From a virus: a stretch of DNA of 64,000 nt. The notes beneath the pieces were generated by a model. It was not told the origin of the DNA, made no database searches, and worked only from the letters and a program-made list of their open reading frames with translations. How positions within the stretch are numbered: position 1 is the first letter of the stretch; each line of letters opens with the position of its first letter. The position numbers and the translations under genes were made by a program. Shown piece by piece: positions 1 through 64,000 of this stretch. The stretch spans positions 64,001-128,000 of IMG/VR virus record IMGVR_UViG_3300036790_000419. The stretch is one strand, 5' to 3'.

Positions 1-45
1 GCGTTCGAAGACATCCTGGGCGACTAGGTGCCGGGAACTGCGGGG

Positions 46-76
46 AAGGGCTGCCCGGTGAACCCGGGCAGCCCTT
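46..76 (+). terminator. GC-rich hairpin after upstream gene (which ends at 27)
   Basis: 13-bp inverted repeat aagggctgcccgg/ccgggcagccctt. Confidence 0.55.
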
Positions 77-89
77 ACGGGGAGGCGCC

Positions 90-674
90 ATGAGGGCGCT
101 CGGGCTCGACCCGTCGCTGAACAGCGCCGGGGGAGCGAAGATCGACTCCCTGGGCAGCCCGGCCGCCCTCTTCCTCTGGAAGCCGCCTGCCAGGCTGCGC
201 GGCCCGGAGCGGATGGCCTGGCACCTGGACCAGCTGGCCGAGGTGGCGGAAGAGTGCGACCTGGTCCTCATCGAGGGCATCGCCGGCAGCGGGGTCCTGG
301 GCGTTTCGGCGCACCTGGAGCTGGCCGGCCTGCACTGGGTCATCCGGCACTGGCTCCACAAGGCCGGCATCCCGTGCGCCGTCGTCCAGCCGTCCCTGCG
401 GCAGATGTACCTGACCGGCAAGGGCAACGCGAAGAAGGAAGACTGCCTGCTGGCCGCCGAGCGGCGCTGGCCGGACGTCGGCTTCACCGGCACCGACGAC
501 GCTGACGCCTACACCCTGGCCCACATGGGCGCGGACCACCTCGGCTTCGCGCCGGTCCGGATGCCAGCGGACCGGCGCGCGGTCCTGACCAGGATCGTGC
601 CCGCCAAGAAGACCAAGCCCGCTCATCCGGCCATTGCCTGGCCCGTGCTCAAGGAGGCCGTCAGTGCCGGCTAA
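90..674 (+). CDS. ruvC: RuvC-like Holliday junction resolvase
   Basis: [22 protein letters not shown] and DDADA motifs; SD gggagg. Confidence 0.85.
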
Positions 675-1773
675 GCCGCAGGGGAAGGACCCGCTTGAAG
701 AGGCGCTCGCGAAGATCAGGCGCGAGCACGGCCAAGGTGCCATCATGCGCCTGGGCGACGAGGAGCGCGTGCCGGCGGAGGTCATCGACTCCGGCTCCCT
801 CGCGCTGAACAGGGCGCTCGGCATCAACGGGCTGCCCCGTGGCCGGATCGTGGAGATTTACGGCCCGGAGAGCAGCGGCAAGACCAGCCTCGCGCTGCAC
901 GCCGCCGCCAGCGTGCAGAAGGCCGGCGGCCTGGTGGCGTTCATCGACGCGGAGCACGCGCTGGACCCGGTCTGGGCGAACATTCTGGGCGTGGACGTGG
1001 GCGAGGACTACAAGGGGGCCGTGGACTACGAGAGCGGCGCCATGTACGTCTCCCAGCCGGACACCGGCGAGCAGGGGCTGGAGATCACGGACACGCTGGT
1101 CAAGTCGGGGGCGTTCGCGCTCATCATCGTCGACTCGGTGGCGGCGCTGGTGCCCAAGGCCGAGATCGAGGGCGAGATGGGCGACAGCCACGTCGGCCTC
1201 CAGGCCCGCCTCATGTCCCAGGCCCTGCGCAAGCTCACCGGCGCGTGCAGCGACACGAAGACCACGATCATCTTCATCAACCAGCTGCGCGAGAAGATCG
1301 GGGTCATGTTCGGCAGCCCTGAGACGACCACGGGAGGCAAGGCGCTCAAGTTCTACGCCTCCATCCGGCTGGACGTCCGGCGGATCGAGACGCTCAAGGA
1401 CGGGGGCGACGTCACCGGCTACCGGGCGCGGGTCAAGGTGGTGAAGAACAAGATGTCGTCGCCCTTCAAGACCGCCGAGTTCGAGTTCCTGGCTGGCGAG
1501 GGCATCTCCCGGGCCGGCGAGCTTATCGACCTGGGCATCGAGGCGGGCATCGTCCGCAAGGCCGGGGCCTGGTACAACTACGGCGACCTGCAGCTTGGCC
1601 AGGGCAAGGAGAAGGCCCGGCTGTTCCTGCGGGACAACCCGGAGACGGCTCTGGAGATCGAGGTCAGGATCCTCACCGGGAGCGACAGCGTGAAGGTTCT
1701 GCCCGCCGGGAGGGCCGAGCCGGCTGACCTCCGCGCGCCGTGGGAAATGGACGACGCCCCGGTGAAGGCCTGA
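664..1773 (+). CDS. recA: RecA recombinase
   Basis: GPESSGKT Walker [30 protein letters not shown]; GTG 664 after SD aaggagg. Confidence 0.97.
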
Positions 1774-1788
1774 TAATTCGCGCCCGTC

Positions 1789-1795
1789 CGTAGTA
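1789..1795 (+). promoter_or_regulatory. CGTAGTA-class promoter element
   Basis: Recurring motif upstream of gene 1826. Confidence 0.5.
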
Positions 1796-1825
1796 GGTGG
1801 AGTCAGGCCAACGCGAGGAGGTCAC

Positions 1826-3013
1826 GTGGACTTCACCACCGTTTCATTCGGCGGCGCCGGCCAGCTGCTCACCGTGGCGCAGGCCCGGGAGCAGCTGGCG
1901 GTCACCGACCAGCTCGGCTTCACCACTTTCTGGACCGGTGAGCTGCCTATTACGGCCGAGTACGGCAAGGGCTGGTTCGAGGGAATGTCGACCGCGCCCG
2001 CGCCGGCGTGGCTCACCCTGGCGGAGGGCACTTACCAGCTCACCCACCAGGCGGCCAAGCAGCTCGGCTCAACGTGCCGGGCCAACCAGAAGTACCAGGA
2101 GTTCATCCCCCCGGAGATGCTGTCGCGGCAGGTCACCTGGGCGCTGAGGGAAGGCCTGCACAAGAAGAACGGCGACGGGCTGGAGCTGAAGCTGCTGCTC
2201 AGCGACCAGTCTGGCCGGAATGCCGACGACACGGCGGACGTCCCGCTGGCGGTCGCGCAGACCCGCGCCACGGTTGAGCCGTTCTCCAACGTCCGGCTGC
2301 TCGACGTCATCCTGCTCGCGATCCGGGCCAAATTGGGTAATGAGGCAGCGGCTGGCGCCCTGATCGACTACAAACTGTTCCATGACCTGGAGCACACCAG
2401 CTTCCGGGTCGTCGTCCCCCTGGCCCAGGCGGTCATCGGGGGGACGGGCACCGGGGACGACGCGTGGTGCTACGGCATCGAGGTGTCCAACTCGCTGATC
2501 GGGCTCAAGCAGACGGTCATCTCCGGGTACCTGCTCCGGTTCGCCACCACGGCGGGCCTGACGGACGTGGAGCACGGGGCCGGCGGGTTCAGCCGCCGCG
2601 GGTCCACCCCGGAGGCGGTCTACGCCTGGGCCGCCGAGGCCGCCGAGGACATCCTCGGCGGGATGGAGTCGGCGTTCAACGGGCTGCGGGTCCTGCCGGG
2701 CCGCGTGGTGGACGGCGAGTACGGCTCGGTGATGGAGCAGTACTTCCTGCTCAGGCCGGTGAGCAGGGACTTGCAGCTCCGGATCGTGACTGACCTGGAG
2801 GAGTCCCCGGCCGGCGAGCTGACCATGTACGACCTGGCCACCGTGTCGGCCGACGCGGCCAACCTGGACGGTTCCACCTGGCGGGACGTGCGCACCGTGC
2901 ACGACCTGGCGGGGTTCATCGTCCACCAGGGCGGCGGCATGTGCGACGGCTCGCTGGCGAACGGGTGCCGGCGACTGCTGCCCGAGGGCTGGGAAGCCCC
3001 GGAGGCTTCCTGA
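1826..3013 (+). CDS. DUF932-like protein
   Basis: PFSNxxLLD and GIEVSNSLIG...GYLLRFATTAGL resemble DUF932 core; SD gaggagg. Confidence 0.55.
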   Translation: MDFTTVSFGGAGQLLTVAQAREQLAVTDQLGFTTFWTGELPITAEYGKGWFEGMSTAPAPAWLTLAEGTYQLTHQAAKQLGSTCRANQKYQEFIPPEMLSRQVTWALREGLHKKNGDGLELKLLLSDQSGRNADDTADVPLAVAQTRATVEPFSNVRLLDVILLAIRAKLGNEAAAGALIDYKLFHDLEHTSFRVVVPLAQAVIGGTGTGDDAWCYGIEVSNSLIGLKQTVISGYLLRFATTAGLTDVEHGAGGFSRRGSTPEAVYAWAAEAAEDILGGMESAFNGLRVLPGRVVDGEYGSVMEQYFLLRPVSRDLQLRIVTDLEESPAGELTMYDLATVSADAANLDGSTWRDVRTVHDLAGFIVHQGGGMCDGSLANGCRRLLPEGWEAPEAS

Positions 3014-3019
3014 GAGACT

Positions 3020-3066
3020 GCGGCGGGGTCCAGCGCCTGGCGTTAGGGCCCCGCTGCCGCATTTAT
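3020..3066 (+). terminator. Intrinsic terminator
   Basis: gcggcggggtcc/gggccccgctgc stem followed by AT-rich tail. Confidence 0.55.
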
Positions 3067-3068
3067 TG

Positions 3069-3098
3069 CTTGACTCTAGTTAAGAGAATGGGTAGTGT
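3069..3098 (+). promoter_or_regulatory. sigA-type promoter with palindromic operator over the -35
   Basis: TTGACT-17-TAGTGT; CTTGAC-tcta-GTTAAG at 3069-3084; ATG 6 nt after the -10 (leaderless). Confidence 0.75.
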
Positions 3099-3104
3099 GA
3101 ACCT

Positions 3105-3266
3105 ATGAAGATCTCTGCCTCGAAGGTGATCGTTCGCCGTCAGTACCTGGTTGACTGCAAGGTCTGCGGGGAGGGCGTTGAGACTGACGAGGAGTTCTGG
3201 GACCGCCAGTCGGCCGAAGAGGCCGTCAAGCGCCACCTGGATGAGCATGAGCGGGGGGAATGGTAG
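3105..3266 (+). CDS. 53-aa C2H2-like zinc-finger protein (not in ORF track)
   Basis: MKISASK...CKVC...HLDEH; leaderless start after promoter. Confidence 0.65.
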   Translation: MKISASKVIVRRQYLVDCKVCGEGVETDEEFWDRQSAEEAVKRHLDEHERGEW

Positions 3267-3478
3267 CCGTGTTTCCGCCGGAACTACAGGTTAAGCAGTA
3301 CGTGGCTCGGCTGAAAGGTGCTTTCGGACTTCACTGGTATGTCTACAGGACCGGATCTGACCGGCACTACCTGTTTGTTTGCGCTGAGAACTCGAATATC
3401 CAGATGCCGGTGCTCAAGTCCAGCCTGAAGGACGACGTGCGCAGCGCCCTGGCGAGCGGGTGGGGCCATGCCGGCTGA
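3260..3478 (+). CDS. Hypothetical protein, lower GC
   Basis: Overlaps both neighbouring genes. Confidence 0.5.
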   Translation: MVAVFPPELQVKQYVARLKGAFGLHWYVYRTGSDRHYLFVCAENSNIQMPVLKSSLKDDVRSALASGWGHAG

Positions 3479-3668
3479 GCCCCGCATCCTGGTGGCGGTC
3501 ATCCGCTGCCCGCTGCGGCTATGCGGGTCCGAGCTGGAGGGCACGTGGCTGGAGCCGGAGGACGCGGAGGAAGACACCCCGGAGAAGGCCCTGCAACTGT
3601 GCCCGGAGTGCGGCCACCGGTGGGCGGCGGAATGGCCGGGTTTTTCCTTTAAGACGGAGGCGGGCTAG
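3468..3668 (+). CDS. Small zinc-ribbon protein
   Basis: CPLRLC...CPEC. Confidence 0.65.
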   Translation: MPAEPRILVAVIRCPLRLCGSELEGTWLEPEDAEEDTPEKALQLCPECGHRWAAEWPGFSFKTEAG

Positions 3669-3676
3669 TGGCCGGG

Positions 3677-3847
3677 ATGAGTGACGCTGACTGGGAGCGC
3701 CTTGACGCCCTGGCGCTAAACACGGAAGTCGAGTTCGAGGTACCGCTGGGCTTCCTGGAGCTGCCGCGCCCGCCGCGAGTGCAGCGCCTCATAGACGACG
3801 AGATGGTGCGTGACCTGCAGGAGCGCCGGCGTGCTGAACCGCATTGA
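3677..3847 (+). CDS. 56-aa hypothetical protein (not in ORF track)
   Basis: MSDADWERLDALAL...; fills gap, GC3-rich codons. Confidence 0.5.
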   Translation: MSDADWERLDALALNTEVEFEVPLGFLELPRPPRVQRLIDDEMVRDLQERRRAEPH

Positions 3848-4772
3848 GGTCCGCAACTACCAGAGCCTGCGCGAGGCGGATATCCCGCTCGGGTGGTTCA
3901 CCGTCATCACCGGGCCGACCAACTCCGGCAAGAGCGCGCTGTTCCGCGCGGTGCGGATGCTCGCGCTCAACGCCCGGGGCACCGGCTACGTCAGCCGGGG
4001 GCAGAAGTCGTGCAGCGTGGCGGCCGGCGACGGCCAGTGGATCGTCCGCCTCACCCGGTCGGCCGCGCGCGGCGGGAAGAACGAGTACCAGGCGGCCGTG
4101 CGCGAGGACGGCGGCTGGCAGGTCTCGAAGGACACCAAGCTGGGCGGCCAGGTGCCGCAGCGGGTGGCGGGGCTACTGAACCTGACCGAGCTGAACTTCG
4201 CCTGCCAGCTTGACCCGCCGTACCTGCTGAGCCTGCCGGGCACGGAGATCGCGCGGAGGCTGGGCGACCTGACCAATGTCTCGCTGGTGCTGGGTGCCGC
4301 CGCCGCGGCGAACCGGGTCCGCAAGCAGCACCAGCGGGACCTGGACGCCGCCCGCGGGCGGCGCGAGGCCCTGCTGGAGGAGGCACAGGAGTTCGCCGGG
4401 ATCAGGGAGCGCCGCAGGGCCTGCACAGCGGCCGAGCAGGCCCTGGCCCTGGCCCAGGCTACGGAGGCGTCCGCCGGGCGGCTGCGGAGCCTGGCGGGCC
4501 GCCTGGAGGCCGCTGAGCGGGCTGCCGCCGCCGCCCGGGCTGAGGCAGCCCGCCAGGCTCCGCCGTCGCTGGCGAAGCTGGACGCGCTCGCGGGCAGGCG
4601 CCTCCGCCTCCGGGAGATGACGGCAGCGCTGGCCGCGGCCGAGCGCGACGCGCACCGGTACCGCGAGGAGGCCGGGCGCGAGCGCGGGCACGAGGCGGGC
4701 GCGGAGAAGCTGCTGCACGGCGTCCTGGCCGAGGCCGGCCAGTGCCCGGTCTGCGGGAGCATCGTCGCCTAG
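3831..4772 (+). CDS. Rad50/SbcC-like ATPase, N-terminal half
   Basis: IEVRNYQS, Walker A GPTNSGKS, Q-loop ACQLD, coiled coil ending in zinc hook CPVC. Confidence 0.85.
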   Translation: MLNRIEVRNYQSLREADIPLGWFTVITGPTNSGKSALFRAVRMLALNARGTGYVSRGQKSCSVAAGDGQWIVRLTRSAARGGKNEYQAAVREDGGWQVSKDTKLGGQVPQRVAGLLNLTELNFACQLDPPYLLSLPGTEIARRLGDLTNVSLVLGAAAAANRVRKQHQRDLDAARGRREALLEEAQEFAGIRERRRACTAAEQALALAQATEASAGRLRSLAGRLEAAERAAAAARAEAARQAPPSLAKLDALAGRRLRLREMTAALAAAERDAHRYREEAGRERGHEAGAEKLLHGVLAEAGQCPVCGSIVA

Positions 4773-4813
4773 TTCCCGATACTGCCTGCTGAGTCGACAG
4801 GCGGGAGCCCGGG

Positions 4814-5815
4814 ATGTCCAACGCGGCCGGGGAAGACCGGAGCAGCTTCCAGAGGGTCAGCTCCTGGGGCGGGAACGCGTTCGCGTTCGCTAAGGCCACC
4901 GAGGGGACTAACTGGTCTGATCCCGCGTTCGCGTCCAACTGGGCGGGCGCGGCGGCCCAGGGCAAGGTCCGCGGGGCCTATCACTTCTTCCACCCCGCCG
5001 ACAGCCCGTCGGCGCAGGCGCAGTTCTTCGTGTCGTCCGTCAAGGCTCACGGCCTGCGCGCGGGCGACGTCCTCATCGCGGACGTGGAGATCGCGGTCGG
5101 CGAGAGAACGGAGACTTACGGCACCTGGCAGGCCTCGGCCCGCTCGCACGAGGGGCTGAAGGGCGCCGCGCCGCACCTGAGTGCCGCCTCGGTGGGGCCG
5201 GGCGCGCTGCAGTTCCTGCAGGACGTGGCGGCCCTGGCCGGGCCGCACTGCAAGGTGCTGCTCTATACCGACGTCTCCATGGCGCAGAGCCTGCTGGGGG
5301 CGTGCTCGGGCTACCCGCTGTTCATCGCTTACTACGCGTCCGCCCCGGTCGCGCCCGCGCCGTGGAAGACGTGGACCTTCTGGCAGAACGGGGCCAAGGG
5401 CCCGGGCGGCGGGGACCTCGACTACTTCAACGGGAACGAGGCCGCGCTGGCGAAGTGGGCGAATCCGGCCCCTGCCCCCCTGCCGCCCGGCTGGGTGTAC
5501 CCGCCGGTGCAGAAGCTGACCGCGGCCGGCGGGGAGACCAGCGTACGGCTGAGCTGGGACGCGCCCGTCCAGCCGCCCGGTGAGGCCCCGATGCCTGGCA
5601 TCGGCTGGTACCAGGTCGCCGTTACGCGGGGCCCGAGGCTGGAGGGAGCGCAGCTGGCGAGCTACCCGAGGTGGGTGCGCAAGGGCAGCAACCCCGAGGC
5701 GTGGCAGGGCGGCTCGATCCCGCGCGGGACGCAGTGCACGGCGGGCGTGCGCGCGGCTGACGAGAGCAAGCAGCACGCCCCGGCGTGGGAGACGGTGACG
5801 TTCAGCACGACGTAG
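4814..5815 (+). CDS. GH25 muramidase endolysin with C-terminal FN3-like domain
   Basis: FAKATEG, GAYHFF, DVE, WTFWQ, DLDYFNG. Confidence 0.85.
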   Translation: MSNAAGEDRSSFQRVSSWGGNAFAFAKATEGTNWSDPAFASNWAGAAAQGKVRGAYHFFHPADSPSAQAQFFVSSVKAHGLRAGDVLIADVEIAVGERTETYGTWQASARSHEGLKGAAPHLSAASVGPGALQFLQDVAALAGPHCKVLLYTDVSMAQSLLGACSGYPLFIAYYASAPVAPAPWKTWTFWQNGAKGPGGGDLDYFNGNEAALAKWANPAPAPLPPGWVYPPVQKLTAAGGETSVRLSWDAPVQPPGEAPMPGIGWYQVAVTRGPRLEGAQLASYPRWVRKGSNPEAWQGGSIPRGTQCTAGVRAADESKQHAPAWETVTFSTT

Positions 5816-5817
5816 TC

Positions 5818-5824
5818 CGTACTA
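5818..5824 (+). promoter_or_regulatory. CGTAGTA-class element (CGTACTA), leaderless
   Basis: 6 nt before GTG 5831. Confidence 0.55.
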
Positions 5825-5830
5825 AACAGC

Positions 5831-6832
5831 GTGAGCCTGATTCTCGCTGTCAACGACATCCACGCCACCAGGCGACCGCCGAGCAGCTGCACTGGCAGCT
5901 ACTGGCCCGACCTGCTGAACCTGCTGCACCAGACGGTCGGCGTCGCCCGTGAGCGCGGGGCCAGCGCCGTGGTGTGGGCCGGCGATGTCCTGCACCACAA
6001 GGAGCCGCGCCGGACCGACCACGGCCTGATGCAGGACCTCATCCGGGTCATCCAGGCCCACCCGTGCCCGCTGTTCATCGTGCCGGGCAACCATGACCTC
6101 CGCTTTGACCGGCTGGACTCGATCGAGGACACCCAGCCGCTCGGGGTGCTCTACCTGGCCGGCGCGCGCCGCCTGGAAGGGTGGGCTGACGACGCGGAAG
6201 GTGCCCTGGAGTTCCCGCTGTACGGCGTGCCGTGGCAGCAGCAGTGGAGCCGGGAGGCACTCGGCACGGCCCTGCGCGGCTACACGGACCCGACTGGCGG
6301 GGAGTGGAACCGCCCGGTCCTGGTCGTCGCCCACGCGCCGCTCTACCCACCGGGCCGGGAGCCCGGCTACGAGGGAGCCGAGTTTACCCCGGCGTCCTGG
6401 TGGGCGGACGCTATGGGCGGGGCCGGGCACCTGCTGTACGGGCACATCCACGAGCCGCACGGGGTGTGGCGGTACGGCACCGGTAAGGGCGTGACGTTCT
6501 GCAACTTCGGGGCGCTGAGCCGGGGCAGCCTGGACGAGTACAACCTGGAGCGCGAGGTGGGTGCCGCCCTGTGGGACAGCGAGACCGGCGGGTTCGAGTT
6601 CGTGCCGCTGAAGGCGAGGCCCGCCTCGGAGGTGTTCCGGCTGGCGGAGCACGAGCAGGCTGTCACCGCGCAGCGCCGCATGGACGGCTTCCGGGCCGCG
6701 GTCAGCGCGGTGACGCTGGGCGTGCTGAGCGTGGAGTCGGTCATCGCGCACATCCGGACGCTTGGTGTCGGCCGCCCGGTGGAGAACCTGGCCGAGGAGC
6801 TGCTCACGGCCCAGCTGGGGGGTACACGGTGA
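5831..6832 (+). CDS. Mre11/SbcD-like metallophosphoesterase nuclease
   Basis: NDIH, AGD, PGNHD, AH, YGHIH motifs. Confidence 0.88.
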   Translation: MSLILAVNDIHATRRPPSSCTGSYWPDLLNLLHQTVGVARERGASAVVWAGDVLHHKEPRRTDHGLMQDLIRVIQAHPCPLFIVPGNHDLRFDRLDSIEDTQPLGVLYLAGARRLEGWADDAEGALEFPLYGVPWQQQWSREALGTALRGYTDPTGGEWNRPVLVVAHAPLYPPGREPGYEGAEFTPASWWADAMGGAGHLLYGHIHEPHGVWRYGTGKGVTFCNFGALSRGSLDEYNLEREVGAALWDSETGGFEFVPLKARPASEVFRLAEHEQAVTAQRRMDGFRAAVSAVTLGVLSVESVIAHIRTLGVGRPVENLAEELLTAQLGGTR

Positions 6833-7341
6833 ACCGCGGAGACCTGAAGACGGCCGTACTGTTCGACCTGGACAGCTGCCTGGCCGACACACGGCACCGC
6901 TGGCACCTGTCGCCGATGGCCGACCCGTCGTCTACCTGGGCGCGGTACTGCGCGGCCCGGATAGGCGACACGCCCATTCCCGGCACCGTGACCGCGGCCC
7001 GGCTGCACTACCCGCACCACCAGGTGAACATCTGCTCAGGCAGCGAGGCGTCGGCTGAGCAGGTCACGCGGATCTGGCTGGACCGGCACCGCGTCCCGTA
7101 CGACGGGCTGGCACTGCGCACCGACCCGGACGCCTCGAACGCGGACTGCAAGGTCCGCTACATCGAGTTCCTGCGGTCGCTCGGCATCGAGACGGTGCTG
7201 TTCTACGAGGACCACCCGGACGTGGCCAGGGATATCGAGGAGCGTACCGGCGTGCCCGTGGCCTGCGTTAACGCGCGCTACCCGGAGGACGCGCACAAGT
7301 TCCGGCAGACGGCGTTCGACAACAGGGGCGGTGGCCTGTGA
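6829..7341 (+). CDS. HAD-family phosphatase (PNKP phosphatase-like)
   Basis: LFDLDSCL DxD motif, CSG, FYEDH; GTGA overlap. Confidence 0.75.
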   Translation: MNRGDLKTAVLFDLDSCLADTRHRWHLSPMADPSSTWARYCAARIGDTPIPGTVTAARLHYPHHQVNICSGSEASAEQVTRIWLDRHRVPYDGLALRTDPDASNADCKVRYIEFLRSLGIETVLFYEDHPDVARDIEERTGVPVACVNARYPEDAHKFRQTAFDNRGGGL

Positions 7342-8177
7342 GCGACGACGGGGCCCTGCGGCTTAGCTGGTCGCGGCTTCGAAATCACGACGAGTGCCCG
7401 GCCAAGGGCGACCTGCTGCGCCGGCATAAGTCGCCGGCCACCAACATCCGCGACTTCTACCACGGCAACGTGGTCGACCTGGCCATGCGCCGCTGGCTGG
7501 GCCAGGAGCACCCGGAGCCGGGGTGGATGGCCGCGCAGGTCGACGCGATCTTCGAGGAATCCGAGGTGATCGCGAAAGACACCGGTGACGGGGTCGTCCA
7601 CTGGAAGTCGCCGACCGACAAGTCCGAGACGCTGGACTTCTGCCGCGAGCTGGTGACCCGGCTGGAGCCCATCCTGGTGAAGTACGCGCTGCCGTTCACC
7701 TGGCAGCCGGCGGTGCGGTTCAAGGTGCCCGTCCGGATCCAGGACCTGGACGGGCACTGGCGCGAGGTCGTCCTCATCGGCGAGATGGACCTGCTGGTGC
7801 GCGACGTGAACGGCCGGCTAGCGGTGTGGGACCTGAAGGCCACCCGCAACAACGCCTACTACAAGAAGGTGCTCGGCCAGCTCGCGTTCTACGCCATCGC
7901 CGTGAAGGCACTGCACGGGCAGTTCCCGGCGATGACAGGGCTTATCCAGCCGATGTGCGACCAGCGGGTGCTCCCGGTCACCGTCGACCACGACGCGGTC
8001 GCGCAGATGGCCGGGCGCATCACCAAGGCCGCGCGCGACATCCTGGCCGGCCGACTTGCCCCAAAAGCTGACCGGCACGATTGCACGGGGCCGTACGGCT
8101 GCCCCGTGCTGCACGCCTGCCCGGCGTTCAGGGTGGGCTCGGGCAAGCCGGGCCGCCTGTCACGGGCTGCGGCGTAG
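7338..8177 (+). CDS. Cas4/RecB-like PD-(D/E)xK exonuclease
   Basis: LSWS..CP, GEMDLL, WDLK, QLAFYA, three C-terminal Cys. Confidence 0.8.
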   Translation: MSDDGALRLSWSRLRNHDECPAKGDLLRRHKSPATNIRDFYHGNVVDLAMRRWLGQEHPEPGWMAAQVDAIFEESEVIAKDTGDGVVHWKSPTDKSETLDFCRELVTRLEPILVKYALPFTWQPAVRFKVPVRIQDLDGHWREVVLIGEMDLLVRDVNGRLAVWDLKATRNNAYYKKVLGQLAFYAIAVKALHGQFPAMTGLIQPMCDQRVLPVTVDHDAVAQMAGRITKAARDILAGRLAPKADRHDCTGPYGCPVLHACPAFRVGSGKPGRLSRAAA

Positions 8178-8179
8178 TA
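8173..8179 (+). promoter_or_regulatory. CGTAGTA-class element, leaderless
   Basis: 5 nt before ATG 8185. Confidence 0.55.
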
Positions 8180-8184
8180 CGGGC

Positions 8185-8436
8185 ATGGGCATCGAGGAGA
8201 CGGTAGCGCGACTGCGCGAGGACGTGACCGCCGCCCAGCGCCGGCATGCCGGCGCGGACGCGCGAGCCACTCAGGCTGAGGCGCGCGCGGCGGCGGCCCG
8301 GGAGGACATGCAGGCTGAATTCGGCGTGAGCACCGTGCCGGCGGCCCGGCAGCGGCTCGCTGACCTGGAGCGGCAGCTTGAGGAAGAGGCGGCCGGGGTG
8401 CGCGAGCAGCTCGAACTAGCGGGAGGCACAGTATGA
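8185..8436 (+). CDS. 83-aa coiled-coil protein (possible Rad50 middle segment)
   Basis: MGIEETVARLREDV... heptad pattern. Confidence 0.7.
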   Translation: MGIEETVARLREDVTAAQRRHAGADARATQAEARAAAAREDMQAEFGVSTVPAARQRLADLERQLEEEAAGVREQLELAGGTV

Positions 8437-9590
8437 GCGAGGCTCCGGGCAAGGCTGACTACGGCTCGCTGGAGTTCACCGCGCGGAGGTTCCAGATCGC
8501 GCAACTGGCTGAGTGGGCGCTGCCCGCCGTCCCGTCGTCGCCGACCCTGGCGGTGAACGGCTGCTTCCAGGTCTCAGTGAGCCCGGAGCGGCTGCGCGTG
8601 GCGGCCACCGACCAGCAGACCGCCGTCTTCGCCGAGGTGCCGGCGGTCATCACGCAGTCGACAGGCGAGGTTTTCATCCCCGCGCGGAAGCTGCGGGCCA
8701 TCCTGGCCGAGGCCTGCGAGGGCGACGTCACTATCGCGGTCAAGGGCAGTACCGCGCTGGTGACCGCGGGCCCGTCCACCTGGAGCCTGCGCCTGCCGCC
8801 CCCGGACCGTTACACGGGGCTGCCGGACCTGGCCGCCGCCAGCTTCGCCCCCGTCAGTCGCGAGGTGCTGCTGACAGCGCTGGGCACGGTGCGGCACGCG
8901 GTCGGCAAGGACCAGGGGCGCCCGACGTACACCCAGGTCCGCGTCGGCCCTGACAGCGACGGAACGTTCGCCTGCGCGGCCTCCACCAGCCAGTTCGCCC
9001 GCGCGCCGGTGCCCGGCTTTCCCGGTGAGATGCTCATCCCCGGGCACGCGCTCGATGACCTGGTCAAGCTCCTGTCTAAGGTTCCGGTGGACAACGCTGA
9101 GGTGGCCGAGGCAGGGCCGTACGCGGTGTTCCGCGCCGGGGAGGTCACGCTGGCCGCGCTGCGGGTGGCGAAGAAGTTCCCGGACGTCGGCCAGTTGTTC
9201 CTGCAGCAGGTTCAGGGCAACGACATGGTGCTGAAAGTCGACCGGGAGCAACTGACCGCCGCGCTGCGCCGGGTGCGGATCAATTCCGACGCGAGCACCT
9301 CGGCGGTCGCGCTCATCGCCGACGACGGCCGGCTGACCGTCACGTCCCGGGACAAGGACGCCAGCAGCGCCGAGGAGGTCATCCCGGCGGCGTGGGAGGG
9401 CGGCCAGCGCATCCTGGTCGTCAACGCGGTGTTCTTGCTGGCCATGCTCGCCGCGCACCCGTCGGCCACCTGCGACTTCCGGGTGGGCAAGGACCGCGGC
9501 AAGGCCCGCGCCCCCCTGGTGCTGGAGGACAGCGAGAAGAAGGTCACCGGGATCTGCACGTCGATGCCCCCGGCACTGGTGGGCTATTAG
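8433..9590 (+). CDS. dnaN: DNA polymerase III beta sliding clamp
   Basis: 385 aa; ATD, IPARKL, FPDV, LTAALRRV patterns. Confidence 0.85.
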   Translation: MSEAPGKADYGSLEFTARRFQIAQLAEWALPAVPSSPTLAVNGCFQVSVSPERLRVAATDQQTAVFAEVPAVITQSTGEVFIPARKLRAILAEACEGDVTIAVKGSTALVTAGPSTWSLRLPPPDRYTGLPDLAAASFAPVSREVLLTALGTVRHAVGKDQGRPTYTQVRVGPDSDGTFACAASTSQFARAPVPGFPGEMLIPGHALDDLVKLLSKVPVDNAEVAEAGPYAVFRAGEVTLAALRVAKKFPDVGQLFLQQVQGNDMVLKVDREQLTAALRRVRINSDASTSAVALIADDGRLTVTSRDKDASSAEEVIPAAWEGGQRILVVNAVFLLAMLAAHPSATCDFRVGKDRGKARAPLVLEDSEKKVTGICTSMPPALVGY

Positions 9591-9607
9591 AAAGAGAGGC
9601 GAGCAGC

Positions 9608-10054
9608 ATGAGTTACCCGCACTTTTCCGGGGACTGCGACGAGTACCACGAGCTGGTCCGCGACTTCGGCGGCGAGCGCCCGCGCATTGTGTGCCTGTGC
9701 GGCTCAACGCGGTTCTACGCGCAGTTCCAGGAAGCGAACTACCGCCTCACCATGCAGGGCGAGATCGTCCTGTCTGTCGGGTTCTACCCGCACGCGGCGG
9801 CTGAGCACGGTCACGGCGAGGGCGTGGGGCACGACTCGGCGGAGAAGGTCTCGCTTGACGAACTGCACAAGCGCAAGGTCGACCTGGCCGACTACGTGTA
9901 CGTCGTGTCCGAGGGCGGCTACTTCGGCGACTCTACGGCCGGGGAGATCGTCTACGCGGTGAGGAACAGGAAGCAGGTCTTGTTCGCCGAAGAGGTGGCA
10001 CGTGACCGGGCTTACGGGATGGGCTTGCTCGGAGTTGCGCCGGTGAGCCCTTGA
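9608..10054 (+). CDS. Nucleoside 2-deoxyribosyltransferase-like protein
   Basis: CLCGSTRF, LHKRKVDLAD, GYFGDST.GEI.YA. Confidence 0.65.
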   Translation: MSYPHFSGDCDEYHELVRDFGGERPRIVCLCGSTRFYAQFQEANYRLTMQGEIVLSVGFYPHAAAEHGHGEGVGHDSAEKVSLDELHKRKVDLADYVYVVSEGGYFGDSTAGEIVYAVRNRKQVLFAEEVARDRAYGMGLLGVAPVSP

Positions 10055-10704
10055 CCGACCTCGCCGCGCTCGCCGATGCGGTCCAGGCCACCCGCCGGAA
10101 CCTGGACCGCCAGGCGGGCCGCGCGCAGCAGGTGGCCGAGGCCGGCCTGGCGGCCGAGGCTGAGATCGCGCGCCTTGAGGACCTGGCCGGCGTCTGCGCC
10201 AGGACCGCCGCCCTGCTGACGACGATCGGCGAGGAGCGGCAGGAGAGCGCCCGGCAGGCGTTCGAGGACCTGGCGACGCGGGCGCTGCGGGACATCTTCG
10301 GCGAGGACCTGTCGTTTCACCTGGTGCCCGGCGAGACGGGCGGCCAGGTGACCCTGGAGCCGGTTATCCGGTCGGAGTTCGGCGGCGAGGTCCTGGAGAC
10401 CAGCGTGCTCGACGCGCGCGGGGTGGGCATGGCAGTCGTGGTCGGCTTCGTCCTGCGGCTGGTCATGGTGCTGCTCAGTCCGCAGGCACGCAAGGTCCTG
10501 TTCCTGGATGAGACGTTCGCGTTTGTCAGCGCTAGCTACCGGTGCCAGCTGGCCCGGTTCCTGCGTGAGGTGGCCGGCGAGAACGGCGCGCAGGTCGTTA
10601 TGATTACCCACGACCCGGTCTACACCGAGGAGGCCGACGTGCTGGTGCGCCTGGCTCTCGGTCCGGACAAGGTGACCCGGGTGTTCGAAGGGGAGAGTGA
10701 GTAG
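10051..10704 (+). CDS. Rad50/SbcC-like ATPase, C-terminal half
   Basis: Coiled coil, variant signature ARGVG, Walker B LFLDE, H-loop MITH. Confidence 0.82.
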   Translation: MTDLAALADAVQATRRNLDRQAGRAQQVAEAGLAAEAEIARLEDLAGVCARTAALLTTIGEERQESARQAFEDLATRALRDIFGEDLSFHLVPGETGGQVTLEPVIRSEFGGEVLETSVLDARGVGMAVVVGFVLRLVMVLLSPQARKVLFLDETFAFVSASYRCQLARFLREVAGENGAQVVMITHDPVYTEEADVLVRLALGPDKVTRVFEGESE

Positions 10705-10706
10705 CC

Positions 10707-11000
10707 GTGCCGCTGCCAGGTGAAGGCCAGGTGGCCGAGTTCGACCGCGAGGCGGCCCGCAACGTGGTCCGGTGCGTCGTTCTCGCGGCGGACAGCGAGA
10801 TCCGGCGGGCGCCGGTCCCGTTCAGCAGCGTCCGCAACCCGGACGGCTCGCGGCAGGCTGAGACGCAGAGCGAGCGCGAAACCCGGCTGGTCCGCACGGC
10901 GGTCATGCACCTGCTGGAGCAGGGCCTGGTGGTGCTCCCGCCGGACATCGCGGAGATGCTGGACGACTGGATTCCCCTTGAGCGCGCTGGGACGGACTAG
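10707..11000 (+). CDS. Hypothetical protein
   Basis: SD gggag, abuts neighbours. Confidence 0.6.
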   Translation: MPLPGEGQVAEFDREAARNVVRCVVLAADSEIRRAPVPFSSVRNPDGSRQAETQSERETRLVRTAVMHLLEQGLVVLPPDIAEMLDDWIPLERAGTD

Positions 11001-13963
11001 TGACCGGCCGCAGCCCTGACTCAATCGCCCGGTGGCTGGACGGGAATCTGTTCCGGTTCGACGGCCCGTCCCAGATGCTGGGCACCGAGCCGAACGCCGC
11101 CCGCCGCCCGTGGGACGCGGCGAAGACCCGCTGGCTGCTCGCCGCGTCCTGGGACTACAGCCAGGCGGCCGGCAACATGGCGATCCCCGCCGTCTACGAC
11201 GCCATCCACAAGGCGGGGACGTACAGCCTGGCCGACCGCTGGTACCTGCCTGCCACCCCGCGCGACATGGACCTGCTGGAGCGCGGCCAGGTGCCGGCGT
11301 TCGGCATCGAGAGCCGGCGCCAGGCGCTCGACTTTGACGTGGTGGCCACCAGCATCTCCTACACCGTGCTGTTCATGAACTTCTGCAAGACCCTCTCCAT
11401 GAGCGGTATCCCGCTGCGCTGGGAGGACCGCGCGGGCGACCCGGGGGCTTACCCGATGGTCATGGCCGGCGGCCAGGCCTACTGCGCGCCCGAGTTCATG
11501 GCCCCGGTGGCAGACTGCGTATGGCTGGGTGAGGCCGAGGACGAGCCCGGTAACCCCGGCATGGCCGCGGTCTGCGAGGCCATCGCCCAGATGAAGGCGG
11601 ACGGCCTGTGGCGCGAGGAGCGGGCGCTGTGCTACCGGATGCTGGCCCGCGAGTTCAACTTCCTGTACTTCCCGCGCTTCACCGCCGTGGACTACCGCTA
11701 CGAGGACCGCGGGCTGCCTGAGCTGACCAAGATGGTGTCCGGCTACCGCTCGCTGCTGCCGGGCGTCGGCCCGCGCTTCAAGGCCAGGCGGGTGGTCAGC
11801 CTGAATAACGCGGACCTGATGACGTCCGCGCCGGTGCTGTTCGCCGACCCCGGCATGGGCTCGGGCGACGTCGAGGTAGCGCGCGGCTGCCCGGCCTGGT
11901 GCTCGTTTTGCCGTCTCTCGTGGGCCACCAAGCCCTACCGGCAGGAGGACACGGCTCGCTCGCTGGCTCGCGCGAAGACGTGGCGCGACAACATGGGCAG
12001 TACTGACATTTCCCTGGTCGCCCCTGACCCGCCTATGCACACCCAGATGAAGAAACTGGTCGCCGGGCTGCTGGAGAACGTCACCGGCAAGGTGGACGCG
12101 TCCAGCATGCGGATCGATGACTACCTCAGCGACCCGGACCTCTCCCTGCTGCTGCAGGTCTCGGGCACCACCGCGCTCACCCTCGGCCTGGAGGCCGGCG
12201 CGCAGCGGATACGCGACCTGGCCGGCAAGGGCACCAGCGACGACGACGTGGCGAAGGCGGTCACGGCGGCGATCCGGGCCGGCATCAGGAAGATCAAGAT
12301 CTACTTCATCACCAACTGGCCGGGCGAGGAGCAGGCCGACGTGATGAAGGTGGTGGCCCTGGGCAAGCGCCTGGCTGACATCCGTGACAGCTTTGGCGAG
12401 GCCGCGGCCGGGGTGCAGATCATCTTCTCCTGGACGCCGCTGCTGATCGAGGCGCAGACCCCGCTGCAGTGGTTTGCCGTCACCCCGCCGGACTACATGC
12501 TGCAGCAGGCGCTCGACGAACTCCGCGATCACCGGATCTGGGTCAAGATCGGCAGCAAGGCGTCGCCGCCGAAGCTGGCGTTCTTCCAGGCCTGCCAGCG
12601 AGCGAGCCGCGACGCGGGCGAGGCGATCGTAGACGTTATCGAGAATTACGGGACGGCTTCATGGGGCGGCTTCCCGAAGGACATGCGGGAAAAGCTCGAC
12701 GAGGCGATGAGAGTTCACGGTTTCCGCAACGGGCTCGACGACATATTCGGCGAGCGGTTCTACGAGGACCTGCTCGGCTGGGAGATGATCGACACCGGCG
12801 TGAAGCGCTCCCTCATGTGGCGGGCCTACCGGGACATGGTGGAGCTGCTCGAAGGCACGGACGCCGGGACTTACGACAGTGATATCCCCGAGGGATATCA
12901 CGGCAACGAGTGGGTGCCGCGCTGCGACCAGCAGTGCTCGGGCAGTGCGTGCGGGGTGTGCGACCGCGGCGACCTGGAGCTGCGCCGCGAGTACGTTCAG
13001 GCCGTCGACCGGGACCTGGCTGCCGACCCGGTGCGCCCGCTCGACCAGTCCACCGTCGCGCAGCGCGTCCGGCTGCGGGTGGAGCGCCCGGAGGTGTTCC
13101 GCTTCGTCACCGGCACGTTCCTGGAGTACGCGATCCGCCGGGCCGCCTACCGGGCGCACCGCGACGGGTTCCCCGCGCTCGCCGCCGAGTCGGTGCGCCT
13201 GGTGTCGGCGGGAACCGGCTACCGCGAGCGCAGCGCCGGCGTCGACTATGCCGAGTTCGGCCTGACCGCGCCCGCCGACGGTGACGCGGTCGGCGAGTTC
13301 CTGGCCCGCATGGCAGTGCACGTGCACCCGCACTTGCACTGGAGCGGGAACTACGCGGTGCTCCCGGCGGCGGCGAAGCTGCCCGCGCGCCCGGTCGGCC
13401 TGTGGGAGCTGGAGGTGGCCGACGACCCCGCGGTCCTCGCCCGGCGGCTGCGCTGGTGGGACGAGGCGGAGGCGGTGCCGGTGCTGATCCGCGCGGACAG
13501 CTTCTACGCCGGCACGACCGCCGGGCCCGGCGACGCCAAGGAGCACGTCACTGATTTCTGGGTGACCCGCGACGGGCAGCGGACCGTGCTGCGCATGCTG
13601 CTGAACGGCCGGCTCGGCCCGTACCAGGCGTACGCCGCGCTGTCCGGCAAGGCCAGCTGGCTTGAGGCCGCGCGTTACACCGCCCGCCGACTGGAGTTCT
13701 TCAGCGGCGGCGCTCAGCCGTGCGAAGGGTGCGGGCTGCCCGTGCCGGCCAGCCTGCTCGACGTTCCCTGGAGCGAGCGGTTCTGCCCGCGCTGCGGCGA
13801 CGCAGCCGAAGGGAAGGTTACCGCGGCGCTCTCGGGCGCCGGCGTATTACAGGTACCTGCCTTACGCACACCCTGTGGAGGAACCTGTGGATACTCCCGG
13901 ATACCGGAAGCCCGCTCACCAGTACGGCCAGCCTTACGGCACCTCGCCGGGGGCCGGCGATAG
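11000..13963 (+). CDS. Radical SAM protein (TIGR03960-like) fused to DUF2344-like domain and zinc ribbon
   Basis: CPAWCSFC CxxxCxxC; FGIESRR..DFDVV, AGGQAYCAPE, WLGEAE; QRVRLRVERPEVFRFV..AIRRA; CEGC..CPRC. Confidence 0.82.
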   Translation: MTGRSPDSIARWLDGNLFRFDGPSQMLGTEPNAARRPWDAAKTRWLLAASWDYSQAAGNMAIPAVYDAIHKAGTYSLADRWYLPATPRDMDLLERGQVPAFGIESRRQALDFDVVATSISYTVLFMNFCKTLSMSGIPLRWEDRAGDPGAYPMVMAGGQAYCAPEFMAPVADCVWLGEAEDEPGNPGMAAVCEAIAQMKADGLWREERALCYRMLAREFNFLYFPRFTAVDYRYEDRGLPELTKMVSGYRSLLPGVGPRFKARRVVSLNNADLMTSAPVLFADPGMGSGDVEVARGCPAWCSFCRLSWATKPYRQEDTARSLARAKTWRDNMGSTDISLVAPDPPMHTQMKKLVAGLLENVTGKVDASSMRIDDYLSDPDLSLLLQVSGTTALTLGLEAGAQRIRDLAGKGTSDDDVAKAVTAAIRAGIRKIKIYFITNWPGEEQADVMKVVALGKRLADIRDSFGEAAAGVQIIFSWTPLLIEAQTPLQWFAVTPPDYMLQQALDELRDHRIWVKIGSKASPPKLAFFQACQRASRDAGEAIVDVIENYGTASWGGFPKDMREKLDEAMRVHGFRNGLDDIFGERFYEDLLGWEMIDTGVKRSLMWRAYRDMVELLEGTDAGTYDSDIPEGYHGNEWVPRCDQQCSGSACGVCDRGDLELRREYVQAVDRDLAADPVRPLDQSTVAQRVRLRVERPEVFRFVTGTFLEYAIRRAAYRAHRDGFPALAAESVRLVSAGTGYRERSAGVDYAEFGLTAPADGDAVGEFLARMAVHVHPHLHWSGNYAVLPAAAKLPARPVGLWELEVADDPAVLARRLRWWDEAEAVPVLIRADSFYAGTTAGPGDAKEHVTDFWVTRDGQRTVLRMLLNGRLGPYQAYAALSGKASWLEAARYTARRLEFFSGGAQPCEGCGLPVPASLLDVPWSERFCPRCGDAAEGKVTAALSGAGVLQVPALRTPCGGTCGYSRIPEARSPVRPALRHLAGGRR
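13843..13849 (+). promoter_or_regulatory. CGTAGTA-class element (CGTATTA)
   Basis: Upstream of the 13887 operon. Confidence 0.4.
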
Positions 13964-14036
13964 CGACTGGGCCGGCGAGGGCTACAGCAAGGTGCCGGAT
14001 CCTGAGGTACTGGAGCCCGTTGACCAGCCTGCCTGA
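13887..14036 (+). CDS. 49-aa protein resembling the decoration-protein N-terminus
   Basis: SD ggagg; DTPGYRKPAHQYGQPYG. Confidence 0.65.
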   Translation: MDTPGYRKPAHQYGQPYGTSPGAGDSDWAGEGYSKVPDPEVLEPVDQPA

Positions 14037-14256
14037 GCCGCTAGTCGAGCGGGGTGCCGGCTGTCCTTACTGCGGCGGTTCCGCCGAGCCCGAGCAGGAC
14101 GGCGACGTCGTGTACTTCGCCTGCCCGGCGTGCGAGGGCGAGTTCGGCCACCGCAAGGCTGACCGGGGCACGTTCTGCGCGGCCGGCCTGCCCGTTGCCG
14201 GGCCACCGCCCGGCCCCCCGGTCATCGCGGCCACCATCAGGAGGAGACCCGAGTGA
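14020..14256 (+). CDS. Zinc-ribbon protein (Lar-like CPYCGG)
   Basis: CPYCGG...CPAC; TTG start after ggag. Confidence 0.6.
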   Translation: MTSLPEPLVERGAGCPYCGGSAEPEQDGDVVYFACPACEGEFGHRKADRGTFCAAGLPVAGPPPGPPVIAATIRRRPE

Positions 14257-15401
14257 GCGAGCCCCTGCACCTGAAGTACCGGCCCCGGACGTTCGCCGAT
14301 GTCGCCGGGCAGCGCCCGTCTGTCGCCGTCTTGTACCGGATGTGCAAGCTGGGCAGCGTGCCCGGCGGGATGCTCTTCTACGGCGAGCGGGGCTGCGGCA
14401 AGACGACGATGGCCCGGATCGTGGCCAAGGCCCTCAACTGCGAGGCGGGCCCCGGGCCGGCCGGGAGCTGGCCGTGCGGGGCATGCGCGAGCTGCGAGGC
14501 GGTTGACGGCGACACCAGCCCGGACGTGGAGGAGCTGGACGCCGCGAGCAACGGCGGAGTCGAGCAGGTCCGGGACATCCGCACCAGGGCCTACTACGGC
14601 GCCGTCGGCGGCGGCCGGAAGGTCTACATCGTCGACGAGGCGCACGGCCTGTCCGGGCCCGCGTTCGAGTCCCTCCTGAAGGTCCTGGAGGAGCCGCCGC
14701 CCGGCGTGGTGTTCATCTTGGTCACCACTCAGCTCAGCGCTATCCCCCGCACGGTGCGCAGCCGGTGCAGCCCGTTCCGGTTCGACCCGCTGCCAGTCGG
14801 GGTCATCCGGGACCGGCTGGCGGCCATCTGCCAGGCTGAGGGGACCGCCGCCGAGCCCGCGCTGCTGACCGCCATCGCCGAGGCCGCCCGCGGCGGCATG
14901 CGCGACGCCGTGGTCCGGCTTGACCAGGTGTCCTCGGTCGGCATCACCTCGCTGTCCATGTGGCGCGAGCTGACCGGGGAGACCGATTTCGCCCCTGCCC
15001 TGCTGGCCGCGGCGGCTGACGGCGACCCGGGGGCCATGTACGCCGCGATGGACCGCGCGCTGGCCACGTACGGCGACCCGGGGCAGGTCGCCCGCGAGGT
15101 CGTCTTCTGCCTGCGCGACCTGCTGGTGCTGTCGTGCGGCGCCGACGTCGCCGCGCAGGGCGAGGCGCTGGCGGCCCGCCGCGAGCTTGCCGGCCGCCTC
15201 GGCGTGCCCCGGGTGCAGGCGGCGATGGCCGTGCTGTGGGACCTGCAGACCAGGACCCGGGTTGATGACCGGGAGACCGCCCTGACCCTCGCGCTGTCCG
15301 TGGTCGCCCGGAAGCTGGGCCAGCAGCCCCCGCCGATTGCCGCCAGCGGGAGCCAGAAGGCCTCCTTTGATGAGATCAAGGATGCCCTGGGGGCACTGTG
15401 A
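14253..15401 (+). CDS. dnaX: DNA polymerase III gamma/tau clamp loader
   Basis: KYRP.TFADV.GQ, GERGCGKTT, ELDAASN, IVDEAH, LLK.LEEPP, SRC. Confidence 0.95.
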   Translation: MSEPLHLKYRPRTFADVAGQRPSVAVLYRMCKLGSVPGGMLFYGERGCGKTTMARIVAKALNCEAGPGPAGSWPCGACASCEAVDGDTSPDVEELDAASNGGVEQVRDIRTRAYYGAVGGGRKVYIVDEAHGLSGPAFESLLKVLEEPPPGVVFILVTTQLSAIPRTVRSRCSPFRFDPLPVGVIRDRLAAICQAEGTAAEPALLTAIAEAARGGMRDAVVRLDQVSSVGITSLSMWRELTGETDFAPALLAAAADGDPGAMYAAMDRALATYGDPGQVAREVVFCLRDLLVLSCGADVAAQGEALAARRELAGRLGVPRVQAAMAVLWDLQTRTRVDDRETALTLALSVVARKLGQQPPPIAASGSQKASFDEIKDALGAL

Positions 15402-15631
15402 GCGCTAGCTGGGAGACCCGCCACCCGTCGGTTCGCGAGAAGTGCCGCTGGCTTGAGCCGAACCCGAACCTTCCGCCGGGCGTGCCGGCCACCGTGGCCG
15501 GCATGTTCCGCGACATGAGGAACCAGCTGCTGGCGGTGCTCGACGACGGTCCCCAGCTCTCGCTCGGGCTGCAGCACCTGGTCGACGGCAAGGACTGCCT
15601 GGTGCGCCAGGCCCTCGCGGACACCGACTAG
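15398..15631 (+). CDS. Small helical-hairpin protein, possible Acb2/Tad1-like
   Basis: NLPP...DGPQLSLGLQHLVDGKDCLVRQAL. Confidence 0.55.
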   Translation: MSASWETRHPSVREKCRWLEPNPNLPPGVPATVAGMFRDMRNQLLAVLDDGPQLSLGLQHLVDGKDCLVRQALADTD

Positions 15632-16186
15632 ATGGCCCTCTGCTTCAACGAGGAGTGGATGAGCCAGGGCCAGCTCGACGTGCTGGCGGCCCTGGCCCAG
15701 TCCACCGGCTACCTTGACGGCGCGGCCGTCGAGATCGGCACCTGGCAGGGCCGTAGCGCTATCCCTATCGCCAACGCGATCCGCCCGAGGACCCTGCACG
15801 TCGTCGACCACTGGGAGGGCGACGGCCCGGAGTCGGCCGCGGCCGGCATCGGCATCGACCCGGAGCTGGTCAAGCGGGACAACTACGGGATCTTCCTGGC
15901 CAACGTCGCCGAGGCCACGCAGGGCAACGTCCAGGTCTGGAAGGCGGACTGGCGGGAGTTCGCGGCCAAGTGGGACCGCCCGATCGGGTTCCTGCACCTG
16001 GACGCCGCGCACACCACGGCGGAGGTGTCCGACTGCATCGCCGCGCTGCTGCCGCACGCCGTGCCCGGCGCCGTCTTCGCCGGCGACGACTGGAACTTCC
16101 CGACGGTGGCGGCCGGGGTCCGCGAGCAGTTCCCGGACAGCCAGCTCAGCGTCCAGTTCGGCAAGCTCTGGTGGGTGACCCTGTGA
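15632..16186 (+). CDS. Class I SAM methyltransferase (Methyltransf_24-like)
   Basis: VEIGTWQGRS, FLHLDAAHT, GDDW. Confidence 0.85.
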   Translation: MALCFNEEWMSQGQLDVLAALAQSTGYLDGAAVEIGTWQGRSAIPIANAIRPRTLHVVDHWEGDGPESAAAGIGIDPELVKRDNYGIFLANVAEATQGNVQVWKADWREFAAKWDRPIGFLHLDAAHTTAEVSDCIAALLPHAVPGAVFAGDDWNFPTVAAGVREQFPDSQLSVQFGKLWWVTL

Positions 16187-16998
16187 AACTGTGGGATACC
16201 TGCATGCTCCGCGATGAGCTGGACATCCTCGAATGCCACCTGACGGAGTACGAGGACACTGACATCTGGCGGCACGTCATCGTGGAGGCCCCGCTGACGT
16301 TCACCGGCCAGCCGAAGCCGTTGTACTTCGCGGAGAACAGGGAACGGTTCGCCCCGTGGGCTGACCGGATCGTCCACCTGGTCGACGACGAGCTGCCGGA
16401 GACGCACGACCCCTGGGTCCGCGAGCGCCACCAGCGCGACTTCGCCATGCGCGGCCTGGAGGGCTCGACACCCGATGACGTCCTCATCGTCGCCGACGTC
16501 GATGAGCTGCTCTTCCGCGAGACCCTGAGGGTGCGGCCCGACCCGCTGCTCGGGGTGGGCCTGCAGCTGCTGTACGGCGCGGTGGACCGGCTCGGGAACG
16601 TGCAGGTCATGTCGTCGCTGGCCCGGCGGGGCGTGGTCTCCTCGCTGAATGAGGTGCGCGAGCGCCGGGAGTCCTACCCGAGGGTTGAGCTGGGCGGCTG
16701 GCACTTGTCCTGGCTGGGCGGCCCGGAGGTGATCCGGCGCAAGGCACTGTCGTTCAGCCACACCGAGGCGGTGCCGAAGATCTGCGGGGACAGTGCCTCG
16801 CCGGGTATCGCTTACGAGATGTGGGCGAAAGGCTGGGTGGAGGCGGACGGGGAGACTTACCCTGGCACCACCGACGTGGACCCGGACGCGACCTGGCCCA
16901 AGTGGATCTGGCAGTCCTGGGACCCGGTGCGGCGGCGCCGCCGCCGGCACGGACCCGCGCCGGCCTCCTGGTTCCGCCCGAGGGAGAGCGCATGCTGA
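16183..16998 (+). CDS. GT17-like glycosyltransferase
   Basis: ELDILE, VEA..TFTG.PKPLYF, DVDE, GGWHLSW, FSHTE. Confidence 0.85.
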   Translation: MKLWDTCMLRDELDILECHLTEYEDTDIWRHVIVEAPLTFTGQPKPLYFAENRERFAPWADRIVHLVDDELPETHDPWVRERHQRDFAMRGLEGSTPDDVLIVADVDELLFRETLRVRPDPLLGVGLQLLYGAVDRLGNVQVMSSLARRGVVSSLNEVRERRESYPRVELGGWHLSWLGGPEVIRRKALSFSHTEAVPKICGDSASPGIAYEMWAKGWVEADGETYPGTTDVDPDATWPKWIWQSWDPVRRRRRRHGPAPASWFRPRESAC

Positions 16999-17771
16999 AT
17001 GACACCGCCCTGCTCATCACCGCCTGGAAGCGGCCGGAGTACCTGCGCCGTACCCTCGCCTCGTGGGCCGCCGCCGCGGACGTGGGCGAGCTGCGCATGG
17101 TCGCCGTCGCCCTCGGCTGGTCGAGTCACATGGATGACCAGATGGACGTCATCGCCGAAGCCGAGCAGGTACTGGGCCGCAAGGTCGTCGTGCTGAAGGA
17201 CAGCACGGAGGCCGCGCACGGTTCCGGCATGCACCGCGCGCTTGGCGAGGCCATAGACCGGGTACTCGACGGGTTCAGCCCGGAGTTCGTGCTCTGCGGC
17301 GAAGAGGACGTCATCGTCTCCAGTGACGTGCTGCGCTACATGGCCTGGGCGCAGGCCCAGTACACCGACAACGTGCTGTGCATCTGCGCGCACAACCGCG
17401 GCGGGGCAGGCTGGGACGGCCTGAGCGCGCCGCGCCAGGACGACGAGGCCGACCAGTCGGCGGTGCGGCTGCTGCCGTACTTCAACCCCTGGGTGTGGTG
17501 CACCTGGCAGCACACCTGGAAGGCGACGATCCGCCCGGTGTGGGACTGGGACTGCGACAGCGGCGTCGCGTTCAACGAGTCCGGCTACGACTGGAACCTG
17601 CAGCGGCTGTCCGGCACCGGGCCATGGCTGAACCTGGTGCCGGACGCCGCGCGCAGCCAGACCATCGGGGAGTACGCCGGGGTGTACTCGAACCCGGGTA
17701 TCTTCCCGCTGCAGCAGGCCCGGTCGTTCCGCGAGGAGCGCGAGAACGTGCGGTACTGGCTGAAAGACTAG
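16992..17771 (+). CDS. GT-A fold glycosyltransferase
   Basis: ITAWKRPEYL..TL.SW, EED, F.PWVW.TW. Confidence 0.75.
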   Translation: MLNDTALLITAWKRPEYLRRTLASWAAAADVGELRMVAVALGWSSHMDDQMDVIAEAEQVLGRKVVVLKDSTEAAHGSGMHRALGEAIDRVLDGFSPEFVLCGEEDVIVSSDVLRYMAWAQAQYTDNVLCICAHNRGGAGWDGLSAPRQDDEADQSAVRLLPYFNPWVWCTWQHTWKATIRPVWDWDCDSGVAFNESGYDWNLQRLSGTGPWLNLVPDAARSQTIGEYAGVYSNPGIFPLQQARSFREERENVRYWLKD

Positions 17772-17776
17772 GGCTG

Positions 17777-17929
17777 ATGGACCTGCCCGACGATGAGAAG
17801 CAGGGCCTGGGCGAATGGGAGCTGGACTGCGCGGCCCGGCTGCAGTCCGAGTACGGCGTCAGTTACGGCAAGGGCTGGGTGCGCCTGACGACAGAGCCCG
17901 GCTGCCCGCATCACGGGGCGCCCGATTAG
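17777..17929 (+). CDS. 50-aa hypothetical protein
   Basis: MDLPDDEK...GCPHHGAPD; fills gap. Confidence 0.45.
   Translation: MDLPDDEKQGLGEWELDCAARLQSEYGVSYGKGWVRLTTEPGCPHHGAPD
17922..17928 (+). promoter_or_regulatory. Late CCGATTA element, leaderless
   Basis: 7 nt before GTG 17936. Confidence 0.7.
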
Positions 17930-17935
17930 AGGTGC

Positions 17936-18376
17936 GTGGCTAGCAACTGGGACAAGTTCGACGGGCTGTTCACCTGCCCGAAGAGCGTAGAGGACGGCGA
18001 CCTGCGCACCTCTTACGAGGAGTTCTACTCGACCGCGCGCGGCGAGTGCGAGGGCCTGGACATGTCGTCGGCACAGGTCATGCGCACCAGTGTGATGCTC
18101 AACTGGTTCTTCAAGCACCAGCAGACTTCCCGGCGCGGCTACGGCACCGACGACGGCTACCAGCACCCGGGCCAGGAGAAGGACGCGATCCTGGCCTGGG
18201 AGCAGATCGCCAAGACCTGGGACGACGTCCGGCTGAAGAGCCGCCGCGCCGACCCCGGCGGCATGGCCCCGGAGAAGGTCCGCGACGTCTTCCTGCTGGT
18301 GCTCAGCCAGGTGGAGGACCCTGGCCTGCGCGCCGTGCTGCAGGACAAGTTCGTTGAGGCGCTGAGCGGGGCCTGA
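17936..18376 (+). CDS. Hypothetical late protein (terminase small subunit candidate)
   Basis: Late motif, helical, upstream of terminase large subunit. Confidence 0.55.
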   Translation: MASNWDKFDGLFTCPKSVEDGDLRTSYEEFYSTARGECEGLDMSSAQVMRTSVMLNWFFKHQQTSRRGYGTDDGYQHPGQEKDAILAWEQIAKTWDDVRLKSRRADPGGMAPEKVRDVFLLVLSQVEDPGLRAVLQDKFVEALSGA

Positions 18377-18426
18377 TAGACAGCCGATCAGAGTACGTAT
18401 ACGTTGCCTGTACGTACTCTGATCGG
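18377..18426 (+). promoter_or_regulatory. sigA-type promoter flanked by a 16-bp perfect inverted repeat
   Basis: TAGACA-17-TACGTT; ccgatcagagtacgta (18384-18399) / tacgtactctgatcgg (18411-18426). Confidence 0.75.
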
Positions 18427-18434
18427 AGGCTGCT

Positions 18435-18839
18435 GTGTCCAACACCACCGTTTCCCTCCCGGACGACCTGCGCGGCTACGCCAGGGCTGCCGGGGTCAAC
18501 CTGTCCGGTCTGCTGCAGCAGGCCGTCCGCGCGCACCGGGCCGAGCACGACAGCCTGGAGGCGAAGTTCCGCGAGGAGCTGGAGAAGTACCGCAGCGACC
18601 CGGAGCGCCAGGCTGAGTTTGCGCGCCTTGGGGCAGGCAACGGGCTCGCCCAGTTCAGGCCGTGCCCGGCCTGCGGTACCGCGGTGGACGAGGCCGAGGG
18701 CTGCATGGCCATGTTCGAGCCGTACGACGCCGCTCCGGTGGCCTTGCTCGCGCACTACCCCGACGACATGCGCCGGGCGAACCTGCGGTACTGGGCGGAC
18801 AGCGGCTGCGCGGATGTCACCCTGGGCATGCCGGAGTAA
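18435..18839 (+). CDS. CcdA-like ribbon-helix-helix protein with C-terminal Cys domain
   Basis: TTVSLPDDL..YARAAGVNLSGLLQQAV; CPAC. Confidence 0.7.
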   Translation: MSNTTVSLPDDLRGYARAAGVNLSGLLQQAVRAHRAEHDSLEAKFREELEKYRSDPERQAEFARLGAGNGLAQFRPCPACGTAVDEAEGCMAMFEPYDAAPVALLAHYPDDMRRANLRYWADSGCADVTLGMPE

Positions 18840-18861
18840 GCCGCCGGGCGATTACCAGGGC

Positions 18862-20397
18862 ATGGCGGGAGCCCTGGAGCTGCTGGAGGCCGAGCACGAG
18901 ACGCGCGAGGCGCACGGGCACCTCATGCGCGAGTGCCCGTGGTACCAGCACGTCGCCAAGGGCGGCCGGGACCATCCTGACCTGCATTGCAGGCCCGCAA
19001 CAGGTGGTGAGGGCGGCGCGCTGGTCAAGTTCACCCCGCGCACCCCGGAGGCGTCCACGGTCGTCAAGCCGACGGTGCCCCCGGGCGGCCCCGGCCTGTT
19101 CCACATGAAGGGCCATCATCTTCCCGCCTACGTGGAGCACCTGTACCCGCACCTGGTAGCCAGGTACGGCAAGCAGGAGGCGTACAAAGTTGCCGTCGGG
19201 GTGGTCAAGAAATGGGCAGCGGGCGTCAACCCGGGCGGTAAGCGCCCGACGAAGACGCATCCCGATGTCCGGGCCGCCGCCGCGAAGAACGTGGCCGAGT
19301 GGGAGAAAGAGAAAGCCGAGGCGCACGAGCACCGTGCCGCCACCTCGGCCGTCGAGCTGGCGGTGGCGACCGCTCCGGGTGCGCGCCCGTTCCTCCTGCC
19401 GTCGCCACCTGGCGGACGGTATTCCCAGTACGGGATGTACCAGAACCCGGTGCAGGCCGTCAGTCCCAGCCCGCCGCTGCCGCCGGCCGTGACCCTGCCG
19501 ACCGCGGCCGAGGTGCGCGCGGTCATCCCGCTGGTGCCTGACTGCAGCGATGCCAGCCTGTCGGCGACCGCGCGCAAGTTCCTGGAGCAGGCCGCCTGGA
19601 AGCTGAACAAGGACGACCCGCTCGCGGCCCTCGCCGTGATGCGCAGCGCCGAGACGGCCCTGTACGCCGCGCACAAGGCCGACCAGGGGAACATGCTGCC
19701 CTCGGCTTACACCGCCAACGTGTTCACCCGCGTCCCGCCGGCCGCCCAGTCGTCGGCGACCACGGTGATGAAGCAGGGCTACGACAAGATGCTGGCGTGG
19801 CGGAAGGCGGAGCAGGCGCTGGGCGCGCTGTCCGACCGCATCCGCAAGCGGTACTTCCACGGTGTTTTCTCGGGCCCTTCGCAGATGGCCCGGATGACGG
19901 AGGGTGACATGAGCGCACTGGACAAGCTCGCGCTGGCCGTGGTGACGGGCAAGGACGTCTCCGAGCCCGCGGAGTCCGACACCTCGGGCGCGGCGCCGCT
20001 CATCCAGCCGCCCGAGGACCTGCTGAACATCACCGACCCGGACGCGTCGCGCGAGCTGGCCGCGCTGCCCGTGCTCGACAAGGCACGGGTGAGTGCCTAC
20101 CTGGCCAGGGCCCGGGACATGCGCCGCACCAACCCGGCCGGGGCCGCCCAGTCCGCGATGCGGGCCGCCATGGTCGCGAAGGAGTCCGGGGCGCACGACC
20201 TGGCCCGGCACATCCGCCACCACGTCCAGGCGCTGGCTGACACGGGCAACATGACCGTCACCGCGGACGCCGCCGGGCGGATGCAGGCCGGCGGGAAGGC
20301 CGTCAGCCCGCGTGACAGCCCGGGGCCGTCCTCCGACAACCCGAACGGCCCGGCGAAGCTGAGCGCGGTGGACGCGCTGCTCGCCGCTGCCCGGTAG
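18862..20397 (+). CDS. Hypothetical late (virion-associated?) protein
   Basis: gCGATTA-N7-ATG start; LPAYVEHL...VKKWAAG...HPDVRAAAAK. Confidence 0.7.
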   Translation: MAGALELLEAEHETREAHGHLMRECPWYQHVAKGGRDHPDLHCRPATGGEGGALVKFTPRTPEASTVVKPTVPPGGPGLFHMKGHHLPAYVEHLYPHLVARYGKQEAYKVAVGVVKKWAAGVNPGGKRPTKTHPDVRAAAAKNVAEWEKEKAEAHEHRAATSAVELAVATAPGARPFLLPSPPGGRYSQYGMYQNPVQAVSPSPPLPPAVTLPTAAEVRAVIPLVPDCSDASLSATARKFLEQAAWKLNKDDPLAALAVMRSAETALYAAHKADQGNMLPSAYTANVFTRVPPAAQSSATTVMKQGYDKMLAWRKAEQALGALSDRIRKRYFHGVFSGPSQMARMTEGDMSALDKLALAVVTGKDVSEPAESDTSGAAPLIQPPEDLLNITDPDASRELAALPVLDKARVSAYLARARDMRRTNPAGAAQSAMRAAMVAKESGAHDLARHIRHHVQALADTGNMTVTADAAGRMQAGGKAVSPRDSPGPSSDNPNGPAKLSAVDALLAAAR

Positions 20398-20440
20398 TCC
20401 GATTACCCGGAGCGGAATCCGCACGCTCCCGGGAGGCACG

Positions 20441-21253
20441 GTGTCACTGGATAAGATCCTCGCCCTGGCTGGGGCTGTCCCCGAGGCCCCGGACCTGGAC
20501 GCTGAGCTGCTGCTCGCTGTCCAGGTGGCGAGCGGGGAGCTGGCCCTGCTGCTGGCGTCCGATGACGACAGCGGCGATGAAGACCGAGGCCGCGGGGACA
20601 AGTCCGGCAAAGACGGCGACGACGAGGACAGCAGCGGCGGAGAGCATTCTGGCCACGCTACCTACAAGGCGATGGTCAAGAGGAACATCCCGCCGAAGAG
20701 GGCCGCGGCGATGTGCGCCAAGTCAGACAAGAACGTCAAGGCCTCCCAGCTGGCGAATTCGCTGGCGGTGCTGCTGGCCGGCGAGCCGGGCCGGGACATC
20801 TCGCTGGTCACCCTTACCCCGGACAGCGAGACCGCCGAAGGGCGCAAGAAGGCCGCCTCCTCCGGGCATGCCCTGGCCGACGGGTCATATCCAATAGAGG
20901 ACAAGAAGCACCTGCACTCGGCCGCGGTGCTCGCTGCTTCCGGGCACGGCAACGCCTCGGCCGCCAAGGCGCTGATCCGCAAGCGGGCCAGGGAGCTGGG
21001 GGTGGACGTGAACACGCTGCCCGGGTTCGGGGGGTCCGGCAAGGAGAACGACAAGGCCGCCGCGTCGATGGTGGCCCTGGCCAAGCAGGCGGGCGGCGGG
21101 GTCGCGATGCACCACGCGCCGATGACCGGCACCCACAGCCACGCGCACGCGGTCGGCGCGACGCACGAGCACGACCACCAGCACTTCGGCGACAACAACC
21201 ACAGCGGCGGCCCGCTGCACCGTCCGGGCTCCGAGCCGCGAAGGGACTGGTAA
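20441..21253 (+). CDS. Hypothetical late protein with DGSYPI domain and His-rich tail
   Basis: CCGATTA at 20399; SD gggagg. Confidence 0.75.
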   Translation: MSLDKILALAGAVPEAPDLDAELLLAVQVASGELALLLASDDDSGDEDRGRGDKSGKDGDDEDSSGGEHSGHATYKAMVKRNIPPKRAAAMCAKSDKNVKASQLANSLAVLLAGEPGRDISLVTLTPDSETAEGRKKAASSGHALADGSYPIEDKKHLHSAAVLAASGHGNASAAKALIRKRARELGVDVNTLPGFGGSGKENDKAAASMVALAKQAGGGVAMHHAPMTGTHSHAHAVGATHEHDHQHFGDNNHSGGPLHRPGSEPRRDW

Positions 21254-21255
21254 CC

Positions 21256-21438
21256 GTGTTCGGCTGGCTGTCCTCGCTGTTCTTCGCCATCGCGTTCATC
21301 CTGTACGCGGCCAAGGCCGGCACCTCGCTGCCCTGGACCCCGGAGGGCTTCACGATCCTCGGCCTGCTGTGCCTGGCCCTGCACGTGGCGTTCTGGTGGT
21401 ACCCGGTCGGCCGCCGCCCCGGGCCGCCGGTCGCGTGA
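21256..21438 (+). CDS. 60-aa two-TM membrane protein (holin candidate)
   Basis: Two hydrophobic segments, basic C-terminus. Confidence 0.65.
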   Translation: MFGWLSSLFFAIAFILYAAKAGTSLPWTPEGFTILGLLCLALHVAFWWYPVGRRPGPPVA

Positions 21439-23402
21439 CCGCCGCCGGCGCGGCTGCCGCGGCCCTGCTCGGGTCGTCCGGCGGCGCGGGCACGTCCGCT
21501 ACCGGGCCCGGCATCTTCGAGGAGGAGCCGGTCCCGCTTGACGTCTTCGTCCGGGACCGGGCCTACCTGGCCAACCCGCCGCTGAGCGAGGTCCAGTACG
21601 AGGCGGTCCGGCACGCTGAGCGGGTCTACTACCTGCCGACCTACGAGCTGCTGGCGGCCAGCGCCGACAAGGAGGTGAGGAACTACTGGTCGCAGCCGAC
21701 GCGCATGGTCAACTTCCTGGAGCTGGAGTGGGGGAAGGGCGGGGGCAAGGACCACACCTGCCGGATGATCGCCATGCGGGTCTGCTACCTGCTGCTGTGC
21801 CTGAAGTCCCCGCAGGATTACTACCAGATGCCCGAGCAGGATTCGATTCACGTCCTGAATGTCGCATCATCTTCGAAGCAGGCCCAGCGCGCGTTCTTCG
21901 CCCCCATGCGCCGCGCGGTGCAGCGGCCGGGCTGCTGGTTCCAGCGCAAGGCCGGCATCGACATCATCGACGCCGCCGCCCGCCAGCAGCGCGGCGCCCG
22001 CGGGGAGCGCACCGTCACGCTGCTGGACACCATCCGGTTCGAGCACAACATCGAGGCTGTCTCCGGCCACTCCGACGCCGACAGCCAGGAGGGGCTCAAC
22101 CTCATCCTCGGCATCGCCGACGAGATCGACGCGTTCCGCTCGGCCGCGGAGCTGGCTCGCAACGCCTCGGCCAAGCAGCGCGAGTCGTCCTCCTCGGCCG
22201 AGGCGATCCTCGACATGATCCGGACCAGTGCCACCACCCGGTTCCCGGAGACCTTCAAGAACGTGCACATCTCCTACCCGCGCTACCTGGGCAGCACCAT
22301 CCAGCAACTGGTCGCCAAGGGCAAGGCTGACAACGAGGCGCGCGGTGAGCGGAGCCGCTACTACGTGTCCGGCCCGCTGGCTACCTGGGAGGCCAATCCC
22401 CGCATCAGCGGGAAAGAGGCGTTCGCGGAGGACTACGAGAAGGACCCGGCGCTGGCCGAGGCGAAGTACGAGTGCAAGCCGCGCCGCGCGATTAACCCGT
22501 ACTTCGCCAACGAGGAGGCCATCCGCGACTGCCTGGTGGAGTACGCCCAGCCGCCGGTGAGCGTGGCCTACGTGCGCGAGGGCGCGACCTGGAGGCCGCT
22601 CTACACCTTCAGCCCCGGGTTCTTCCCGGTCAAGGGTGCCTTGTACGCCATGCACGCTGACCTGGCGGCCACCGGCGACCGGGCCGGCGTGACGATGGCG
22701 CACGTCAAGCGCTGGCAGGACCACGCCCTTGTCGGCTACGACGAGGAAGGCCTGGAGATCAAGGTCCAGGAGCGCCGCCCGGTGGTGAAAGCCGACTTCA
22801 CCATCAGCTACGAGGCGGACGCCGGCGCGAGGCCGCCGATGGAGATCCAGATTCGCTGGGCGAGGATGTTGTGCCTTGAGCTGCGCCGGATGGGATTTCC
22901 GGTAGTTTTCTTCTCATTCGATCAGTGGCAGTCAAAAGACTCCATGCAGATCCTGGAATCGCACGGAATAGAGACTGACCGGTTCTCCACCGACGTGTCC
23001 GAGGAGGGCTGGCGGACGCTGCGGGACGTCATGTACGAGGGCCGCCTGGAGATGCCCGCGCGCGAGCTGACCGTCATCGAGCTGCTCGGGCTGTCGCGGC
23101 TGCCGAACGGCAAGATCGACCACCTGGGTGACAGCTCCAAGGACGAGGCCGACTCCCTGGCCGGCGCGGTTTCCGGCGCGCTGAGGACCGGCGGCCAGGA
23201 GGACGCGAGCGGCAAGCGCGCCTACCCCGGCCAGGCCTCGTTCTACGGCCCGGCCGCTGAGATCCCCTCCCCGGCTGGAATGCCCGCGGCGATGTCAGTG
23301 CTCGGCCCGGATAACTTCATGCCGGCGGACCGCCCCGGCATGGAGTACGGCAGCAGCTACCTGGACGACTGGGGCTCGGCCAGCGGGGACTACCAGCAGT
23401 AA
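21435..23402 (+). CDS. terL: Terminase large subunit
   Basis: WGKGGGKD Walker A, IADEID Walker B, HADLA, SFDQWQS, KIDH...KDEADS. Confidence 0.9.
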   Translation: MTAAGAAAAALLGSSGGAGTSATGPGIFEEEPVPLDVFVRDRAYLANPPLSEVQYEAVRHAERVYYLPTYELLAASADKEVRNYWSQPTRMVNFLELEWGKGGGKDHTCRMIAMRVCYLLLCLKSPQDYYQMPEQDSIHVLNVASSSKQAQRAFFAPMRRAVQRPGCWFQRKAGIDIIDAAARQQRGARGERTVTLLDTIRFEHNIEAVSGHSDADSQEGLNLILGIADEIDAFRSAAELARNASAKQRESSSSAEAILDMIRTSATTRFPETFKNVHISYPRYLGSTIQQLVAKGKADNEARGERSRYYVSGPLATWEANPRISGKEAFAEDYEKDPALAEAKYECKPRRAINPYFANEEAIRDCLVEYAQPPVSVAYVREGATWRPLYTFSPGFFPVKGALYAMHADLAATGDRAGVTMAHVKRWQDHALVGYDEEGLEIKVQERRPVVKADFTISYEADAGARPPMEIQIRWARMLCLELRRMGFPVVFFSFDQWQSKDSMQILESHGIETDRFSTDVSEEGWRTLRDVMYEGRLEMPARELTVIELLGLSRLPNGKIDHLGDSSKDEADSLAGAVSGALRTGGQEDASGKRAYPGQASFYGPAAEIPSPAGMPAAMSVLGPDNFMPADRPGMEYGSSYLDDWGSASGDYQQ

Positions 23403-23405
23403 GAA

Positions 23406-23435
23406 AGGGAGGCTGGCCCGCGGGCCAGCCTCCCT
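23406..23435 (+). terminator. 30-bp perfect palindrome / terminator hairpin
   Basis: agggaggctggcccg|cgggccagcctccct. Confidence 0.6.
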
Positions 23436-23573
23436 CGCTTCGCCATCTGCCCATGCCCGCCCGTGCGACCGGAAAGGCACTTCCAGTGTGCAGCCTCCGG
23501 AGGCCGTTGTCGCCCGCGCGAACGATTCCGAACGAAGGAAAACGCCCGCGTACGGAACTGGTAGGTTCCGGTC

Positions 23574-23777
23574 GTGCCGTGGTTCCGCCGCAAGCCGTTC
23601 CGGCTCCTGTGCCCGTACTGCGGCAGCTGCTTCTTCTGGGCCCGGGTCAGCCTGGCACGCAAGGGGTACGACCGGCCCCCGGCCATCACCTCGCTGCGCT
23701 ATGACCTGACGTGTGACGATTGCGGCTTCGTGGCCGATTACCAGGATTTCATTGACCAGCACCGGGGCTGGCTGTGA
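23574..23777 (+). CDS. Small zinc-ribbon protein
   Basis: CPYC...CDDC. Confidence 0.55.
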   Translation: MPWFRRKPFRLLCPYCGSCFFWARVSLARKGYDRPPAITSLRYDLTCDDCGFVADYQDFIDQHRGWL

Positions 23778-24055
23778 GTATCCCGTTCGAGGCACTGGTT
23801 GAGTACGCGGCCGGCCTTGCCGAGGAGGACATGGAGGAGGGCCTGGACCAGCTCGCGGCGCGGGCCGGGACCGTGCCCGGGCGGCTGGCCGACGCGATGG
23901 TCGCGGCCAGGCTGGTGCGGCTGAACCCGGCGGAGGTCCGCGCGTCCGTGCACCCGGCGGTCCGCAGGGCGGTGGAGGCCGACCGGGGCGGGGTGGCTAG
24001 CGGCGCCGCGGCCAGCCTCTTTACCCAGCCAGAAATTCCCCTGGATTTAGCTTGA
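23774..24055 (+). CDS. Hypothetical protein
   Basis: GTGA overlap with upstream gene. Confidence 0.45.
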   Translation: MSIPFEALVEYAAGLAEEDMEEGLDQLAARAGTVPGRLADAMVAARLVRLNPAEVRASVHPAVRRAVEADRGGVASGAAASLFTQPEIPLDLA

Positions 24056-24084
24056 CACCAGTCAAGCAGGGTAGTAACGTAGTA
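24051..24084 (+). promoter_or_regulatory. tRNA-array promoter: sigA-type with perfect operator, plus CGTAGTA element
   Basis: TTGACA-17-TAACGT; CTTGAC-acca-GTCAAG 24051-24066; CGTAGTA 24078-24084. Confidence 0.78.
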
Positions 24085-24302
24085 GCTACCCGGGATGCGA
24101 CCCAACCAGCCGCACCCGGGGTTCACCGCAAAGAACTGGCGCGGGTTAGGCCCGCTCCGCTACCGTAAGGATCATGATGTCAAGGTCATCGAGTAAGCAG
24201 TGGCAGCGAGGGCACGAGCCCTTCGCAGCCGCCGTGCTGCCCGAAGACAACTGCATCCCGGCGAACAAGGCGGTCGTTGTGTAGCGGCCAACCTGCACCA
24301 GC

Positions 24303-24339
24303 AGACCGCCTCGGGAGAAGCCTCCTGAAGGCGGTTTTT
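24303..24339 (+). terminator. Terminator-like hairpin in the tRNA leader
   Basis: agaccgcctcgggag/ctcctgaaggcggtt plus T-run. Confidence 0.5.
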
Positions 24340-24357
24340 AGTTGGACAACTCAACAT

Positions 24358-24430
24358 AGGGACGTAGTTCAGCGGCCAGAACGGCAGCTTCCAACACTGC
24401 GCGCCGGGGGTTCGAGTCCTCCCGTCCCTG
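24358..24430 (+). tRNA. tRNA-Trp(CCA)
   Basis: Cloverleaf, loop ttCCAac, C31:A39, G73. Confidence 0.8.
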
Positions 24431-24728
24431 CGACCGTCAGCAACGGCGAGAGCCCGCGCAGGCGCATGTCAATGCAGCTTGAGAACTCCACAGCGTGAGC
24501 ATCAGCGGCGGGCGCCATCCCGTCGCACATGACTGGCAGCCGGGTGCGCTCACACCGTGCCCGGCTGCCGATCAACGCCCGGTTCACGGCATGCCGTGAC
24601 GATGGGCAAGCACCGTGCCGTCCGCCGGCCTCCGGGCTCGCGTTCCACCGTAGGGGTGTGCGGCCTGGCTCCGGCCAGGTGGCGGCGGTACTTGGTGTCA
24701 AGAGTTTTTGCACGATATGCAAAGCAAT

Positions 24729-24801
24729 GGGGCCTTAGCTCAGCTGGTAGAGCATCTGCTCGGCAGACAGAAGGTCGGGGGTTCGATCCCCCCAGGCTCC
24801 A
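24729..24801 (+). tRNA. tRNA-Ala(GGC)
   Basis: G3:U70, loop tcGGCag (C33), C31:A39. Confidence 0.85.
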
Positions 24802-24803
24802 CA

Positions 24804-24874
24804 GCGGCGGGTTGCCGGTTCGAATCCGGTCCGGTCCACGCATGGGCTGGTAGCTCAAATGGACAGAGTGTCGC
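24804..24874 (+). ncRNA. Circularly permuted tRNA-like element (YrlA-like)
   Basis: T arm, then loop-closed acceptor helix, then D arm. Confidence 0.75.
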
Positions 24875-24878
24875 ATCT

Positions 24879-24951
24879 GGGGACGTAGCTCAGCTGGTAG
24901 AGCAGCCGCCTCGCAAGCGGCGTGTCGCGGGTTCGATTCCCGCCTTCTCCA
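24879..24951 (+). tRNA. tRNA-Ala(CGC)
   Basis: G3:U70, loop ctCGCaa. Confidence 0.9.
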
Positions 24952-25107
24952 CTTAGGGCACTACTGCCGCGCGTCGGCCGGCGCAAGGCGAGAGAGGGCA
25001 GCTGACCTCTCTGGTGCCTTACCGTTCACCCGTGCGGTAAAACCGGGGACCAGCGGAGCCGAATGTCCGGGGCACCGGGCTGAGGGTGGGGTAAGCCTCC
25101 GCAACAT

Positions 25108-25185
25108 CGGGGTGTGGCGCAGCTTGGCTAGCGCGCTACGTTCGGGACGTAGAGGTCGTGAGTTCAAATCTCACCACTCCGACCA
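25108..25185 (+). tRNA. tRNA-Pro(CGG)
   Basis: Loop ttCGGga, CCA encoded. Confidence 0.92.
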
Positions 25186-25245
25186 GGATCTCAATGGCTC
25201 AAGTGAGGCGGCAGTAAAGGGCCACGCCCTGCCGGAGATCCGTAA

Positions 25246-25317
25246 CGGGATGTAGTTCAGTGGAAGAGCGCCTGGTTTGGGACCAGGATGTCGCGGGTTC
25301 GAGCCCTGCCATCCCGA
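25246..25317 (+). tRNA. tRNA-Pro(TGG)
   Basis: Loop ttTGGga. Confidence 0.92.
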
Positions 25318-25319
25318 CT

Positions 25320-25390
25320 GCTGGTCAGAGCCGCGTGGCGTGCGGGCCCTTAGCGGGGCACTCAGGGTTCGAGTCCCTGCCTGGTCAGCC
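25320..25390 (+). ncRNA. Degenerate tRNA-like element with shrunken anticodon arm
   Basis: Long terminal helix gctggtcag/ctggtcagc, intact T arm caggg-ttcgagt-ccctg. Confidence 0.5.
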
Positions 25391-25466
25391 GCTCCGGTAA
25401 TAGGGACGCCAGCAGCGGACGCGCGCTGGCGGTCGGTGAAACCCCGTTGCGAATCCGGAGCACCCT

Positions 25467-25539
25467 GGGGCCTTAGCTCAGATGGCAGAGCGCCCGGTTG
25501 AAACCCGGAAGGTCGGAGTCTCGGAATCTCCAGGTCCCG
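25467..25539 (+). tRNA. tRNA-Phe(GAA), aberrant T loop
   Basis: Loop ttGAAac, C27:A43, T loop tctcggaat. Confidence 0.7.
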
Positions 25540-25553
25540 CGCAGTAACACAAT

Positions 25554-25626
25554 GGGGATGTGGCCGAACGGTTACAGGCACTTGCCTTCCAAGCAAGCTA
25601 CGCGGGTTCGACCCCCGTCATCCCCT
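25554..25626 (+). tRNA. tRNA-Gly(TCC)
   Basis: Loop ctTCCaa, U73. Confidence 0.9.
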
Positions 25627-25754
25627 CTGGTACGGGCCGGACTCATACTCCGGTTGCGTGCAAGTAACCGGTCCGCGGCTGTCGGGCTGCGGACCGGGAG
25701 CGCCTGGGCTGCCCGGAGGGGCCGACACCCTCTCCGGGGGCACCAGTACTCAAT

Positions 25755-25826
25755 GCGCCGCGAGCATGTACGGCTATGCAGCGGACTCTTAATCCACGGA
25801 ACGGGGTTCAAGTCCCTGGCGGCGCA
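25755..25826 (+). tRNA. tRNA-Lys(CTT)
   Basis: Loop ctCTTaa, C28:A42. Confidence 0.85.
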
Positions 25827-25870
25827 CTTCACCTGGCTTCGCCGATTTTCGGCAGAGTTCGGTGTTATTC

Positions 25871-25945
25871 GGGCGAGTAGAGCAACCTGGCAGACCCTCC
25901 GCTCCCAAAAAGCGGGATGTGCGGGTTCGAATCCCGCCTCGCCCA
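25871..25945 (+). tRNA. tRNA with CAA anticodon (Leu), short variable loop
   Basis: Loop ccCAAaa (C33), no variable arm. Confidence 0.7.
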
Positions 25946-26049
25946 CGCCGGCTGGCAAGGCCGTCCTGCGAATCCTTGCCCGGCCTCTCCTGTGGGGAGA
26001 GCAAAGGCCGTTACAGGAGGGGGAGAAAAGGCCCCTCCCGTCAATTCAG

Positions 26050-26122
26050 TGGGGTATGGCGCAATTGGCAGCGCAGGTGCGTCTGGTGCACAAGGTTCTA
26101 GGTTCGAGTCCTGGTACCCCAG
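26050..26122 (+). tRNA. tRNA-Gln(CTG)
   Basis: U1-A72, loop gtCTGgt. Confidence 0.88.
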
Positions 26123-26125
26123 CGA

Positions 26126-26198
26126 GCTGGAGAATGCGGGTTCGAATCCTGCCCGGCGAGAGAGATCTCGCCGGTGGCTTAATCGGCAAAGCGCCAGC
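26126..26198 (+). ncRNA. Circularly permuted tRNA-like element (YrlA-like)
   Basis: T arm, acceptor helix closed by GAGA tetraloop, D arm, gctgg/ccagc closing stem. Confidence 0.8.
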
Positions 26199-26234
26199 AA
26201 CCCCGGGCACGGACGGTATCCCGGCCCGGGGCCC

Positions 26235-26308
26235 GCCCTTGTAGCTCATCTGGCAAGAGCGCCCGCCCCGTAAGCGGAAGGTCCCGCGTTCGACTCGCGG
26301 CAAGGGCT
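26235..26308 (+). tRNA. tRNA-Thr(CGT)
   Basis: Loop ccCGTaa (C33), C27:A43. Confidence 0.85.
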
Positions 26309-26419
26309 CGTAGTGTCCCGCCGAAGGCGTCACAGGCCCTCATGCCGGCTCCGTTCCAGGTGCCGTGCGGGGTTCGAGTTCTGCTCGTTTCTCCCTCGAT
26401 CGCGCGTCGCGATCATTAT

Positions 26420-26493
26420 GCCCGGATAGCTCAGACGGCGAGAGCGTATCCCCGGTACGGATGAGGCCCCGAGTTCGATTCTCGGTCCGGGCT
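26420..26493 (+). tRNA. tRNA-Thr(GGT)
   Basis: Loop ccGGTac (C33). Confidence 0.85.
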
Positions 26494-26504
26494 CGCAAGT
26501 TCAC

Positions 26505-26578
26505 GCGGATGTAGCTCAGTTGGTTAGAGCGTGACGTTGCCAACGTCAAGGTCGCCGGTTCGAGTCCGGTTATCCGCT
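26505..26578 (+). tRNA. tRNA-Gly(GCC)
   Basis: Loop ttGCCaa. Confidence 0.93.
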
Positions 26579-26579
26579 C

Positions 26580-26662
26580 GGGTGAGTGGCGTAATGGCAG
26601 CCGCGCACGGTTCAGGCCCGTGTGTCCGCAAGGACGTGAGGGTTCAAGTCCCTCCTCGCCTA
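26580..26662 (+). tRNA. tRNA-Leu(CAG)
   Basis: Loop ttCAGgc, variable arm. Confidence 0.92.
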
Positions 26663-26772
26663 CTTCGAGGTTGTCCACCGTGGCCGCGGGCCGCTGCGCC
26701 TGCCGTGCGAGAGCACGGGTTCCAGGACGGCGGTTAGTTTCCCTGCTAGCGGGAGCGAACGGTGACCTACAC

Positions 26773-26856
26773 GGACGCGTGGCTCAGTGGCTACAGCAGC
26801 GCCCTGCTAAGGCGTACAGGGGTAACCCTGCGGAGGTTCGAGTCCTCCCGCGTCCG
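26773..26856 (+). tRNA. tRNA-Ser(GCT)
   Basis: Loop ctGCTaa, variable arm. Confidence 0.92.
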
Positions 26857-26941
26857 CTTCTGCGCCGGATACCAGCCGAGTCCGTCAGGTGGTGACGCAG
26901 GCGCAGTGCCCGTGGGGGACGGCAACCCGCGACGGGCGCCC

Positions 26942-27029
26942 GGAAGCGTAAGTCGAGCCGGCCTACCGACAGCGGTCCCGAAAACCGTGAGGGGTAACTC
27001 CCGTGTGGGTTCGAGTCCCACCGCTTCCT
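26942..27029 (+). tRNA. tRNA-Ser(CGA)
   Basis: Loop ccCGAaa (C33), variable arm. Confidence 0.85.
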
Positions 27030-27196
27030 CCGCACATGATTGAGGCGGCACCCACGGGCCGCTTGCGGGTACCGCCTCAATGTGTAATCAGCCAGGCTGG
27101 TGATCCAGTCCAGAAGGAAGGAACCACGTGCCTTTACGAGCAGCCTAGTTTACTGCTCGCGTTCGCAAGCATACGCACAGTCACAGTGATTGTCGA

Positions 27197-27273
27197 GGGC
27201 GGGTAGCTCAGCAGGTTGGAGCACTTCCCTGATAAGGAAGAGGCCGCTGGTTCGATCCCAGCCTCGCCCACCA
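27197..27273 (+). tRNA. tRNA-Ile(GAT)
   Basis: Loop ctGATaa, CCA encoded. Confidence 0.93.
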
Positions 27274-27274
27274 C

Positions 27275-27349
27275 GGCGGTATAGCTCAGCCGGTGAGAGC
27301 GCCCCGCTCATAACGGGAGAGGCCGGGGGTTCGAGCCCCTCTACCGCTA
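27275..27349 (+). tRNA. tRNA-Met/Ile2(CAT)
   Basis: Loop ctCATaa, C27:A43. Confidence 0.85.
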
Positions 27350-27350
27350 C

Positions 27351-27424
27351 GGGCCGCTAGCTCAACTGCGCAGAGCGGCTGACCTTTAATCAGCGGGTTC
27401 GGGGTTCGAGTCCCCGGCGGCCCA
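27351..27424 (+). tRNA. tRNA-Lys(TTT)
   Basis: Loop ccTTTaa (C33). Confidence 0.88.
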
Positions 27425-27432
27425 CTAGCCTG

Positions 27433-27588
27433 GTGCGCGTGAGGAACCTCGCGCTCCGGGCAGCTGAGCGCCTGCACGTCATCTTCGACGCCGTCCCGGT
27501 TTACGAGGACGAGCGGTGGTACAGGTACGGAGACTGGGGCTGCCGGGCGTCCAACTGGGTGCGCCGGCAGCGGAACAAGCGCCGGTAG
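27433..27588 (+). CDS. 51-aa protein inside the tRNA array
   Basis: Coding-like codons; stop overlaps 5' end of tRNA-Arg(TCT). Confidence 0.4.
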   Translation: MRVRNLALRAAERLHVIFDAVPVYEDERWYRYGDWGCRASNWVRRQRNKRR

Positions 27589-27655
27589 CTCAGTCGGACA
27601 GAGCAGGCGGCTTCTAACCGCCAGGCCGCGGGTTCGAGCCCCGCCTGGCGCACCA
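27579..27655 (+). tRNA. tRNA-Arg(TCT)
   Basis: Loop ctTCTaa, CCA encoded. Confidence 0.93.
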
Positions 27656-27658
27656 CAC

Positions 27659-27731
27659 GGTCCTGTCGTCTAGCGGCCCAGGATGCCTGATTCTCGATCA
27701 GGTCGCGCGAGTTCGAATCTCGCCAGGACCA
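27659..27731 (+). tRNA. tRNA-Glu(CTC)
   Basis: Loop ttCTCga. Confidence 0.9.
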
Positions 27732-27825
27732 CGCAGAGCCTGCTACGCGGGAGACGGCCATTGCCAAAGCAGGTACTCTGAGGTCCGCGCCGGGAGCTGG
27801 CTGAAATCCGCTCGGCAGGACGCAA

Positions 27826-27899
27826 GCCCCTCTCGACTAGCGGTCCAGGTCGCCTGCCTTTCAAGCAGGATGACACCGGTTCGAATCCGGTGGGGGGAA
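27826..27899 (+). tRNA. tRNA-Glu(TTC)
   Basis: Loop ctTTCaa, G1:A72 mismatch. Confidence 0.85.
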
Positions 27900-27930
27900 C
27901 GAGGGCCTCCGGGGTAACCTGGGGGCGCGA

Positions 27931-28008
27931 CGCGGAGTAGGGGAGTTCGGTTGTCCCCGCGGCGCTTTCATAACGCCGAGATCGCGGGTCCGAATCCCGC
28001 CTCCGCCA
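27931..28008 (+). tRNA. Initiator-like tRNA-Met(CAT) with 9-nt anticodon loop
   Basis: C1:C72 mismatch, loop ctttCATaa, T loop TCCGAAT. Confidence 0.7.
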
Positions 28009-28099
28009 CGAGGCCCGGCACTGGCGGCCGGCGAAAGCCCCGGGGAATACGTGGCTGGCCCTGCTGGATAAGGGCTAAACAGCCGGGGGCCTCAGTCGA

Positions 28100-28172
28100 T
28101 CCGGCGTAGCTCAATCGGCAGAGCAGCGTCCCGTTAAGGCGAGGGTTCCCAGTTCGAGTCTGGGCGCCGGAG
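28100..28172 (+). tRNA. tRNA-Asn(GTT)
   Basis: Loop ccGTTaa (C33). Confidence 0.87.
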
Positions 28173-28277
28173 CGCGTCAGTCTGGGATACGAGGGGCAGC
28201 AGCCCTGCCGCGGCCCGCGCGGCGGTCGCCGAAGCGGGACGAGTGCCGGGGCTCCCCAGTCAGCCGCCGGCACACAT

Positions 28278-28353
28278 GGTCTTGTAGGGGAGCCTGGCCG
28301 TCCCCGCCGCCCCGTCAAGGCGAAGATCGCGGGTTCGAATCCCGCCAGGACCG
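28278..28353 (+). tRNA. tRNA-Asp(GTC)
   Basis: Loop ccGTCaa (C33), C27:A43. Confidence 0.87.
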
Positions 28354-28377
28354 CTTTCTCACCCGGGGCCGGGGCGT

Positions 28378-28512
28378 TTAGACACCGGAGCGCTTGCGCC
28401 GCTCGCCCAGCTCGGTCCGCCCGAGCCGGTACAGGGCGCGGTAGCCGCCGAGCCTCAGCCCGATCCAGATGCCGGAGCCGAAGGCGATGACCAGGAGGAT
28501 GAAAATGCCCAC
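28378..28512 (-). CDS. 44-aa single-TM membrane protein (not in ORF track)
   Basis: MGIFILLVIAFGSGIWIGLRLGGYRALY...; own promoter. Confidence 0.65.
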   Translation of the reverse strand: MGIFILLVIAFGSGIWIGLRLGGYRALYRLGRTELGERRKRSGV

Positions 28513-28520
28513 GTGATTAA

Positions 28521-28549
28521 ACGGTACCTGGTTCTTTACCAGTGTCTAG
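28521..28549 (-). promoter_or_regulatory. sigA-type promoter with operator
   Basis: TAGACA-16-TACCGT on minus strand; CTAGAC-actg-GTAAAG 28534-28549. Confidence 0.6.
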
Positions 28550-28554
28550 GCACT

Positions 28555-28629
28555 GCCCCTGTAGCTCAACGGGAGAGCGCCGTCTCGACAAGGCGGAGGG
28601 AGGTGGTCCGACACCACCTAGGGGCACCA
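28555..28629 (+). tRNA. tRNA-Val(GAC)
   Basis: Loop tcGACaa (C33), T loop TCCGACA, CCA encoded. Confidence 0.82.
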
Positions 28630-28630
28630 T

Positions 28631-28704
28631 GCACTAGTAGCTCAGCGGACAAGAGCAGCGGCCTACGGAGCCGCGTGGCGGGGGTTCGAGTCCCTCCTAG
28701 TGCA
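28631..28704 (+). tRNA. tRNA-Arg(ACG)
   Basis: Loop ctACGga. Confidence 0.92.
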
Positions 28705-28715
28705 CGCGAGTACAA

Positions 28716-28787
28716 GGGCGCATAGCTCAGCGGAAGAGCGCTCGGTTCACACCCGAGAGGCCGGCGGTTCGATCCCTTCTGCGCCCA
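28716..28787 (+). tRNA. tRNA-Val(CAC)
   Basis: Loop ttCACac. Confidence 0.88.
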
Positions 28788-28788
28788 C

Positions 28789-28863
28789 GGTCGGTATAGC
28801 TCAACGGCAGAGCGCTGGACTGTGGCTCCAGACATACGAGTTCGATTCTCGTTACCAACCCCA
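28789..28863 (+). tRNA. tRNA-His(GTG)
   Basis: G-1/C73, loop ctGTGgc, C3:A70, CCA encoded. Confidence 0.9.
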
Positions 28864-28864
28864 T

Positions 28865-28948
28865 GGCGGAGTGACCCGAGATGGCAAGGGGGCCGGCTGT
28901 AAACCGGCTGCGCGAGCATGGCAGGTTCGAGCCCTGCGTCCGTCACCA
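28865..28948 (+). tRNA. tRNA-Tyr(GTA)
   Basis: Loop ctGTAaa, variable arm, CCA encoded. Confidence 0.9.
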
Positions 28949-28949
28949 A

Positions 28950-29023
28950 GGTCTCATAGCTCAGTGGAACAGAGCACCCGCCTCCGGAGCGGGGGGCCGG
29001 CGGTTCGAGTCCGTCTGAGACCA
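28950..29023 (+). tRNA. tRNA-Arg(CCG)
   Basis: Loop ctCCGga. Confidence 0.92.
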
Positions 29024-29111
29024 CGACTGAGTTCACCGCCGTGACCTGGCAGCGGGTAGCGGTGGGCCAGTAAAGCGGGGCGTGCTGCCGGCTACGCCTG
29101 CCCCGTCCAAT

Positions 29112-29187
29112 GGCGGTATGGCCGAGTGGTACAGGCGCACGCCTGCAAAACGTGCTTACCCGGGTCCGATTCCCGGTGCCGCCTCCA
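29112..29187 (+). tRNA. tRNA-Cys(GCA)
   Basis: Loop ctGCAaa, C31:A39, T loop TCCGATT, U73, CCA encoded. Confidence 0.87.
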
Positions 29188-29188
29188 G

Positions 29189-29261
29189 GACCCTGTAGCT
29201 CAGCGGACAGAGCTGCTTCCCCCTAAGGAGCGAGTCGCTGGTTCGAGTCCAGCCAGGGCCG
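29189..29261 (+). tRNA. tRNA-Arg(CCT)
   Basis: Loop ccCCTaa (C33), A2:C71. Confidence 0.85.
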
Positions 29262-29394
29262 CCTTCGGTGCTCACGCTGTGGCAGCCTGGAGACGGGAGA
29301 CCGGGTACGGGCTCGGCTTCGCGGGTCTGAGATCGTTTCCGGTCTCCCGTCACACCAGGGTACATGCACATCACTGCGTTACGCTGGCCCTATT

Positions 29395-29431
29395 ACTCCC
29401 TGTTGTCCTCTTGAGGCTGACAGGGGTTTTT
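29395..29431 (+). terminator. Intrinsic terminator ending the tRNA array
   Basis: ccctgttg...tgacagggg plus T-run. Confidence 0.65.
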
Positions 29432-29542
29432 GCGTTCCGGTCACGTTTTGAGGGAAACAGTTCCGCCGGCCGGCGGGGTGCGACATAGTGGACTGTTTCC
29501 CCGTGACAAGCACAGGGGGCCTATGAGTGAGGGGTTTTACCT

Positions 29543-30478
29543 ATGAAGCTCAGCAGGCGGCTTGCTGCCGTCATTGCGGTACCTGCCCTGGCGCTGGGGA
29601 CCGGGCTGGCCGCGGCCGGCACCGCGCACGCCGCGCCAGGTGTCACCCAGCCCGCTGTGACCGACACCTGGGGTTTCGCCGGCGACGAGGCCGCGGCTAA
29701 CTCCGGGACCAATTTCACCCACTTCTCCGCCCTGGTCGGCGCGGGCACGCAGTACAGCGCGGCCAACCCGGCGCTGCCGTCTGTCGGCAGCGTGCTGAAC
29801 GGCGCGGGCTCCGCCTGGCACCCGGTACCGCTGAGCGGCTCGCTGGGCAGGGCGCTGGCCTCGGTTGAGGCTGCGGGCCTGCAGTTCGGCGCGCACGGCA
29901 GCGAGACCGCCTCGCTGGGCGTGCTGCGGGCTGGCAGCCGCAATGACGTGGTGGCCGTCATCACCGGCCACGGCAGCCTTTCCTACGCGGTGCTGGCCTC
30001 CTACCCGGTGGCGGACACCGTCGGCCTGGACCTGCTGCACGACGGCAGATCGGCCTACACGTTCCGTGGCCGGCACATCCAGGCTGGCGCGGTGGCGTTC
30101 AGCACCGAGGACGTCCGCGCCGGCATCAGCTCGGTGAAGACGATCGACAGCTCGCACGTCAGCGGCGGCGTCATCAGCGGCGGCTTCCACACCGCCCTGG
30201 GCGGCATCCTGTCCGGTGCCCGCGCGGCGCAGGGCGGCGTCAGCGCGTTCGCCTCTGACCCGGTGCCCGACACCGCCGGCGGCATCGTGGTCCGGCTGGC
30301 GCACCTGCACCTGGACGCCAACGCCACCGCGGGCGAGACCTTCTCCGAGGGCTTCCAGTCCGGCGCGGCCTGGGCGGTCATCCCGTACGCGGCCTCGGTG
30401 AGCAACCGCACCGTCGCGGAGTCCACCGTCTTCGCCTCCGACCACATCTCGGTCGCGGAGCTGAGCACGCAGCACTAG
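29543..30478 (+). CDS. Secreted protein of unknown function
   Basis: Signal peptide MKLSRRLAAV...AHA; SD gagggg. Confidence 0.75.
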   Translation: MKLSRRLAAVIAVPALALGTGLAAAGTAHAAPGVTQPAVTDTWGFAGDEAAANSGTNFTHFSALVGAGTQYSAANPALPSVGSVLNGAGSAWHPVPLSGSLGRALASVEAAGLQFGAHGSETASLGVLRAGSRNDVVAVITGHGSLSYAVLASYPVADTVGLDLLHDGRSAYTFRGRHIQAGAVAFSTEDVRAGISSVKTIDSSHVSGGVISGGFHTALGGILSGARAAQGGVSAFASDPVPDTAGGIVVRLAHLHLDANATAGETFSEGFQSGAAWAVIPYAASVSNRTVAESTVFASDHISVAELSTQH

Positions 30479-30493
30479 CCAGCCCTGTCTCAC

Positions 30494-30531
30494 GCGGGCA
30501 GCCCCGGGCGACGTCGCCCGGGGCTGCCTGT
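30494..30531 (+). terminator. GC hairpin / terminator
   Basis: gggcagccccgggcga/tcgcccggggctgcct. Confidence 0.6.
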
Positions 30532-30550
30532 GCTTCCCGATTAACCGGGC

Positions 30551-30850
30551 ATGCACCTCACGGGAATGTGGCACGAGTTCATGGCCGCCGCCGGCAATGC
30601 CCCGGGCGCGCAGAAGGGTGACGTCATCGTCACCCTGATGGACCCGGTCGGCGGGGTCGGCGAGGTCACGGTCCCCAGCAGTGACGTGACCATCGCGGCC
30701 GAGGCCGGCAACCTGATCGGCGTGCAGCTCAAGATGCCGGACGGGCGCCGCCTGTTCGTGTCCGCAGCCAACCTGGCCGGCATGATCGACGCGCCGCGCG
30801 AGGAGGCCCGGGAGGACAAGCCGGCCCGGGCGCGGCAGCCTGGCAGGTAG
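30551..30850 (+). CDS. Hypothetical late protein
   Basis: CCGATTA(30537)-N7-ATG. Confidence 0.7.
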   Translation: MHLTGMWHEFMAAAGNAPGAQKGDVIVTLMDPVGGVGEVTVPSSDVTIAAEAGNLIGVQLKMPDGRRLFVSAANLAGMIDAPREEAREDKPARARQPGR

Positions 30851-30866
30851 CCCCGATTAAGGGGGC

Positions 30867-32465
30867 ATGACTACACCGGGCGGCGGGCAGGGCTCCTACA
30901 GCTCCAGCGTGCAGCCGCCTGGTGGCCTCGGGGTTAGCAGTCAGGGCTACGGCCAGGAGGGCTACGTCCTGCAGGACGAGCAGACGCTTGTCCAGCCGCC
31001 CGACGAAGCTCTCAATTTTGCCACCGGCGTCCCGTACTTCCTCCCCTTCGCCACCCCGTACCGGGACTCGTGGGAGGTCTTCCGCGACGACCCGGTCAGC
31101 ATCCGCCAGCTGGTCACCATGCGCCGCCGCGACGGCCAGGCCAGGGCGCTGTACCGGCTGCTGACCAAGCCGCTGCTGAGCGCGATGAAGAACGCCGACG
31201 TGGTGCCCGCCGACGGGGTGACCGGCGGGGTGGAGGAGGCCCGGTTCTGCAAGGACCTGCTGTTCGCGCCGCGGGCGCAGGGCGGCATGTCTCAGTCGTT
31301 TGACAAATTCGTCAAGCAGATGCTGCTCGCGCTGTTCAACGGGTTCAGCGCCTGGGAGATGGTCTACTGGGTCCCCAAGACCGGGCCGAACAAGGGCAAG
31401 TGGACGCTGCGCAAGATGGACTGGCGCCCTTCGGAGACCCTCACCTTCCTGCTTGACGGCCAGGGCGAGTTCAACGGCTTCCGGCAGCGCACGTTCTTCC
31501 AGGGCCGGACGATCGACGTCAAGATCGCGAAAGAGACCGCGCTGTACTACGCGCACGAGGAAGCCGAGCGGCCGTTCTACGGCGTGTCCATGTTCGAGAG
31601 CGCCTTCTACCACTACGACAAGAAGGAGAAGCTCTACTACATCGCTCACCTGGCGGCGCAGCGGGCCGCGGTGGGCCTGCGGGTGGGCACGATGGTGCCG
31701 AATGCCCCGGCTGAGGACAAGAACAACTTCATCCGGGCGCTGGCCCAGCTCGGGCTCGCGCAGTACATCGCGCTGCCCACCGCCGACTGGACGGTGCAGA
31801 CCCTCAACGAGTCAGCCAGCCGGTTCGACTTCCTGGGGCTGATCAACCACCACAACAGCCAGATGTCCAAGAGCGTTCTCGCCCAGTGGTTCGACAACGA
31901 GCAGGGAGGCGGCCAGGGGGACAGCACGCTGGTCGACTTCGGCAAGCAGGACGACGTCACCTACTTCCTGATGCTGGAGGGCATCCTGGAGGAGATGGCC
32001 GGGATCATCACCGACCACATCTTCCCGCGCTTCGTCGACTGGAACTTCGGCTCCGGCAAGTACCCGCAGTTCAAGTGGGGCCCGCTGACCGAGGAGGCCA
32101 AGGCCGCCATCCAGGACACGTTCGACAAGCTGGCCACCGCCGGCCAGCAGGCCAACGTCACGCCGGAGTTCATGCTCGACCTGGAGCAGCGGATGGCCGT
32201 CGACTTCGGGTTCGACATCGACTACGACAAGATCAAGGCGGACCGCGAGAAGCAGCAGAAGCAGATGGCCGCCCAGCAGAAGCAGATGGCCGCCCAGGCC
32301 CAGCAGCAGGCGCAGAACCCGGTCCAGGCCGGGAAGGGCGGGTCCCCCCAGCAGCCGGTGGTGCACATCAAGGTCCCGGTCGGCTCCCAGACTTCCGCCA
32401 CCGGCACGTCGGCCTCCGGCGGCAGCGCGGTCGGCCAGCGCAGCGGGAACGGGCTAGACAGGTGA
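30867..32465 (+). CDS. Portal protein (DUF935/Mu gp29-like)
   Basis: ALFNGFSAWE, PFYGVSM..AF, SKSVLAQ, V.WNFG...P; CCGATTA(30853)-N7-ATG. Confidence 0.88.
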   Translation: MTTPGGGQGSYSSSVQPPGGLGVSSQGYGQEGYVLQDEQTLVQPPDEALNFATGVPYFLPFATPYRDSWEVFRDDPVSIRQLVTMRRRDGQARALYRLLTKPLLSAMKNADVVPADGVTGGVEEARFCKDLLFAPRAQGGMSQSFDKFVKQMLLALFNGFSAWEMVYWVPKTGPNKGKWTLRKMDWRPSETLTFLLDGQGEFNGFRQRTFFQGRTIDVKIAKETALYYAHEEAERPFYGVSMFESAFYHYDKKEKLYYIAHLAAQRAAVGLRVGTMVPNAPAEDKNNFIRALAQLGLAQYIALPTADWTVQTLNESASRFDFLGLINHHNSQMSKSVLAQWFDNEQGGGQGDSTLVDFGKQDDVTYFLMLEGILEEMAGIITDHIFPRFVDWNFGSGKYPQFKWGPLTEEAKAAIQDTFDKLATAGQQANVTPEFMLDLEQRMAVDFGFDIDYDKIKADREKQQKQMAAQQKQMAAQAQQQAQNPVQAGKGGSPQQPVVHIKVPVGSQTSATGTSASGGSAVGQRSGNGLDR

Positions 32466-32764
32466 GCGCGCACGAGGCCATGGCGGCGCTCGCCCGCGAC
32501 CTGGTCGAGGAGCTGGCGGCCGGGCGGGCACTGGAGCTGGCCGCTCAGGCCCAGGGGCCGGGGGCGCCCCCGGCCGCGCCCTTGCCCCCGGTACCGCCCG
32601 CGAAGACCGGGGCCGGGGCCGTGTACCCGCAGCTCGGCAGCGCGCTGCTGGTCCCGCCCGGCGATACCATCTCCGGCCTTGCCTACGCGCACCTGCAGCC
32701 GCCTCAGCCGCCTGGTGCCCCGGGCGGCCAGCCGGGCGCGCGGCCTCCGATTGCCGGTCAGTGA
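32462..32764 (+). CDS. Pro-rich hypothetical protein
   Basis: GTGA overlap with portal; 100 aa. Confidence 0.55.
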   Translation: MSAHEAMAALARDLVEELAAGRALELAAQAQGPGAPPAAPLPPVPPAKTGAGAVYPQLGSALLVPPGDTISGLAYAHLQPPQPPGAPGGQPGARPPIAGQ

Positions 32765-33219
32765 CCGACGACCGTCTGATGCGCCAGCAGGCCCCGTATC
32801 CCGAAGCCCTCGCTTACCTGGTGGAGCGCCTTGAGTACCGGCCAGGCTGGGAGTTCCGCCTTGCGGACGCCGACCGGGGCCAGGGTAGCGCGGGCCTCAC
32901 CCTGACCATCACGACACGGGGGTACGACAGCAGGCACCCTGACCGGGGTGAGAACTACCGGGTGGACCACTACATGCTGGTGCCGCCGGCCGCCTACGAC
33001 CTCCGGTCGTGGCAGCACTGGCTATTTGAGCAGCTGCTCCTCGTTGAGCGGCACGAGGCCATGGAGTTCTTCGCCGTTCACGACTCGCCGGGCAGCGAGC
33101 ACCTGGTGCGCCCGCTGTCCCCGAGTCACGGGCCGGGTAACGATCCTTACCTTGTCCGTGAGGTCGGTACTGATGTTGACCAGCGCACCAGCTTTCGCGG
33201 CGTCCTGAACCCGGGGTAG
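32761..33219 (+). CDS. Hypothetical protein
   Basis: CCGATTG(32747)-N7-GTG. Confidence 0.7.
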   Translation: MTDDRLMRQQAPYPEALAYLVERLEYRPGWEFRLADADRGQGSAGLTLTITTRGYDSRHPDRGENYRVDHYMLVPPAAYDLRSWQHWLFEQLLLVERHEAMEFFAVHDSPGSEHLVRPLSPSHGPGNDPYLVREVGTDVDQRTSFRGVLNPG

Positions 33220-34226
33220 TGGCGGACCCCGGGCAGCAGGCCGCGGCAGCCGTGCGCCAGTCGGCGGCGGGGGCGGCCGGGTACCTCGCGTTGGTCACCC
33301 GCAGCAACCCGCTCGGCTCGGCCGACGACCTGCTGCGCCGCCCCGACACTGACGCGGTCCTGCGGCAGGCACTGGACGAGGCGCGCTCGGCGGCGGGTGA
33401 ACTAGTCCGCCAGGCCTGGGACGACTCGGGCGCCGTGAGCGGCGACGACGAGACACTGAACGACCTGCTGGACGACATCGGCAAGATCTTCGGTGAACTA
33501 GCCCGCCTGCGCGGCCTTGTCCGGCACGCCCACGCCTCGGTCCCGCCGCGCGTCTTTATCCGCGGCGTGCACTCCCCGGGCGAGCACCCGTCCCAGAGAG
33601 CCGCCGAGGAGCGCGCGGACGCCGTGCGGGACGCTCTCCTCGGCTGGGGCCGCCAGGCTGCCCTGAGGGCCCGCATGGCCGCGCACGCAGCCGCTGGCGC
33701 CGGCGCGTCGGCTGCGGTTCTCGCCGGCGGCCTGGCCCGCGAGGCCGCCGGCGAGAAGCTGCGCAAGCGGTGGCGGGCGCACGCCGAGAGCCCGTCGTGC
33801 TGCTACTGGTGCCGGAAGCTGAACGGGGTGACGATTGGCCTGCGCGAGTCGTTCGCCCCGTACCTGGGAGGCCCGGTGGCGATGCCGCAGTCCCGCGAGC
33901 GGCGCGTGGCCACGCGAGCGGGGGCCGCGCGGTACGGCCTGCCGGCGGGCTCTAGGATCGTCTACACGCACCCGCCGCGCCCGTACCACGGTAAGCTTCA
34001 GGGACCGTTGCTCCACCCCTTCTGCAGGTGCTGGCTGGAAATCGTACGTACTGGCGATTCCGTCAGGGTGCCTGTGGACGGCGGCCCGGCACCGGAGAAG
34101 TTCATGTCCGCGGACGACATCCGGGACATGCCCGAAGACGGCTACCAGGCTGACCTCGCGTTCCTGCGGGCGGCCGTCCACGAGCTGGACCAGGTACTGA
34201 AGAGACTGGCTGAGGGTGGTGGCTGA
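33219..34226 (+). CDS. MuF-like head morphogenesis protein
   Basis: KRW...CYWCRKLNG...LHPFCRC. Confidence 0.78.
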   Translation: MADPGQQAAAAVRQSAAGAAGYLALVTRSNPLGSADDLLRRPDTDAVLRQALDEARSAAGELVRQAWDDSGAVSGDDETLNDLLDDIGKIFGELARLRGLVRHAHASVPPRVFIRGVHSPGEHPSQRAAEERADAVRDALLGWGRQAALRARMAAHAAAGAGASAAVLAGGLAREAAGEKLRKRWRAHAESPSCCYWCRKLNGVTIGLRESFAPYLGGPVAMPQSRERRVATRAGAARYGLPAGSRIVYTHPPRPYHGKLQGPLLHPFCRCWLEIVRTGDSVRVPVDGGPAPEKFMSADDIRDMPEDGYQADLAFLRAAVHELDQVLKRLAEGGG

Positions 34227-34452
34227 CAAGACGCGCCAGTGGTTCGCGGACAGTACCGTTTCCTACGCGCTGGGCGTGCTCGCACTGTTCGAGTACGCGA
34301 GGGCACACGGGGTGAAGTACGTTTTCGGGCCGCTGGACACGCACTCGATGACCGACGGGGGACTCACCGTCTCCGGTGCCGAGCACGACCTGGACCAGGC
34401 CGCCGCCGTGCTCGCCGGGGTTCCCGGGCTGGTGGAGTACGAGCCCGATTAG
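34216..34452 (+). CDS. Hypothetical protein
   Basis: Overlaps MuF end. Confidence 0.55.
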   Translation: MVADKTRQWFADSTVSYALGVLALFEYARAHGVKYVFGPLDTHSMTDGGLTVSGAEHDLDQAAAVLAGVPGLVEYEPD

Positions 34453-34458
34453 CTGTCC

Positions 34459-34863
34459 GTGGACAGCGAGTGGGCGATCCGGGACGACGGGGAGTGGGCG
34501 GTCAGGGAAGAGCCGCCGCCGGAAGACGAAAGCAGCTCCCGGGCCGGCGATGACCCGGGAGCTGCTAGCGCTGACGGTACTGCGGCCCCTGACGCTGGCG
34601 AGTTACGAGCCGAGCTTGTCGAACTCACCCTTGTTCACGCCACCGAGGAAGGCGTGCCACTCATCCGGAGTGAAGCGGAGCACCGCCCCGTCCCGGTCAC
34701 GGCTGTTGCGGACGCCCACTACCCCGTTGCCGAGGTCCGCCGCTTCCACGCAGTTGCCGTTCGCGAAGCTCAGGGAACTCTTGACCCATTCAGGATCGGG
34801 TGCCATACACATTCTCCTGCCGTAGCTACCGAAAGTTGCAGCAGAGCCCATCTTGCCTGCTAA
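34459..34863 (+). CDS. Possible late leaderless ORF antisense to DUF397
   Basis: CCGATTA(34445)-N7-GTG; C-terminal part is the antisense shadow of DUF397. Confidence 0.3.
   Translation: MDSEWAIRDDGEWAVREEPPPEDESSSRAGDDPGAASADGTAAPDAGELRAELVELTLVHATEEGVPLIRSEAEHRPVPVTAVADAHYPVAEVRRFHAVAVREAQGTLDPFRIGCHTHSPAVATESCSRAHLAC
34603..34806 (-). CDS. DUF397 (BldB-family) protein
   Basis: WVKSSLS..NGNCVE...VGVRNSRD...LRFTPDEW.AFL.GV..GEFD; SD aggag. Confidence 0.92.
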   Translation of the reverse strand: MAPDPEWVKSSLSFANGNCVEAADLGNGVVGVRNSRDRDGAVLRFTPDEWHAFLGGVNKGEFDKLGS

Positions 34864-34879
34864 CTAGACTCAAGTCAAG
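34850..34879 (-). promoter_or_regulatory. sigA-type promoter with operator for DUF397
   Basis: TTGACT-17-CAAGAT on minus strand; CTTGAC-ttga-GTCTAG 34864-34879. Confidence 0.65.
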
Positions 34880-34886
34880 AGGAAGC

Positions 34887-35102
34887 ATGATCGCCAAGTC
34901 CCGCGAGGGCATACCGGCCGAAGCAGCCGAGATCGCTGACCGCCTGGAAGCGGCCGGGCTGGACGACGCGGCGGCCAGCGTGCGCCGGGCCGCGCGGGTG
35001 GCGAGGACCGATCCCGCGCTGGCGGAGTCCATCCTGCGCGAGGCGGCCGATGACCTCATGGCCCGCAGTCCCGCCTACAGCCACCGGCGCAAAACCCCGT
35101 AG
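34887..35102 (+). CDS. Small helical hypothetical protein
   Basis: SD gagga; MIAKSREG... Confidence 0.55.
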   Translation: MIAKSREGIPAEAAEIADRLEAAGLDDAAASVRRAARVARTDPALAESILREAADDLMARSPAYSHRRKTP

Positions 35103-35117
35103 TCCGATAACAGGGGC

Positions 35118-36233
35118 ATGCTCGATGACCTGCGCTGCATCATCCCGTCGCCTTCGGAGCAGACGTTTTCTCCTGTCGATGACGTGCCTGTAGCGCTGGC
35201 ACGCACCAGGCGGGTGACCGGCAGGCTCTTTGAGAAGCACATCCTCAACATGGGCGACCTGATCCACCCCAAGACCGGGGAGAAGATCCGGGTCGACGAC
35301 GCCTTCGTGGCGTCGCTGCAGGACAACTTCACCCGGGGCGTGTGCGACATCGTGCAGGTCCCGCTGGCCAACGACCAGAACCAGCACGTGGAGAACCCGG
35401 GCGCCAACCTGGGCGAGGTCGTCGGCATCAGCGCGCGCGGCAAGAAGGTGTACGCGCTGCTCGACGCGCGCCAGGACGCGGAGAAGTTCGGCAAGACCTA
35501 CCTGGGCGCCTCAGCGTTCCTGAGCACGAACTACACCGACAGCGCGACCGGCAAGAAGGCAGGCCCCACCCTGCTGCACGTGGCGGTCACCAACCGGCCC
35601 TACGTGACCGGCCTGGACGACTACAAGGAAGTCCTGGCCGCGTCGGCCGATAGCACAGGCGAAGTTGTCGTCCTGACTCCCGCGCCGCCGGAGGAAACCG
35701 TGCCGCTTACCAGGGAAGAGCTGCTCGCCGCTCTGAAGAACGAGCACGGCATCGACGTGGCCGCGCTGCAGGCCGCTGCCCCGCCCGCGCCGGACACCGC
35801 CGCGCTGACCGCCTCCGTCGTGCAGGCGCTCAAGGACGCCGGCATGGTGGGCCTGAGCGCTGATCCCGGCCAGGTGAGCCTGTCCGACGTCACCGCCGCG
35901 GTGGTCGAGCTGGCCGGCAGCAACAAGGGCCTGCGCAGCGAGGTGGACGGGCTGAAGCTGGCCGCCGCCGCGACCGAGGTGGACGGCTACATCGGCGCCG
36001 GCCGGCTGCTGCCGAAGACGCGCGAGACCGCCATCGAGATGGCACTGTCCAACCGTGCCGGGCTGGACTCGATCCTCGCTCCCGAGGACAAGCCCTACGT
36101 CGCCCTCGGCGTGCAGAAGGGCGTCTCCGGCCCGGACGGCGAGCAGCGCCAGGAGCAGGACGTCGATGCTGAGCTGGCGCGGCTGGCCGCGGAGCACAAG
36201 GAGTTCTTCACTCCGGACGGCACCCGGAACTGA
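35118..36233 (+). CDS. Capsid maturation protease/scaffold (Mu I-like)
   Basis: LLHVAVTNRPYV; CCGATAA(35104)-N7-ATG. Confidence 0.8.
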   Translation: MLDDLRCIIPSPSEQTFSPVDDVPVALARTRRVTGRLFEKHILNMGDLIHPKTGEKIRVDDAFVASLQDNFTRGVCDIVQVPLANDQNQHVENPGANLGEVVGISARGKKVYALLDARQDAEKFGKTYLGASAFLSTNYTDSATGKKAGPTLLHVAVTNRPYVTGLDDYKEVLAASADSTGEVVVLTPAPPEETVPLTREELLAALKNEHGIDVAALQAAAPPAPDTAALTASVVQALKDAGMVGLSADPGQVSLSDVTAAVVELAGSNKGLRSEVDGLKLAAAATEVDGYIGAGRLLPKTRETAIEMALSNRAGLDSILAPEDKPYVALGVQKGVSGPDGEQRQEQDVDAELARLAAEHKEFFTPDGTRN

Positions 36234-36261
36234 CCGGGTTTAGCGACGAGGAGCGCGGCAG

Positions 36262-36951
36262 ATGCCATCCAACGACAGCTTCGAGTTCGACTACCCGCCG
36301 GGTTACGTCAAGCCGACGCACGAGTACGGCCAGTCGTACGGCGACGAGTTCCACGCTGAGGCGGTTCAGGAACTCCTGCTGTCCTATGCCGGCTTCACCC
36401 AGCGGGGCGTCACCCTGGCGGCCGGGCAGGGCGTGCTGCCGACTGGCTGCATCATCGCCCGGCACGTCGCCTCCGGCCGGTACTTCTCCTACCAGGCGGG
36501 CGCCACCGACGGGCGGCAGGTCCCGGTCGGCGTGCTGCGCGACTCCCGTGACACCGGCGGCCCCGGCGCGGCGAGCCTGTCCGCCTTCAACGCCGGCACC
36601 AACGGCGTGAACCCGGACGGCATCACGCTGGTCGGCGGCGCGGTCGTCTTCCCGGCGAGCCCGGGCGGCAAGGTGGCGACCGACGCGCTCGGCAACATGG
36701 TGGTGCGCGGCATCCTCAACGGCAACGTGGTCTCCGGCACCGACACGACCAACATCATCAACGGGCGCGGCCTCGGCTCCGGGGTCGGCCAGTCGATGGT
36801 GCTGCTCGGCGCGCGGTACGTGCCCTACGGCGGCGCGGTCTCCGGTGCCTCCCTCGGTGCCCCGTTCCCCGGCGGCCCGATGGACGGCGTGCCGCCGAGC
36901 AACGCGGGCGTGGTGCCGACCGGCGTCGGGGTCTCGGCGTTTATTTTCTGA
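36262..36951 (+). CDS. Head decoration protein
   Basis: GVTLAAGQGVLPTG.II.R; position between scaffold and capsid. Confidence 0.7.
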   Translation: MPSNDSFEFDYPPGYVKPTHEYGQSYGDEFHAEAVQELLLSYAGFTQRGVTLAAGQGVLPTGCIIARHVASGRYFSYQAGATDGRQVPVGVLRDSRDTGGPGAASLSAFNAGTNGVNPDGITLVGGAVVFPASPGGKVATDALGNMVVRGILNGNVVSGTDTTNIINGRGLGSGVGQSMVLLGARYVPYGGAVSGASLGAPFPGGPMDGVPPSNAGVVPTGVGVSAFIF

Positions 36952-37277
36952 TGGCTGACGGGCTGCTGTGGGCCTACAGCGGGCCTGCGCTCACGCAGGC
37001 GAAGAGCCCGCTCAACTCACCGTGGTTCGCGCTAGGGGGGCCACAGCTTTCTGCCAACAGCATCAGCCAGGCCCTGCTCTCATGGGCTGCGGCCGGGGGC
37101 ACCACCACGGTGACCGTGCAGGGCAGCTTTGACGGGGTGAACGTGGACGCGGACCTCACCTACACGGTGACGACAGGTACGCCGTTCAGCATCATTACCC
37201 CGTACTTCCGAGTGAACGTGGCACAGACCGTGGCAGATGCGACCAAGACCAAACTGGTTCTCGTTGGAAGGTCCTGA
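36951..37277 (+). CDS. Hypothetical structural protein
   Basis: TGATG overlap, beta-rich. Confidence 0.65.
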   Translation: MADGLLWAYSGPALTQAKSPLNSPWFALGGPQLSANSISQALLSWAAAGGTTTVTVQGSFDGVNVDADLTYTVTTGTPFSIITPYFRVNVAQTVADATKTKLVLVGRS

Positions 37278-37280
37278 CCG

Positions 37281-37598
37281 GTGATTTACGCGCAAGTAAT
37301 TAGCATTCCTGCGAGTTCGGTCGTCGAGGTCTTCACGGAGATGGGTATCGACCCTCTCCGCTGCGAAGTCATTGTTCAGTTCGAGAGCCCGGTCGTTACC
37401 GGGATCGTGCTGTTTCTCGCGCAGGACGCTGCCGGAACCAATGTCGGGCCAGCGCTTGACACGGAGGCCGTGGGCAGCGGGGGGGCTGCGCTCCCGCTGG
37501 CTACCTCCCGTTTCTGCACGGATAAGGACCCGGTGTACCTCCAGAACACGCACAGCTCCGCAATTAACGTGGCAGTCGCGCTCACTGACCACCCCTAA
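37281..37598 (+). CDS. Hypothetical protein
   Basis: Abuts upstream gene. Confidence 0.55.
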   Translation: MIYAQVISIPASSVVEVFTEMGIDPLRCEVIVQFESPVVTGIVLFLAQDAAGTNVGPALDTEAVGSGGAALPLATSRFCTDKDPVYLQNTHSSAINVAVALTDHP

Positions 37599-37617
37599 CC
37601 CCGCCGATAGCCCGGTC

Positions 37618-37959
37618 GTGTGGGTTCCGTGGAGGACTCTTCAGGTCGTGCTCCAGAAGATGGAGGCACGGCTCGACCAGCGGCTGTCACAGCTTGACAG
37701 CAGACTAGGAGCTGTAATGGCATCGCAGGATGACATCGACGCGGCAGTCACGCAGATCAACACCACGCTGGGCGACCTGCAGGCGCAGTCGACGGCCATC
37801 GGCACGGACGTGACCGCCATCCAGGCCGCGCTCGCGGCCCTCCCGGCGGACGTGGACACCTCGGCCCTCAACGCCGCGGTGGCCTCGCTCGCGCAGAACC
37901 AGGCGAGCCTGGACACCTCGGTCGGCGGCCTGTCCGCCGTGGTGCCGCCTGTCTCCTGA
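37618..37959 (+). CDS. Coiled-coil protein (alternative start ATG 37717)
   Basis: CCGATAG(37604)-N7-GTG; internal SD taggag. Confidence 0.65.
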   Translation: MWVPWRTLQVVLQKMEARLDQRLSQLDSRLGAVMASQDDIDAAVTQINTTLGDLQAQSTAIGTDVTAIQAALAALPADVDTSALNAAVASLAQNQASLDTSVGGLSAVVPPVS

Positions 37960-37988
37960 GATTGACGGTTGCGCAGTACACCGCCAGT

Positions 37989-38026
37989 GCCAGCCCCCGG
38001 ACCCACCCTCCGGGGGCCGGCTTTTT
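37989..38026 (+). terminator. Intrinsic terminator
   Basis: gcccccgga/tccgggggc plus ttttt. Confidence 0.7.
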
Positions 38027-38045
38027 GCTATAGCCCTGTTCTGCG

Positions 38046-38861
38046 CTAGGGCTCTGTTCGAACTGTCGGCCGGGCTTTTCGCGACCGAGGTACCTGTGTC
38101 CGGACTGGCCAAGCATGCCAGGGCTGCGGGCAGGCGTCGTTTCTGTGGCGCTCGATGTAGTCGGCTGCGGCCCGGAGCCAGTCCGGGTTGTCGTCGAACA
38201 GCCCGATCCCCTGGTTGTGCCGGTGGCACAGCAGGTCCCGGAGATGATCAGTAGCGTGGTCGTGGTCGACCGGCAGGCCCCAGTTCCCTTCTCGCCAGTT
38301 CTGCGTAGGGGGAGGTGACGGCGGTTCCCCGCAGATCGCGCAGCGGTTGCCCTGGGCCGCGACCATCTCCTGGTACTGCTCGGGCGTGACCCCGTAACGA
38401 CGGAAGCGCTCACTGAGCCGCCATGGTGCGTTTATCTCCCGGCAGCTTCTTGAGCAGTACGCCTGATTTCCTTTACCGTGGCTGTTTCCTTTAACGACGA
38501 ATTCGCGGGAGAGCAGGTGCCGTCCGTCCTCATCACGTTCGGGTAGCTCACAGCGTGGGTTGGCGCACACGAGTGTGAAGTCTGGGCGGCCAGGGCAGTC
38601 TGCTCCGCAGGTCTTGCTGTCTGCCCTGGACGGCTGATACGTGCGCTGGCATTTCTCGCACTGCCGTGGTCCGGGCTTCAGGTCTTCGAACATGCCCGCG
38701 CTGTCTCGGGTCCCTCCGCGTTTCCTGTTTGAGAGGGTCATCGCGCAGTTCCGGCCGGTTGAAGGCGGGCATGCCTCTTGCTTCCTGCGTACTGGTGTGA
38801 ACTCTGCTTGGCAGATCACGCAGTTTCTGGGTTGAGCCCCAGCTAGTCGTCCCTGTGCCAT
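38046..38861 (-). CDS. Free-standing HNH endonuclease (endonuclease VII-like) with Cys-rich repeats
   Basis: YGVT...CAIC...VDHDH...LLC..HN.GIGLF.DN. Confidence 0.88.
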   Translation of the reverse strand: MAQGRLAGAQPRNCVICQAEFTPVRRKQEACPPSTGRNCAMTLSNRKRGGTRDSAGMFEDLKPGPRQCEKCQRTYQPSRADSKTCGADCPGRPDFTLVCANPRCELPERDEDGRHLLSREFVVKGNSHGKGNQAYCSRSCREINAPWRLSERFRRYGVTPEQYQEMVAAQGNRCAICGEPPSPPPTQNWREGNWGLPVDHDHATDHLRDLLCHRHNQGIGLFDDNPDWLRAAADYIERHRNDACPQPWHAWPVRTQVPRSRKARPTVRTEP

Positions 38862-38992
38862 GGTTCTTCTCCCCGCCGATTAGACACGCGTAAAGGCCAG
38901 CCATGTGGCCCGGTGATTCGGGCGGCGCAGGCCGGGCACCCGCAGGTGTCGCTGCTACAGACATTTATTAGTCTACACCAGCTCACTAAGGG

Positions 38993-40201
38993 GTGGTCGA
39001 GATTCCTGACATAAGTCTACTCGAACCGGTAGTGCTACGCGGAGTAGTCGAGAAGTTCGTGACTCCGGAGACCCTGCTGCTGCTGAACAGGCTCGACCAG
39101 ACCCCCTGGCCTTTCCCCAGCGCCACCTGGGACGTGGTGAAGGGCAGCCGCGCGGTCGCCAAGCCGAACGTGCCCAACAGCGAGGCGCACATCATCTCCC
39201 GGCTCGGCCGCAGCCAGGAGTCCGCGAGCTTCATCTACCTGCGCGAGAAGAAGGTCTTCGAGCCGACCACGCTGCACTGGCTGAGGACGCCGGGCGAGAT
39301 CGCCCGCATCAACGCCGAGCAGGCGGTGCTGCGCGAGATCAACGACCTCAACCAGCGGTTCGACAACTTCGCGGAGTGGAGCTGCTGGCAGGCCCTGGGC
39401 GGGGCGATCCAGTACAACTACGCGGACATCCAGGCGACGGTCGACTACAAGTTCCCGTCGAGCCACTTCGTAACGCCCGCCGTGCCGTGGGTCACCAACA
39501 CCGCGCTGGGCTACTACACCACCGGCGGCACGTCGGTGAACAGCGGGGCGCCGGGCAGCGCGGCAACGCTCGGCCAGGCCAACACGAACCTGAACACCGG
39601 CGGTGCCGGCGGCATCACCTACGCCACCCCGGTCGGCATCATCGAGGACGTCCGGTCCTGGAAGAGGCTGCTGCAGGTGCACGGCCGGGTGCCCGCCAAG
39701 GAGACCTTCGGTACCTCGGTCACCATGGCGGGCCTGATGGAGGCCTGGGTGAGTGCCACGCAGGCCTCCACCGTGTCCATCCCGGCGACCATGCTGTCCG
39801 ACCGGATGAAGGACGAGTACTACTCGACCGGCATCATGACCGGCTTCATGGGCTTGACCTGGACCACGGTGGAGCAGGTCTTCGAGTCTGACCTCGGCAA
39901 CCTGACGTTCTTCGTCCCGGACGGCCAGCTCTACATCGGGAACTACACCGACCAGCGGCCGGTGGAGATCCTGGTGGGCCCGACGGCCGATGACGAGGCG
40001 CCCCAGGGCTTCACCGGCAAGTACGCGAAGACCTGGAAGGAGAAGGACCCGTCGGCCAGGCAGTACCTCCTGGAATGGCACCTCCTGCCGATCGTGACCA
40101 GGCCGGAGCAGATGCTGGTGGCCACCAACGTCATCTCGGCCGGCGAGGACAACGCCGCGCCCGCGGGCTACTACAACGGCGGCGCCGGGTCGGTCGACTA
40201 A
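38993..40201 (+). CDS. Major capsid protein (lambda E-like)
   Basis: Size, position, EWSCWQAL.G, W.EKDPS..YL...LP; CCGATTA at 38876. Confidence 0.85.
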   Translation: MVEIPDISLLEPVVLRGVVEKFVTPETLLLLNRLDQTPWPFPSATWDVVKGSRAVAKPNVPNSEAHIISRLGRSQESASFIYLREKKVFEPTTLHWLRTPGEIARINAEQAVLREINDLNQRFDNFAEWSCWQALGGAIQYNYADIQATVDYKFPSSHFVTPAVPWVTNTALGYYTTGGTSVNSGAPGSAATLGQANTNLNTGGAGGITYATPVGIIEDVRSWKRLLQVHGRVPAKETFGTSVTMAGLMEAWVSATQASTVSIPATMLSDRMKDEYYSTGIMTGFMGLTWTTVEQVFESDLGNLTFFVPDGQLYIGNYTDQRPVEILVGPTADDEAPQGFTGKYAKTWKEKDPSARQYLLEWHLLPIVTRPEQMLVATNVISAGEDNAAPAGYYNGGAGSVD

Positions 40202-40233
40202 GCTGAGGCCAGCTCTGCCCTAGAGCTGCGGTT

Positions 40234-40273
40234 GCGGAGAGCCCCCGGTAGTAGACGGCCGGGGGCTCTCCGC
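40234..40273 (+). terminator. Hairpin terminator after capsid gene
   Basis: gcggagagcccccgg/ccgggggctctccgc. Confidence 0.65.
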
Positions 40274-40563
40274 GCCCGGGCGTAGTAGTTACCGTGCCGC
40301 GGCACGGGCCCTCCTCCCCGGACCCGGCACCGGGAATGAGGGAGGGGCGGAGGCAAACTGCTGGCCCGGAACGAGACACGCCGGCCCCGGCCGACGGCGA
40401 GGATCTCCGGGCAGAGCCGCTAGCCGTCCCTCCCGATTTCCGGGTATGCTCCGTGACTGCTAAGGGGATTCACCGTCAGGGCCGCCTTGCCCGCTAAGCC
40501 CTGGCCTCGAAGGGGCCCGGCCCGCAACCGGGCCCCTCTCGTGTTTCCGCCGATTGCCCTCGC

Positions 40564-41274
40564 ATGGCAGGACTGAGCGGCGAGCAGGCCGTTATCGACG
40601 TGGTGGCCCTCTCCGAGCGGCTGTGCCCCAGCACCTCCAACGAAACCGCCGCAAGACTGGAACTGCCGCCCGAGGTTCCAGCGGAAATTGGGCCCTCCTG
40701 CGCGCTCGGGCACCCCAACGCGCCCGGCATGCGGTTCTGCGGCGCGTGCGGGCTGCCGGTCGGCGCGTCCATCCCGGTGCGCGGCGAGCCCCAGCGGCCC
40801 AAGCCGGCCGGCCAGCTGACCCCGGCGGAGAAAGCGGAGCGCGAGCGGCAGCACGCTGAGGCCGTGGCCGCCGCCGCGCGGTTCGAGAACCAGCCCCAGC
40901 GGTTCGTGCCGGCTGAGGGCGAGGCCGTGCTCATCCACTTCGTGGCCGACGGGCTGACCGCGTTCGGCCAGGTCTGGTACCGCGGGCAGGAGCTGCAGAT
41001 CGGCCCGGATCACCCGCGCTGGGCCGAGGCCCTGGGGTGGATCACCCTTAACCGCTTCCAGCAGGCCAGTCGCTGGGGTGAGCAGAAGTTCGACTTCGGC
41101 CCCTGGCCCGGCCGCCGCCACGTCGATGCCCTGGGCAGCTTCGAGCAGCTGACCGGCACCGACCCTCAGGGCAACAAGGTGGCCATCACCGGGCCGACCG
41201 AGCAGCAACTGCGCGACGCGGACGCGGCGGAGCGCAGGCGCGGCCGGGCGGTGCCCGCCCCGGCGTTCGGGTAA
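40564..41274 (+). CDS. Hypothetical late protein with zinc ribbon
   Basis: CCGATTG(40550)-N7-ATG; C..GH.N....FCGACG. Confidence 0.75.
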   Translation: MAGLSGEQAVIDVVALSERLCPSTSNETAARLELPPEVPAEIGPSCALGHPNAPGMRFCGACGLPVGASIPVRGEPQRPKPAGQLTPAEKAERERQHAEAVAAAARFENQPQRFVPAEGEAVLIHFVADGLTAFGQVWYRGQELQIGPDHPRWAEALGWITLNRFQQASRWGEQKFDFGPWPGRRHVDALGSFEQLTGTDPQGNKVAITGPTEQQLRDADAAERRRGRAVPAPAFG

Positions 41275-41279
41275 CCGCC

Positions 41280-42815
41280 GTGGCGCTGCCGGGCGGCCTG
41301 GCCACGGTCGAGGTCACCGGGCTGAACCTGCTGTCGCTGGACGGCACGCCGCTGTCCGGCACCGTAATCTTCAGCGTTGACGGGCCGGTCGCCGCTCCGG
41401 CGGTCAGCGCGCTGCTGGAGGGCTCGGCCGCGGCGGAAGTGCAGGACGGGGTGATGGAGCCGCTGGTCATCCCGGCTACCGACTGCGTCTCCCCCGGCTT
41501 CTCCTACACGGTCACGCAGCGGCTGACCACCCCGGACGGGCCGGGCGGCAACCCGGTGCCGTCCGCCGGGGTGGCCATCCCGTCGAGCCTGGGCCCGTCG
41601 GTCGACCTGTCGTCCCTGGTGCCGTCGGCTCCTGTCCCCCCGCCGTCGGCATTCGGCACGGCCAACACCTGGGCGCAGACCCAGGCCTTTGAGGGCTCCC
41701 CGCCCCTGCTCGTGCCTGAGGGCGCAGCGGACGGCTACGTGTGGACCTCGGACGCTGACGGGGGCGGCAGCTGGCAGCCGGCCGGCGGTGGCGTCCCCGG
41801 CTCCGGCACGGTCACCTCGGTCAGCGTCGCGAGCGCCAACGGGTTCGCCGGCACGGTCGCCAACCCGGGCACCGTGCCGCAGCTCACGCTCAAGACCACG
41901 GTCACGGGGCTGCTGAAGGGCAGCAGCGCCGCCGGCGCGGTCGCCGCCGCGGCCGCGGGTACCGACTACCTCGCGCCGGGCGGCTCGGGCGCGGCCCTGA
42001 CGGGCATCACCGCCGCGCAGGCCGGCGCGGACGCCGCCGGCGCTGCCGCCAGTGCCCAGGCGGCCAGCCTGCAGAAGTCCGCCAGCCTGGGCGACGTCGC
42101 CTCGCCCGCCACGGCCAGGGCTAACCTGGGCCTCGGGTCGGCGGCGGTCCAGTCGTCCGCCGCATTCGACGCGGCGGGCGCCGCGTCGGCCGTCGAGGCC
42201 CTGGCGCTGCTCATCGCGAGCAACCTGTCAGACCTGCAGTCGGCGGCGACCGCTCGCTCCAACCTGGGGCTCGGCACCGCTGCCACCCAGGCGTCGGGCG
42301 CGTTCGACGCGGCAGGCGCGGCGGCTTCGGCGCAGTCAGCGGCCGAGGCTTTCGCGTCCGGGCTGCAGCCGTCCTCAGGCAGCCCGCTGGCGGTCACTGA
42401 CGGCGGCACCGGCCTGTCGGCTGCGTCGCTGGCCGTGCTGCTCGCCAGCCTGCTCGCGGCCGGCGGCGGGGCGATGGGCGCGGGCCTCGCGCCGAAGGTC
42501 GTCTCGCTGTCCCAGTCGGGCGGGTCGGTCGCCGTTGACGCGAGCGCCGGCAACGCGCTCAACCTGACGCTCACCGCTTCCGGCTGGACGATAGCCAACC
42601 CGTCCGGCCCCGCCGACGCGGAGGTGATCCGCTTCCGGATCACGCAGGGCGCCGGCGGCTCGTTCACCGTGGCGTGGGGCAGCGCCTACGACTTCGGGTC
42701 TGGCAGTGCCCCGACGCTGAGCACCGCCGCCGGCAAGGTCGACATCATCGCCTTCGAGTACGTCAGCTCCAACAGCAAGTGGTGCTGCCTTAACAACGGG
42801 GGCCTGGATTACTGA
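41280..42815 (+). CDS. Fibre/minor structural protein
   Basis: Repeated ATAR.NLGLG.AA.Q...AFDAAGAA; Gly/Ala-rich. Confidence 0.75.
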   Translation: MALPGGLATVEVTGLNLLSLDGTPLSGTVIFSVDGPVAAPAVSALLEGSAAAEVQDGVMEPLVIPATDCVSPGFSYTVTQRLTTPDGPGGNPVPSAGVAIPSSLGPSVDLSSLVPSAPVPPPSAFGTANTWAQTQAFEGSPPLLVPEGAADGYVWTSDADGGGSWQPAGGGVPGSGTVTSVSVASANGFAGTVANPGTVPQLTLKTTVTGLLKGSSAAGAVAAAAAGTDYLAPGGSGAALTGITAAQAGADAAGAAASAQAASLQKSASLGDVASPATARANLGLGSAAVQSSAAFDAAGAASAVEALALLIASNLSDLQSAATARSNLGLGTAATQASGAFDAAGAAASAQSAAEAFASGLQPSSGSPLAVTDGGTGLSAASLAVLLASLLAAGGGAMGAGLAPKVVSLSQSGGSVAVDASAGNALNLTLTASGWTIANPSGPADAEVIRFRITQGAGGSFTVAWGSAYDFGSGSAPTLSTAAGKVDIIAFEYVSSNSKWCCLNNGGLDY

Positions 42816-43504
42816 TGGCTGTCAGCTTCCCCGCGACTGCCAGCGACGTCACTGTCGTGCAGGGGCTGGCGACCATGGCCGGAGCGCCGCCGGCGAACAC
42901 GGCCGACGGGGACGTGCTGGTCGCGGTCGCCTCCACCCGCACCGGGGCCGTTACCCCGCCGGCCGGGTGGACGAGCGTGGCGCCCCTGTTCGGGGTGGAC
43001 GGCGGCGCGGTCGTCCACGTGCTGCCCGTGCCTGCCACGGGGTCGCTGCCCGGGAGCTGGACATGGTCGGCGGGTTCGGCCCGGTCGTCGCTGATCATCG
43101 CCCGGGTGGCCGGCGCGTCGCTGGCCAGCCCGGTGTCACAGGCGGGGACGCCGGGCTCGGGCGGGACCGACAGCCCGAACGGGCTGCCGCTGGTGCTGCC
43201 CGGCGTCACCGCGGGCGGCGGCGTGCTCGCGTTCGTGTTCACCTACTTCACCGCCACCGCCCCGCCGACGGCGTACGTGCCGGGGATGACGCAACTGGCG
43301 GTCGCGACCACCGCCGGATCCAACAGGTCGGGTACCGGCCTGTGGGGGATGACCGCCACCGGGGCAACCGGCGACGTCACCTGCGCGGACACCTCCACCT
43401 GGGCGTCCGGCGCGGCGACAGGCCAGTCGGGCGTGCTGGTCGGCATCGCCGCCGCCTCCGCGCCGGCCGCTCCCTCCGGCCTGCTCATGACCGGGATCAT
43501 CTGA
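42815..43504 (+). CDS. Minor structural protein
   Basis: GDVLVAV..TPPAGWT; beta-rich. Confidence 0.65.
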   Translation: MAVSFPATASDVTVVQGLATMAGAPPANTADGDVLVAVASTRTGAVTPPAGWTSVAPLFGVDGGAVVHVLPVPATGSLPGSWTWSAGSARSSLIIARVAGASLASPVSQAGTPGSGGTDSPNGLPLVLPGVTAGGGVLAFVFTYFTATAPPTAYVPGMTQLAVATTAGSNRSGTGLWGMTATGATGDVTCADTSTWASGAATGQSGVLVGIAAASAPAAPSGLLMTGII

Positions 43505-43542
43505 CTGTCCGATTAGCGGTGCATGGCGTTCGCGAGGCTGCC

Positions 43543-44121
43543 GTGACCTGGCCGGTGCCGACCGTCACGGAGCTGGCCGAGTACACCGGCCGGCCGGTAA
43601 CCGGCTACACCAGCTACGTCAATTCGGCGCTGCTGCAGTCCGCGATGATGTTCACCGTCCTGGCTGAGCTGGGCGCGGACGACTACGGGGGCATGCGACC
43701 GGACTTCCAGGCCCTGGCGAACATGGGCATCATGGCGATGGGGGACTACCTGTACCTGCGCTGGCCGTACGCGCAGGCCCTGGCGAGCCCGATGCAGAGC
43801 GAGACGATCGGCTCCTACTCCTACTCCAAGCCGGTCGAGCAGATGGCCCGCAACGCGCAGGCCATCGAGGTGACCTCGGAGAAGACCGGGGTTGACATGT
43901 TCGACCTGGCGGTACGCCGCCTGGCCCGGCGGCGCTCGATGAACGGCGTGTTCTTCGGGCAGATCACAGGCTTCGAAAAGCGCGCCCGCGAAGACCTGGC
44001 GTACGTCAAGTGGGATCCTGACGAGGAGCGCATGGTGCTGGTCGGGCCGGCGGATAGAGATCAAATTGATTTCCAGTTCTTCAGCATCAGCTCCGAGTCC
44101 TTCCCCGGCGATCCTGCGTAG
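43543..44121 (+). CDS. Head-to-tail adaptor
   Basis: PTV.EL..YTG, QSETIGSYSYS. Confidence 0.75.
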   Translation: MTWPVPTVTELAEYTGRPVTGYTSYVNSALLQSAMMFTVLAELGADDYGGMRPDFQALANMGIMAMGDYLYLRWPYAQALASPMQSETIGSYSYSKPVEQMARNAQAIEVTSEKTGVDMFDLAVRRLARRRSMNGVFFGQITGFEKRAREDLAYVKWDPDEERMVLVGPADRDQIDFQFFSISSESFPGDPA

Positions 44122-44141
44122 ATGTCATATACACTGACGCT

Positions 44142-44924
44142 ATGCCTAGTGGAAGACCGCCAACTATTCACCTGACACCTGGCCAGCGCATTGGCCGGGG
44201 TGTCGTCATCGATCCGGAAATCCGGCTAGCTCGCACGGCTGCGATGCCGAAAGGGCGGCGCGGCGCGAGACTCCAGTGCGATTGCGGCACGGTCTACGAG
44301 GCCGACATAGGCAGTCTGGTGGAGCGCAAGGGCCGGATCAACACCACGTCCTGCGGCTGCGTGCAGCGGGAAACCTCAGCCCGTATCGGGCGGCAGACCG
44401 TGCTGTACGCACAGACGGCCCGCTGGCAAGCTCGCGGGCTGGATGGCCTTTGTGCTGCGCGGAAGTCGGACTACCAGCGCTGGTCGAACATGATGGCACG
44501 CTGTTATAACCCGGAGTACCCGAGGTACCCGGATTGGGGCGGCCGGGGCATCCGGGTCTGCGAGCGCTGGCACGACTTCCGCTTGTTCCTGGAGGACATC
44601 GACCGGCTGCTTGGCCCTTGTCCGGACGGTTACACACTGGACCGGACCGACAACAACAGCGGTTACGCACCAGGCAAGGTCCGGTGGGCTTCCTACTCAA
44701 CGCAGAACCGGAACCGGCGCAAGAACAAGGGCGCAACCTCTCAGTACCGGGGGGTTAGCTGGGATACGAGCCGACGTAGGTGGCAAGCCAAGATTCAGGT
44801 AGCTGGCCGTACCGTATCGCTGGGCCGGTTCACTGATGAAGAAGACGCGCACAAGGCATACCTGGCAGCAGTGCGCGGCCTGCCTGGCGATCCGGGCTTA
44901 GCACGTAGTACGGGGCATGAGTGA
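44142..44924 (+). CDS. HNH endonuclease with AP2 domain
   Basis: M..RCYNP...WGGRGI.VCERW, TLDR.DN...Y.PG.VRWA, S.YRGVSW...LGRF..E..A..AY; leaderless after TACACT. Confidence 0.9.
   Translation: MPSGRPPTIHLTPGQRIGRGVVIDPEIRLARTAAMPKGRRGARLQCDCGTVYEADIGSLVERKGRINTTSCGCVQRETSARIGRQTVLYAQTARWQARGLDGLCAARKSDYQRWSNMMARCYNPEYPRYPDWGGRGIRVCERWHDFRLFLEDIDRLLGPCPDGYTLDRTDNNSGYAPGKVRWASYSTQNRNRRKNKGATSQYRGVSWDTSRRRWQAKIQVAGRTVSLGRFTDEEDAHKAYLAAVRGLPGDPGLARSTGHE
44904..44910 (+). promoter_or_regulatory. CGTAGTA-class element, leaderless
   Basis: 6 nt before ATG 44917. Confidence 0.6.
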
Positions 44925-45162
44925 TTCACTGAGTGCTGAGAACGACGCCCTGGCCGCCGCGCTGCTATGGCTGAAGGACGCCCCGCAAGATGACCGGCTG
45001 TACGAGGCCGAGTTCGGCCGGTTCGCGAACAGCTCGGGCTGCTGGTGGTACCTGAAGCTGGTCACCGAGGTGCGCAACGGCGAGGTCCTGGCGAGCCCGG
45101 AGGACGACGAGAAGAAGTACCTGGCGGTCATCGAAGCCTGGCGCAAGGCCTACCAAGCATGA
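44917..45162 (+). CDS. Hypothetical protein
   Basis: Leaderless start after CGTAGTA. Confidence 0.65.
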   Translation: MSDSLSAENDALAAALLWLKDAPQDDRLYEAEFGRFANSSGCWWYLKLVTEVRNGEVLASPEDDEKKYLAVIEAWRKAYQA

Positions 45163-45605
45163 CCGAGCCGCGCCGCCGCCTGCTGGTCACCGGCTCACAG
45201 GACTGGGATGACGCGGTTACCGTCCGGCGGGTGCTGAAGGCCGTGTGGATGTACGACCCGGAGACGCTGCTGGTGTCCGGGGCCTGCCCGCGCGGCGCTG
45301 ACCTGATCTGCGAGGCGTACTGGGGCATGTTTCTGCACGGCGACGCCGAGCGGCACCCGGCGGACTGGTACCCGGGCGGGAAGTACGACGGCACGGCCGG
45401 CATCCGGCGGAACCAGGCGATGGCAGACCTGGGCGCATGGGGCTGCGTAGCCTTCGGGCTGCCCTGCGAGCGCGTGACGTGCAGGGGCAGGCAGCCCGAC
45501 CCTGGCTGGCCGTTCCACGTAACGCACGGGACGGGGGGCTGCGCGCGCTACGCTGAGGCTCGCGGCATCCCGGTGAAAAGGTACGTGCCGATCCTGGCGG
45601 CATGA
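45159..45605 (+). CDS. SLOG/DUF2493 (YspA-like) protein
   Basis: LVTGS.DW, VSGACPRGAD, HPADW, AGIRRN..M. Confidence 0.8.
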   Translation: MTEPRRRLLVTGSQDWDDAVTVRRVLKAVWMYDPETLLVSGACPRGADLICEAYWGMFLHGDAERHPADWYPGGKYDGTAGIRRNQAMADLGAWGCVAFGLPCERVTCRGRQPDPGWPFHVTHGTGGCARYAEARGIPVKRYVPILAA

Positions 45606-45721
45606 GCGGGCTTTGGCAGTACTTCGGCCCTTCAGGCTGGTGGTCGCAGTGGTACTGGCCCGAGGGCGTGCACGGCTGCGTCTACAACTTCTTTCACGGG
45701 AACGGGTGGCAGGTGACGTGA
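45602..45721 (+). CDS. 39-aa Trp-rich peptide (not in ORF track)
   Basis: ATGA and TGATG overlaps on both sides. Confidence 0.55.
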   Translation: MSGLWQYFGPSGWWSQWYWPEGVHGCVYNFFHGNGWQVT

Positions 45722-45861
45722 TGGTGCACCGCGGTATCCCTGAGCACGGTCCCTGGTGGAAGCTCGGCCGCGACCTGCTGTTCCTCATCATCGCCGCAGG
45801 CATCTTCGCCGCGCTGTTCATCCTCCTGAGCCTGGCCCTGCGCGGTACGGTCAACTGGTGA
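45721..45861 (+). CDS. 46-aa single-TM protein
   Basis: LLFLIIAAGIFAALFILLSLAL. Confidence 0.6.
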   Translation: MVHRGIPEHGPWWKLGRDLLFLIIAAGIFAALFILLSLALRGTVNW

Positions 45862-46127
45862 GTATCCCGTTCGACGCGGGCACCCGCCAGCGGGCGGCCC
45901 GGCTAGCCATTTACCTCTACTACCCGGACGGCTCATCGGCGGTGGCGGAGGGCACGGACCTGACGGTCGACTCCGAGTTCGACTACGGCGGGCGGGTGAC
46001 CGACATCCAGGCGGCACCGGAGCTGACGTCCCGGCTGACCCCGGCCATGCGCCTGCGCATCTACCCGGCACAGCCCGGCCGGGCCACGCTGCGGGTGACG
46101 AAGCGCCCTCCGATTAGCGAGACGTGA
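45858..46127 (+). CDS. Hypothetical protein
   Basis: GTGA overlaps. Confidence 0.6.
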   Translation: MSIPFDAGTRQRAARLAIYLYYPDGSSAVAEGTDLTVDSEFDYGGRVTDIQAAPELTSRLTPAMRLRIYPAQPGRATLRVTKRPPISET

Positions 46128-46618
46128 CCACGCCGCAGCCTTACCAGCCTTTCGCGCCTGGCCAGGGCCTGCGGATGTTCTATTCCTCGGTCTGCCAGGT
46201 GCTGCGCCTCAACCCCTCGCTCAGTGCGGGCGGCGGCATGTCATTCACCTGGGACCTGGTGAGCGACGTGGTGGACCACTACCTGAACGAGCCAGGCCTG
46301 CTGCAGTGCCGCCTTGACCTGACGTTCCTGCGCCCGGGCAAGGACCAGCCTGCCCCCGTCGTGGCCGGCCGCGCCCCGGACCGGACGGGCGTCTGCTACT
46401 TTGACCCCGCGCCCGACGCCAACGGCGCGTCGCTGGTCAAGGCGGGGGACCGGCTGCAGTGCGTGAGCGGCCCCGTCTTCGGGACATTTGAAATCAGGTT
46501 GATTCCAGATGTTGCACAAGGCTTGACCGGTGCACATCACATCGAAGTCCAAGTAGTGGAAGTCTCGCAGATGCTCAAGCCCGGCACATCGCCAACGCCG
46601 TTCGGCACTCCGGAGTGA
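46124..46618 (+). CDS. Head-tail stopper-like protein
   Basis: CRLD, KAGDRL, HHIEVQV; CCGATTA(46110)-N7-GTG. Confidence 0.7.
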   Translation: MTTPQPYQPFAPGQGLRMFYSSVCQVLRLNPSLSAGGGMSFTWDLVSDVVDHYLNEPGLLQCRLDLTFLRPGKDQPAPVVAGRAPDRTGVCYFDPAPDANGASLVKAGDRLQCVSGPVFGTFEIRLIPDVAQGLTGAHHIEVQVVEVSQMLKPGTSPTPFGTPE

Positions 46619-46621
46619 GCC

Positions 46622-47050
46622 GTGGCTGAGTACTTCGCGGTCTACCTGGACGGCGCGGGCGGGGAGCTGGACCGCCTGGCGCGCGGCCCGGACGCCCGCA
46701 CCATCGCCGCGATGGAGGCGGCACTGCTGGAGGGCTACGCCATTACCGAGGGGCGCGTGCACGTCATCACCGGCGGCCTGCTGGAGTCCGGCCACCCGCA
46801 GTCGAGCTTCGACAGGTACACCTGGTCCGGGGAGATCGACTTCGCGCGGGACCCCGGCATCTTCGAGCTGGCGCGCGGCGACGCCCCGACGGAGCACCAC
46901 CCCGCGCCCGCGGGCCATTATTTCTTTGGCCCGGGCGGTCACGAGTTCGAGTCCGGCGTACGGCAGGCGTTCTGGGACTGGGTGACCGGCTACAAGGGCG
47001 GCAAGGCTCCCTCGGGCGGGCTGCCGTGGAAGTCCGGCGGCGACGATTAG
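46622..47050 (+). CDS. Tail completion/neck protein (HK97 gp10-like)
   Basis: VHVITG.L..SG; position. Confidence 0.6.
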   Translation: MAEYFAVYLDGAGGELDRLARGPDARTIAAMEAALLEGYAITEGRVHVITGGLLESGHPQSSFDRYTWSGEIDFARDPGIFELARGDAPTEHHPAPAGHYFFGPGGHEFESGVRQAFWDWVTGYKGGKAPSGGLPWKSGGDD

Positions 47051-47057
47051 CGCCGGC

Positions 47058-47237
47058 ATGGACAGTGATTCGACCGCGCACGCCGAGATCCGCGAGCTGG
47101 TCAGCCTGGAGGAGGCGGACGCCTTCGTGCTCGGCTGGAAAGAGCGCGTCTTCTACGAGCTGGACCAGATGCGGAAGCAGATGCCCTACGCGGACACGCT
47201 TGAGCTGCGCCTGACCAGCACGAGGCGGCCCGATTAA
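47058..47237 (+). CDS. 59-aa late protein (not in ORF track)
   Basis: aCGATTA-N8-ATG; MDSDSTAHAEIREL... Confidence 0.6.
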   Translation: MDSDSTAHAEIRELVSLEEADAFVLGWKERVFYELDQMRKQMPYADTLELRLTSTRRPD

Positions 47238-47243
47238 CCCGGC

Positions 47244-47765
47244 GTGGACGACGTAGCGACCGGGAGCGTCAAGTACCTGACCGGGTTCAGCGACGTCACC
47301 TCGCTGCTCGGCTCCTACCCGCCGACCGACCCGCCCGGCTTCGCGAACAAGCCGTGGCTGTTCAGCGACATGAACCAGGGCGTGCTCAAGGTCATGGAGG
47401 GCACCTCGGCCGCGGCCATCGTGTGCGCCGACTTCGGCGGCTGGGAGGTGCCGGTGCCCGGCTCCAGTGCCCGGTACCGGCGGCTGCGCACGGACATCTG
47501 GATCGACCCGCAGCGCGACGCGGGCCAGAACGTGACGGAGTCCTCCTCCGTCACCGCCAACCGGGGCATGGCGGTGTTCAACGCGGTCCAGCGCCGCCTC
47601 CACCGGCTCGACCCTGACGCGGTGCTCTGGGGCGACCTGTGCACCGTGGGCTGCCAGCTGCTCACCGAGCCTGTCTTCCAGCCGGTGACCGACGGCGATT
47701 ACCTGCTGCGCGGTACTGCCTACTTTGGGGTGGAGTACAGCGGCTGGACGGATGCGACCGAATAG
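47244..47765 (+). CDS. Tail terminator-like protein
   Basis: CCGATTA(47230)-N7-GTG; RLRTDIW.D; position. Confidence 0.65.
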   Translation: MDDVATGSVKYLTGFSDVTSLLGSYPPTDPPGFANKPWLFSDMNQGVLKVMEGTSAAAIVCADFGGWEVPVPGSSARYRRLRTDIWIDPQRDAGQNVTESSSVTANRGMAVFNAVQRRLHRLDPDAVLWGDLCTVGCQLLTEPVFQPVTDGDYLLRGTAYFGVEYSGWTDATE

Positions 47766-47837
47766 TTACCCGCAGCCGCGTCATTACCGCCGGCGCGGCG
47801 CGTGAAGTCATCGCGAGCGTAAGGGGGAGAGCCTGAA

Positions 47838-49058
47838 GTGCCAGCTGACCGGCCGTTGAAGATCTTGATTAAGTCGCCGTTCTCTGAATACAGCGGCTAC
47901 GGCCGGGACGGCTACGGCCTCGCCCGCGCACTGCACCACTGGGGCTGCGACGTCTACCTGCAGCCGACCTGGCTGGACGTCCCGGTGCCGCGCGACCTGC
48001 TGCCACTGTTCGCCAAGGAGCTGCGTGCCCCGTTCGACCTGCTCATCAACCACTGGGACCCGTCGCACCTGTTCATCACCCCCGAGGCCCGCCAGTGCGC
48101 CCGGGTAGCGGTGGCCTGGACCATGTGGGAGTTCGCCGGCGGCCCCGGCAAGGGCGGCAAGGGCGTGTCCGGGCTGGTGCCGCACTGCGAGCAGCGGTCC
48201 AAGCTGCGCGCCTCGCTGCGCTGGTTCGACCTGGTGCTGGGCTACGACCAGGTGAGCCTGGACGCGCTGGAGCCTTACATTCCGGCGAGGGTGCACCGCG
48301 GCATCCTGCAGGGCGGCTACGACGCGGGCGAGTGGAAGCGGGCTGAGCGGGACTGGTTCAGCGAGCGGTTCGGCTTCATCATGCACGGCGCGCTCAACGA
48401 CCGGAAGTGCCCGTGGACGGCGATCGAGGCGTTCCAGCAGCTGAAGTTCGAGAAAGGCGCGGACTTCGAGGGCGCGACGCTGGCGCTGCACACTAACGCC
48501 CCCGGCAAGCTGTTCCCCGAGTTGAACGAGCCGTTCAGGAACACCAAGATCCGGGTGTTCGTAGAGGCGTTCGACCGGCCCACGCTAGATGACTTCTACG
48601 CGGCCGGGCACTGCCTGCTCGCCCCGTCCCGCGGCGAGGGCAAGAACCTGCCGGCGCTGGAGTTCCAGACGACCGGCGGCGTGGTGGCGGCCACCAACTT
48701 CGGCGGTCACACGCAGTGGCTGAACGGCGACTACGCCTATCCGCTGGACTACGCCCTGACTCCCACTTTCCCGGATAAGCCCTGGGCTGCGCACGACGCC
48801 CGGGTGAGCGTGGGGCACCTGAAGGAGGTCATCTGGCACATCTACACCCACCGGGCCGAGGCCAGGGAGAAGGGGAACCTGGCCGCGCGGCTCATCCCGC
48901 AGATGTGCGACTGGTCAGTGGTCACGGAGAACCTGTTCCGGCGCATCGGCGACCAGGTGGCCGGCCCCGGGCCCGAGGTGGCTGCCCAGGCGTTCGCCTG
49001 CCGGCGCGAGCCTGAGCCGGGCCCGTCGGCCGCGCTGCCCGGCTGGCACCAGCCGTGA
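47838..49058 (+). CDS. GT4 (GT-B) glycosyltransferase
   Basis: SGYG, PSRGEGKNLPALE. Confidence 0.88.
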   Translation: MPADRPLKILIKSPFSEYSGYGRDGYGLARALHHWGCDVYLQPTWLDVPVPRDLLPLFAKELRAPFDLLINHWDPSHLFITPEARQCARVAVAWTMWEFAGGPGKGGKGVSGLVPHCEQRSKLRASLRWFDLVLGYDQVSLDALEPYIPARVHRGILQGGYDAGEWKRAERDWFSERFGFIMHGALNDRKCPWTAIEAFQQLKFEKGADFEGATLALHTNAPGKLFPELNEPFRNTKIRVFVEAFDRPTLDDFYAAGHCLLAPSRGEGKNLPALEFQTTGGVVAATNFGGHTQWLNGDYAYPLDYALTPTFPDKPWAAHDARVSVGHLKEVIWHIYTHRAEAREKGNLAARLIPQMCDWSVVTENLFRRIGDQVAGPGPEVAAQAFACRREPEPGPSAALPGWHQP

Positions 49059-49318
49059 CCGTGGAAGAGGTCGAGATCCGCTGCCCGGTGCCGCAGCCGC
49101 TTCCCGGGGGAGAGTGCAAACCGGGGAAGCTGCTGATGAAGCTGCTGGTATCCGGCCGGCCGCCCTCGTTCGTGCACCCCGACAACCTCATCGAGCTGGC
49201 CTGCGACGACTGCCGGGCGCAACTGCGCAGGCGGGGGGTCCGCGTGAGGCGCGTGCTGCACCGGTTTGACCTCAGCGGCTCGCTGGTTGAGACACTGACT
49301 GACGGCCAGGTGATATAG
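49055..49318 (+). CDS. Small Cys-containing protein
   Basis: EIRCP...KLL.KL...ELACDDC. Confidence 0.65.
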   Translation: MTVEEVEIRCPVPQPLPGGECKPGKLLMKLLVSGRPPSFVHPDNLIELACDDCRAQLRRRGVRVRRVLHRFDLSGSLVETLTDGQVI

Positions 49319-49342
49319 CGGTAACCTCGCCGCGGAGGCGAT

Positions 49343-49813
49343 TTGATGAACAGGAGCGCGCGCGGGCTGCGGGTCATCCCGACCGAGGCCGCTGAGCTGG
49401 CCAGCCACATGGCGGCGATCGAGGACCACGAGGTGGAGTGCCGCGCCGGGCACCACGGCTTCGAGCTGGACACCTGGAAGATCAGCGACCCGCTGCCTGC
49501 CTCGGTGTACGCCCGCCCGGCCAAGGACGGCTGCTACGAGCTGGTCAGCCCCTGCGACAACTGCGGGGCGAAGCTCATCATCACCACCGGCCCGGGCGGC
49601 AGCCTGGACGGCGCGCTGCCGCGCCGCATCGACTACGACGGAACCTGGTACCACCTGCCCTCGCACCTGCCCCGGGGCAAGCGGGCGTTCCGGCGCGAGA
49701 AGTTCAAGCGGGGCCAGCCCAAGATCCAGGCCCGCATCCGCTCAGCCGCGCTGACAGAGGAGGCCGGGGCGTACAGGCCCGTGCCGGCGGTCACGTTCCG
49801 GGGTACCCGCTAG
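49343..49813 (+). CDS. Hypothetical zinc-binding protein
   Basis: CRAGHH, CDNC; SD ggagg. Confidence 0.65.
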   Translation: MMNRSARGLRVIPTEAAELASHMAAIEDHEVECRAGHHGFELDTWKISDPLPASVYARPAKDGCYELVSPCDNCGAKLIITTGPGGSLDGALPRRIDYDGTWYHLPSHLPRGKRAFRREKFKRGQPKIQARIRSAALTEEAGAYRPVPAVTFRGTR

Positions 49814-50077
49814 TTGGGCGGGATGAAGTTCACCCCGGCCGGGGTACACCGCGAGCCCCAGGGCGTGAAGCGGCCGGCTGAGTGGTACGTCGTCTGGCTG
49901 GGCCGGCCGCACGCCGAGGGCAGCGTCATCATCGGCCGGACCAGGCGGCTGCGGCGGCACCTGTGGCACCGCTGCTTCCCTGAGTCGGGCGGCGCGTGCC
50001 GCGACGTCAAGGGCCACACGGCGGGCGTCGAGTGGCTGCTGGAGATGTACCGGGCGGCCGTCCCGGCGCCCGATTAA
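49814..50077 (+). CDS. Hypothetical protein
   Basis: Fills gap; ends in PD* at a late motif. Confidence 0.5.
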   Translation: MGGMKFTPAGVHREPQGVKRPAEWYVVWLGRPHAEGSVIIGRTRRLRRHLWHRCFPESGGACRDVKGHTAGVEWLLEMYRAAVPAPD

Positions 50078-50083
50078 GCGGGC

Positions 50084-50668
50084 GTGCACCGTGCTCCCCC
50101 CGCTGGCTGGCCCGCTCCTGTCGTGATGGCTCAGCCGCGGCCCGGGGACTTCTGCTGCGTTCCCGTCAGCGGCCCGGTCGGCTTCAGCATCACCGTCGGG
50201 CAGTGGCTGGACGGCGACGCCTTCCAGTTCTACGACCACGCCGAGGTCTACGTGGGCAGGGCCGACAAGGCGGGCCCGTACGGCTACACGGTCAGCACCT
50301 ACCCCAGCGGGGGCGGCAAGCGCGCGCTGCCCTGCCCGCCGGCGAGGCTGCCGGGCTCCCTGTGGTCCAGCGGCCTGATCGACCTCACCGGCACCCAGCG
50401 GGTCGGCATCACCGGGTGGGCGCTCGCGCACCAGGGCACCGGTTACTCGTTCGCCGACTACGGCGCGCTGTTCCTGCGCATGATGCGCGTGCCGGCCCCG
50501 GGCCTGCGCGAGTACATCGCGAGCACGAGGCACCAGATCTGCTCGCAGTACACCGACGCGGCCTACCTGGCCAACGGCGTGCACCTGTTCGACGACGGGC
50601 GCTGGGAGGGCTATGTAAAGCCAGGTGACCTGGCACGGGTGCTGCAGGCCCGGATCCGGGTCGTCTAG
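50084..50668 (+). CDS. Permuted papain-like NlpC/P60 (YiiX-like) enzyme
   Basis: PGDF, DHAEVYVG, GT.YS, ICSQY; CCGATTA(50070)-N7-GTG. Confidence 0.75.
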   Translation: MHRAPPAGWPAPVVMAQPRPGDFCCVPVSGPVGFSITVGQWLDGDAFQFYDHAEVYVGRADKAGPYGYTVSTYPSGGGKRALPCPPARLPGSLWSSGLIDLTGTQRVGITGWALAHQGTGYSFADYGALFLRMMRVPAPGLREYIASTRHQICSQYTDAAYLANGVHLFDDGRWEGYVKPGDLARVLQARIRVV

Positions 50669-50826
50669 CGGTTCCCCTGCGGCCTTCGTGATCTTGGTGT
50701 TACCGTCACCTGGTCCGCACCTGACCGCCAGCATGCCCGGTGGCCGGGCGCCCCGCGCCCCCCTGACCCCGGGGTGCCCGCCGGAGGGAGCCGGCACGGC
50801 GCTCACCGCCTGGCCGGGAGACACCT

Positions 50827-51507
50827 ATGCACGCACGCCTAGCGTCCCTTCTTCCGCCTGTCGCCTTGTCCGTCGCCGTCGCCGCGGCAGCACCCCTGGT
50901 CCCGCACCAGGCCGCAGTCGTCCCGGAGCCCGCCGTTGACGAGGCTCACGTTCAGCACGCCACCCTGGCCGTTCCCGCCGCGCACGTGCGCCGGGCGGCC
51001 CCGGGCACCTATACCGTCCGTGCCGGCGACACCCTGTCCGCCATCGCCGGCAGCCTCTGCGGCGACCCGGGCGACTACCTTGCCCTGGCCTACAACAACC
51101 AGGTCGCCAACCCTGACCTCATCTACGCCGGGCAGGTGTTCAGGGCGGCCTGCCAGGCTGCCGCGCAGGCCGTCGCCGGCCGGTACGCCCTGCCGCCTAG
51201 TTCGCCGCCCGCGCGCCGTTACACGGCCCCCGCCGCGCGGGCGACGGAGACCCTCGGGGCAGGCACCTACCACGGTGACAGCGGCATGCAGGCGTGCATC
51301 ATCGCCCGCGAGTCCGGCGGTAACAGCCAGGTGACGAACTCATCGGGCCACTACGGCCTTTACCAGTTCAGCGAGCAGACCTGGGCCGCGCACGGCGGCA
51401 ACCCAGCCGACTTCGGTCACGCTTCTATCGCGGAGCAGAACCAGGTGTACGCGCAGACAGTGCATGACGACGGGTACTCAGACTGGAGCCAGTACGACGG
51501 CTGCTAG
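50827..51507 (+). CDS. Secreted LysM plus Rpf-like lytic transglycosylase
   Basis: YTVRAGDTLS.IA, NPDLIY.GQ; CII.RESGGN...YGLYQF...TW. Confidence 0.88.
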   Translation: MHARLASLLPPVALSVAVAAAAPLVPHQAAVVPEPAVDEAHVQHATLAVPAAHVRRAAPGTYTVRAGDTLSAIAGSLCGDPGDYLALAYNNQVANPDLIYAGQVFRAACQAAAQAVAGRYALPPSSPPARRYTAPAARATETLGAGTYHGDSGMQACIIARESGGNSQVTNSSGHYGLYQFSEQTWAAHGGNPADFGHASIAEQNQVYAQTVHDDGYSDWSQYDGC

Positions 51508-51580
51508 CCGGCCTTTTCCTGACCCGATTAAGAGGGCGTCCCGGACTTCCCGGGACGCCCTTCGTCGTGCAGGAGGCGGC

Positions 51581-52378
51581 ATGCCGCGGCAGGCAGGCAA
51601 GTACGGACGTCTCCGGCCCGACCCGGGCCGGCCCAGGCTGATCCTGGAGAAGTACCTGGACCCGCGGGCCCCGCTGCAGCTGGCCGGCCTGCCCGCGGTC
51701 CCGCTGACCGAGGACGTGGACCGGGCCAGCGAGGTGACCAGCTGGCCCATGTACCTGAACGACCAGCTCGGGGACTGCACCATCGCCGCCGTCGGGCACA
51801 TGTACGGCGCCTGGACCCGCTACGCGGGCCGCACCGAGGCGCTGTTCGCCGACGGCCAGGTGCAGTCGGTGTACTCGCGGGTCGGCGGCTACGTGCCCGG
51901 CCAGCCCGACACCGACCAGGGATGCGTCATGCAGGACGTGCTGGCCGACCAGAAGTCCGTCGGCATGACCGACGCCGACGGCCGGGTGCACAAGGTCGCG
52001 GGCTACGCGGCGCTGGGCAACCCGCACGACGCCATGCTGCTCGGCCAGGTGCTGGAGGTGTTCGGCTCGGTCTACGTCGGCATCGAGGTCCAGCAGGAGA
52101 TGGAGACCGAGTTCGCGCAGGGCAAGCCCTGGAGCTGGAAGGCCGGCTCGGAGGTCATCGGCGGGCACGCGATCTGCCTGCAGCGCCGCCTGGGCAAGGG
52201 CGCCGCCCCGTACGAGTACGTCACCTGGGGCGCGCTGCAGCCGGCCACCAAGAAGTTCCAGGCCGACGCCGTCGAGGAGGCCTGGGCGGTGGTCACCGAG
52301 GACTGGCTGAACGACCAGAGCGTCACCGCCGAGGGCCTGGACCTGGACCAGCTGCTCGCCGACATGAGGCACGTCTGA
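51581..52378 (+). CDS. C1-like papain cysteine peptidase
   Basis: NDQLGDCTIAA, GGHAI, VTWG; CCGATTA at 51524, SD aggagg. Confidence 0.8.
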   Translation: MPRQAGKYGRLRPDPGRPRLILEKYLDPRAPLQLAGLPAVPLTEDVDRASEVTSWPMYLNDQLGDCTIAAVGHMYGAWTRYAGRTEALFADGQVQSVYSRVGGYVPGQPDTDQGCVMQDVLADQKSVGMTDADGRVHKVAGYAALGNPHDAMLLGQVLEVFGSVYVGIEVQQEMETEFAQGKPWSWKAGSEVIGGHAICLQRRLGKGAAPYEYVTWGALQPATKKFQADAVEEAWAVVTEDWLNDQSVTAEGLDLDQLLADMRHV

Positions 52379-52381
52379 GCC

Positions 52382-52912
52382 GTGAACGGGGCCGCGCTCG
52401 CCCTGGTCCTGAGCGTCGCGGGGGCATTCCTCGGCGGCGTCGGGACCTTCCTGGGCTACCTGTACGCGCGCTCGCGCAACGCCCGGGACGACGTGAAGGC
52501 GGAGACCCGGGCGCAGGCGGAGGCCAAGGCCGAGCGCGAGGTCACGCACGCCCTCGCGCAGTCAGCCCACGACCTGGCCACCTCGGCGAGGGCGGAGACC
52601 CGCGGGCTGCGCTCGGAGATGACCGCGCAGGACTCCCGGGTCTCCATCCTCGAATCGAAGATGGAGGTCTTCTGGCGGAATGTGGCATTCGACGTGAGCA
52701 AGATCCTGCACAGCCCGCACCCCGGGTGGGAGAACCTGGACGCACTGCTGGAGAAATTCCGGGACGAGGCCATCACGGCCACGGAGATGGCTGACCTGGA
52801 AACCCAGCTGCGGGACATGGTGGAAGGCCGGTGGACCCCGGCCGAGGTGACGCGCGCGGACCAGGTGGCGGCCTCGCTGCTGCTGCGCGCGATCGAGCAG
52901 ACGAGGGTGTGA
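52382..52912 (+). CDS. N-terminal TM coiled-coil protein (lysis accessory/holin-like candidate)
   Basis: Hydrophobic N-terminus then heptads. Confidence 0.65.
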   Translation: MNGAALALVLSVAGAFLGGVGTFLGYLYARSRNARDDVKAETRAQAEAKAEREVTHALAQSAHDLATSARAETRGLRSEMTAQDSRVSILESKMEVFWRNVAFDVSKILHSPHPGWENLDALLEKFRDEAITATEMADLETQLRDMVEGRWTPAEVTRADQVAASLLLRAIEQTRV

Positions 52913-52915
52913 AGG

Positions 52916-53278
52916 ATGTCGGAGGCTGCCTCGCACAACCTGCAGCGGACCGTTGACGAGATCACCGGGTACCGCAAGCGCACCCGGAAGCTGGTCATCG
53001 GGCTCATCGCCGTCACGGTCGTCGCTGTCGTGCTGGCCGTGGCGGCGGTCTACCTCTACATCCGCCAGCACGACAGCAACGTGGGCAACTGCGTGGCGGG
53101 CAACCAGACCCGGATCCAGCAGGAGCAGCTGTGGAACACGCTGTTCACCCTGGCGTCCAAGAACACCAGCGGCACGCCGCCGACCGCCAAGACGGTGCAA
53201 CTGACAAAAGAGTTCCTGGGCGACGTGAAGAAGACTTACGCGCCGGTGGACTGCGGCGCGCGCTACCCGTTCTGGTGA
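52916..53278 (+). CDS. Single-TM membrane protein
   Basis: LVIGLIAVTVVAVVLAVAAVYLYI; two Cys. Confidence 0.7.
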   Translation: MSEAASHNLQRTVDEITGYRKRTRKLVIGLIAVTVVAVVLAVAAVYLYIRQHDSNVGNCVAGNQTRIQQEQLWNTLFTLASKNTSGTPPTAKTVQLTKEFLGDVKKTYAPVDCGARYPFW

Positions 53279-53338
53279 GCTTCCGGCCTCGCCGATTAGA
53301 CGTGCGAAGACCACGGGCTACCGGGAGGTCGCGCGACC

Positions 53339-54001
53339 ATGCCTACCGCCAGCAACACTTTCGCGGGCACGCCGTTTGAGGGTTTCTCCCTCTCGCACGC
53401 GGCCATCCTCAACGGCAGCACCGGCGCTGAGGGCGCGACCGTTTACGGTGTCCGCAACGGCACCATCAGCACGGACCAGGGCAACTTTGAGAACACTGGT
53501 GACGACGTAGTTCTCAGTGAACATTTTTGGATCAACTTTGCGAATGTGACCATTGAGGAGGGCTACATCCCCTTCTCGACGATCGCGTACATCACCGGCA
53601 CGCAGGTCACCAGCTCGGGCGCGGCGGGCGCGGACTACTACGCCATCCCGCTGTGGACCCTGGCCTCCATGAACCAGGTCACCCAGCCGCTGGCCATCCG
53701 CGTGCCGTCCAAGGACGCCGGCGGACAGATCCGGACGCTGGACTTCATCCTGTACCGCGTGCAGTTCCAGCCGTTCAACTTCACGGGCCCCAGTTACAAA
53801 ACTGGCCTGAGCTGCAGCATCGCGGGCCGCGCGCTGTTCTCCACCGTCAACGAGATCGGCACCGCGCTGCCCTCCGCCTACGGTGGCACCTCCGGCTCGG
53901 CCGGCAACGCCATCGGCCGCCTGGTGTCCCTGCCCGGCACCGAGACCGGCGCGTTCGTACCCGAGCCGTTCCAGAGCACTGGCTCCGGGGGCATTGTCTA
54001 G
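53339..54001 (+). CDS. Major tail tube protein
   Basis: ENTGDD, FILYRVQF; upstream of chaperone; CCGATTA at 53292. Confidence 0.8.
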   Translation: MPTASNTFAGTPFEGFSLSHAAILNGSTGAEGATVYGVRNGTISTDQGNFENTGDDVVLSEHFWINFANVTIEEGYIPFSTIAYITGTQVTSSGAAGADYYAIPLWTLASMNQVTQPLAIRVPSKDAGGQIRTLDFILYRVQFQPFNFTGPSYKTGLSCSIAGRALFSTVNEIGTALPSAYGGTSGSAGNAIGRLVSLPGTETGAFVPEPFQSTGSGGIV

Positions 54002-54002
54002 C

Positions 54003-54671
54003 GTGGGCCATGACATCGTGGTGTCTTCGCTGGACGCCAATAAGGGCTACGCTCCGTATCCGGATACGCTCAGTACTTTTTCCACGGCTTCCGTGTCTGC
54101 TGATGCAGGAGACCTCCTGATCTTTTGGATAGCTTCGACGTCAGGCGGCGGTAACTCGTCCAGTATCTCGGGTATTTCCGGGCTGACCTGGGAGAAGCAG
54201 GCTGCGCGGTCGTCTGATCCTGGGGGCCAGAGCCTTCTAGAATGCTGGACCGCCGCTGTCCCTTCTGGTGGTGTGTCCGGGTCGTTGACCGTGGAGTTCG
54301 CTGTCGGGACGAGCCAGTACAACTACGACCTGGATGTGGCCGAGCATGTGTGTTACCTCGTACCCGTAGTCGCCGGTAACGTCCAGACGGCTAGCGAAAA
54401 CGGGAATCCCTCTTCGCTTACGTTCGACACTGCCGCAGACGTCGAGAACTTGTTCCTGTTCGGTTGCATGATCGAGTCCAACTCCGGTCAGACGCCTGAA
54501 GAGAGCCCGGCCTGGTCTGTTGTGGCCGATGTTTACCAAGTAGGTTCTTACACTCTTGGGCTGGAGACACAATTGTCGCCGGATGCCACTGATACCACGG
54601 CGTCTTCTTCGTGGTCTACGAATCCGGGCGACCGATGGGCCGGCATCGGCCTTGAGCTGGCGGCATGCTGA
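54003..54671 (+). CDS. Minor tail/accessory protein, lower GC
   Basis: AGDLLIF, GLTW; beta-rich. Confidence 0.6.
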   Translation: MGHDIVVSSLDANKGYAPYPDTLSTFSTASVSADAGDLLIFWIASTSGGGNSSSISGISGLTWEKQAARSSDPGGQSLLECWTAAVPSGGVSGSLTVEFAVGTSQYNYDLDVAEHVCYLVPVVAGNVQTASENGNPSSLTFDTAADVENLFLFGCMIESNSGQTPEESPAWSVVADVYQVGSYTLGLETQLSPDATDTTASSSWSTNPGDRWAGIGLELAAC

Positions 54672-54698
54672 ATGCGTGCAGATAGGGCGGGGCTGTAA

Positions 54699-54929
54699 GT
54701 GGCGGGCAAGCACCGCAAGAAGACCCGTGATGAGGTAGCAGCGGACGACCTTCTGGAAGTTGAGCCTCAGCCGGGCATCGCAGCCATGGCCCAAGGGTTG
54801 CCGGAGGCCGGGGTTAGCCCGGCTGAGGAGTCACCAGAGCAGCCGGACAACCTGGCCACCGGCGGCGAGGCCCTGGAAGAGCAGCAGCAGAACCCGGACC
54901 TGGACGACACCTCCGGGGCGCACCCGTAG
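54699..54929 (+). CDS. Acidic hypothetical protein
   Basis: 76-aa ORF. Confidence 0.5.
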   Translation: MAGKHRKKTRDEVAADDLLEVEPQPGIAAMAQGLPEAGVSPAEESPEQPDNLATGGEALEEQQQNPDLDDTSGAHP

Positions 54930-54979
54930 CCTGCGCCGATTGTCCCGGCATCTGATCCCGAGAGGCCCAGGAGGCCCGC

Positions 54980-55591
54980 ATGCCGGATGACAGCGAATTG
55001 GATCGTATCGATCCACAGCCGGAGACCTGCAAGCTGTCGACCGGCTTCGAGGTCGACATCGTGCGGATGCGCACCCGCCAGTTCTTCCGCCTGCTGCGCG
55101 TGCTCACCCACGGGGCCGGCCCGGCGCTCACCCAGGCCGGGCTCGACTTCTCGGCCGGGGCGGAAGAGTTCGGCCAGAAGCTGCTGATGCTGGTGGTCAT
55201 GTCCATCCCCGACGCCGAGCAGGAGGCGATCGGCTTCCTCGCCTCCATGTGCCGTCCGGCGGGGGTCGTGGACAAGCCGGCCAGCCAGCTCACCAAGCAG
55301 GAGAACGAGGCCAACCAGGTCCTGTGGGACCGGTACGGCACCGAGCTGCACAACCCGGACCTGGAAGACACCCTTGACCTGATTGAGGTCATCGTCCGCC
55401 AGGAGGCCCCGGAGCTGCAGGCCCTGGGAAAAAAGCTGCAGCGGACACTGGAGGTGTTCCGCAAGACGGGCCAGGACAAGCAGCCGCCGGAGCCGGAGCC
55501 GGGCCCGCAGGAGATCAACTTGCCGGCGCGTTCGCGGCGGCGTTCGACGGCCTCAGCCATGAGTACGGATGGACCGACGAGTACGTCCTAG
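54980..55591 (+). CDS. Tail assembly chaperone (short form)
   Basis: Between tail tube and tape measure genes; slippery G GGA AAA AAG at 55426-55435. Confidence 0.85.
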   Translation: MPDDSELDRIDPQPETCKLSTGFEVDIVRMRTRQFFRLLRVLTHGAGPALTQAGLDFSAGAEEFGQKLLMLVVMSIPDAEQEAIGFLASMCRPAGVVDKPASQLTKQENEANQVLWDRYGTELHNPDLEDTLDLIEVIVRQEAPELQALGKKLQRTLEVFRKTGQDKQPPEPEPGPQEINLPARSRRRSTASAMSTDGPTSTS

Positions 55592-55989
55592 ACCTCCCGG
55601 TCTGCCGGCTGAGGCAGTGCCTGGAGGCCGCGGGGGCGCGACGCCGGCGGGAGCAGCTGGCACGGCTGCGGCTGGCCGAGTGGCAGGTGAAGACAGTGTG
55701 CCAGTTCATCGGCGCGCAGGCCGCGATCGACACGTCCAAGACCGGCGGGCGCAACCCGCTGGTGGAGATGGCCGCCTCCATTGACATCTTCGGCGACAAG
55801 TCGCCCGAGGAGCAGGAGCTGGACCGCATCCGCGGCCCGAAGGTCGCTGACTCGGTCGAAGACGACCCGCGGTTCGGCAAGGTGGCCGCTGACCCGGATG
55901 CCGGGATCGAGGCCAGCAACTCGGCCGGCTCGTACGAGGCGTTCATGACGCTCATGGGCGGCCCGCCGCCTGTCCCGGGAAGGGGGTGA
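54980..55989 (+). CDS. Tail assembly chaperone, -1 frameshift long form
   Basis: -1 frame open from 55426 to 55989 with FDGLSHEYGWTDEYVLDLP. Confidence 0.8.
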
Positions 55990-55998
55990 CGCCCCGCC

Positions 55999-56061
55999 AT
56001 GGCTTACGAAGGTCCGTCTTACTGGTACGTGATCTACAAGGCCGTGGGTTTACCCAGGTGA
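55999..56061 (+). CDS. 20-aa ORF, probable true N-terminus of the tape measure protein
   Basis: SD agggggtg; MAYEGPSYWYVIYKAVGLPR*. Confidence 0.55.
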   Translation: MAYEGPSYWYVIYKAVGLPR

Positions 56062-56074
56062 CTTCAGCGACCTG

Positions 56075-59000
56075 ATGCGGGACGCGGCCGAGGCCAAGGC
56101 CGCGCTGCAGGGCATGTCCGACGCGGTCAAGGCGGAAACCGCCGCTGAGGTGACCGGCTCTACGCAAGCCGCCACCGCGCGCCAGAAAGACATCGTCTCC
56201 ATCCAGCAGGAGACGCAGGCCCTGTCCCAGCTGGCCAACTCCGCCAAGCAGACCAACGTTCAGCTGCTCTACGGCGGCCGGAACGACATGACCCAGCACC
56301 TGAGCGACATGGCCCAGGAGCTGAATTACACCACGCTGCTCAACCGCCAGAAGTGGCTCGGGTTCTCCAGCGTGCAGCAGGCCATGTCGTACCGCCAGCA
56401 GATGTACAACCTGGCACTTCTCGAAAACAAGGCCCACTTTGCCGGGTACCTGACGGCCGACCAGTACCTGGGCTTCCTGCAGCGGGAGACCGCGCAGACC
56501 GCCGCGCTGTCCGCCGCCATCCGCGACCGCACCGCCGCCATCGGGTCCGAGACGGCGATGCTGCTCGCGCACACCAACGCCCTGCAGGGCACCAGTCAGA
56601 CGGCGGGCAGCCTCGGCGAGGGGCTGACCGCGGTCGGTGCCTACAACGCGGCGCTGGTCGGGCTGCCGGACACGGTGACCACCAAGGCCGTGCTGGACGA
56701 CAGCCAGGCGATGGCGCAGCTCGCCGCCTACCGGGCGGCGCTGACCGGGCTCCCGCACGCCGAGCGGATGGACATCGTGTCGGCGGCCACGCGCGCGGGA
56801 GGGGTCCCGCTCACCCCGCAGCGCGCCGCGGCGCCGGTCGCCGCGCACCCGGGCATCGACTACGCGTCGGTCAACCGCATGCTGTCGCAGGCGGCCAGCC
56901 AGGCCCGCCCGGCCGCGAGCGCGCCACTGGCCCTCGGCGCCGCCGGGCAGTCCGGTGACGCCTTGTCGGCTGCCTCCGGCGAGGCCAGCGCGCTCGCGGC
57001 GTCGGTGTCGGCACTGAGCGACAAGGCCGCTGTCTCCGCCGACGCGATCCGCAAGTTCCAGGACTCGCTCATGCTCGCCGCGGTGGACGCCCGCGCGCTG
57101 GAGCAGGGGCTGGGCCGCCTGACCGCCGCCGAGCAACTGCTCAGCGAGGCCAGCGGCAAGTTCGGCAGCGCCCAGGTGGGGCGCAGCAACCGGCGCAGGC
57201 AGCTCAGCCCGCAGGAGAGCCAGCAGGGTATCGCGGACGTCGCCGGGCTGCAGGACATCACCGGGGCGCTGCGCGGCGGGGAGATGTCCAATGCGCCGCG
57301 CGGCTACCCGCTGCCCGCGCCCGGCATGCGGATTGTCCCGCCCGCGCAGGGGGGCGGGGAGCAGGACCTGTGGGGCGCGCTCAGCAAGTACATGCAGCCG
57401 GCCAAGGCGGCAGCGCAGGTCAGCGTCGAGGGCGGCGAGCAGTCCGAGGCCGTGCTGGACAAGATCGCCGTCCAGATGCAGTGGCTGGACAAGGAGGACG
57501 CCCGGCCGCGCCTGGACCTGGAGGGCGGCCAGCAGGCCGTTACCGAGGCGGACCTGCTGGCCCGCGAGCTGGCCGAGCTGGACACGCGGTCGCGGCTGAA
57601 CGTCGGCATCGGCTTCGAGGAGGTCGAGCAGGCCCGCCTGGAGACGGAGGCACTGGGCGAGGACCTGGCCGGCCTGCCCCGGGAAGTGGACACCGTGCTG
57701 GTGGTCGAGTCCAGCGGCGCGACGCGCGAAGTCCGCGACTACACCCGCGACATCCAGGACATCGAGCGCGAAGTGGGCACCCGCGCCGACTTCGAGGACG
57801 CTGACGCCGAGAACGGCCTGTCGCGGTACCTGACGGCGCTCATCGAGGCGGTGCAGCACAAGTACGAGTTCTACGCCAGCTTCGATGACACCGCCGCCAA
57901 GGAGGAGCTGAGCGGCTGGATCCGGGAACTGGAGGAGGCCCGGGCGCAGGAGAACCGCATCACCGCCGGCATGGGCGGTGCCTCCGGCGGCGGGGGCGGG
58001 GGCGGGCCGCCAGCGGGAGCAGCCGGCGCGGGCGACGCGCCAGACCCGGGTGACGCCCGGGCGTGGGAGGAAATCGCCAAGGCGATGCGCGACGCGGACC
58101 AGTCCGCGATCGACGCCAACCGCGCCCTGTACGACGTCAAGGCCGGGCTCGGCGGGATGGCCGACCCCGCCGCCAAGGCTGCCTCCGCGCTGAAGGCCGA
58201 GGGCGACGCCGCCGTCTACATGGGCTGGCGCATCGGGCTGCTGCGCACGCAGGTCCAGCTCTGGTCGGGCGTCTTCGGGGACACCAAGCTCATCGGCGAG
58301 GTGGCCCTGTGGCACATCCTGCTGGACAGCGTCGTGGAGGTGCTGGCCCTGTGGGTGCCCGCCCTGGCGACCGCCGCGGCCGGGCTCATCGCGTTCGGCG
58401 CGGCCGGCTACCAGTCTTTTAAAGAGATAACCCAGCAGTGGATGACCCTGAGCACGGTCGGCACCGCGCTCAACACGACGATCCCGCCGCTGACTGACAG
58501 CTTCGCCAAGCTGCAGGCCGCGGTCCGGCCGCAGGTTTACGAGCTGCTCGGCGACTACCTGACCGCAGCGGGCGACAAGACCGGCGTCCTCGGCCAGCTC
58601 ATCAACGAGACTGGCAGCTACCTCGACAAGTTCGCCGCCAAGGTCGTCGTCGCCATGCAGTCCGGCGGGACCGGGCTGCAGGACTTCCTGTCGGCCGGCG
58701 CGAAGGACCTCGCGCTCATCGGCCAGGGGTTCGCATCCCTGGGCGTCATCGTCGTCAAGTTCATCCAGGCCACGGCCATCACGCACATCGCCGAGGACCT
58801 GGCCGCGGTCGGCGACCTCATCCTCAGGGTCGCCGCCGACGTCGTGTCGATCGTGCCGACGCCGGTCCTGGCCCTCGTGCTGGCCCTGCACGGCGTCATC
58901 CTGTGGGGCGGCCTGGCGGCCGATGCCGTGGGCAAGGTGGTCATCGGCGTGGCCGGGCTGGCCGGCAAGCTGCCCGCCCTCAGCGCCGGGGCGGAGGCCG

Positions 59001-62000
59001 TAGCCCGCGCGCTGGGCGCGACCAACACCCAGCTGGTCAGTATCGCCAGGAGCAGCACCGAGGTCAGTGCCGTCTCCGACATGATGGGGGCGAAGGCCAG
59101 CGAGGAGGAGCTGGCCCAGCTCGCGATCTCCATCAAGGCCACCGGGCAGAGCGTCGAGGAGTTCGTGGCCTCGGCCGGCACCACCTCAGCGGCGCGGCTT
59201 GAGAGGTTCAGCACCGGGCTGGACGACGCGGGCAAGAAGTCCGTCGCCCTGGGCATCGCCGCCGGCGCGAGCGACACCCAGCTGGCCGGGATGGCCACCC
59301 GGCTGGGCGGCACCGCTGAGGAAGCGGGCGCGCTGGCCATCGAGGGCGGCGCGGCGGCCGAGGCGGTCGGCGCGGGCGGGGGCGGGCTGCTGGCCGCGCT
59401 CGGCAACCTTGTCCCGGTGCTGGGCAACGCCTACGTCGACCTCGGCCTGCTCGCTGCCGCCCTGGTCGGCCTCGGGGTGTACCTGGGGACCCGGGCCGAC
59501 CAGACTAAGCAGTTCACCGACGCCATGGGGCAGGCCGTCGAGAAGGCGTCGCTGCTCACGGTGATTTCCACCACGGTCGGCAACCTGGCCGAGGTCACCA
59601 CCACCCTCAACAAGGCCCAGGCCACCGGCGTCGGCAACGCCAGCGAGCTGGCCGCCTCCCAGTCCGACCTGTCCGGCAAGCTCCAGGAGGAGCTGACCCA
59701 CGTCGGCGACGTGTCCAAGGCCTACGGGACGAACTTCGTCGGCTCACTGGCACTGATGAACGCCGCCGGCGTCACCACCAACCAGCTGTTCACCACCCAG
59801 GCAGGCGTCTGGGCCGTGGCGATGCAGCAGGTCAAGGGCCTCATCTCCGGCTACCAGGCCATGGGCCAGCAGATGGGGGCGGTCGGCGAGGACCTCAACG
59901 CGCTGAACCTGCAGAACTCGGCGCAGGCCGCGTCGATGGACAAGCTCAACCAGGCCTACGACGCGTGGACCAAGACCGTCGGCCAGGGCCCGAGCGCGTT
60001 CATCTCCATGGCCCAGGGCTTCGCCACCTTCCAGAAGGACGCGGCAGCGGCCGGGGCCTCGATGTCCGGCCTGAGCGCCACCAGCCTCACCCTGCAGAGC
60101 GACTTCCAGGCCAGCTACGGCGATGTCGAGTCCCTGTTCGACGCGTTCCGCAACGACCAGGCGCTCACCGGCACCGGTGACTTCACGTCCTTCGTCAAGG
60201 ACGCCGTCGCCCAGCTGATTCCCATGGCGGGCGGGTCCAAGGAGGCCGCGGCCCAGATCTCGGCGCTGGCCCAGGAGGCCGGCGGCCCGGCCACGACCAG
60301 CATCAAGACCCTGCAGCAGTGGGTCGGCAACATCACTGACCCGCTGCAGAAGATGTACGACGCGACCAACAGCGAGTCGGACGCCGCCTCCAACCTGAGC
60401 CAGGACGCCGCCCGGCTGACTAACACGCTGCAGCAGCAGCTCAACCCCGCCATGGCGAGCGCCATCTTCAACGCGCACGGCGGCCAGGGGGTCTTCAACG
60501 CGTTCGCTGACGCGCTGGCTAAGTCCGGCCCGTCCAGCGCGGCCACCGTGACAGCGGCACACAACGTGGCCGCCGAGCTGCTGGCGGTGTCCGGCACCAG
60601 TGCGAGCGCCAAAGCCAGTTTCGTCGGCTTCGGCGAAGCGATGGGGCTGAGCACCAAGAAGGCCAACGCGCTGTGGGCTCAGGTCACCGCGCTCCCGAAG
60701 AACGTCACGACCACCTACGAGCTGGACGCCACCGAGGCGCTCAAGAAGGCGGCCAAGCTCCAGGCCGAGCTACCGGGACTTACCGGGAAGAAAAAGCTTG
60801 AGGTCGAGGCACAGATCAAGGACCTGAAGCTGCAGGCCCTGCAGGACAAGCTCAAGGCGGCCAAGGGCGACGTCTCCGACCTCGACAACGCGAGCCTGAG
60901 CAAGCTGCGCGGCGAGCTGGCGAAGACGGCCAGCTCCACAGCGAACCTGGTCAAGCCGGGCGAGACCGACACGATTCTCAAGTCGTTCAAGGACGGCACG
61001 TTCTACGAGGCGACGTTCCTCGCCTTCATCCCCCAGGTGCAGCGCGGCCTGGAGGTCATGAACCACGCGATCGGCCAGTTCTTCGTTCACGACATCCCGG
61101 AGGCACTCGGCGTCACCGGCCACGCCTTCGAGGCGGCGTGGGACGGGATGGTCAACTGGTTCACCCAGTCGGTGCCGCACGCGCTGGAAGCCGCCTGGGA
61201 CACGGTCTCCGGCTTCTTTGACCGGGCGTTCACGCACGACATCCCCGAGGCCTGGGACCGGGCCTGGAACGACCTGGTCTCCCCGGTGACCCACGCGTTC
61301 GACTCGGTGAAAACCTGGGTCTCCTCCAATTTCGACAACTGGTGGAAGACTCACGGCAGCGCCGTCGAGGCAGTCTGGAACGCGGTCTGGGGGCAGGTCC
61401 GCGGTGACGCCCTCGCCGCGTGGCACTTCATCGAGTCCGACGCGACTACCGCCTGGCACGTCGTCACCGCCCTGTTCACCAGCGGGCCCGCCAAGCAGCT
61501 CTGGAGCGGGTTCGCCAGTGCCGGCAAGGACGTCTGGAACGGGTTCACCGGGGCTGCCCGGGCCGCCTGGGGCCTGGCGGTCGCCGGCGCCAAGGGCGCG
61601 CTGAGCAACATCGAGGCCGTCTTCAAGGCCGGCTGGGCCGTCGTCGCCGCGCTCGGCAAGTCCGCCTGGGACCTGCTTTCGAATTTCATCGTTGCCGACG
61701 TGAAATCCGCCGCAGCCGTGGTCGAGGCCGTCTTCAAGGTGGCCTGGGCCGTGGTGGAGGCCGCGGGCAAGATCATCTGGGACACCCTGGTCCTGGTAAT
61801 CAACGAGTTCCTGGACATCGTCACCGGCCACTGGCAGACCGCGTGGAAAGACCTGCAGGCCTACGCCGTTCAGGTGTGGAACGCGATCAGGACCGCCGGC
61901 ATCCAGGTGTGGAACGCGCTTTCGAGTGCGGCCACCCAGGTCTGGAACAACATCTGGAACGCGGTCAAGACCTCGGCCACCCAGGTCTGGAACGCGCTGC

Positions 62001-64000
62001 GCACCGGCGGCCAGCAGGCGTGGTCCGCGATCTGGCACTCGCTGGACGCCACGGTCATCCAGCCGATGCAGCGGTTTTTCACCGGCACCGTCCCCGGCTG
62101 GTGGAACTCGCTGGCAGGCAAGTGGAAGTCCATGTGGTCGAGCGCGTGGACCACCTTCAACAGCGACATCCTGAGCCCGATCGAGAAGTTCTTCACCTCA
62201 ACGCTGCCGACCGCGATGGAGAACTCCCTCAAGGGCGGCATCAACCACGTCATCGACGACATCAACAAGGTCATCGGCTTCATCAACGCCGTGACCTCGG
62301 TGGTGGGCGTCCACATCGGCACCATCTCCCACCTGGCGTCGGGCGGCGCGGTGCGGATGGCCGCGGGCTCGGTGCCGGGCACCGGCGACGAGGACGGCAC
62401 GCACATCATCGCCATGGGCGGCGAGTACATGCTGCGCAAGCCCGCCCGGATGGCGCTGCAGCAGGAGTACGGGCCAGGCTTCCTGGACCGCCTGAACCAG
62501 GCGGACAGCTGGCTGGGCGCCGGCTCGCGCGGCAACGCGGCGTCGCAGCGCCGCCCCGGCGGCGGCCGGTACGCCAGTGGCGGCGGGATCCTCGGTGACA
62601 TCGGCAACTGGGTCGGCGACGCGGCCAGCGCCGTGGCGGGGGCGGCCACCGACGTCTGGCACGGGATCAGCGACGCGGCCGGCGAGGTGGCCAAGTTCGG
62701 CGAGAAGGCCGTCTTCAACGCGATGTGGACCGTCTCCGGCGCCCCGGCGGAAAAGGCCATGGAGGCACTCGGCACCCCTGGCGACATGGGCGCGTCCTGG
62801 CTGCAGCAGGTCCACAACGGCGTCGAAACCTGGATGACCGCCCAGACCTCGAAGGCCGCGGCCCAGGCCGGCGGCCCGGCCGGCGGCGCGACCGGCAGCG
62901 ACATGGCCAACGGCCGGGAGCTGTACAACTACCTGCTGAGGAACCTGTTCGGCGGGAACAAGATAGCGGCGGCCGGGGCAGCTGCTAGCATCTGGGGCGA
63001 AAGTTCCTGGAACCCGTTCGCGCAGGGTACCGGGGGCCGCGGCCTGATCGGCTGGACCCCGCCGAGCACCATCAGCGACGCCGACTTCAAGGGCGGCATG
63101 GCCACCCAGCTGCCGGCCATCCTGCGGTTCGTGACCTCCAGCGGGGACGCCGGCGTCATCGCGGAGATGTTCCAGGCTGGCAGCGTGCTGCAGGCGGCCA
63201 ACGAGTGGGGGGTGGGCGTCGAGCGGTTCGGCATCAACGACGTGCACCCGGAGGGCGTCGCGCTGGCGTCCTCGTTCATGGCGGGCGGCGGGCCGGTGGC
63301 GGACGCGATCCGGTCGGTGACCTCCAACCTCAGCAACCAGGAGGCGATGGCAGTCAGCTCCTGGCTGCTGACCAGGATGAACCCGGCCGGGTCTGACACC
63401 GCGCACGGGGCGTACGGCGCGTGGCTGCTGCCGCTGGCCAGGAACAAGGGCCTCACCCAGGCGCAGGCGCAGAACCCGCTGACCGAGGCACGCCTGGTGG
63501 CCCCTGTCTACGCCAAGGCGGTTCTCGGGTCCACCCCGGCCGCCTGGAAGGCGACCCCCGCGCAGGCGGCGGAGAAGGCCTACGCGGCGGCGAGCCAGTC
63601 CCTGGGCGTCCGCTGGGCCACCCCGGCCGCCGGCACCCTGGCGGCGGCCTGGAACGCCGTCTCCCAGGCACTCGGCCCGGCCGTGCCGCAGACCACCGCG
63701 GGCACCAGCTCCGCAAGCACCGCGGCCTACCAGGCCGCCGCCGCGCAGTTGTACCCCGACTGGGAGGGCGCGCTCGGCCCGTGGCACAGCCTGTACGCGC
63801 TAAAGCAGCCCAAGGGCACCCCGGCCGCGGACTGGGCGACGTGGCTGGCGCAGCGCGCCGTCGTGCAGAACCGGGTGGGCACCGCCAGCAGCTACATCGC
63901 GCCGCTGTTCACCGACCTGAAGGCCAACCCGCAGGAGCTGACGGCGGCCACGTGGTCGAACGCCGACTCCTCGGTCCGGCGCTGGCAGGCGGCGATGGAC
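56075..64000 (+). CDS. Tape measure protein (>2600 aa, truncated by window) with tail-lysozyme-like domain
   Basis: Ala-rich frame consistent at spot checks to window end; W-periodic repeats ~61100-62200; ASIWGESSWNP...GRGLIGWT near 62990-63060. Confidence 0.9.
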   Translation, partial: MRDAAEAKAALQGMSDAVKAETAAEVTGSTQAATARQKDIVSIQQETQALSQLANSAKQTNVQLLYGGRNDMTQHLSDMAQELNYTTLLNRQKWLGFSSVQQAMSYRQQMYNLALLENKAHFAGYLTADQYLGFLQRETAQTAALSAAIRDRTAAIGSETAMLLAHTNALQGTSQTAGSLGEGLTAVGAYNAALVGLPDTVTTKAVLDDSQAMAQLAAYRAALTGLPHAERMDIVSAATRAGGVPLTPQRAAAPVAAHPGIDYASVNRMLSQAASQARPAASAPLALGAAGQSGDALSAASGEASALAASVSALSDKAAVSADAIRKFQDSLMLAAVDARALEQGLGRLTAAEQLLSEASGKFGSAQVGRSNRRRQLSPQESQQGIADVAGLQDITGALRGGEMSNAPRGYPLPAPGMRIVPPAQGGGEQDLWGALSKYMQPAKAAAQVSVEGGEQSEAVLDKIAVQMQWLDKEDARPRLDLEGGQQAVTEADLLARELAELDTRSRLNVGIGFEEVEQARLETEALGEDLAGLPREVDTVLVVESSGATREVRDYTRDIQDIEREVGTRADFEDADAENGLSRYLTALIEAVQHKYEFYASFDDTAAKEELSGWIRELEEARAQENRITAGMGGASGGGGGGGPPAGAAGAGDAPDPGDARAWEEIAKAMRDADQSAIDANRALYDVKAGLGGMADPAAKAASALKAEGDAAVYMGWRIGLLRTQVQLWSGVFGDTKLIGEVALWHILLDSVVEVLALWVPALATAAAGLIAFGAAGYQSFKEITQQWMTLSTVGTALNTTIPPLTDSFAKLQAAVRPQVYELLGDYLTAAGDKTGVLGQLINETGSYLDKFAAKVVVAMQSGGTGLQDFLSAGAKDLALIGQGFASLGVIVVKFIQATAITHIAEDLAAVGDLILRVAADVVSIVPTPVLALVLALHGVILWGGLAADAVGKVVIGVAGLAGKLPALSAGAEAVARALGATNTQLVSIARSSTEVSAVSDMMGAKASEEELAQLAISIKATGQSVEEFVASAGTTSAARLERFSTGLDDAGKKSVALGIAAGASDTQLAGMATRLGGTAEEAGALAIEGGAAAEAVGAGGGGLLAALGNLVPVLGNAYVDLGLLAAALVGLGVYLGTRADQTKQFTDAMGQAVEKASLLTVISTTVGNLAEVTTTLNKAQATGVGNASELAASQSDLSGKLQEELTHVGDVSKAYGTNFVGSLALMNAAGVTTNQLFTTQAGVWAVAMQQVKGLISGYQAMGQQMGAVGEDLNALNLQNSAQAASMDKLNQAYDAWTKTVGQGPSAFISMAQGFATFQKDAAAAGASMSGLSATSLTLQSDFQASYGDVESLFDAFRNDQALTGTGDFTSFVKDAVAQLIPMAGGSKEAAAQISALAQEAGGPATTSIKTLQQWVGNITDPLQKMYDATNSESDAASNLSQDAARLTNTLQQQLNPAMASAIFNAHGGQGVFNAFADALAKSGPSSAATVTAAHNVAAELLAVSGTSASAKASFVGFGEAMGLSTKKANALWAQVTALPKNVTTTYELDATEALKKAAKLQAELPGLTGKKKLEVEAQIKDLKLQALQDKLKAAKGDVSDLDNASLSKLRGELAKTASSTANLVKPGETDTILKSFKDGTFYEATFLAFIPQVQRGLEVMNHAIGQFFVHDIPEALGVTGHAFEAAWDGMVNWFTQSVPHALEAAWDTVSGFFDRAFTHDIPEAWDRAWNDLVSPVTHAFDSVKTWVSSNFDNWWKTHGSAVEAVWNAVWGQVRGDALAAWHFIESDATTAWHVVTALFTSGPAKQLWSGFASAGKDVWNGFTGAARAAWGLAVAGAKGALSNIEAVFKAGWAVVAALGKSAWDLLSNFIVADVKSAAAVVEAVFKVAWAVVEAAGKIIWDTLVLVINEFLDIVTGHWQTAWKDLQAYAVQVWNAIRTAGIQVWNALSSAATQVWNNIWNAVKTSATQVWNALRTGGQQAWSAIWHSLDATVIQPMQRFFTGTVPGWWNSLAGKWKSMWSSAWTTFNSDILSPIEKFFTSTLPTAMENSLKGGINHVIDDINKVIGFINAVTSVVGVHIGTISHLASGGAVRMAAGSVPGTGDEDGTHIIAMGGEYMLRKPARMALQQEYGPGFLDRLNQADSWLGAGSRGNAASQRRPGGGRYASGGGILGDIGNWVGDAASAVAGAATDVWHGISDAAGEVAKFGEKAVFNAMWTVSGAPAEKAMEALGTPGDMGASWLQQVHNGVETWMTAQTSKAAAQAGGPAGGATGSDMANGRELYNYLLRNLFGGNKIAAAGAAASIWGESSWNPFAQGTGGRGLIGWTPPSTISDADFKGGMATQLPAILRFVTSSGDAGVIAEMFQAGSVLQAANEWGVGVERFGINDVHPEGVALASSFMAGGGPVADAIRSVTSNLSNQEAMAVSSWLLTRMNPAGSDTAHGAYGAWLLPLARNKGLTQAQAQNPLTEARLVAPVYAKAVLGSTPAAWKATPAQAAEKAYAAASQSLGVRWATPAAGTLAAAWNAVSQALGPAVPQTTAGTSSASTAAYQAAAAQLYPDWEGALGPWHSLYALKQPKGTPAADWATWLAQRAVVQNRVGTASSYIAPLFTDLKANPQELTAATWSNADSSVRRWQAAMD

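Follow-up and report, generated by a model that had tools for sequence, protein, structure and literature searches.

What does a phage gain from a large radical SAM gene placed between the genes for its DNA clamp and its clamp loader? The question is raised by a 149-kb soil phage, of which a stretch of 64,000 nt (the window; all positions refer to it) was analysed. A first-pass annotation had read the gene as a fusion of a radical SAM protein and a DUF2344-like region and had suggested that it modifies RNA, possibly the tRNAs of the phage itself.

Domain architecture of the radical SAM gene

The open reading frame occupies positions 11000..13963 of the plus strand and encodes 987 aa (GC3 = 0.91), in which a TIGR03960-like radical SAM part, a DUF2344-like domain and a zinc ribbon are fused. 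All features below lie on the same strand. The GTG start of the enzyme has one base in common with the TAG stop of a 97-aa ORF upstream (10707..11000), and this overlap suggests that the two are translationally coupled. The 97-aa ORF itself does not match any family. Across an alignment of 34 homologous sequences the mean column identity is 57%, from which the enzyme appears to be under strong purifying conservation. Most homologues end near residue 950 in this alignment, and residues 951-987 (13850..13963) form a non-conserved C-terminal tail.

The N half starts with a Rossmann-type domain similar to B12-binding domains (Radical_SAM_N2, PF19864, E 2.2e-22; residues 65-208, 11192..11623), followed by the radical SAM core (Pfam Radical_SAM PF04055, E 7.6e-15; residues 292-452, 11873..12355). 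The core contains the CxxxCxxC motif for the [4Fe-4S] cluster and SAM (C297-x3-C301-x2-C304, 11888..11911), which is invariant in 34 homologues and is the chief hot spot of intein insertion among them. This is the layout of TIGR03960 (rSAM_fuse_unch), the family named in the first-pass annotation. The match extends over residues 17-611 and model positions 4-577 of 605 with an E-value of 1.4e-54, whereby its 185.6 bits stay below the curated NCBIfam cut-off of 462.3 bits. Distant viral relatives reach 127-280 bits. A second cysteine cluster is located at the joint of the two halves (C642-x3-C646-x4-C651-x2-C654, 12923..12961). It is likewise invariant and represents a candidate site for an auxiliary Fe-S cluster or Zn. 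Here the phage sequence RCDQQCSGSACGVC is aligned to PCNRACSG--CGA, the Cys-rich C-terminal motif of canonical TIGR03960.

The C half is much harder to recognise. Neither PF10105 nor TIGR03936 was matched directly (Pfam at E<=1 with the whole protein, NCBIfam at E<=10 with the C half), PHROGs gave no match for the C half, and the DUF2344 HMM had no match at E<=10 across the whole phage genome. Using hhalign, a profile of 211 sequences of the phage-type C domain was aligned to canonical DUF2344 with Prob 95.2% and E 2.5e-8; the 193 aligned columns span positions 4-209 of 215. This value is obtained from broadened profiles only, as alignment A2 against a single canonical DUF2344 sequence is not significant (Prob 1.3%). 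Both sides are moreover linked by an intermediate protein, P0223, that matches the phage-type profile (1.5e-18) as well as PF10105 (4.7e-10); it is a singleton and unusable as a seed for canonical DUF2344. The ESM Atlas model superimposes on TIGR03936 clusters with TM-scores of 0.60-0.62 over 201-213 residues, and the feature-based search of the Atlas yielded no usable match. Taken together, residues ~685-907 (13052..13720) are a remote homologue of DUF2344/TIGR03936, as had been proposed. The zinc ribbon that follows (C908-x2-C911...C929-x2-C932, 13721..13795) was also seen correctly from the sequence, and its four cysteines are invariant in the alignment. Canonical DUF2344 with its 214 aa ends ahead of this position and therefore has no ribbon.

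Predicted folds of the two halves

The two halves were modelled separately. For the N half (pLDDT 79) the best Foldseek match is MgmA (9ccb, E 2.1e-9), which is also matched by the sequence profile of the enzyme, followed by OxsB (6.8e-7) and TsrM (1.8e-6); AprD4, TokK and CysS are found too. The RNA-modifying enzymes MiaB/MtaB (MiaB 4e-4) and RlmN (1.4e-3) are next in rank. According to the model, the N half thus folds like the cobalamin-type radical SAM enzymes MgmA, OxsB and TsrM.

The C-half model (pLDDT 80.5) resembles TruA with a Z-score of 10.7 (rmsd 3.2, 192 aa), followed by Pus10 (10.6), Pus1 (9.9) and TruB (7.7). Foldseek likewise returns TruA (E 1.1e-4, prob 1.00), and the best dozen structural matches are all proteins of the pseudouridine-synthase fold. 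The fold given for DUF2344 in the first-pass annotation is hence recovered here on a model, in agreement with the placement of DUF2344 by its Pfam clan (PMC7955657). A shared fold is not a demonstration of function. The loop that corresponds by topology to the catalytic loop of pseudouridine synthases has invariant S736, R742 and G747; position 743 is D/E in 30 of 34 sequences, position 749 in all 34. It is devoid of an R-x-D motif. Canonical DUF2344 has GFNPH at the equivalent loop. Conserved arginines of the C half are R691, R701, R713, R714 and R742.

A virus-only branch of a bacterial enzyme pair

More than 400 homologues of ~950-1000 aa were found, and all homologue contigs that were examined are viral. 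The phage-type gene has no match in the species genomes of bacteria and archaea (185,579 searched) and thus gives no prophage or host clue. The C-domain profile finds only 136 representatives among 1.84 billion. GenBank phages gave no match at DNA level and only five, all weak, at protein level, and these five records look like pieces of Faecalibacterium chromosomes with the canonical pair. Fusion of the two halves is the rule in the phage type, apart from a few short or stand-alone forms of the C domain such as P0223. Many copies carry inteins inside catalytic motifs. That inteins have homed into these motifs shows the gene to be functional and of importance to the phages that carry it. Judged from these comparisons, the phage gene belongs to a branch confined to viruses, within an enzyme pair that is widespread in bacteria.

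A literature search on DUF2344, TIGR03960, TIGR03936, PF10105 and PF19864 found no paper on function or biochemistry. Of 41 genomes sampled from the phylum of Faecalibacterium, 38 contain DUF2344, and in all 32 genomes having both DUF2344 and RNase E/G the RNase gene follows downstream at a distance below 1.5 kb, on the same strand. This links the cellular family to RNA processing. Two loci (L025, L026) show canonical TIGR03960 and DUF2344 as an adjacent pair. In the phages the enzyme gene does not lie near RNA genes or RNase E/G, nor was an RNase E/G detected in our phage.

The N-half fold alone would leave room for quite another substrate. Its closest structures act on protein (MgmA), an amino acid (TsrM) and a nucleoside phosphate (OxsB), while AprD4, TokK and CysS act on antibiotic precursors. 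Moreover, the operon region of the bacterial family presumably also holds ribosomal protein genes. The enzyme might accordingly modify a small molecule or a protein, e.g. one of the replisome or the ribosome, with DUF2344 as a structural or regulatory partner. We regard this as very unlikely, given that a pseudouridine-synthase fold combined with a zinc ribbon is typical of nucleic-acid binders, that arginines are conserved in the C half and that the cellular pair is linked to RNase E/G. To our knowledge, all characterised members of the pseudouridine-synthase fold bind RNA.

Conserved position in the replication module

Upstream of the enzyme are a DnaN-type sliding clamp (8433..9590) and a 217-aa ATPase (phrog_15167, 10051..10704), the latter remaining next to the clamp gene in distant relatives too. 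Downstream follows a clamp loader similar to DNA pol III gamma/tau (14253..15401). The order PD-(D/E)XK nuclease, DnaN, ATPase, radical SAM enzyme, clamp loader does not vary among 23 IMG/VR loci (43-81% identity) and is also kept in distant viral contigs (~25% identity, 40-55% GC). The position between clamp and clamp loader is hence held from 81% to ~25% identity in contigs of 40-72% GC, which favours a link to the replisome or to DNA. In addition, methyltransferase and glycosyltransferase genes lie downstream of the enzyme, and inteins, frequent in this family, are typical of replication genes.

On this basis the enzyme could be coupled to the replisome, docking on the sliding clamp and modifying or repairing new phage DNA, with the pseudouridine-synthase fold as a base-flipping module. 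Such a mark, e.g. radical C-methylation or another base change, would act against host nucleases. When the C half was predicted in complex with the phage clamp, the score was 0.43 against 0.00 for the best control, the runs agreeing in at least 56% of contacts at a partner pLDDT of at least 66. This support is weak. Of 80 solved complexes 58 pass the mark applied, as do 2 of 110 mismatched pairs; at scores <=0.60 those that pass are only 7 of the 80 solved complexes and both mismatches. By this calibration a weak pass is more often false than true, except for a guess that was already likely. The motif RLEFF (residues 897-901) was considered as a free clamp-binding peptide and rejected, because in the model it is buried and forms the final beta strand of the domain (pLDDT >90); it is aligned to the strand LRTKFL of canonical DUF2344.

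Synteny and the weak docking prediction thus point to the replisome. An enzyme acting on phage DNA nevertheless seems somewhat unlikely to us. We know of no pseudouridine-synthase-fold protein that acts on DNA, the cellular sister family is tied to RNase E/G and not to replication genes, and gene order within one phage lineage may mirror expression timing rather than function. A broader version, in which a clamp-tethered radical SAM enzyme uses the fold to flip a nucleotide out and mark it, either in newly synthesised DNA or in Okazaki-fragment RNA primers, is in our judgement unlikely. If true, it would be an undescribed, replication-coupled radical modification of nucleic acid, common to a large lineage of uncultured phages.

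No specific tie to the tRNA array

The phage has 33 tRNA genes, ten of them with C33. The first-pass annotation had suggested that the enzyme modifies or edits these tRNAs with their C-for-U anomalies and had proposed co-occurrence with tRNA arrays as a check. Acting on its own tRNAs, the enzyme would explain or compensate the C33 and C55 anomalies. The C half does resemble the tRNA enzymes TruA, Pus10 and TruB, and bacterial tRNA precursors are processed by RNase E/G, next to which the cellular pair lies. Furthermore, in most relatives the number of tRNA genes or candidates is 31-38, and C33 recurs in related arrays (5 of 10 tRNAs in L014, 4 of 9 in L018). Co-occurrence inside one clade is, however, no independent evidence.

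Two relatives argue directly against such a tie. The genome G042 (143.5 kb, 100% complete) has the enzyme, interrupted by an intein, and 0 tRNAs; G044 (93% complete) has the enzyme and 2 tRNAs. As both keep the enzyme without an array, there is no correlation with tRNA arrays. The gene of our phage, moreover, lies 10.4 kb away from the array and within the replication module. The chemistry does not fit either: a C-to-U change is a hydrolytic deamination, a reaction that radical SAM enzymes are not known to catalyse. C-to-U editing of tRNA was rejected on this chemistry together with the tRNA-less relative, and any other action directed at the phage's own 33 tRNAs is highly improbable. The enzyme has no specific tie to the array, so that enzyme and C33 anomaly are two features to be studied separately. 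For the latter another explanation has been given, as C33 and other changes of the anticodon loop in phage tRNAs are understood as escape from host tRNA nucleases (PMC10264068).

A putative nucleic-acid-modifying enzyme

We tentatively favour, with slightly less than even confidence, the reading that the gene encodes a divergent and fused version of the bacterial TIGR03960 and TIGR03936/DUF2344 pair, which is specific to viruses and modifies nucleic acid, RNA more probably than DNA. The preference for RNA comes from the adjacency of the canonical pair to RNase E/G in bacteria and from the pseudouridine-synthase fold. Of the earlier proposal of an RNA-modifying enzyme, the general part, nucleic acid and probably RNA, is still the best reading, and the connection to the 33 tRNAs of the phage is not supported. 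Host tRNA or rRNA, the other target suggested there, may be acted on.

In the favoured reading, the enzyme would be expressed together with the replisome genes. The N half, i.e. the Rossmann-type domain and the barrel with its cluster at C297/C301/C304, would split SAM, generate a 5'-deoxyadenosyl radical and perform the chemistry, which by analogy to the closest structural relatives would most likely be a C-H functionalisation such as methylation. The C half with pseudouridine-synthase fold and zinc ribbon would grip the nucleic acid and offer one nucleotide to the radical SAM site, and the Cys cluster at the domain joint may hold an auxiliary metal centre. The substrate would most likely be RNA, either a stable RNA of host or phage or one synthesised at the replication fork.

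TIGR03960/DUF2344 ranks with the more widespread enzyme pairs of bacteria, and a substrate found here would give the whole family a function. The compact single-chain version of the phage is a convenient entry point for biochemistry. A large phage lineage keeps this fused, intein-laden version fixed in its replication module. Its study could uncover a new radical modification of nucleic acid in the conflict between phage and host.

Comparison with known systems

The closest system is the bacterial pair itself. Both of its halves are homologous to the phage protein and the order of parts is the same (Radical_SAM_N2, core, Cys-rich motif, DUF2344 fold). The phage protein differs by an added 4-Cys zinc ribbon, a larger second Cys cluster and insertions of ~20 aa. 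Its neighbours are clamp and clamp loader, whereas the bacterial pair neighbours RNase E/G.

The pseudouridine synthases (TruA, Pus1/Pus3, Pus10, TruB/Cbf5) are alike in fold over residues ~685-924, with 190-200 residues aligned at 3.2-3.7 A. Identity to the phage C half is only 6-11%, and no pseudouridine-synthase family of Pfam or NCBIfam is matched. We know of no pseudouridine synthase that is fused to a radical SAM enzyme.

With the class B radical SAM enzymes MgmA, TsrM, OxsB, TokK and CysS as well as AprD4, the predicted N half shares Rossmann domain and barrel (Foldseek E 2e-9 to 5e-5, prob 1.00), and HMMs of several class B families match the phage protein weakly. TM-scores, in contrast, are only 0.34-0.54, and none of the enzymes named is known to have a pseudouridine-synthase-like domain or a polynucleotide substrate. 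AprD4, likewise among the best matches, has the cobalamin-type domain without cobalamin.

Finally, MiaB/RimO/MtaB and RlmN/Cfr offer an analogy, with the radical SAM core placed between an N-terminal Rossmann-type and a C-terminal nucleic-acid-binding domain. The phage protein lacks the UPF0004 three-Cys motif and any family-level sequence match to methylthiotransferases, and where MiaB-type enzymes use a TRAM domain for RNA binding it has the predicted pseudouridine-synthase fold.

Domain architecture of the radical SAM enzyme

The source IMG/VR virus record comprises 148.9 kb, of which the window covers bases 64001-128000, and is estimated to be 98% complete. The window has a GC content of 70%, and its credible genes are without exception on the plus strand, among them the radical SAM ORF at 11000-13963 (987 aa). 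Its GTG start has one base in common with the stop codon (TAG) of the 97-aa ORF upstream (CTAGTGACC, 10998-11002), and this shared base suggests that the two genes may be translationally coupled.

Pfam assigns Radical_SAM_N2 to residues 65-208 (2.2e-22) and Radical_SAM to residues 292-452 (7.6e-15). TIGR03960 (NCBIfam) matches residues 17-611 (E 1.4e-54) with 185.6 bits, which is below the curated cut-off of 462.3; no match was obtained for the enzyme in PHROGs. The radical SAM motif (C297/C301/C304), a second Cys cluster (C642/C646/C651/C654) and a zinc ribbon (C908/C911/C929/C932) are invariant in an alignment of 34 homologues. The sequence features named in the first-pass annotation are thus all real.

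The final 37 residues (13850-13963) are without conservation, and most homologues end at around residue 950. Just past this point a subset of homologues shares 'GVLQ(V/G)', so that either the stop has shifted or an element of DNA or RNA is conserved there. The end of the gene is separated from the clamp-loader gene by a gap of 290 bp.

The C-terminal half is a remote relative of DUF2344

The C-terminal half has no direct match in the HMM libraries. Alignment A2 is made of 22 sequences from related viral loci (residues 612-950), and its profile was run against 1.84 billion cluster representatives. Only 136 proteins were matched, nearly all of them fusions of ~900-1000 aa, fragments thereof or longer intein-bearing forms. 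One protein of 265 aa (P0223) bridges both families (A2 profile E 1.5e-18, PF10105 4.7e-10, TIGR03936 9.4e-12). Moreover, a profile of the phage-type domain (211 sequences) aligns with canonical DUF2344 sequences from Faecalibacterium-like records with an hhalign probability of 95.2% (E 2.5e-8) over 193 columns that span the whole canonical domain, and the ESM Atlas model of the enzyme aligns with TIGR03936 clusters from bacteria (TM 0.60-0.62, 201-213 residues). Hence the relationship to DUF2344 is supported, though remote.

The AlphaFold2 model of residues 612-950 (pLDDT 80.5, pTM 0.80) was subjected to an exhaustive structural search, whose top rows are exclusively proteins of the pseudouridine synthase fold: TruA (Z 10.7, rmsd 3.2 A over 192 residues), Pus10 (Z 10.6), Pus1 (Z 9.9), Pus3 (Z 9.0) and TruB (Z 7.7). 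Foldseek is concordant (TruA, E 1.1e-4, prob 1.00). According to a paper on Pfam clans (PMC7955657), PseudoU_synth_1 plus DUF2344 is handled in Pfam as a split pseudouridine synthase domain. The pseudouridine-synthase-like fold named in the first-pass annotation is thereby confirmed for this protein. For residues 1-660 (model pLDDT 79), the best structural matches are radical SAM enzymes of the cobalamin type (MgmA at 2.1e-9, OxsB, TsrM, AprD4, TokK, CysS), followed by the RNA-modifying MiaB/MtaB and RlmN.

Viral distribution and neighbourhood

Homologues of the enzyme number more than 400, and many of their contigs are 120-155 kb long. Among 185,579 bacterial and archaeal species genomes the phage-type enzyme was not found. 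The gene order metallophosphatase, PD-(D/E)XK nuclease, DnaN clamp, ATPase (phrog_15167), radical SAM enzyme and clamp loader is kept in all 23 IMG/VR loci compared (43-81% identity). The stretch from clamp to clamp loader is also kept in relatives at ~25% identity, whose contigs are viral, have 40-55% GC and carry portal genes close by.

This synteny argues for a role at the replisome or on DNA, and so does a complex prediction of the phage clamp (A3) with residues 612-987. The predicted pairing is weakly supported at 0.43 (best control 0.00). In the calibration, 58 of 80 solved complexes attain the mark, as against 2 of 110 mismatched pairs; at ≤0.60 only 7 of the 80 do so, along with both mismatches. 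The runs agreed in at least 56% of contacts with a partner pLDDT of at least 66; no interface was reported in the output. We consider such a role rather unlikely. RNA is the substrate favoured by the fold and the cellular context.

RLEFF (residues 897-901) was rejected as a free docking peptide, because in the model it forms, with high confidence, a beta strand within the folded domain and lines up with LRTKFL, a strand of canonical DUF2344.

The ATPase of ~200 aa (10051-10704 in the window; 2141-2746 in L029 and 2163-2789 in L030, two related loci) always follows the clamp gene, also in the relatives of 40-55% GC. It shows a weak ABC/AAA_21-like Walker B region and may be a clamp-loader or clamp-associated subunit that has so far escaped recognition.

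Inteins with LAGLIDADG and Hom_end domains interrupt many homologues (P0002, P0054, P0061, P0096, P0112, P0123, P0129-P0131 and others; L020:10897-11918), with up to three per gene (P0129, 2062 aa). Insertions at ~297-307 fall inside CxxxCxxC, immediately ahead of C301 or C304 or close to them; others are at ~398, 518-524, 650 (inside the second Cys cluster), ~68, 131 and 176. The copy in the window has no intein.

The enzyme does not depend on the phage tRNA array

The window holds 33 tRNA genes (24358-29263). Position 33 of tRNA is near-universally U; here 10 of 33 carry C (Ala-GGC, Leu-CAA, Thr-CGT, Thr-GGT, Ser-CGA, Lys-TTT, Asn, Asp, Val-GAC, Arg-CCT), as do 5/10 and 4/9 in the related arrays L014 and L018. 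Three tRNAs (Val-GAC, the tca tRNA, Cys) have the T-loop GGTCCGA, in which C replaces the expected U55. ARAGORN labels the TCA tRNA (27931-28009) SeC; since its anticodon would read UGA, it could act as an opal suppressor or be Trp-like rather than a true selenocysteine tRNA.

The first-pass annotation proposed that the enzyme may modify or edit these tRNAs, or act on host tRNA or rRNA. Eight related records, the one containing the window among them, have ~31-38 tRNAs. However, the record G042 (143.5 kb, 100% complete) bears the enzyme with no tRNA at all, and G044 (93% complete) has two; the enzyme therefore does not require such an array. Deamination is not a known radical SAM reaction, and this, together with the tRNA-less G042, speaks against editing of the C-for-U tRNAs. 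Anticodon-loop changes in phage tRNAs have been explained as escape from host tRNA nucleases (PMC10264068).

Comparison with the canonical family

Of 41 sampled genomes belonging to the phylum of Faecalibacterium, 38 contain DUF2344 and 34 contain RNase E/G. Wherever both occur (32/32), the RNase E/G gene lies at most 1.5 kb downstream on the same strand. We found no paper on this very tight linkage. Of the functional clues available for the family it is the strongest, and it points towards RNA processing. The phage itself has no RNase E/G.

L025 (MT836750.1) and L026 (MT839369.1), human faecal sequences deposited in GenBank as 'Bacteriophage sp.', resemble Faecalibacterium chromosome fragments. 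They carry the canonical pair of radical SAM protein and DUF2344 with a YlqF-type GTPase, RNase HII, threonine synthase and M23 and M50 peptidases, their proteins being up to 100% identical to Faecalibacterium clusters.

Taken together, the enzyme most likely modifies a nucleic acid, with RNA as a plausible, tentatively preferred substrate. The domains and the fold proposed in the first-pass annotation hold. The enzyme is unlikely to act specifically on the phage's own tRNAs. The enzyme is a virus-restricted, fused and divergent variant of the uncharacterised TIGR03960/TIGR03936 pair. Its second Cys cluster is ancestral, as it can be aligned with the Cys-rich motif ending canonical TIGR03960 proteins, and the zinc ribbon was added in the viral branch.

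Follow-up and report, generated by a model that had tools for sequence, protein, structure and literature searches.

Late promoters of phage T4 (TATAAATA) consist of a −10 element only and are read by the phage sigma factor gp55 with gp33 and gp45. The protein gp55 is a minimal sigma factor, represented by region 2 alone, and requires gp33 and the sliding clamp; the late messages of T4 are leadered. Cluster K mycobacteriophages have start-associated sequences (SAS): many of their start codons are preceded, at a constant short spacing, by a brief conserved motif, which contains the Shine–Dalgarno sequence (SD) and acts within the mRNA. The phage P23-45, related to the Thermus phages phiYS40 and Lalka27a, depends on host sigma-A and small phage proteins and is not known to have a sigma factor of its own. 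In phiYS40 and Lalka27a, the first base of most phage transcripts is the A or G with which the initiator codon begins, and late promoters are set apart by their −10 element; modification of the host polymerase by an unidentified factor of the phage has been suggested by the authors for the late class of Lalka27a (bioRxiv 10.64898/2026.04.20.719267). The phage sigma-70-family proteins gp36 of phiEco32 and gp47 of Salmonella phage 7-11 steer the host core RNA polymerase (RNAP) to middle/late promoters, and promoters of phiEco32 contain a single element (PMC8948821). The −10 element of sigma-28 is (−15)GCCGATAA(−8), in which A at −11 is flipped out, and position −7 is not conserved (PMC12784957).

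The box CCGATTA described here was found in the 149-kb genome of an uncultured soil phage, 64 kb of which (the window) were presented for analysis. The phage belongs to a large, widespread family of uncultured soil actinophages of roughly 125–150 kb; 57 related viral loci and 185 homologs of the phage sigma factor were found in metagenomes (E <= 1e-5). CCGATTA most probably serves as a late promoter of one element, and the message would begin on the start codon. A leaderless late-promoter strategy is already known in other phages, and the CCGATTA/sigma-28-type form would be a new version of it; a literature search of limited coverage revealed no described actinophage system of such kind. In contrast to phiYS40 and Lalka27a, with their motif TAGGGT, the soil phage has a host of another phylum and another motif, and its leaderless start is a predicted one. 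The systems of phiEco32 and 7-11 differ in their unrelated sigma lineages and motifs and in their enterobacterial hosts, and the fusion of promoter and start is not systematic in them.

Against an expectation of 0.36, the window contains 12 matches to CCGATWR-N7-RTG, every one of them on the + strand, which is the gene strand, and none of 100 shuffles reached this number. When all 5-mers of the + strand of the complete genome were scanned without bias for a fixed distance to RTG, CGATT came first, 16 of its 52 copies having RTG at exactly that distance (p = 2e-13). The signal is one of strand, position and spacing and not of copy number, since plain CGATWR is not enriched (39 copies vs 44 expected). 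For 11 other + strand copies of CGATWR in the window, no obvious start lies downstream; three of them are in the replication region before 17922 and eight among the late genes. Alignment of 22 sites, in which CGAT is invariant by selection, gave the consensus (G)CCGATTA-N4-GGC, in which N4 is variable. If the first base of the start codon is taken as +1, the box occupies positions −14 to −8 and the A of CGAT is at −11. C is present at −14 in 18/22 sites, T at −9 in 20/22 and A at −8 in 17/22; position −7 is not conserved (A 5, C 8, G 8, T 1), as is also the case in the relatives G001, G004 and G008. All sites at which the initial annotation had placed the box do contain it, and additional ones lie beyond its range, at genome positions 129128, 130047 and 140230.

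Predicted leaderless starts, all on the + strand, are distributed over the late region. The box CCGATTA at 17922–17938 precedes, by N7, the GTG of gene 17936–18376 and is conserved in G001, G008 and G004; GCGATTA at 18848–18864 stands at the same distance before the ATG of gene 18862–20397 (511 aa), the locus of G001 and G008 having a TGATG stop-start overlap instead of the box. CCGATTA and N7 precede the ATG of gene 30551–30850 (30537–30553) and that of the portal gene 30867–32465 (30853–30869). At the first of these, CGAT is found at the same distance in about 20 orthologous loci despite diverged flanks, and the portal gene of some relatives has a perfect SD, GGAGGTGAT, in place of the box. 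Immediately 5′ of the 30537 box, at 30496–30528 (+), lies a perfect GC-rich inverted repeat resembling a terminator. The next sites, with N7 throughout, are CCGATTG before the GTG of gene 32761–33219 (32747–32763), CCGATTA before the GTG of ORF 34459–34863 (34445–34461), CCGATAA before the ATG of the head maturation protease gene 35118–36233 (35104–35120) and CCGATAG before the GTG of gene 37618–37959 (37604–37620). The protease site is retained in about 30 orthologous loci, and the decoration-protein gene that follows at 36262 has its own SD. CCGATTG at 40550–40566 precedes the ATG of gene 40564–41274, after which comes the tail-fibre-like gene 41280–42815. CCGATTA with N7 also precedes the GTG of genes 46124–46618 (46110–46126), 47244–47765 (47230–47246) and 50084–50668 (50070–50086), the first of which overlaps by its start the stop of gene 45756–46127 (GTGA). 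At 47043–47060, ACGATTA is followed after 8 nt by the ATG of the small gene 47058–47237.

A long ORF of high GC3 begins at the N7 start codon after the boxes at 17922, 18848, 30537, 30853, 32747, 35104, 37604, 40550, 46110, 47230 and 50070, and the same is true of the N8 start codon at 47043. At 34445, the GC3 of the ORF is merely 0.66, yet both box and start are kept in six relatives. The site at 43509–43545 (+) is the one which did not hold as an N7 gene start: the ATG after CCGATTA and N7 is out of frame with the gene and opens a mini-ORF of 7 codons, 43523–43546, the TGA of which overlaps GTG 43543 (GTGA). Homology of gene 43543–44121 with relatives starts at this GTG, which is likely its real start. 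The box itself supplies the upstream stop, also in agreement with the initial annotation, at 17927, 34450, 47048, 47235 and 50075, where the upstream ORFs have high GC3 and end in PD* or DD*; the internal TAG terminates them as GAPD* in the 17922 box, YEPD* in the 34445 box and GGDD* in the 47043 box. An SD* end is present at 46115 too, in a frame low in GC3, and the true upstream gene ends at 46127.

At other sites, the box stands at a variable distance, 35–115 nt before SD-led starts; there are six such sites, conserved in four relatives, and in 5/6 the predicted −1/+1 bases are C followed by a purine. The five leadered sites named earlier (20399, 38876, 51524, 53292 and 54936) each have an SD downstream, for example, GGGAGG or CAGGAGG. 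At 20399–20443 (+), CCGATTA is followed by a predicted leader of about 28 nt, SD GGGAGG and GTG 20441 of gene 20441–21253, which directly precedes the large terminase gene 21369–23402; this box is conserved in G001 and G008. The unit of the major capsid gene (38876–39004, +) contains CCGATTA, a predicted start at G 38890 and a leader, about 110 nt long, that carries conserved blocks and SD AAGGGGTGG; the capsid start is probably ATT 39002, with GTG 38993 as the alternative. A terminator-like hairpin of 10 pairs (9 GC) with a T-rich tail follows the capsid unit at 40511–40537 (+), ending 13 nt 5′ of the 40550 box. At 51524–51583 (+), a predicted leader with an initial stem-loop and SD GCAGGAGG separates CCGATTA from ATG 51581, and a small hairpin with a T-run, 51498–51513, precedes the box; terminator-like hairpins are located directly 5′ of boxes, which agrees with their role as promoters. 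CCGATTA at 53292–53341 (+), retained in G001, G008, G004 and G005, is followed by a predicted start at 53306, a leader with SD GGGAGG and ATG 53339 of a probable major tail protein gene (220 aa), placed just 5′ of the chaperone and tape-measure genes. CCGATTG at 54936–54982 (+) heads a leader with SD CAGGAGG and the gene of the tail assembly chaperone, which starts at ATG 54980 and after which the tape-measure gene begins at 56075. The suggestion that abundant proteins tend to use leadered mRNA fits the genes of the major capsid, major tail and chaperone proteins, which form a small sample.

The starts headed by the box pair weakly with the anti-SD, in line with the lack of an SD noted previously: the mean energy of the anti-SD duplex is −4.5 kcal/mol (n = 16) vs −7.6 kcal/mol for the others (n = 139; p = 4e-4). 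Only ATG and GTG were found at these starts. For orthologous starts of the same family with CGAT at −13 (69 unique), the SD energy averages −4.2 kcal/mol, and they comprise 48 ATG, 21 GTG and no TTG. Since a leaderless start requires ATG or GTG (PMC4633059), the absence of TTG fits this rule. About half of the 16 orthologous starts without CGAT at −13 have the box one base farther off, and most of the others bear a strong SD or a TGATG overlap, so that orthologs appear to carry either the box or an SD or TGATG overlap at the start. Leaderless late mRNAs are predicted from the box–start geometry alone; a search for sequencing runs containing window positions 30450–40449 listed no RNA run. The box as a substitute for SD was rejected; it has no complementarity to the anti-SD.

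In sequence, the box is identical to the −10 element of sigma-28 in 7/8 bases, and the match would extend to the register provided that transcription starts on the start codon's first base. The −35 element (TAAA/TCTAAAG, about 15 bp upstream) was not found at the boxes: columns −45 to −3, counted from the box, are all uninformative, and the −35 zone shows no k-mer enrichment. The earlier view of these promoters as −10-only holds because neither a column nor a k-mer is conserved upstream. Assignment of the box to sigma-70 −10 elements was rejected, as it lacks T at −7. Early genes have about 28 host-type promoters, TTGACT-N17-TAnnnT, and in the late region host-type sigma-70 promoters are at the chance level (1 vs 1.0 expected and 1 vs 0.8).

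The initial annotation had predicted a sigma-28-like factor of the phage or the host, and the gene of a FliA/WhiG-like sigma factor was found in the phage genome at 48292–48984 (L002:1288–1980), 15 kb before the window. The best family of its product is TIGR02479 FliA_WhiG (E = 8e-25), with residues 14–221 aligned to positions 2–219 of 224, i.e., in full length; the SigB/F/G family scores just 28 bits. The protein has the architecture of full-length group-3 sigma factors with regions 2, 3 and 4, and FliA/WhiG is the nearest subfamily; unlike T4 gp55, it is a full-length group-3-like factor. The score of 87.8 bits is below the NCBIfam cut-off of TIGR02479 (189.6 bits); the phage protein appears to be a diverged relative of FliA/WhiG, the specificity of which could differ. 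Among solved structures, its best matches are 6PMI, in which E. coli FliA is part of the RNAP initiation complex, and 6PFV/6PFJ, the 278-aa sigma chain of which is presumably Streptomyces WhiG; homologs of the phage sigma are named FliA by JGI. In the HMMER alignment, all 7/7 residues reading the −10 element (Y76, R80, R82, D87, D93, R97 and R104 of P. aeruginosa FliA) are identical in the phage protein, and they are conserved across the phage clade with the exception of R80, replaced by Y in the lineage of G005/G009. The residues S224 and Q228, reading the −35 element, are replaced by D and R. A FliA-like sigma is present in 9/9 large relatives tested (47–83% identity). In G005, the sigma has the replacements R80 to Y and W94 to H, and the box prefers G at −9, not T; the suggested co-variation of sigma and box comes from this single lineage.

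Compared with bacterial sigma-28 (FliA/SigD/WhiG) promoters, the phage box shares the register as predicted from the start codon, differs in one base and is accompanied by a sigma factor with the −10-reading residues kept. It differs from them in the lack of a TAAA-type −35 element along with the replaced −35-reading residues, in the fusion of the promoter to the start codon and in a phage-encoded sigma below the family cut-off. Sigma-28 targets are flagellar or sporulation genes, whereas the phage box targets virion genes.

The proposed mechanism proceeds from the observed motif, its statistics and conservation, the absent SD and the sigma gene with its conserved residues; the transcription start, the sigma reading the box and the timing we infer from sequence. 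We consider it probable that host core RNAP with the phage FliA/WhiG-like sigma reads the box as the sole element, a −10 element, of a late promoter, in support of the earlier interpretation of a sigma-28-like factor for late genes, since the phage encodes such a factor and the box matches in sequence and register. The sigma factor is encoded within the early/replication module (genome 48292–48984), and the host core polymerase carrying it would recognize (G)CCGATTA as the −10 element. The A of CGAT at −11 would be the base flipped by sigma-28, and transcription would begin 7 nt past the box. In about two thirds of cases, +1 would coincide with the first base (A or G) of the start codon, giving a message without a leader, which may be translated in the mode used efficiently by actinobacteria. 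The remaining sites, namely those of the capsid, tail tube and chaperone genes and several more, would yield a leader of 30–110 nt with a strong SD. As early genes are on host-type promoters, the early-to-late switch would be a change of sigma factor. Sigma-28 proper needs the −35 element; given its absence here and the replaced −35-reading residues, a co-factor or a different way of recruitment may be needed.

The second sigma factor of the phage, an ECF-like protein of the sigma-70 family with regions 2 and 4 (genome 11274–11978), invites a broader and rather doubtful scheme, a two-sigma phage cascade in which every post-early class is leaderless and temporal classes are split not by promoter alone but also by translation mode. 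Early genes would be expressed from host promoters with one shared SD leader, the ECF-like sigma would act at CGTAGTA-N6-start, and the −35-independent FliA-like sigma at CCGATTA-N7-start. If so, the phage could throttle SD-dependent early and host translation with most late genes spared.

It is unlikely that the promoter box is read by a sigma-28-type factor of the actinobacterial host (WhiG or FliA) in place of the phage sigma. Streptomyces-type hosts possess WhiG, and the box resembles the sigma-28 −10 consensus (7/8 bases, equal register); however, the required TAAA-type −35 element is absent at the boxes, and the phage has a FliA-like sigma itself, which all large relatives tested retain. 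Moreover, host WhiG/FliA are restricted to developmental stages and sequestered by anti-sigma factors, so that a lytic programme could hardly be based on them.

Action of the box on RNA, either as a start-associated recruiter of the ribosome or a phage factor or as an endoribonuclease site at which polycistronic RNA is trimmed to leaderless messages, is very unlikely. It would account for the fixed distance between box and start at most sites and finds a precedent in the SAS of Cluster K mycobacteriophages, and terminators are few, so that readthrough transcripts must exist. The box, in contrast to the SAS, has no SD complementarity and is also located far upstream of SD-led starts; its occurrence 35–115 nt before such starts shows that it acts as a signal in DNA rather than one for the ribosome. 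In addition, the box agrees with a sigma-28 −10 element in sequence, in register and in the lack of T at −7, and the phage encodes a sigma to match.

The ECF-like protein, though of the sigma-70 family with regions 2 and 4, is highly improbable as the reader of the box and was rejected in this role: its gene was not found by tblastn in G004 and G005, both of which still carry box-headed starts. The −10 elements of ECF factors are typically of the CGT type, and a separate motif, CGTAGTA-N6-RTG, tracks the presence of the ECF-like sigma. Finally, origin of the box as a by-product of composition or of coding constraint (C-terminal PD*/DD*) with no regulatory role can practically be dismissed, since, despite the overlap with an upstream gene end in five cases, there are 12 matches against 0.36 expected, a strand ratio of 130 to 3 in relatives, and retention at intergenic and variable-distance sites across relatives with diverged flanks.

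That ratio refers to CGATWR-N7-RTG in the 57 related viral contigs (130 forward vs 3 reverse), where the matches are at orthologous gene starts; these starts retain CGAT at −13 though the flanks diverge. The box and the sigma form a concrete, testable promoter–sigma pair for a family of uncultured soil actinophages, and they suggest that a sigma-28-type factor is able to work from the −10 element alone. Systematic leaderless late expression would be extended by them from Thermus phages to actinobacteriophages. A compact orthogonal sigma with a 7-bp promoter and leaderless messages could also serve for expression in high-GC actinomycetes. Gene starts in the family need correction because gene callers seeking SD will misplace the box-headed ones.

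Microbacterium phage Magritte (OR553905; host Microbacterium foliorum), a cultured distant relative, encodes a homolog of the sigma factor, gp47. CGATWR-N7-RTG is not enriched in its genome because the box there is CCGATAT, found by reading the upstream regions of late genes; the late region contains three copies of CCGATATCCCTGAY, two of them exactly 7 nt before ATG (at 5353 and 18374), and a box is located at 21965. In the annotation of Magritte, the sigma is labelled 'DNA binding protein', and one start is probably 21 nt off.

The CCGATTA-type box (core CGATWR), a proposed late promoter −10 element, often precedes an RTG start codon by 7 nt (N7). CCGATWR-N7-RTG occurs 12 times in the window, always on the + strand, against 0.36 expected, while the bare hexamer is not over-represented there (39 copies vs. 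44 expected); the signal therefore resides in position and strand. When all 5-mers were compared at each fixed spacing of 3–12 nt before RTG, CGATT ranked first on the + strand of the whole genome, with 16 of its 52 copies at a fixed distance before RTG (p = 2e-13). A genome-wide search showed that boxes with an N7 start are confined to the late arm, genome 81.9–140.2 kb, where one box is found per 0.2–3 kb inside runs of genes and the spacing widens near the tRNA block. Terminator-like hairpins lie directly 5' of several boxes (window 30496–30528, 40511–40537 and 51498–51513).

Among the 13 N7 starts listed in the initial annotation, 11 are followed by a long ORF with high GC3, as is the start at 47043 with its N8 spacing; the ORF at 34445 has low GC3, yet is kept by relatives. 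The start assigned to 43509 was not upheld: the N7 ATG is out of frame, and homology of the gene with relatives begins at GTG 43543. A 7-codon mini-ORF, MAFARLP* (window 43523–43546), begins at the predicted transcription start, and its TGA overlaps GTG 43543 (GTGA); it may represent an upstream ORF that is leaderless and is coupled to the real start. The suggestion that upstream genes end in PD* or DD* within the motif holds in five cases, in which TAG or TAA inside the box terminates the preceding gene.

The IMG/VR record, of which the window covers bases 64001–128000, comprises 148,913 bp with 70% G+C and an estimated completeness of 98%; nearly all genes are carried by the + strand. The virion module, assigned through PHROG matches, falls within the range indicated initially for the morphogenesis programme and is represented by genes of the large terminase (window 21369–23402), portal (30867–32465), head protease (35118–36233), decoration protein (36262–36951), major capsid protein (about 39000–40201), tail-fibre-like protein (41280–42815), tail assembly chaperone (54980–55591) and tape measure (from 56075). 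Thirty-three tRNA genes form a block at 24358–29263. The HNH endonuclease gene at 44142–44924, located amid the late genes with neither box nor Shine–Dalgarno sequence (SD) upstream, looks like a mobile insertion. An identical 127-bp stretch is present at both ends of the record (genome 1–127 and 148736–148862, the right copy stopping 51 bp short of the end), which suggests a terminal repeat or the assembly of a circularly permuted genome.

Alignment of 22 box sites carries no information upstream of −15, and no k-mer is common to their −35 zone. Downstream of the box, C occupies −1 in 18 of the 22 sites, G predominates at −2 to −4, and −7 is hardly ever T. In the structure of Pseudomonas aeruginosa sigma-28, the −10 element is (−15)GCCGATAA(−8); A-11 is the base that flips out, and −7 is not flipped and shows no conservation (PMC12784957). 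Counted with the first start-codon base as +1, the phage box spans −14 to −8 and places an A at −11; the two registers match, and transcription is therefore predicted to begin on the start codon.

Anti-SD pairing is weak at box-headed starts (mean −4.5 vs. −7.6 kcal/mol at other starts, p = 4e-4), in agreement with the earlier claim that they lack an SD. At the five leadered sites listed previously, each box is followed by a good SD, as is one additional leadered box at genome 130047. C followed by a purine at the predicted −1/+1 is kept in five of six leadered sites, despite the absence of a start codon there, a pattern typical of transcription starts rather than translation starts. The related contigs G001, G004, G005 and G008 likewise retain the leadered boxes upstream of the capsid, tail tube, chaperone, g20441, g51581 and g66096 genes, at varying distances from the start codon, and a purely translational role of the box is thereby excluded.

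In the window, the start region of the major capsid gene lies at 38988–39004, and the in-frame GTG three codons upstream of ATT 39002 belongs to the SD. The codon before the conserved PDISLLEP is ATG or GTG in relatives, ATT in this genome and in the related loci L016 and L052, and ATC in G001; the ATT and ATC codons are located 5–6 nt downstream of an extended SD. The gene probably starts at ATT 39002. The capsid leader contains, within 38890–38960, the blocks GGCCAGCCA..GTGGC, GCGGCGCAGGCCGGGC and GTCGCTG, conserved across distant relatives, and the leader of g51581 opens with a stem-loop (within 51537–51565), which relatives retain with altered sequence. Each may serve as a 5' element in stability or regulation.

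In 57 related viral loci retrieved with the portal protein (691 kb in total), CGATWR-N7-RTG was found 130 times in forward and 3 times in reverse orientation. At orthologous starts, including those of the portal, protease, g30551, g32761, g37618 and g40564, CGAT is fixed at −13 while the flanks diverge and the final two box bases vary (TT, TA, TC, AT or CA). The 69 unique starts of this type, pooled, comprise 48 ATG, 21 GTG and no TTG, and their SD energy averages −4.2 kcal/mol; leaderless translation in mycobacteria requires an ATG or GTG at the 5' end, which by itself is enough, and TTG is inactive (PMC4633059). About half of the 16 orthologous starts without CGAT at −13 have the box one base further off; the rest mostly have either a TGATG overlap or a strong SD, which reaches −22 kcal/mol (GGAGGTGAT), so box and SD are alternatives at the same gene.

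A six-frame sigma-domain search of the whole genome revealed two sigma genes, both outside the window. The product of genome 48292–48984 matches TIGR02479 FliA_WhiG best, over its full length (E = 8e-25, below the curated cut-off), with SigB/F/G far behind; it is a diverged relative, by curated score not a member, of the FliA/WhiG family. Among its solved relatives, Escherichia coli FliA in the RNAP complex (6PMI) ranks first, followed by the 278-aa sigma chain of 6PFV/6PFJ, which we take to be Streptomyces WhiG. Metagenomic homologs, named FliA by JGI, number 185 at E <= 1e-5, many on contigs of 100–155 kb. All −10-reading residues (Y76, R80, R82, D87, D93, R97 and R104) are present, and the −35-reading S224 and Q228 are replaced by D and R, which fits a promoter without a −35 element; such a promoter may need a helper. 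This sigma was found in all nine large relatives tested (47–83% identity); the second, ECF-like sigma (genome 11274–11978) is missing from G004 and G005, both still with box-headed starts. In the G005 sigma, Y replaces R80 and H replaces W94, and the boxes of G005 favour G over T at −9, a single, suggestive case of co-variation.

The FliA-like sigma gene is placed between genes of SNF2 and DnaB helicases. The SNF2-type helicase (genome 44083–46875; L107:584–3376) contains a LAGLIDADG domain at residues 300–355; an intein or the insertion of a homing endonuclease could account for it. The phage collection holds a single cultured relative, Microbacterium phage Magritte (OR553905.1), with 74% DNA identity in part of the capsid gene. 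Magritte encodes a homolog of the FliA-like sigma with 31% identity in the same helicase–DnaB context (gp47, 47155–47895, annotated as a DNA binding protein). In the late region of Magritte, CCGATATCCCTGAY occurs three times. Two copies stand 7 nt from an ATG, which is the start of the scaffolding gene in one case and lies 21 nt inside annotated gene 9 in the other; the third copy precedes leadered gene 23. Gene 9 is annotated from GTG 5332, while CCGATAT-N7-ATG points to ATG 5353.

About 28 copies of the palindromic box TTGACTCAAGTCAAG are located at genome 16–55071, with TAnnnT 17 bp after TTGACT, and each copy precedes the common leader AAGGGCAGGCAC. These copies resemble early promoters of the host type whose −35 region is operator-like; promoters of this kind are not in excess in the late arm. 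The copy nearest upstream of the FliA-like sigma gene is at genome 46880. One further TTGACTCAAGTCAAG copy, at window 24052, immediately precedes the tRNA block, so that the tRNAs would be transcribed early. In the proposed programme, the host holoenzyme would make the early messages, among them the mRNA for the FliA-like sigma, and this sigma would then steer the core enzyme to the boxes. The start codon would form the 5' end of most late messages, with SD-bearing leaders for the major capsid, major tail and chaperone genes. Judged from sequence, transcription start at the start codon, late timing and reading of the box by the FliA-like sigma are all likely.

Phage sigmas with single-element late promoters are already known from phiEco32, which resembles the present proposal in both respects (PMC8948821). 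Leaderless transcripts are known in Thermus phages (bioRxiv 10.64898/2026.04.20.719267). No description of a FliA-like phage sigma with a start-codon-fused sigma-28-type box in actinophages was found in the literature searched.

A second start-fused motif, CGTAGTA-N6-RTG, is present at window 40281–40296 and 44904–44919 and at genome 33167 and 142378. Its forward/reverse counts are 4/0 in this genome, 5/1 in G001 and 10/0 in G008, and it never occurs in G004 or G005. This distribution matches the presence of the ECF-like sigma, with which the motif may form a second sigma–promoter pair, also giving leaderless messages.

Follow-up and report, generated by a model that had tools for sequence, protein, structure and literature searches.

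The anticodon loop makes its U-turn at uridine 33, a residue that for this reason is regarded as essentially invariant in elongator tRNAs. The locus examined here, in a window of 64 000 nt (positions 64 001–128 000 of IMG/VR record IMGVR_UViG_3300036790_000419), raises the question of why a phage should carry an array of tRNA genes in which this uridine is often replaced by C. The initial annotation had offered two answers, namely that the set depends on C-to-U editing or that the C is a broad escape strategy against host anticodon nucleases. The source is a large, high-GC soil phage, represented by a 149 kb record that is 98 % complete and has a GC content of 70 %, with a GC3 of approximately 0.9 at codon third positions.

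The tRNA array and its C33 genes

ARAGORN and Rfam (RF00005) concur in finding 33 tRNA genes at 24358..29263. All lie on the + strand, and between them they serve the full set of 20 amino acids. The array lies between a terminase-large-subunit-like gene on its 5′ side (21369..23402, + strand, a weak PHROG match noted for context only) and a Mu-type portal gene on its 3′ side (30867..32465, + strand, Pfam PF06074, E 4e-33). In phage Magritte, the terminase gene is directly before the portal gene.

U33 is replaced by C in ten of the 33 tRNAs, and these are exactly the ten originally named. They are listed here with the fraction of orthologues that also have C33. In tRNA-Ala(GGC) (24729..24802) C33 is at 24761 (5/13) and there is a C31:A39 mismatch, in a tRNA ‘Leu’(CAA) that is without a long variable arm (25871..25946) it is at 25905 (4/12), and in the two tRNA-Thr genes it is at 26268 for CGT (26235..26309; 3/10), which includes C27:A43, and at 26453 for GGT (26420..26494; 10/12). 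tRNA-Ser(CGA) (26942..27031), with its long variable arm intact, has C33 at 26978 (10/11), and C33 is also present in the Ser-CGA genes of two distant arrays (L091 and L092). The remaining five are tRNA-Lys(TTT) (27351..27425; C33 at 27384; 3/16), tRNA-Asn(GTT) (28100..28173; 28132; 11/21), tRNA-Asp(GTC) with C27:A43 (28278..28354; 28313; 10/21), tRNA-Val(GAC), in which CCA is encoded (28555..28629; 28586; 15/27), and tRNA-Arg(CCT) with A2:C71 (29189..29263; 29221; 10/31). The C33 genes score 44–59 bits with RF00005, except for Ser-CGA, whose long arm is matched by the tRNA-Sec model.

C55 was likewise found in the three genes reported to have it, namely an initiator-like tRNA that occupies the second Met-CAT slot (27931..28009; C55 at 27990), tRNA-Val(GAC) (28608) and tRNA-Cys(GCA) (29112..29187; 29166), the last of which retains U33 and has a C31:A39 mismatch. 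The observation that C is absent from U8 and U54 holds, save for two odd ARAGORN alignments, Lys-CTT (G8) and Phe (aberrant T loop). Three genes in the array appear damaged. One is the initiator-like tRNA, which has a C1:C72 mismatch and a 9-nt anticodon loop, CTTTCATAA, and is read by ARAGORN as SeC/TCA; the others are Phe, with its aberrant T loop, and Lys-CTT, which scores 38 bits.

Position 33 in the phage family and in other tRNA sets

For comparison, five control sets were used, and C33 was found in only 2/141 of their tRNAs, so that the 10/33 found here is far above chance (Fisher p = 7e-6). The cellular controls contributed none (0/63; Nocardia farcinica 0/33, a Burkholderiales MAG 0/30), as against 10/33 here and 23 % of the tRNAs in the family to which this phage belongs, while three phages gave 2/78 (Magritte 0/25, Phabba 1/25, phiCbK 1/28).

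Relatives were gathered using the Mu-type portal gene, and syntenic tRNA arrays were present on 57 related IMG/VR contigs or loci. Members of the family are 125–152 kb with 67–70 % GC, their hosts are putatively Actinomycetota-like, and the order of the array is kept across relatives whose portals are 74–96 % identical. One complete relative is without any tRNAs and hence the array is dispensable in that phage. The related arrays were surveyed for C33, as had been suggested, and the 515 distinct tRNAs of the family have T at position 33 in 394 cases, C in 120, G in one and A in none, a C33 frequency that differs from that of the three control phages (p = 2e-6). C33 richness is a real trait of the entire phage family. 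Other conserved features (T54, T55, C56 and G53:C61) are kept at 96–99.6 %.

C33 is not spread evenly over the isoacceptors. It is near fixation in Ser-CGA and Thr-GGT, in relatives whose stems have turned over, and is found in about half of the Asn, Asp, Val-GAC and Val-CAC orthologues. It is missing from Arg-ACG (0/26, and 0/29 in a wider count), Gly-GCC (0/19), Ser-GCT (0/19), Ile-GAT (0/15) and Lys-CTT (0/12). The frequency of C33 is unrelated to how often codons are used (rho −0.05). When changes were mapped on the portal tree, at least 81 independent T/C changes were needed at position 33, compared with 90 when states were shuffled, leaving almost no phylogenetic signal. This is not the behaviour of a fixed, position-specific edited C. 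The C33 genes are otherwise sound, with 0.47 mismatches per gene compared with 0.50 for U33 genes, and they conform to the canonical T loop and U8 at least as often (86.5 % vs 80.4 %).

Explanations for C33

The reading that we favour, though tentatively, is that C33 is encoded, is tolerated at a position relaxed in this phage family from U to pyrimidine, and is kept for evading host factors that read U33. The C would then most likely still be C in the mature tRNAs, and the C33 tRNAs would be unedited and presumably working. U-to-C changes recur, and they are retained in some isoacceptors and never in others. The probable driver of retention, despite some cost in decoding, would be loss of a uridine beside which host anticodon-loop enzymes cut or which they read. 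The escape half of the original interpretation is plausible, since C33 is family-wide, recurrent and isoacceptor-specific and occurs in intact genes. Enzymes that act at this site are known: PrrC cleaves 3′ of U33 (PMC2610378), RloC also acts at U33, and a Cas13b effector excises U33 of tRNA-Val-GAC (PMC13692257). Against escape, the Kluyveromyces lactis gamma-toxin, which is the sole anticodon nuclease we found to have been tested with U33C, is indifferent to the change and cuts the variant as well as wild type. The known targets of mycobacterial VapC (Trp, Cys, Leu-CAG and Ser-TGA/CGA) meet the C33-rich isoacceptors at Ser only, which also counts against it. If escape is correct, phage-tRNA counter-defence is no longer confined to the sites of individual nucleases but takes in a generic feature of the loop, and this would be useful for designing nuclease-resistant tRNAs in phage work with laboratory strains. 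A stronger version, in which the U-turn uridine has been rewritten to C lineage-wide in a quarter to a third of elongator tRNAs that decode unedited, as a general counter-defence against host enzymes cutting at U33 or reading it, is possible but speculative; were it true, U33 would be a hidden immune target and C33 compatible with bacterial elongation.

Near-neutral flipping also fits the polymorphism of C33 and its near-zero phylogenetic signal, and a substantial, if doubtful, competitor is that strong GC-biased mutation turns U33 to C in auxiliary tRNAs whose sub-optimal performance costs the phage little, with C33 neutral or mildly deleterious according to the isoacceptor and nothing selecting it. 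The isoacceptor pattern could then arise from variable selective cost alone, without positive selection. The high GC of the genome and of its third codon positions and the dispensability of the array are in keeping with this, as is the low level of C at other conserved U sites in the family (C55 3 %, C54 1.4 %, C8 2 %; none in the controls). C makes up 23 % of pyrimidines at position 33 compared with 67 % at neutral spacer sites, hence U is still preferred. However, Nocardia farcinica is an actinobacterium with 70 % GC and holds U33 in 33/33 tRNAs, and the three phage arrays with so little C33 have an equal or higher load of stem mismatches. With 19/561 pairs mismatched here and 46/1326 in the other phage arrays (p = 1.0), general sloppiness is not the cause of the tenfold C33 excess. 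The independence from codon use and the near fixation in Ser-CGA and Thr-GGT, despite turnover of the stems, also argue against mutation alone.

It is unlikely that the reason for keeping C33 is that it prevents host enzymes from modifying the anticodon loop (t6A37 and possibly others), altering decoding or removing a modification needed for recognition by host factors. C33 does block t6A37 formation by Escherichia coli TsaBCDE (PMC8887486), though this was seen in vitro with a single tRNA, a U33C initiator, and the E. coli enzyme. ANN codons are decoded by five of the tRNAs with C33 here (Thr-CGT, Thr-GGT, Lys-TTT, Asn and Arg-CCT), but not by the other five (Ser-CGA, Val, Asp, Ala and Leu), and the ANN decoders Ile-GAT, Ser-GCT and Lys-CTT never have C33. 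Arg-ACG depends on TadA, a loop-reading enzyme, and its lack of C33 would fit this proposal.

Editing from C to U or pseudouridine that restores U33, U55 and the stem pairs, whether the enzyme is the host's or one of the phage that went unrecognised, is very improbable, and the editing-dependent tRNA set that had been proposed was not supported. Precedents are CDAT8, which acts on C8 in Methanopyrus kandleri, TrcP, which converts C32 to pseudouridine in Vibrio tRNA-Tyr, and the plant organelles, in which C:A mismatches are edited. The phage array resembles these in having a genomic C at conserved U positions and C:A mismatches that C-to-U would repair, in otherwise intact C33 genes where the substitution at position 33 is C and not a purine, apart from the single G in the family. 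It differs in that the phage is without a detected deaminase, the C is polymorphic among orthologues, the positions are scattered and many mismatches are irreparable by C-to-U. The recommended search for a cytidine deaminase in the full genome was made in six frames, and no CDA-fold deaminase (PF00383, PF14437; E ≤ 1) was found in the 98 % complete record; the same searches were positive in 12–13 of 14 control genomes. RluA-type pseudouridine synthases (PF00849) also gave no matches in six frames of the phage genome, and neither enzyme was seen when approximately 40 of the larger phage proteins were scanned against Pfam or PHROGs. The radical SAM-DUF2344 fusion protein suggested as the editing enzyme is encoded in 9/9 relatives, including the complete one that is tRNA-less. 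An enzyme would need to act at positions 27, 28, 31, 33, 55, 3 and 71 across different tRNAs. C and U are also not equivalent at position 33, given the difference from neutral sites, contrary to full editing, and C is missing from several isoacceptors.

All ten of the C:A or A:C mismatches reported in the stems were confirmed with ARAGORN (ten to eleven in the array), as was G27:A43 in Asn and Gln, which lies beyond any C-to-U explanation. Six more had not been noted (C6:U67, U53:U61, G1:A72, C1:C72, C51:U63 and G7:G66), and C-to-U is unable to repair 8 of the 19 stem mismatches. The placing of C on the 5′ strand, taken as a sign of editing, is explained by base composition, positions 27, 28 and 31 being pyrimidine-rich. 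The C:A pairs are not conserved, being replaced in orthologues by either C:G or U:A, indicating that the mismatches are transition intermediates, probably single steps linking C:G with U:A in phage stems that evolve fast. Cellular Nocardia tRNA-Thr genes, Thr-CGT included, also have C27:A43. The stem C:A mismatches are by these comparisons ordinary and a matter separate from C33.

Least probable is that the C33 genes are pseudo-tRNAs, either decaying or not expressed, as the three damaged-looking genes and the dispensable array might suggest, for a purine at position 33 is practically absent, the C33 genes match U33 genes in their canonical features and score well with RF00005, and the order of the array is conserved. 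The pseudogene reading was rejected, with no loss of the cloverleaf, no random substitution at position 33, which is constrained to pyrimidine, and synteny across the family; decay by random substitution, named originally as an outcome that would overturn both answers, was not what was found.

Comparison with known systems

Full-text searches of one literature collection returned no paper describing C33 in phage tRNAs. The family provides about 130 different C33 tRNA genes from nature, which span >25 specificities and are each paired with close U33 orthologues. This matched set can be used to ask if C33 serves when bacterial ribosomes elongate, which of the modification enzymes require U33 and if anticodon-loop nucleases can be evaded at position 33. 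The same substitution occurs in intact tRNA genes of other phages, Val-GAC of Phabba and Ile-GAT of phiCbK, although Ile-GAT in this family never has it and C33 is about ten times as frequent here as in the three control phages. A functional cytoplasmic tRNA with C33 that affects recognition by the t6A enzyme is the initiator tRNA-Met of multicellular eukaryotes (PMC8887486), but that is one P-site tRNA, whereas the phage set consists of bacterial-type elongators of many specificities.

The closest known systems are the tRNAs of C1-cluster mycobacteriophages, whose anticodon-loop substitutions have been predicted to protect them from VapC and further tRNases (van den Berg et al. 2023, PMC10264068), and the tRNA-Lys of T5, in which a change in the stem-loop gives resistance to AriB of PARIS (PMC11464382). 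Shared with these nuclease-insensitive tRNAs are a large array, an actinobacterial-type phage, an anticodon stem-loop that carries substitutions relative to cellular tRNAs and an anticodon stem that turns over fast, though the mycobacteriophage Phabba, with a single C33, is unlike this family. They differ in that the site of a single nuclease is changed, whereas here, where resistance is putative, it is the near-universal U-turn uridine itself that is changed, in a quarter to a third of the isoacceptors, and C33 would extend the known strategy of anticodon stem-loop substitution in phage tRNAs to that uridine.

The source phage and its tRNA array

The source virus is represented by a single IMG/VR record of 148,913 bp, with the window at 64001–128000, that is rated 98 % complete by CheckV, has a GC content of about 70 % and carries nearly all of its genes on the + strand. 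It encodes a replication and recombination set (RecA, a DnaB-like helicase, a family A DNA polymerase, a sliding clamp and clamp-loader proteins), and the structural genes comprise a Mu-type portal, an E-type major capsid protein and a 2841-aa ORF of tape-measure size. As the phage RecA is approximately 70 % identical to RecA from the Actinomycetota, we infer an actinobacterial host. A portal search of genome contigs found only one match, at 50 % identity in a 16-kb contig of a Burkholderiales MAG, and was uninformative on the host. The portal protein retrieved 57 IMG/VR loci (45–96 % identity), many from contigs of 124–152 kb, and when the array was compared to GenBank phages using Megablast only single-tRNA matches of 57–59 nt were found. 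One 143.5-kb relative (G001), rated 100 % complete, has no tRNA genes, and hence the array is dispensable.

The 33 tRNA genes (24358–29263, all on the + strand), identified concordantly by ARAGORN and Rfam, are flanked by a terminase-like gene and the portal gene, and the family loci that include the upstream flank share a common order beginning Trp, Ala, Ala, Pro, Pro, Phe, Gly, Lys, Leu, Gln, Thr. Standard tRNA numbering was mapped from the ARAGORN structures with their register taken as given, which leaves a few odd tRNAs misaligned. The initiator-like tRNA (27931–28009), which by synteny occupies the second Met-CAT slot, has position 1 unpaired with 72, C55 and a 9-nt anticodon loop, CTTTCATAA, and the length of this loop accounts for the SeC/TCA call made by ARAGORN. 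In 16 orthologues the loop is 7 nt long and contains CAT, and the window copy may be damaged or may be an expanded-loop tRNA. The tRNA in the 'Leu-CAA' slot (25871–25946) is 74–79 nt and without the long variable arm across the family loci (L001–L092), while this arm is kept in the family Leu-CAG and Leu-GAG (84–89 nt); its acceptor stem is similar to that of Leu-CAG. The T arm of tRNA-Phe (25467–25540) is non-canonical (U53:U61, loop CTCGGAA) and, since its family orthologues deviate in other ways (G54 or A53:G61), an unusual T loop is a trait of Phe across the family. The weakest member, at 38 bits, is tRNA-Lys(CTT) (25755–25827), with C28:A42 and, in the ARAGORN alignment, G8 and a 3-bp D stem. 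Two spacer elements (24799–24880 and 26128–26196) include T-arm-like GGTTCGAATCC motifs and match the Rfam YrlA (Y RNA-like) model at 30 and 25.8 bits, below its gathering score of 69.

Distribution of C33

The near-universal U33 immediately 5' of the anticodon is replaced by C in exactly the ten tRNAs identified in the initial annotation (Ala-GGC, Leu-CAA, Thr-CGT, Thr-GGT, Ser-CGA, Lys-TTT, Asn, Asp, Val-GAC and Arg-CCT). Among the controls, C33 was found in none of the 33 tRNAs of Nocardia farcinica (Actinomycetota; sampled tRNA loci 66 % GC; the record is mislabelled as a plasmid in PLSDB), none of 30 in the Burkholderiales MAG, none of 25 in Microbacterium phage Magritte (portal 50 % identical), one of 25 in Mycobacterium phage Phabba (Val-GAC) and one of 28 in Caulobacter phage phiCbK (Ile-GAT, anticodon loop CCGATAA). 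The difference is significant both for the window against all controls (p = 7e-6) and for the family against the phage controls (p = 2e-6). C33 is rare in the three other phage arrays, and in cells it is not produced by high GC alone. Three more distant family members (portal 74–76 % identical) also carry arrays, with C33 in 11/31, 10/30 and 3/24 tRNAs.

In 515 distinct family tRNA sequences, position 33 is T in 394, C in 120, G in one and never A, while conservation persists at the other invariant positions (T54 96 %, T55 97 %, C56 99.6 %, G53:C61 98 %), indicating that position 33 is constrained to a pyrimidine and is not decaying. Of the pyrimidines at position 33, C accounts for only 0.23, compared with 0.67 in the array spacers and 0.71 at position 32; hence, U is still preferred overall. 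Orthologue pairs differ in C33 in 27 % of cases, much as they do at position 32, which varies freely, and the portal tree, which may not mirror the history of the array, requires at least 81 changes compared to 90 with shuffled labels. Because the family counts include related sequences, such that simple proportions overstate the independent observations, the tree count is the safer figure. C33 has undergone repeated gain and loss, or else recombination has moved it.

The spread over isoacceptors is very uneven. C33 is absent from Arg-ACG (0/26), Gly-GCC (0/19), Ser-GCT (0/19), Ile-GAT (0/15), Lys-CTT (0/12) and Phe (0/12), is found in about half of the copies of Asn, Asp, Val-GAC and Val-CAC, and predominates in Ser-CGA (10/11) and Thr-GGT (10/12). 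Genes with C33 are as intact as those with U33: mean stem mismatches are 0.47 and 0.50, respectively, and U8, T54, T55, C56, A58 and G53:C61 are canonical in 86.5 % of C33 genes and 80.4 % of U33 genes. Two possible correlates were rejected, namely that C33 marks rarely used tRNAs (rho -0.05 against phage codon use) and that it is tied to U-poor loops (U at other loop positions 1.08 versus 1.15).

Explanations for C33 and the stem mismatches

The reading that we favour, at a little under even confidence, is that the C encoded at position 33 remains unchanged and is kept for removing a uridine that loop-directed host enzymes need. GC-biased mutation would supply the variants, the ribosome would tolerate them, and they would be retained in particular isoacceptors because loss of U33 would deprive host nucleases or modification enzymes of their requirement. 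The main rival, pure mutation-selection balance with no benefit from C33, is a real but lesser possibility. In favour of balance, the phylogenetic signal of C33 is weak and C also occurs at low levels at other positions of conserved U. However, the 70 % GC actinobacterium N. farcinica has only U33, other phage arrays with an equal stem-mismatch load have tenfold lower C33, C33 has no link to codon use and it is near fixation in Ser-CGA and Thr-GGT. Modification tuning as the cause of C33 is improbable; in its favour, t6A37 formation by Escherichia coli TsaBCDE is blocked by C33 in vitro (PMC8887486).

C-to-U editing, the first of two proposals in the initial annotation (the other being escape from anticodon nucleases), is also improbable, although a host enzyme may act or editing may be partial. 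Were editing complete, C and U would be interchangeable at position 33, yet C is under-represented and is missing from several isoacceptors. Six-frame searches of the phage genome found no cytidine deaminase fold (PF00383, PF14437), RluA-type pseudouridine synthase or CCA-adding enzyme, though the same searches match in most control genomes, and comparison of about 40 larger phage proteins with Pfam or PHROGs returned only replication, recombination, lysis and structural functions. A radical SAM fusion (11000–13963; 987 aa, Radical_SAM_N2, Radical_SAM and a C-terminal extension) had been put forward as one candidate editing enzyme. It is conserved in all nine relatives tested (52–83 % identity) and, because these include the complete relative without tRNAs, a specific link was rejected; it is a family core gene rather than a companion of the tRNAs. 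In G001 the match to this gene is split into two segments separated by roughly 1 kb, both lying in a single open frame of 1295 aa; this suggests an intein-like insertion. Elsewhere in the family, a 930-aa SNF2-family helicase (L087:4083–6875, genome 44083–46875) includes a LAGLIDADG homing-endonuclease domain (residues 295–372) that is probably an intein.

The ten C:A or A:C stem mismatches reported as candidate editing sites were all confirmed, together with G27:A43 in Asn and Gln, but six further mismatches that C-to-U changes could not repair had been omitted. In total, 19 of 561 scored pairs are mismatched, 11 being C:A or A:C, and this load (3.4 %) is the same as in the three other phage arrays (3.5 %, p = 1.0), though cellular tRNAs carry only a quarter as much (p = 4e-4). 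The window mismatches are thus ordinary. Across the family, C:A (51) and A:C (43) exceed U:U (42), G:A (39) and others, because no other mismatch can arise from a Watson–Crick pair by a single transition; G:U, the other transition product, is not scored as a mismatch. At each window C:A site most orthologues carry C:G or U:A; the C:A pairs are not conserved but are intermediate steps in compensatory change. The preference for C on the 5' strand of the anticodon stem (32 C:A versus 15 A:C in the family), previously taken to point to editing at specific positions, is explained by base composition: pyrimidines predominate at 27, 28 and 31, at 27:43 the pairs C:G and U:A together are about three times as frequent as G:C and A:U, and relative to parent pairs it is A:C that is, if anything, over-represented. 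The commonest mismatch at 27:43 is G27:A43, irreparable by editing, and C27:A43 also occurs in the cellular Nocardia Thr-CGT and Thr-TGT. C55 was confirmed in three window tRNAs (initiator-like, Val-GAC and Cys). It occurs in 16 of 568 distinct family tRNAs, scattered over ten isoacceptors and confined to the window and seven related arrays (L001, L002, L006, L008, L015, L044 and L046), and in none of the 141 control tRNAs.

Finally, that the C33 genes are decaying is the least likely explanation, given the pyrimidine constraint at position 33 and the intactness of the C33 genes.

Comparison with known loop-directed enzymes

A full-text literature search found no description of C33 in phage tRNAs. 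If C33 is kept for removing a uridine needed by host enzymes, several known activities are relevant. PrrC cleaves 3' of U33, as does RloC (PMC2610378), and a Cas13b effector excises U33 from tRNA-Val-GAC (PMC13692257). Counting against a general effect, a U33C stem-loop is cleaved normally by the Kluyveromyces lactis gamma-toxin (PMC2275089). The cleavage sites of mycobacterial VapCs are on the 3' side of the loop; the targets of these enzymes were rejected as an explanation, overlapping the C33-rich isoacceptors only at Ser (PMC5175351). Phage tRNAs with anticodon-loop substitutions have been proposed to evade VapC, PrrC and colicins (PMC10264068), and the tRNA-Lys of T5 escapes the PARIS nuclease AriB via a base-pair swap in the anticodon stem (PMC11464382).
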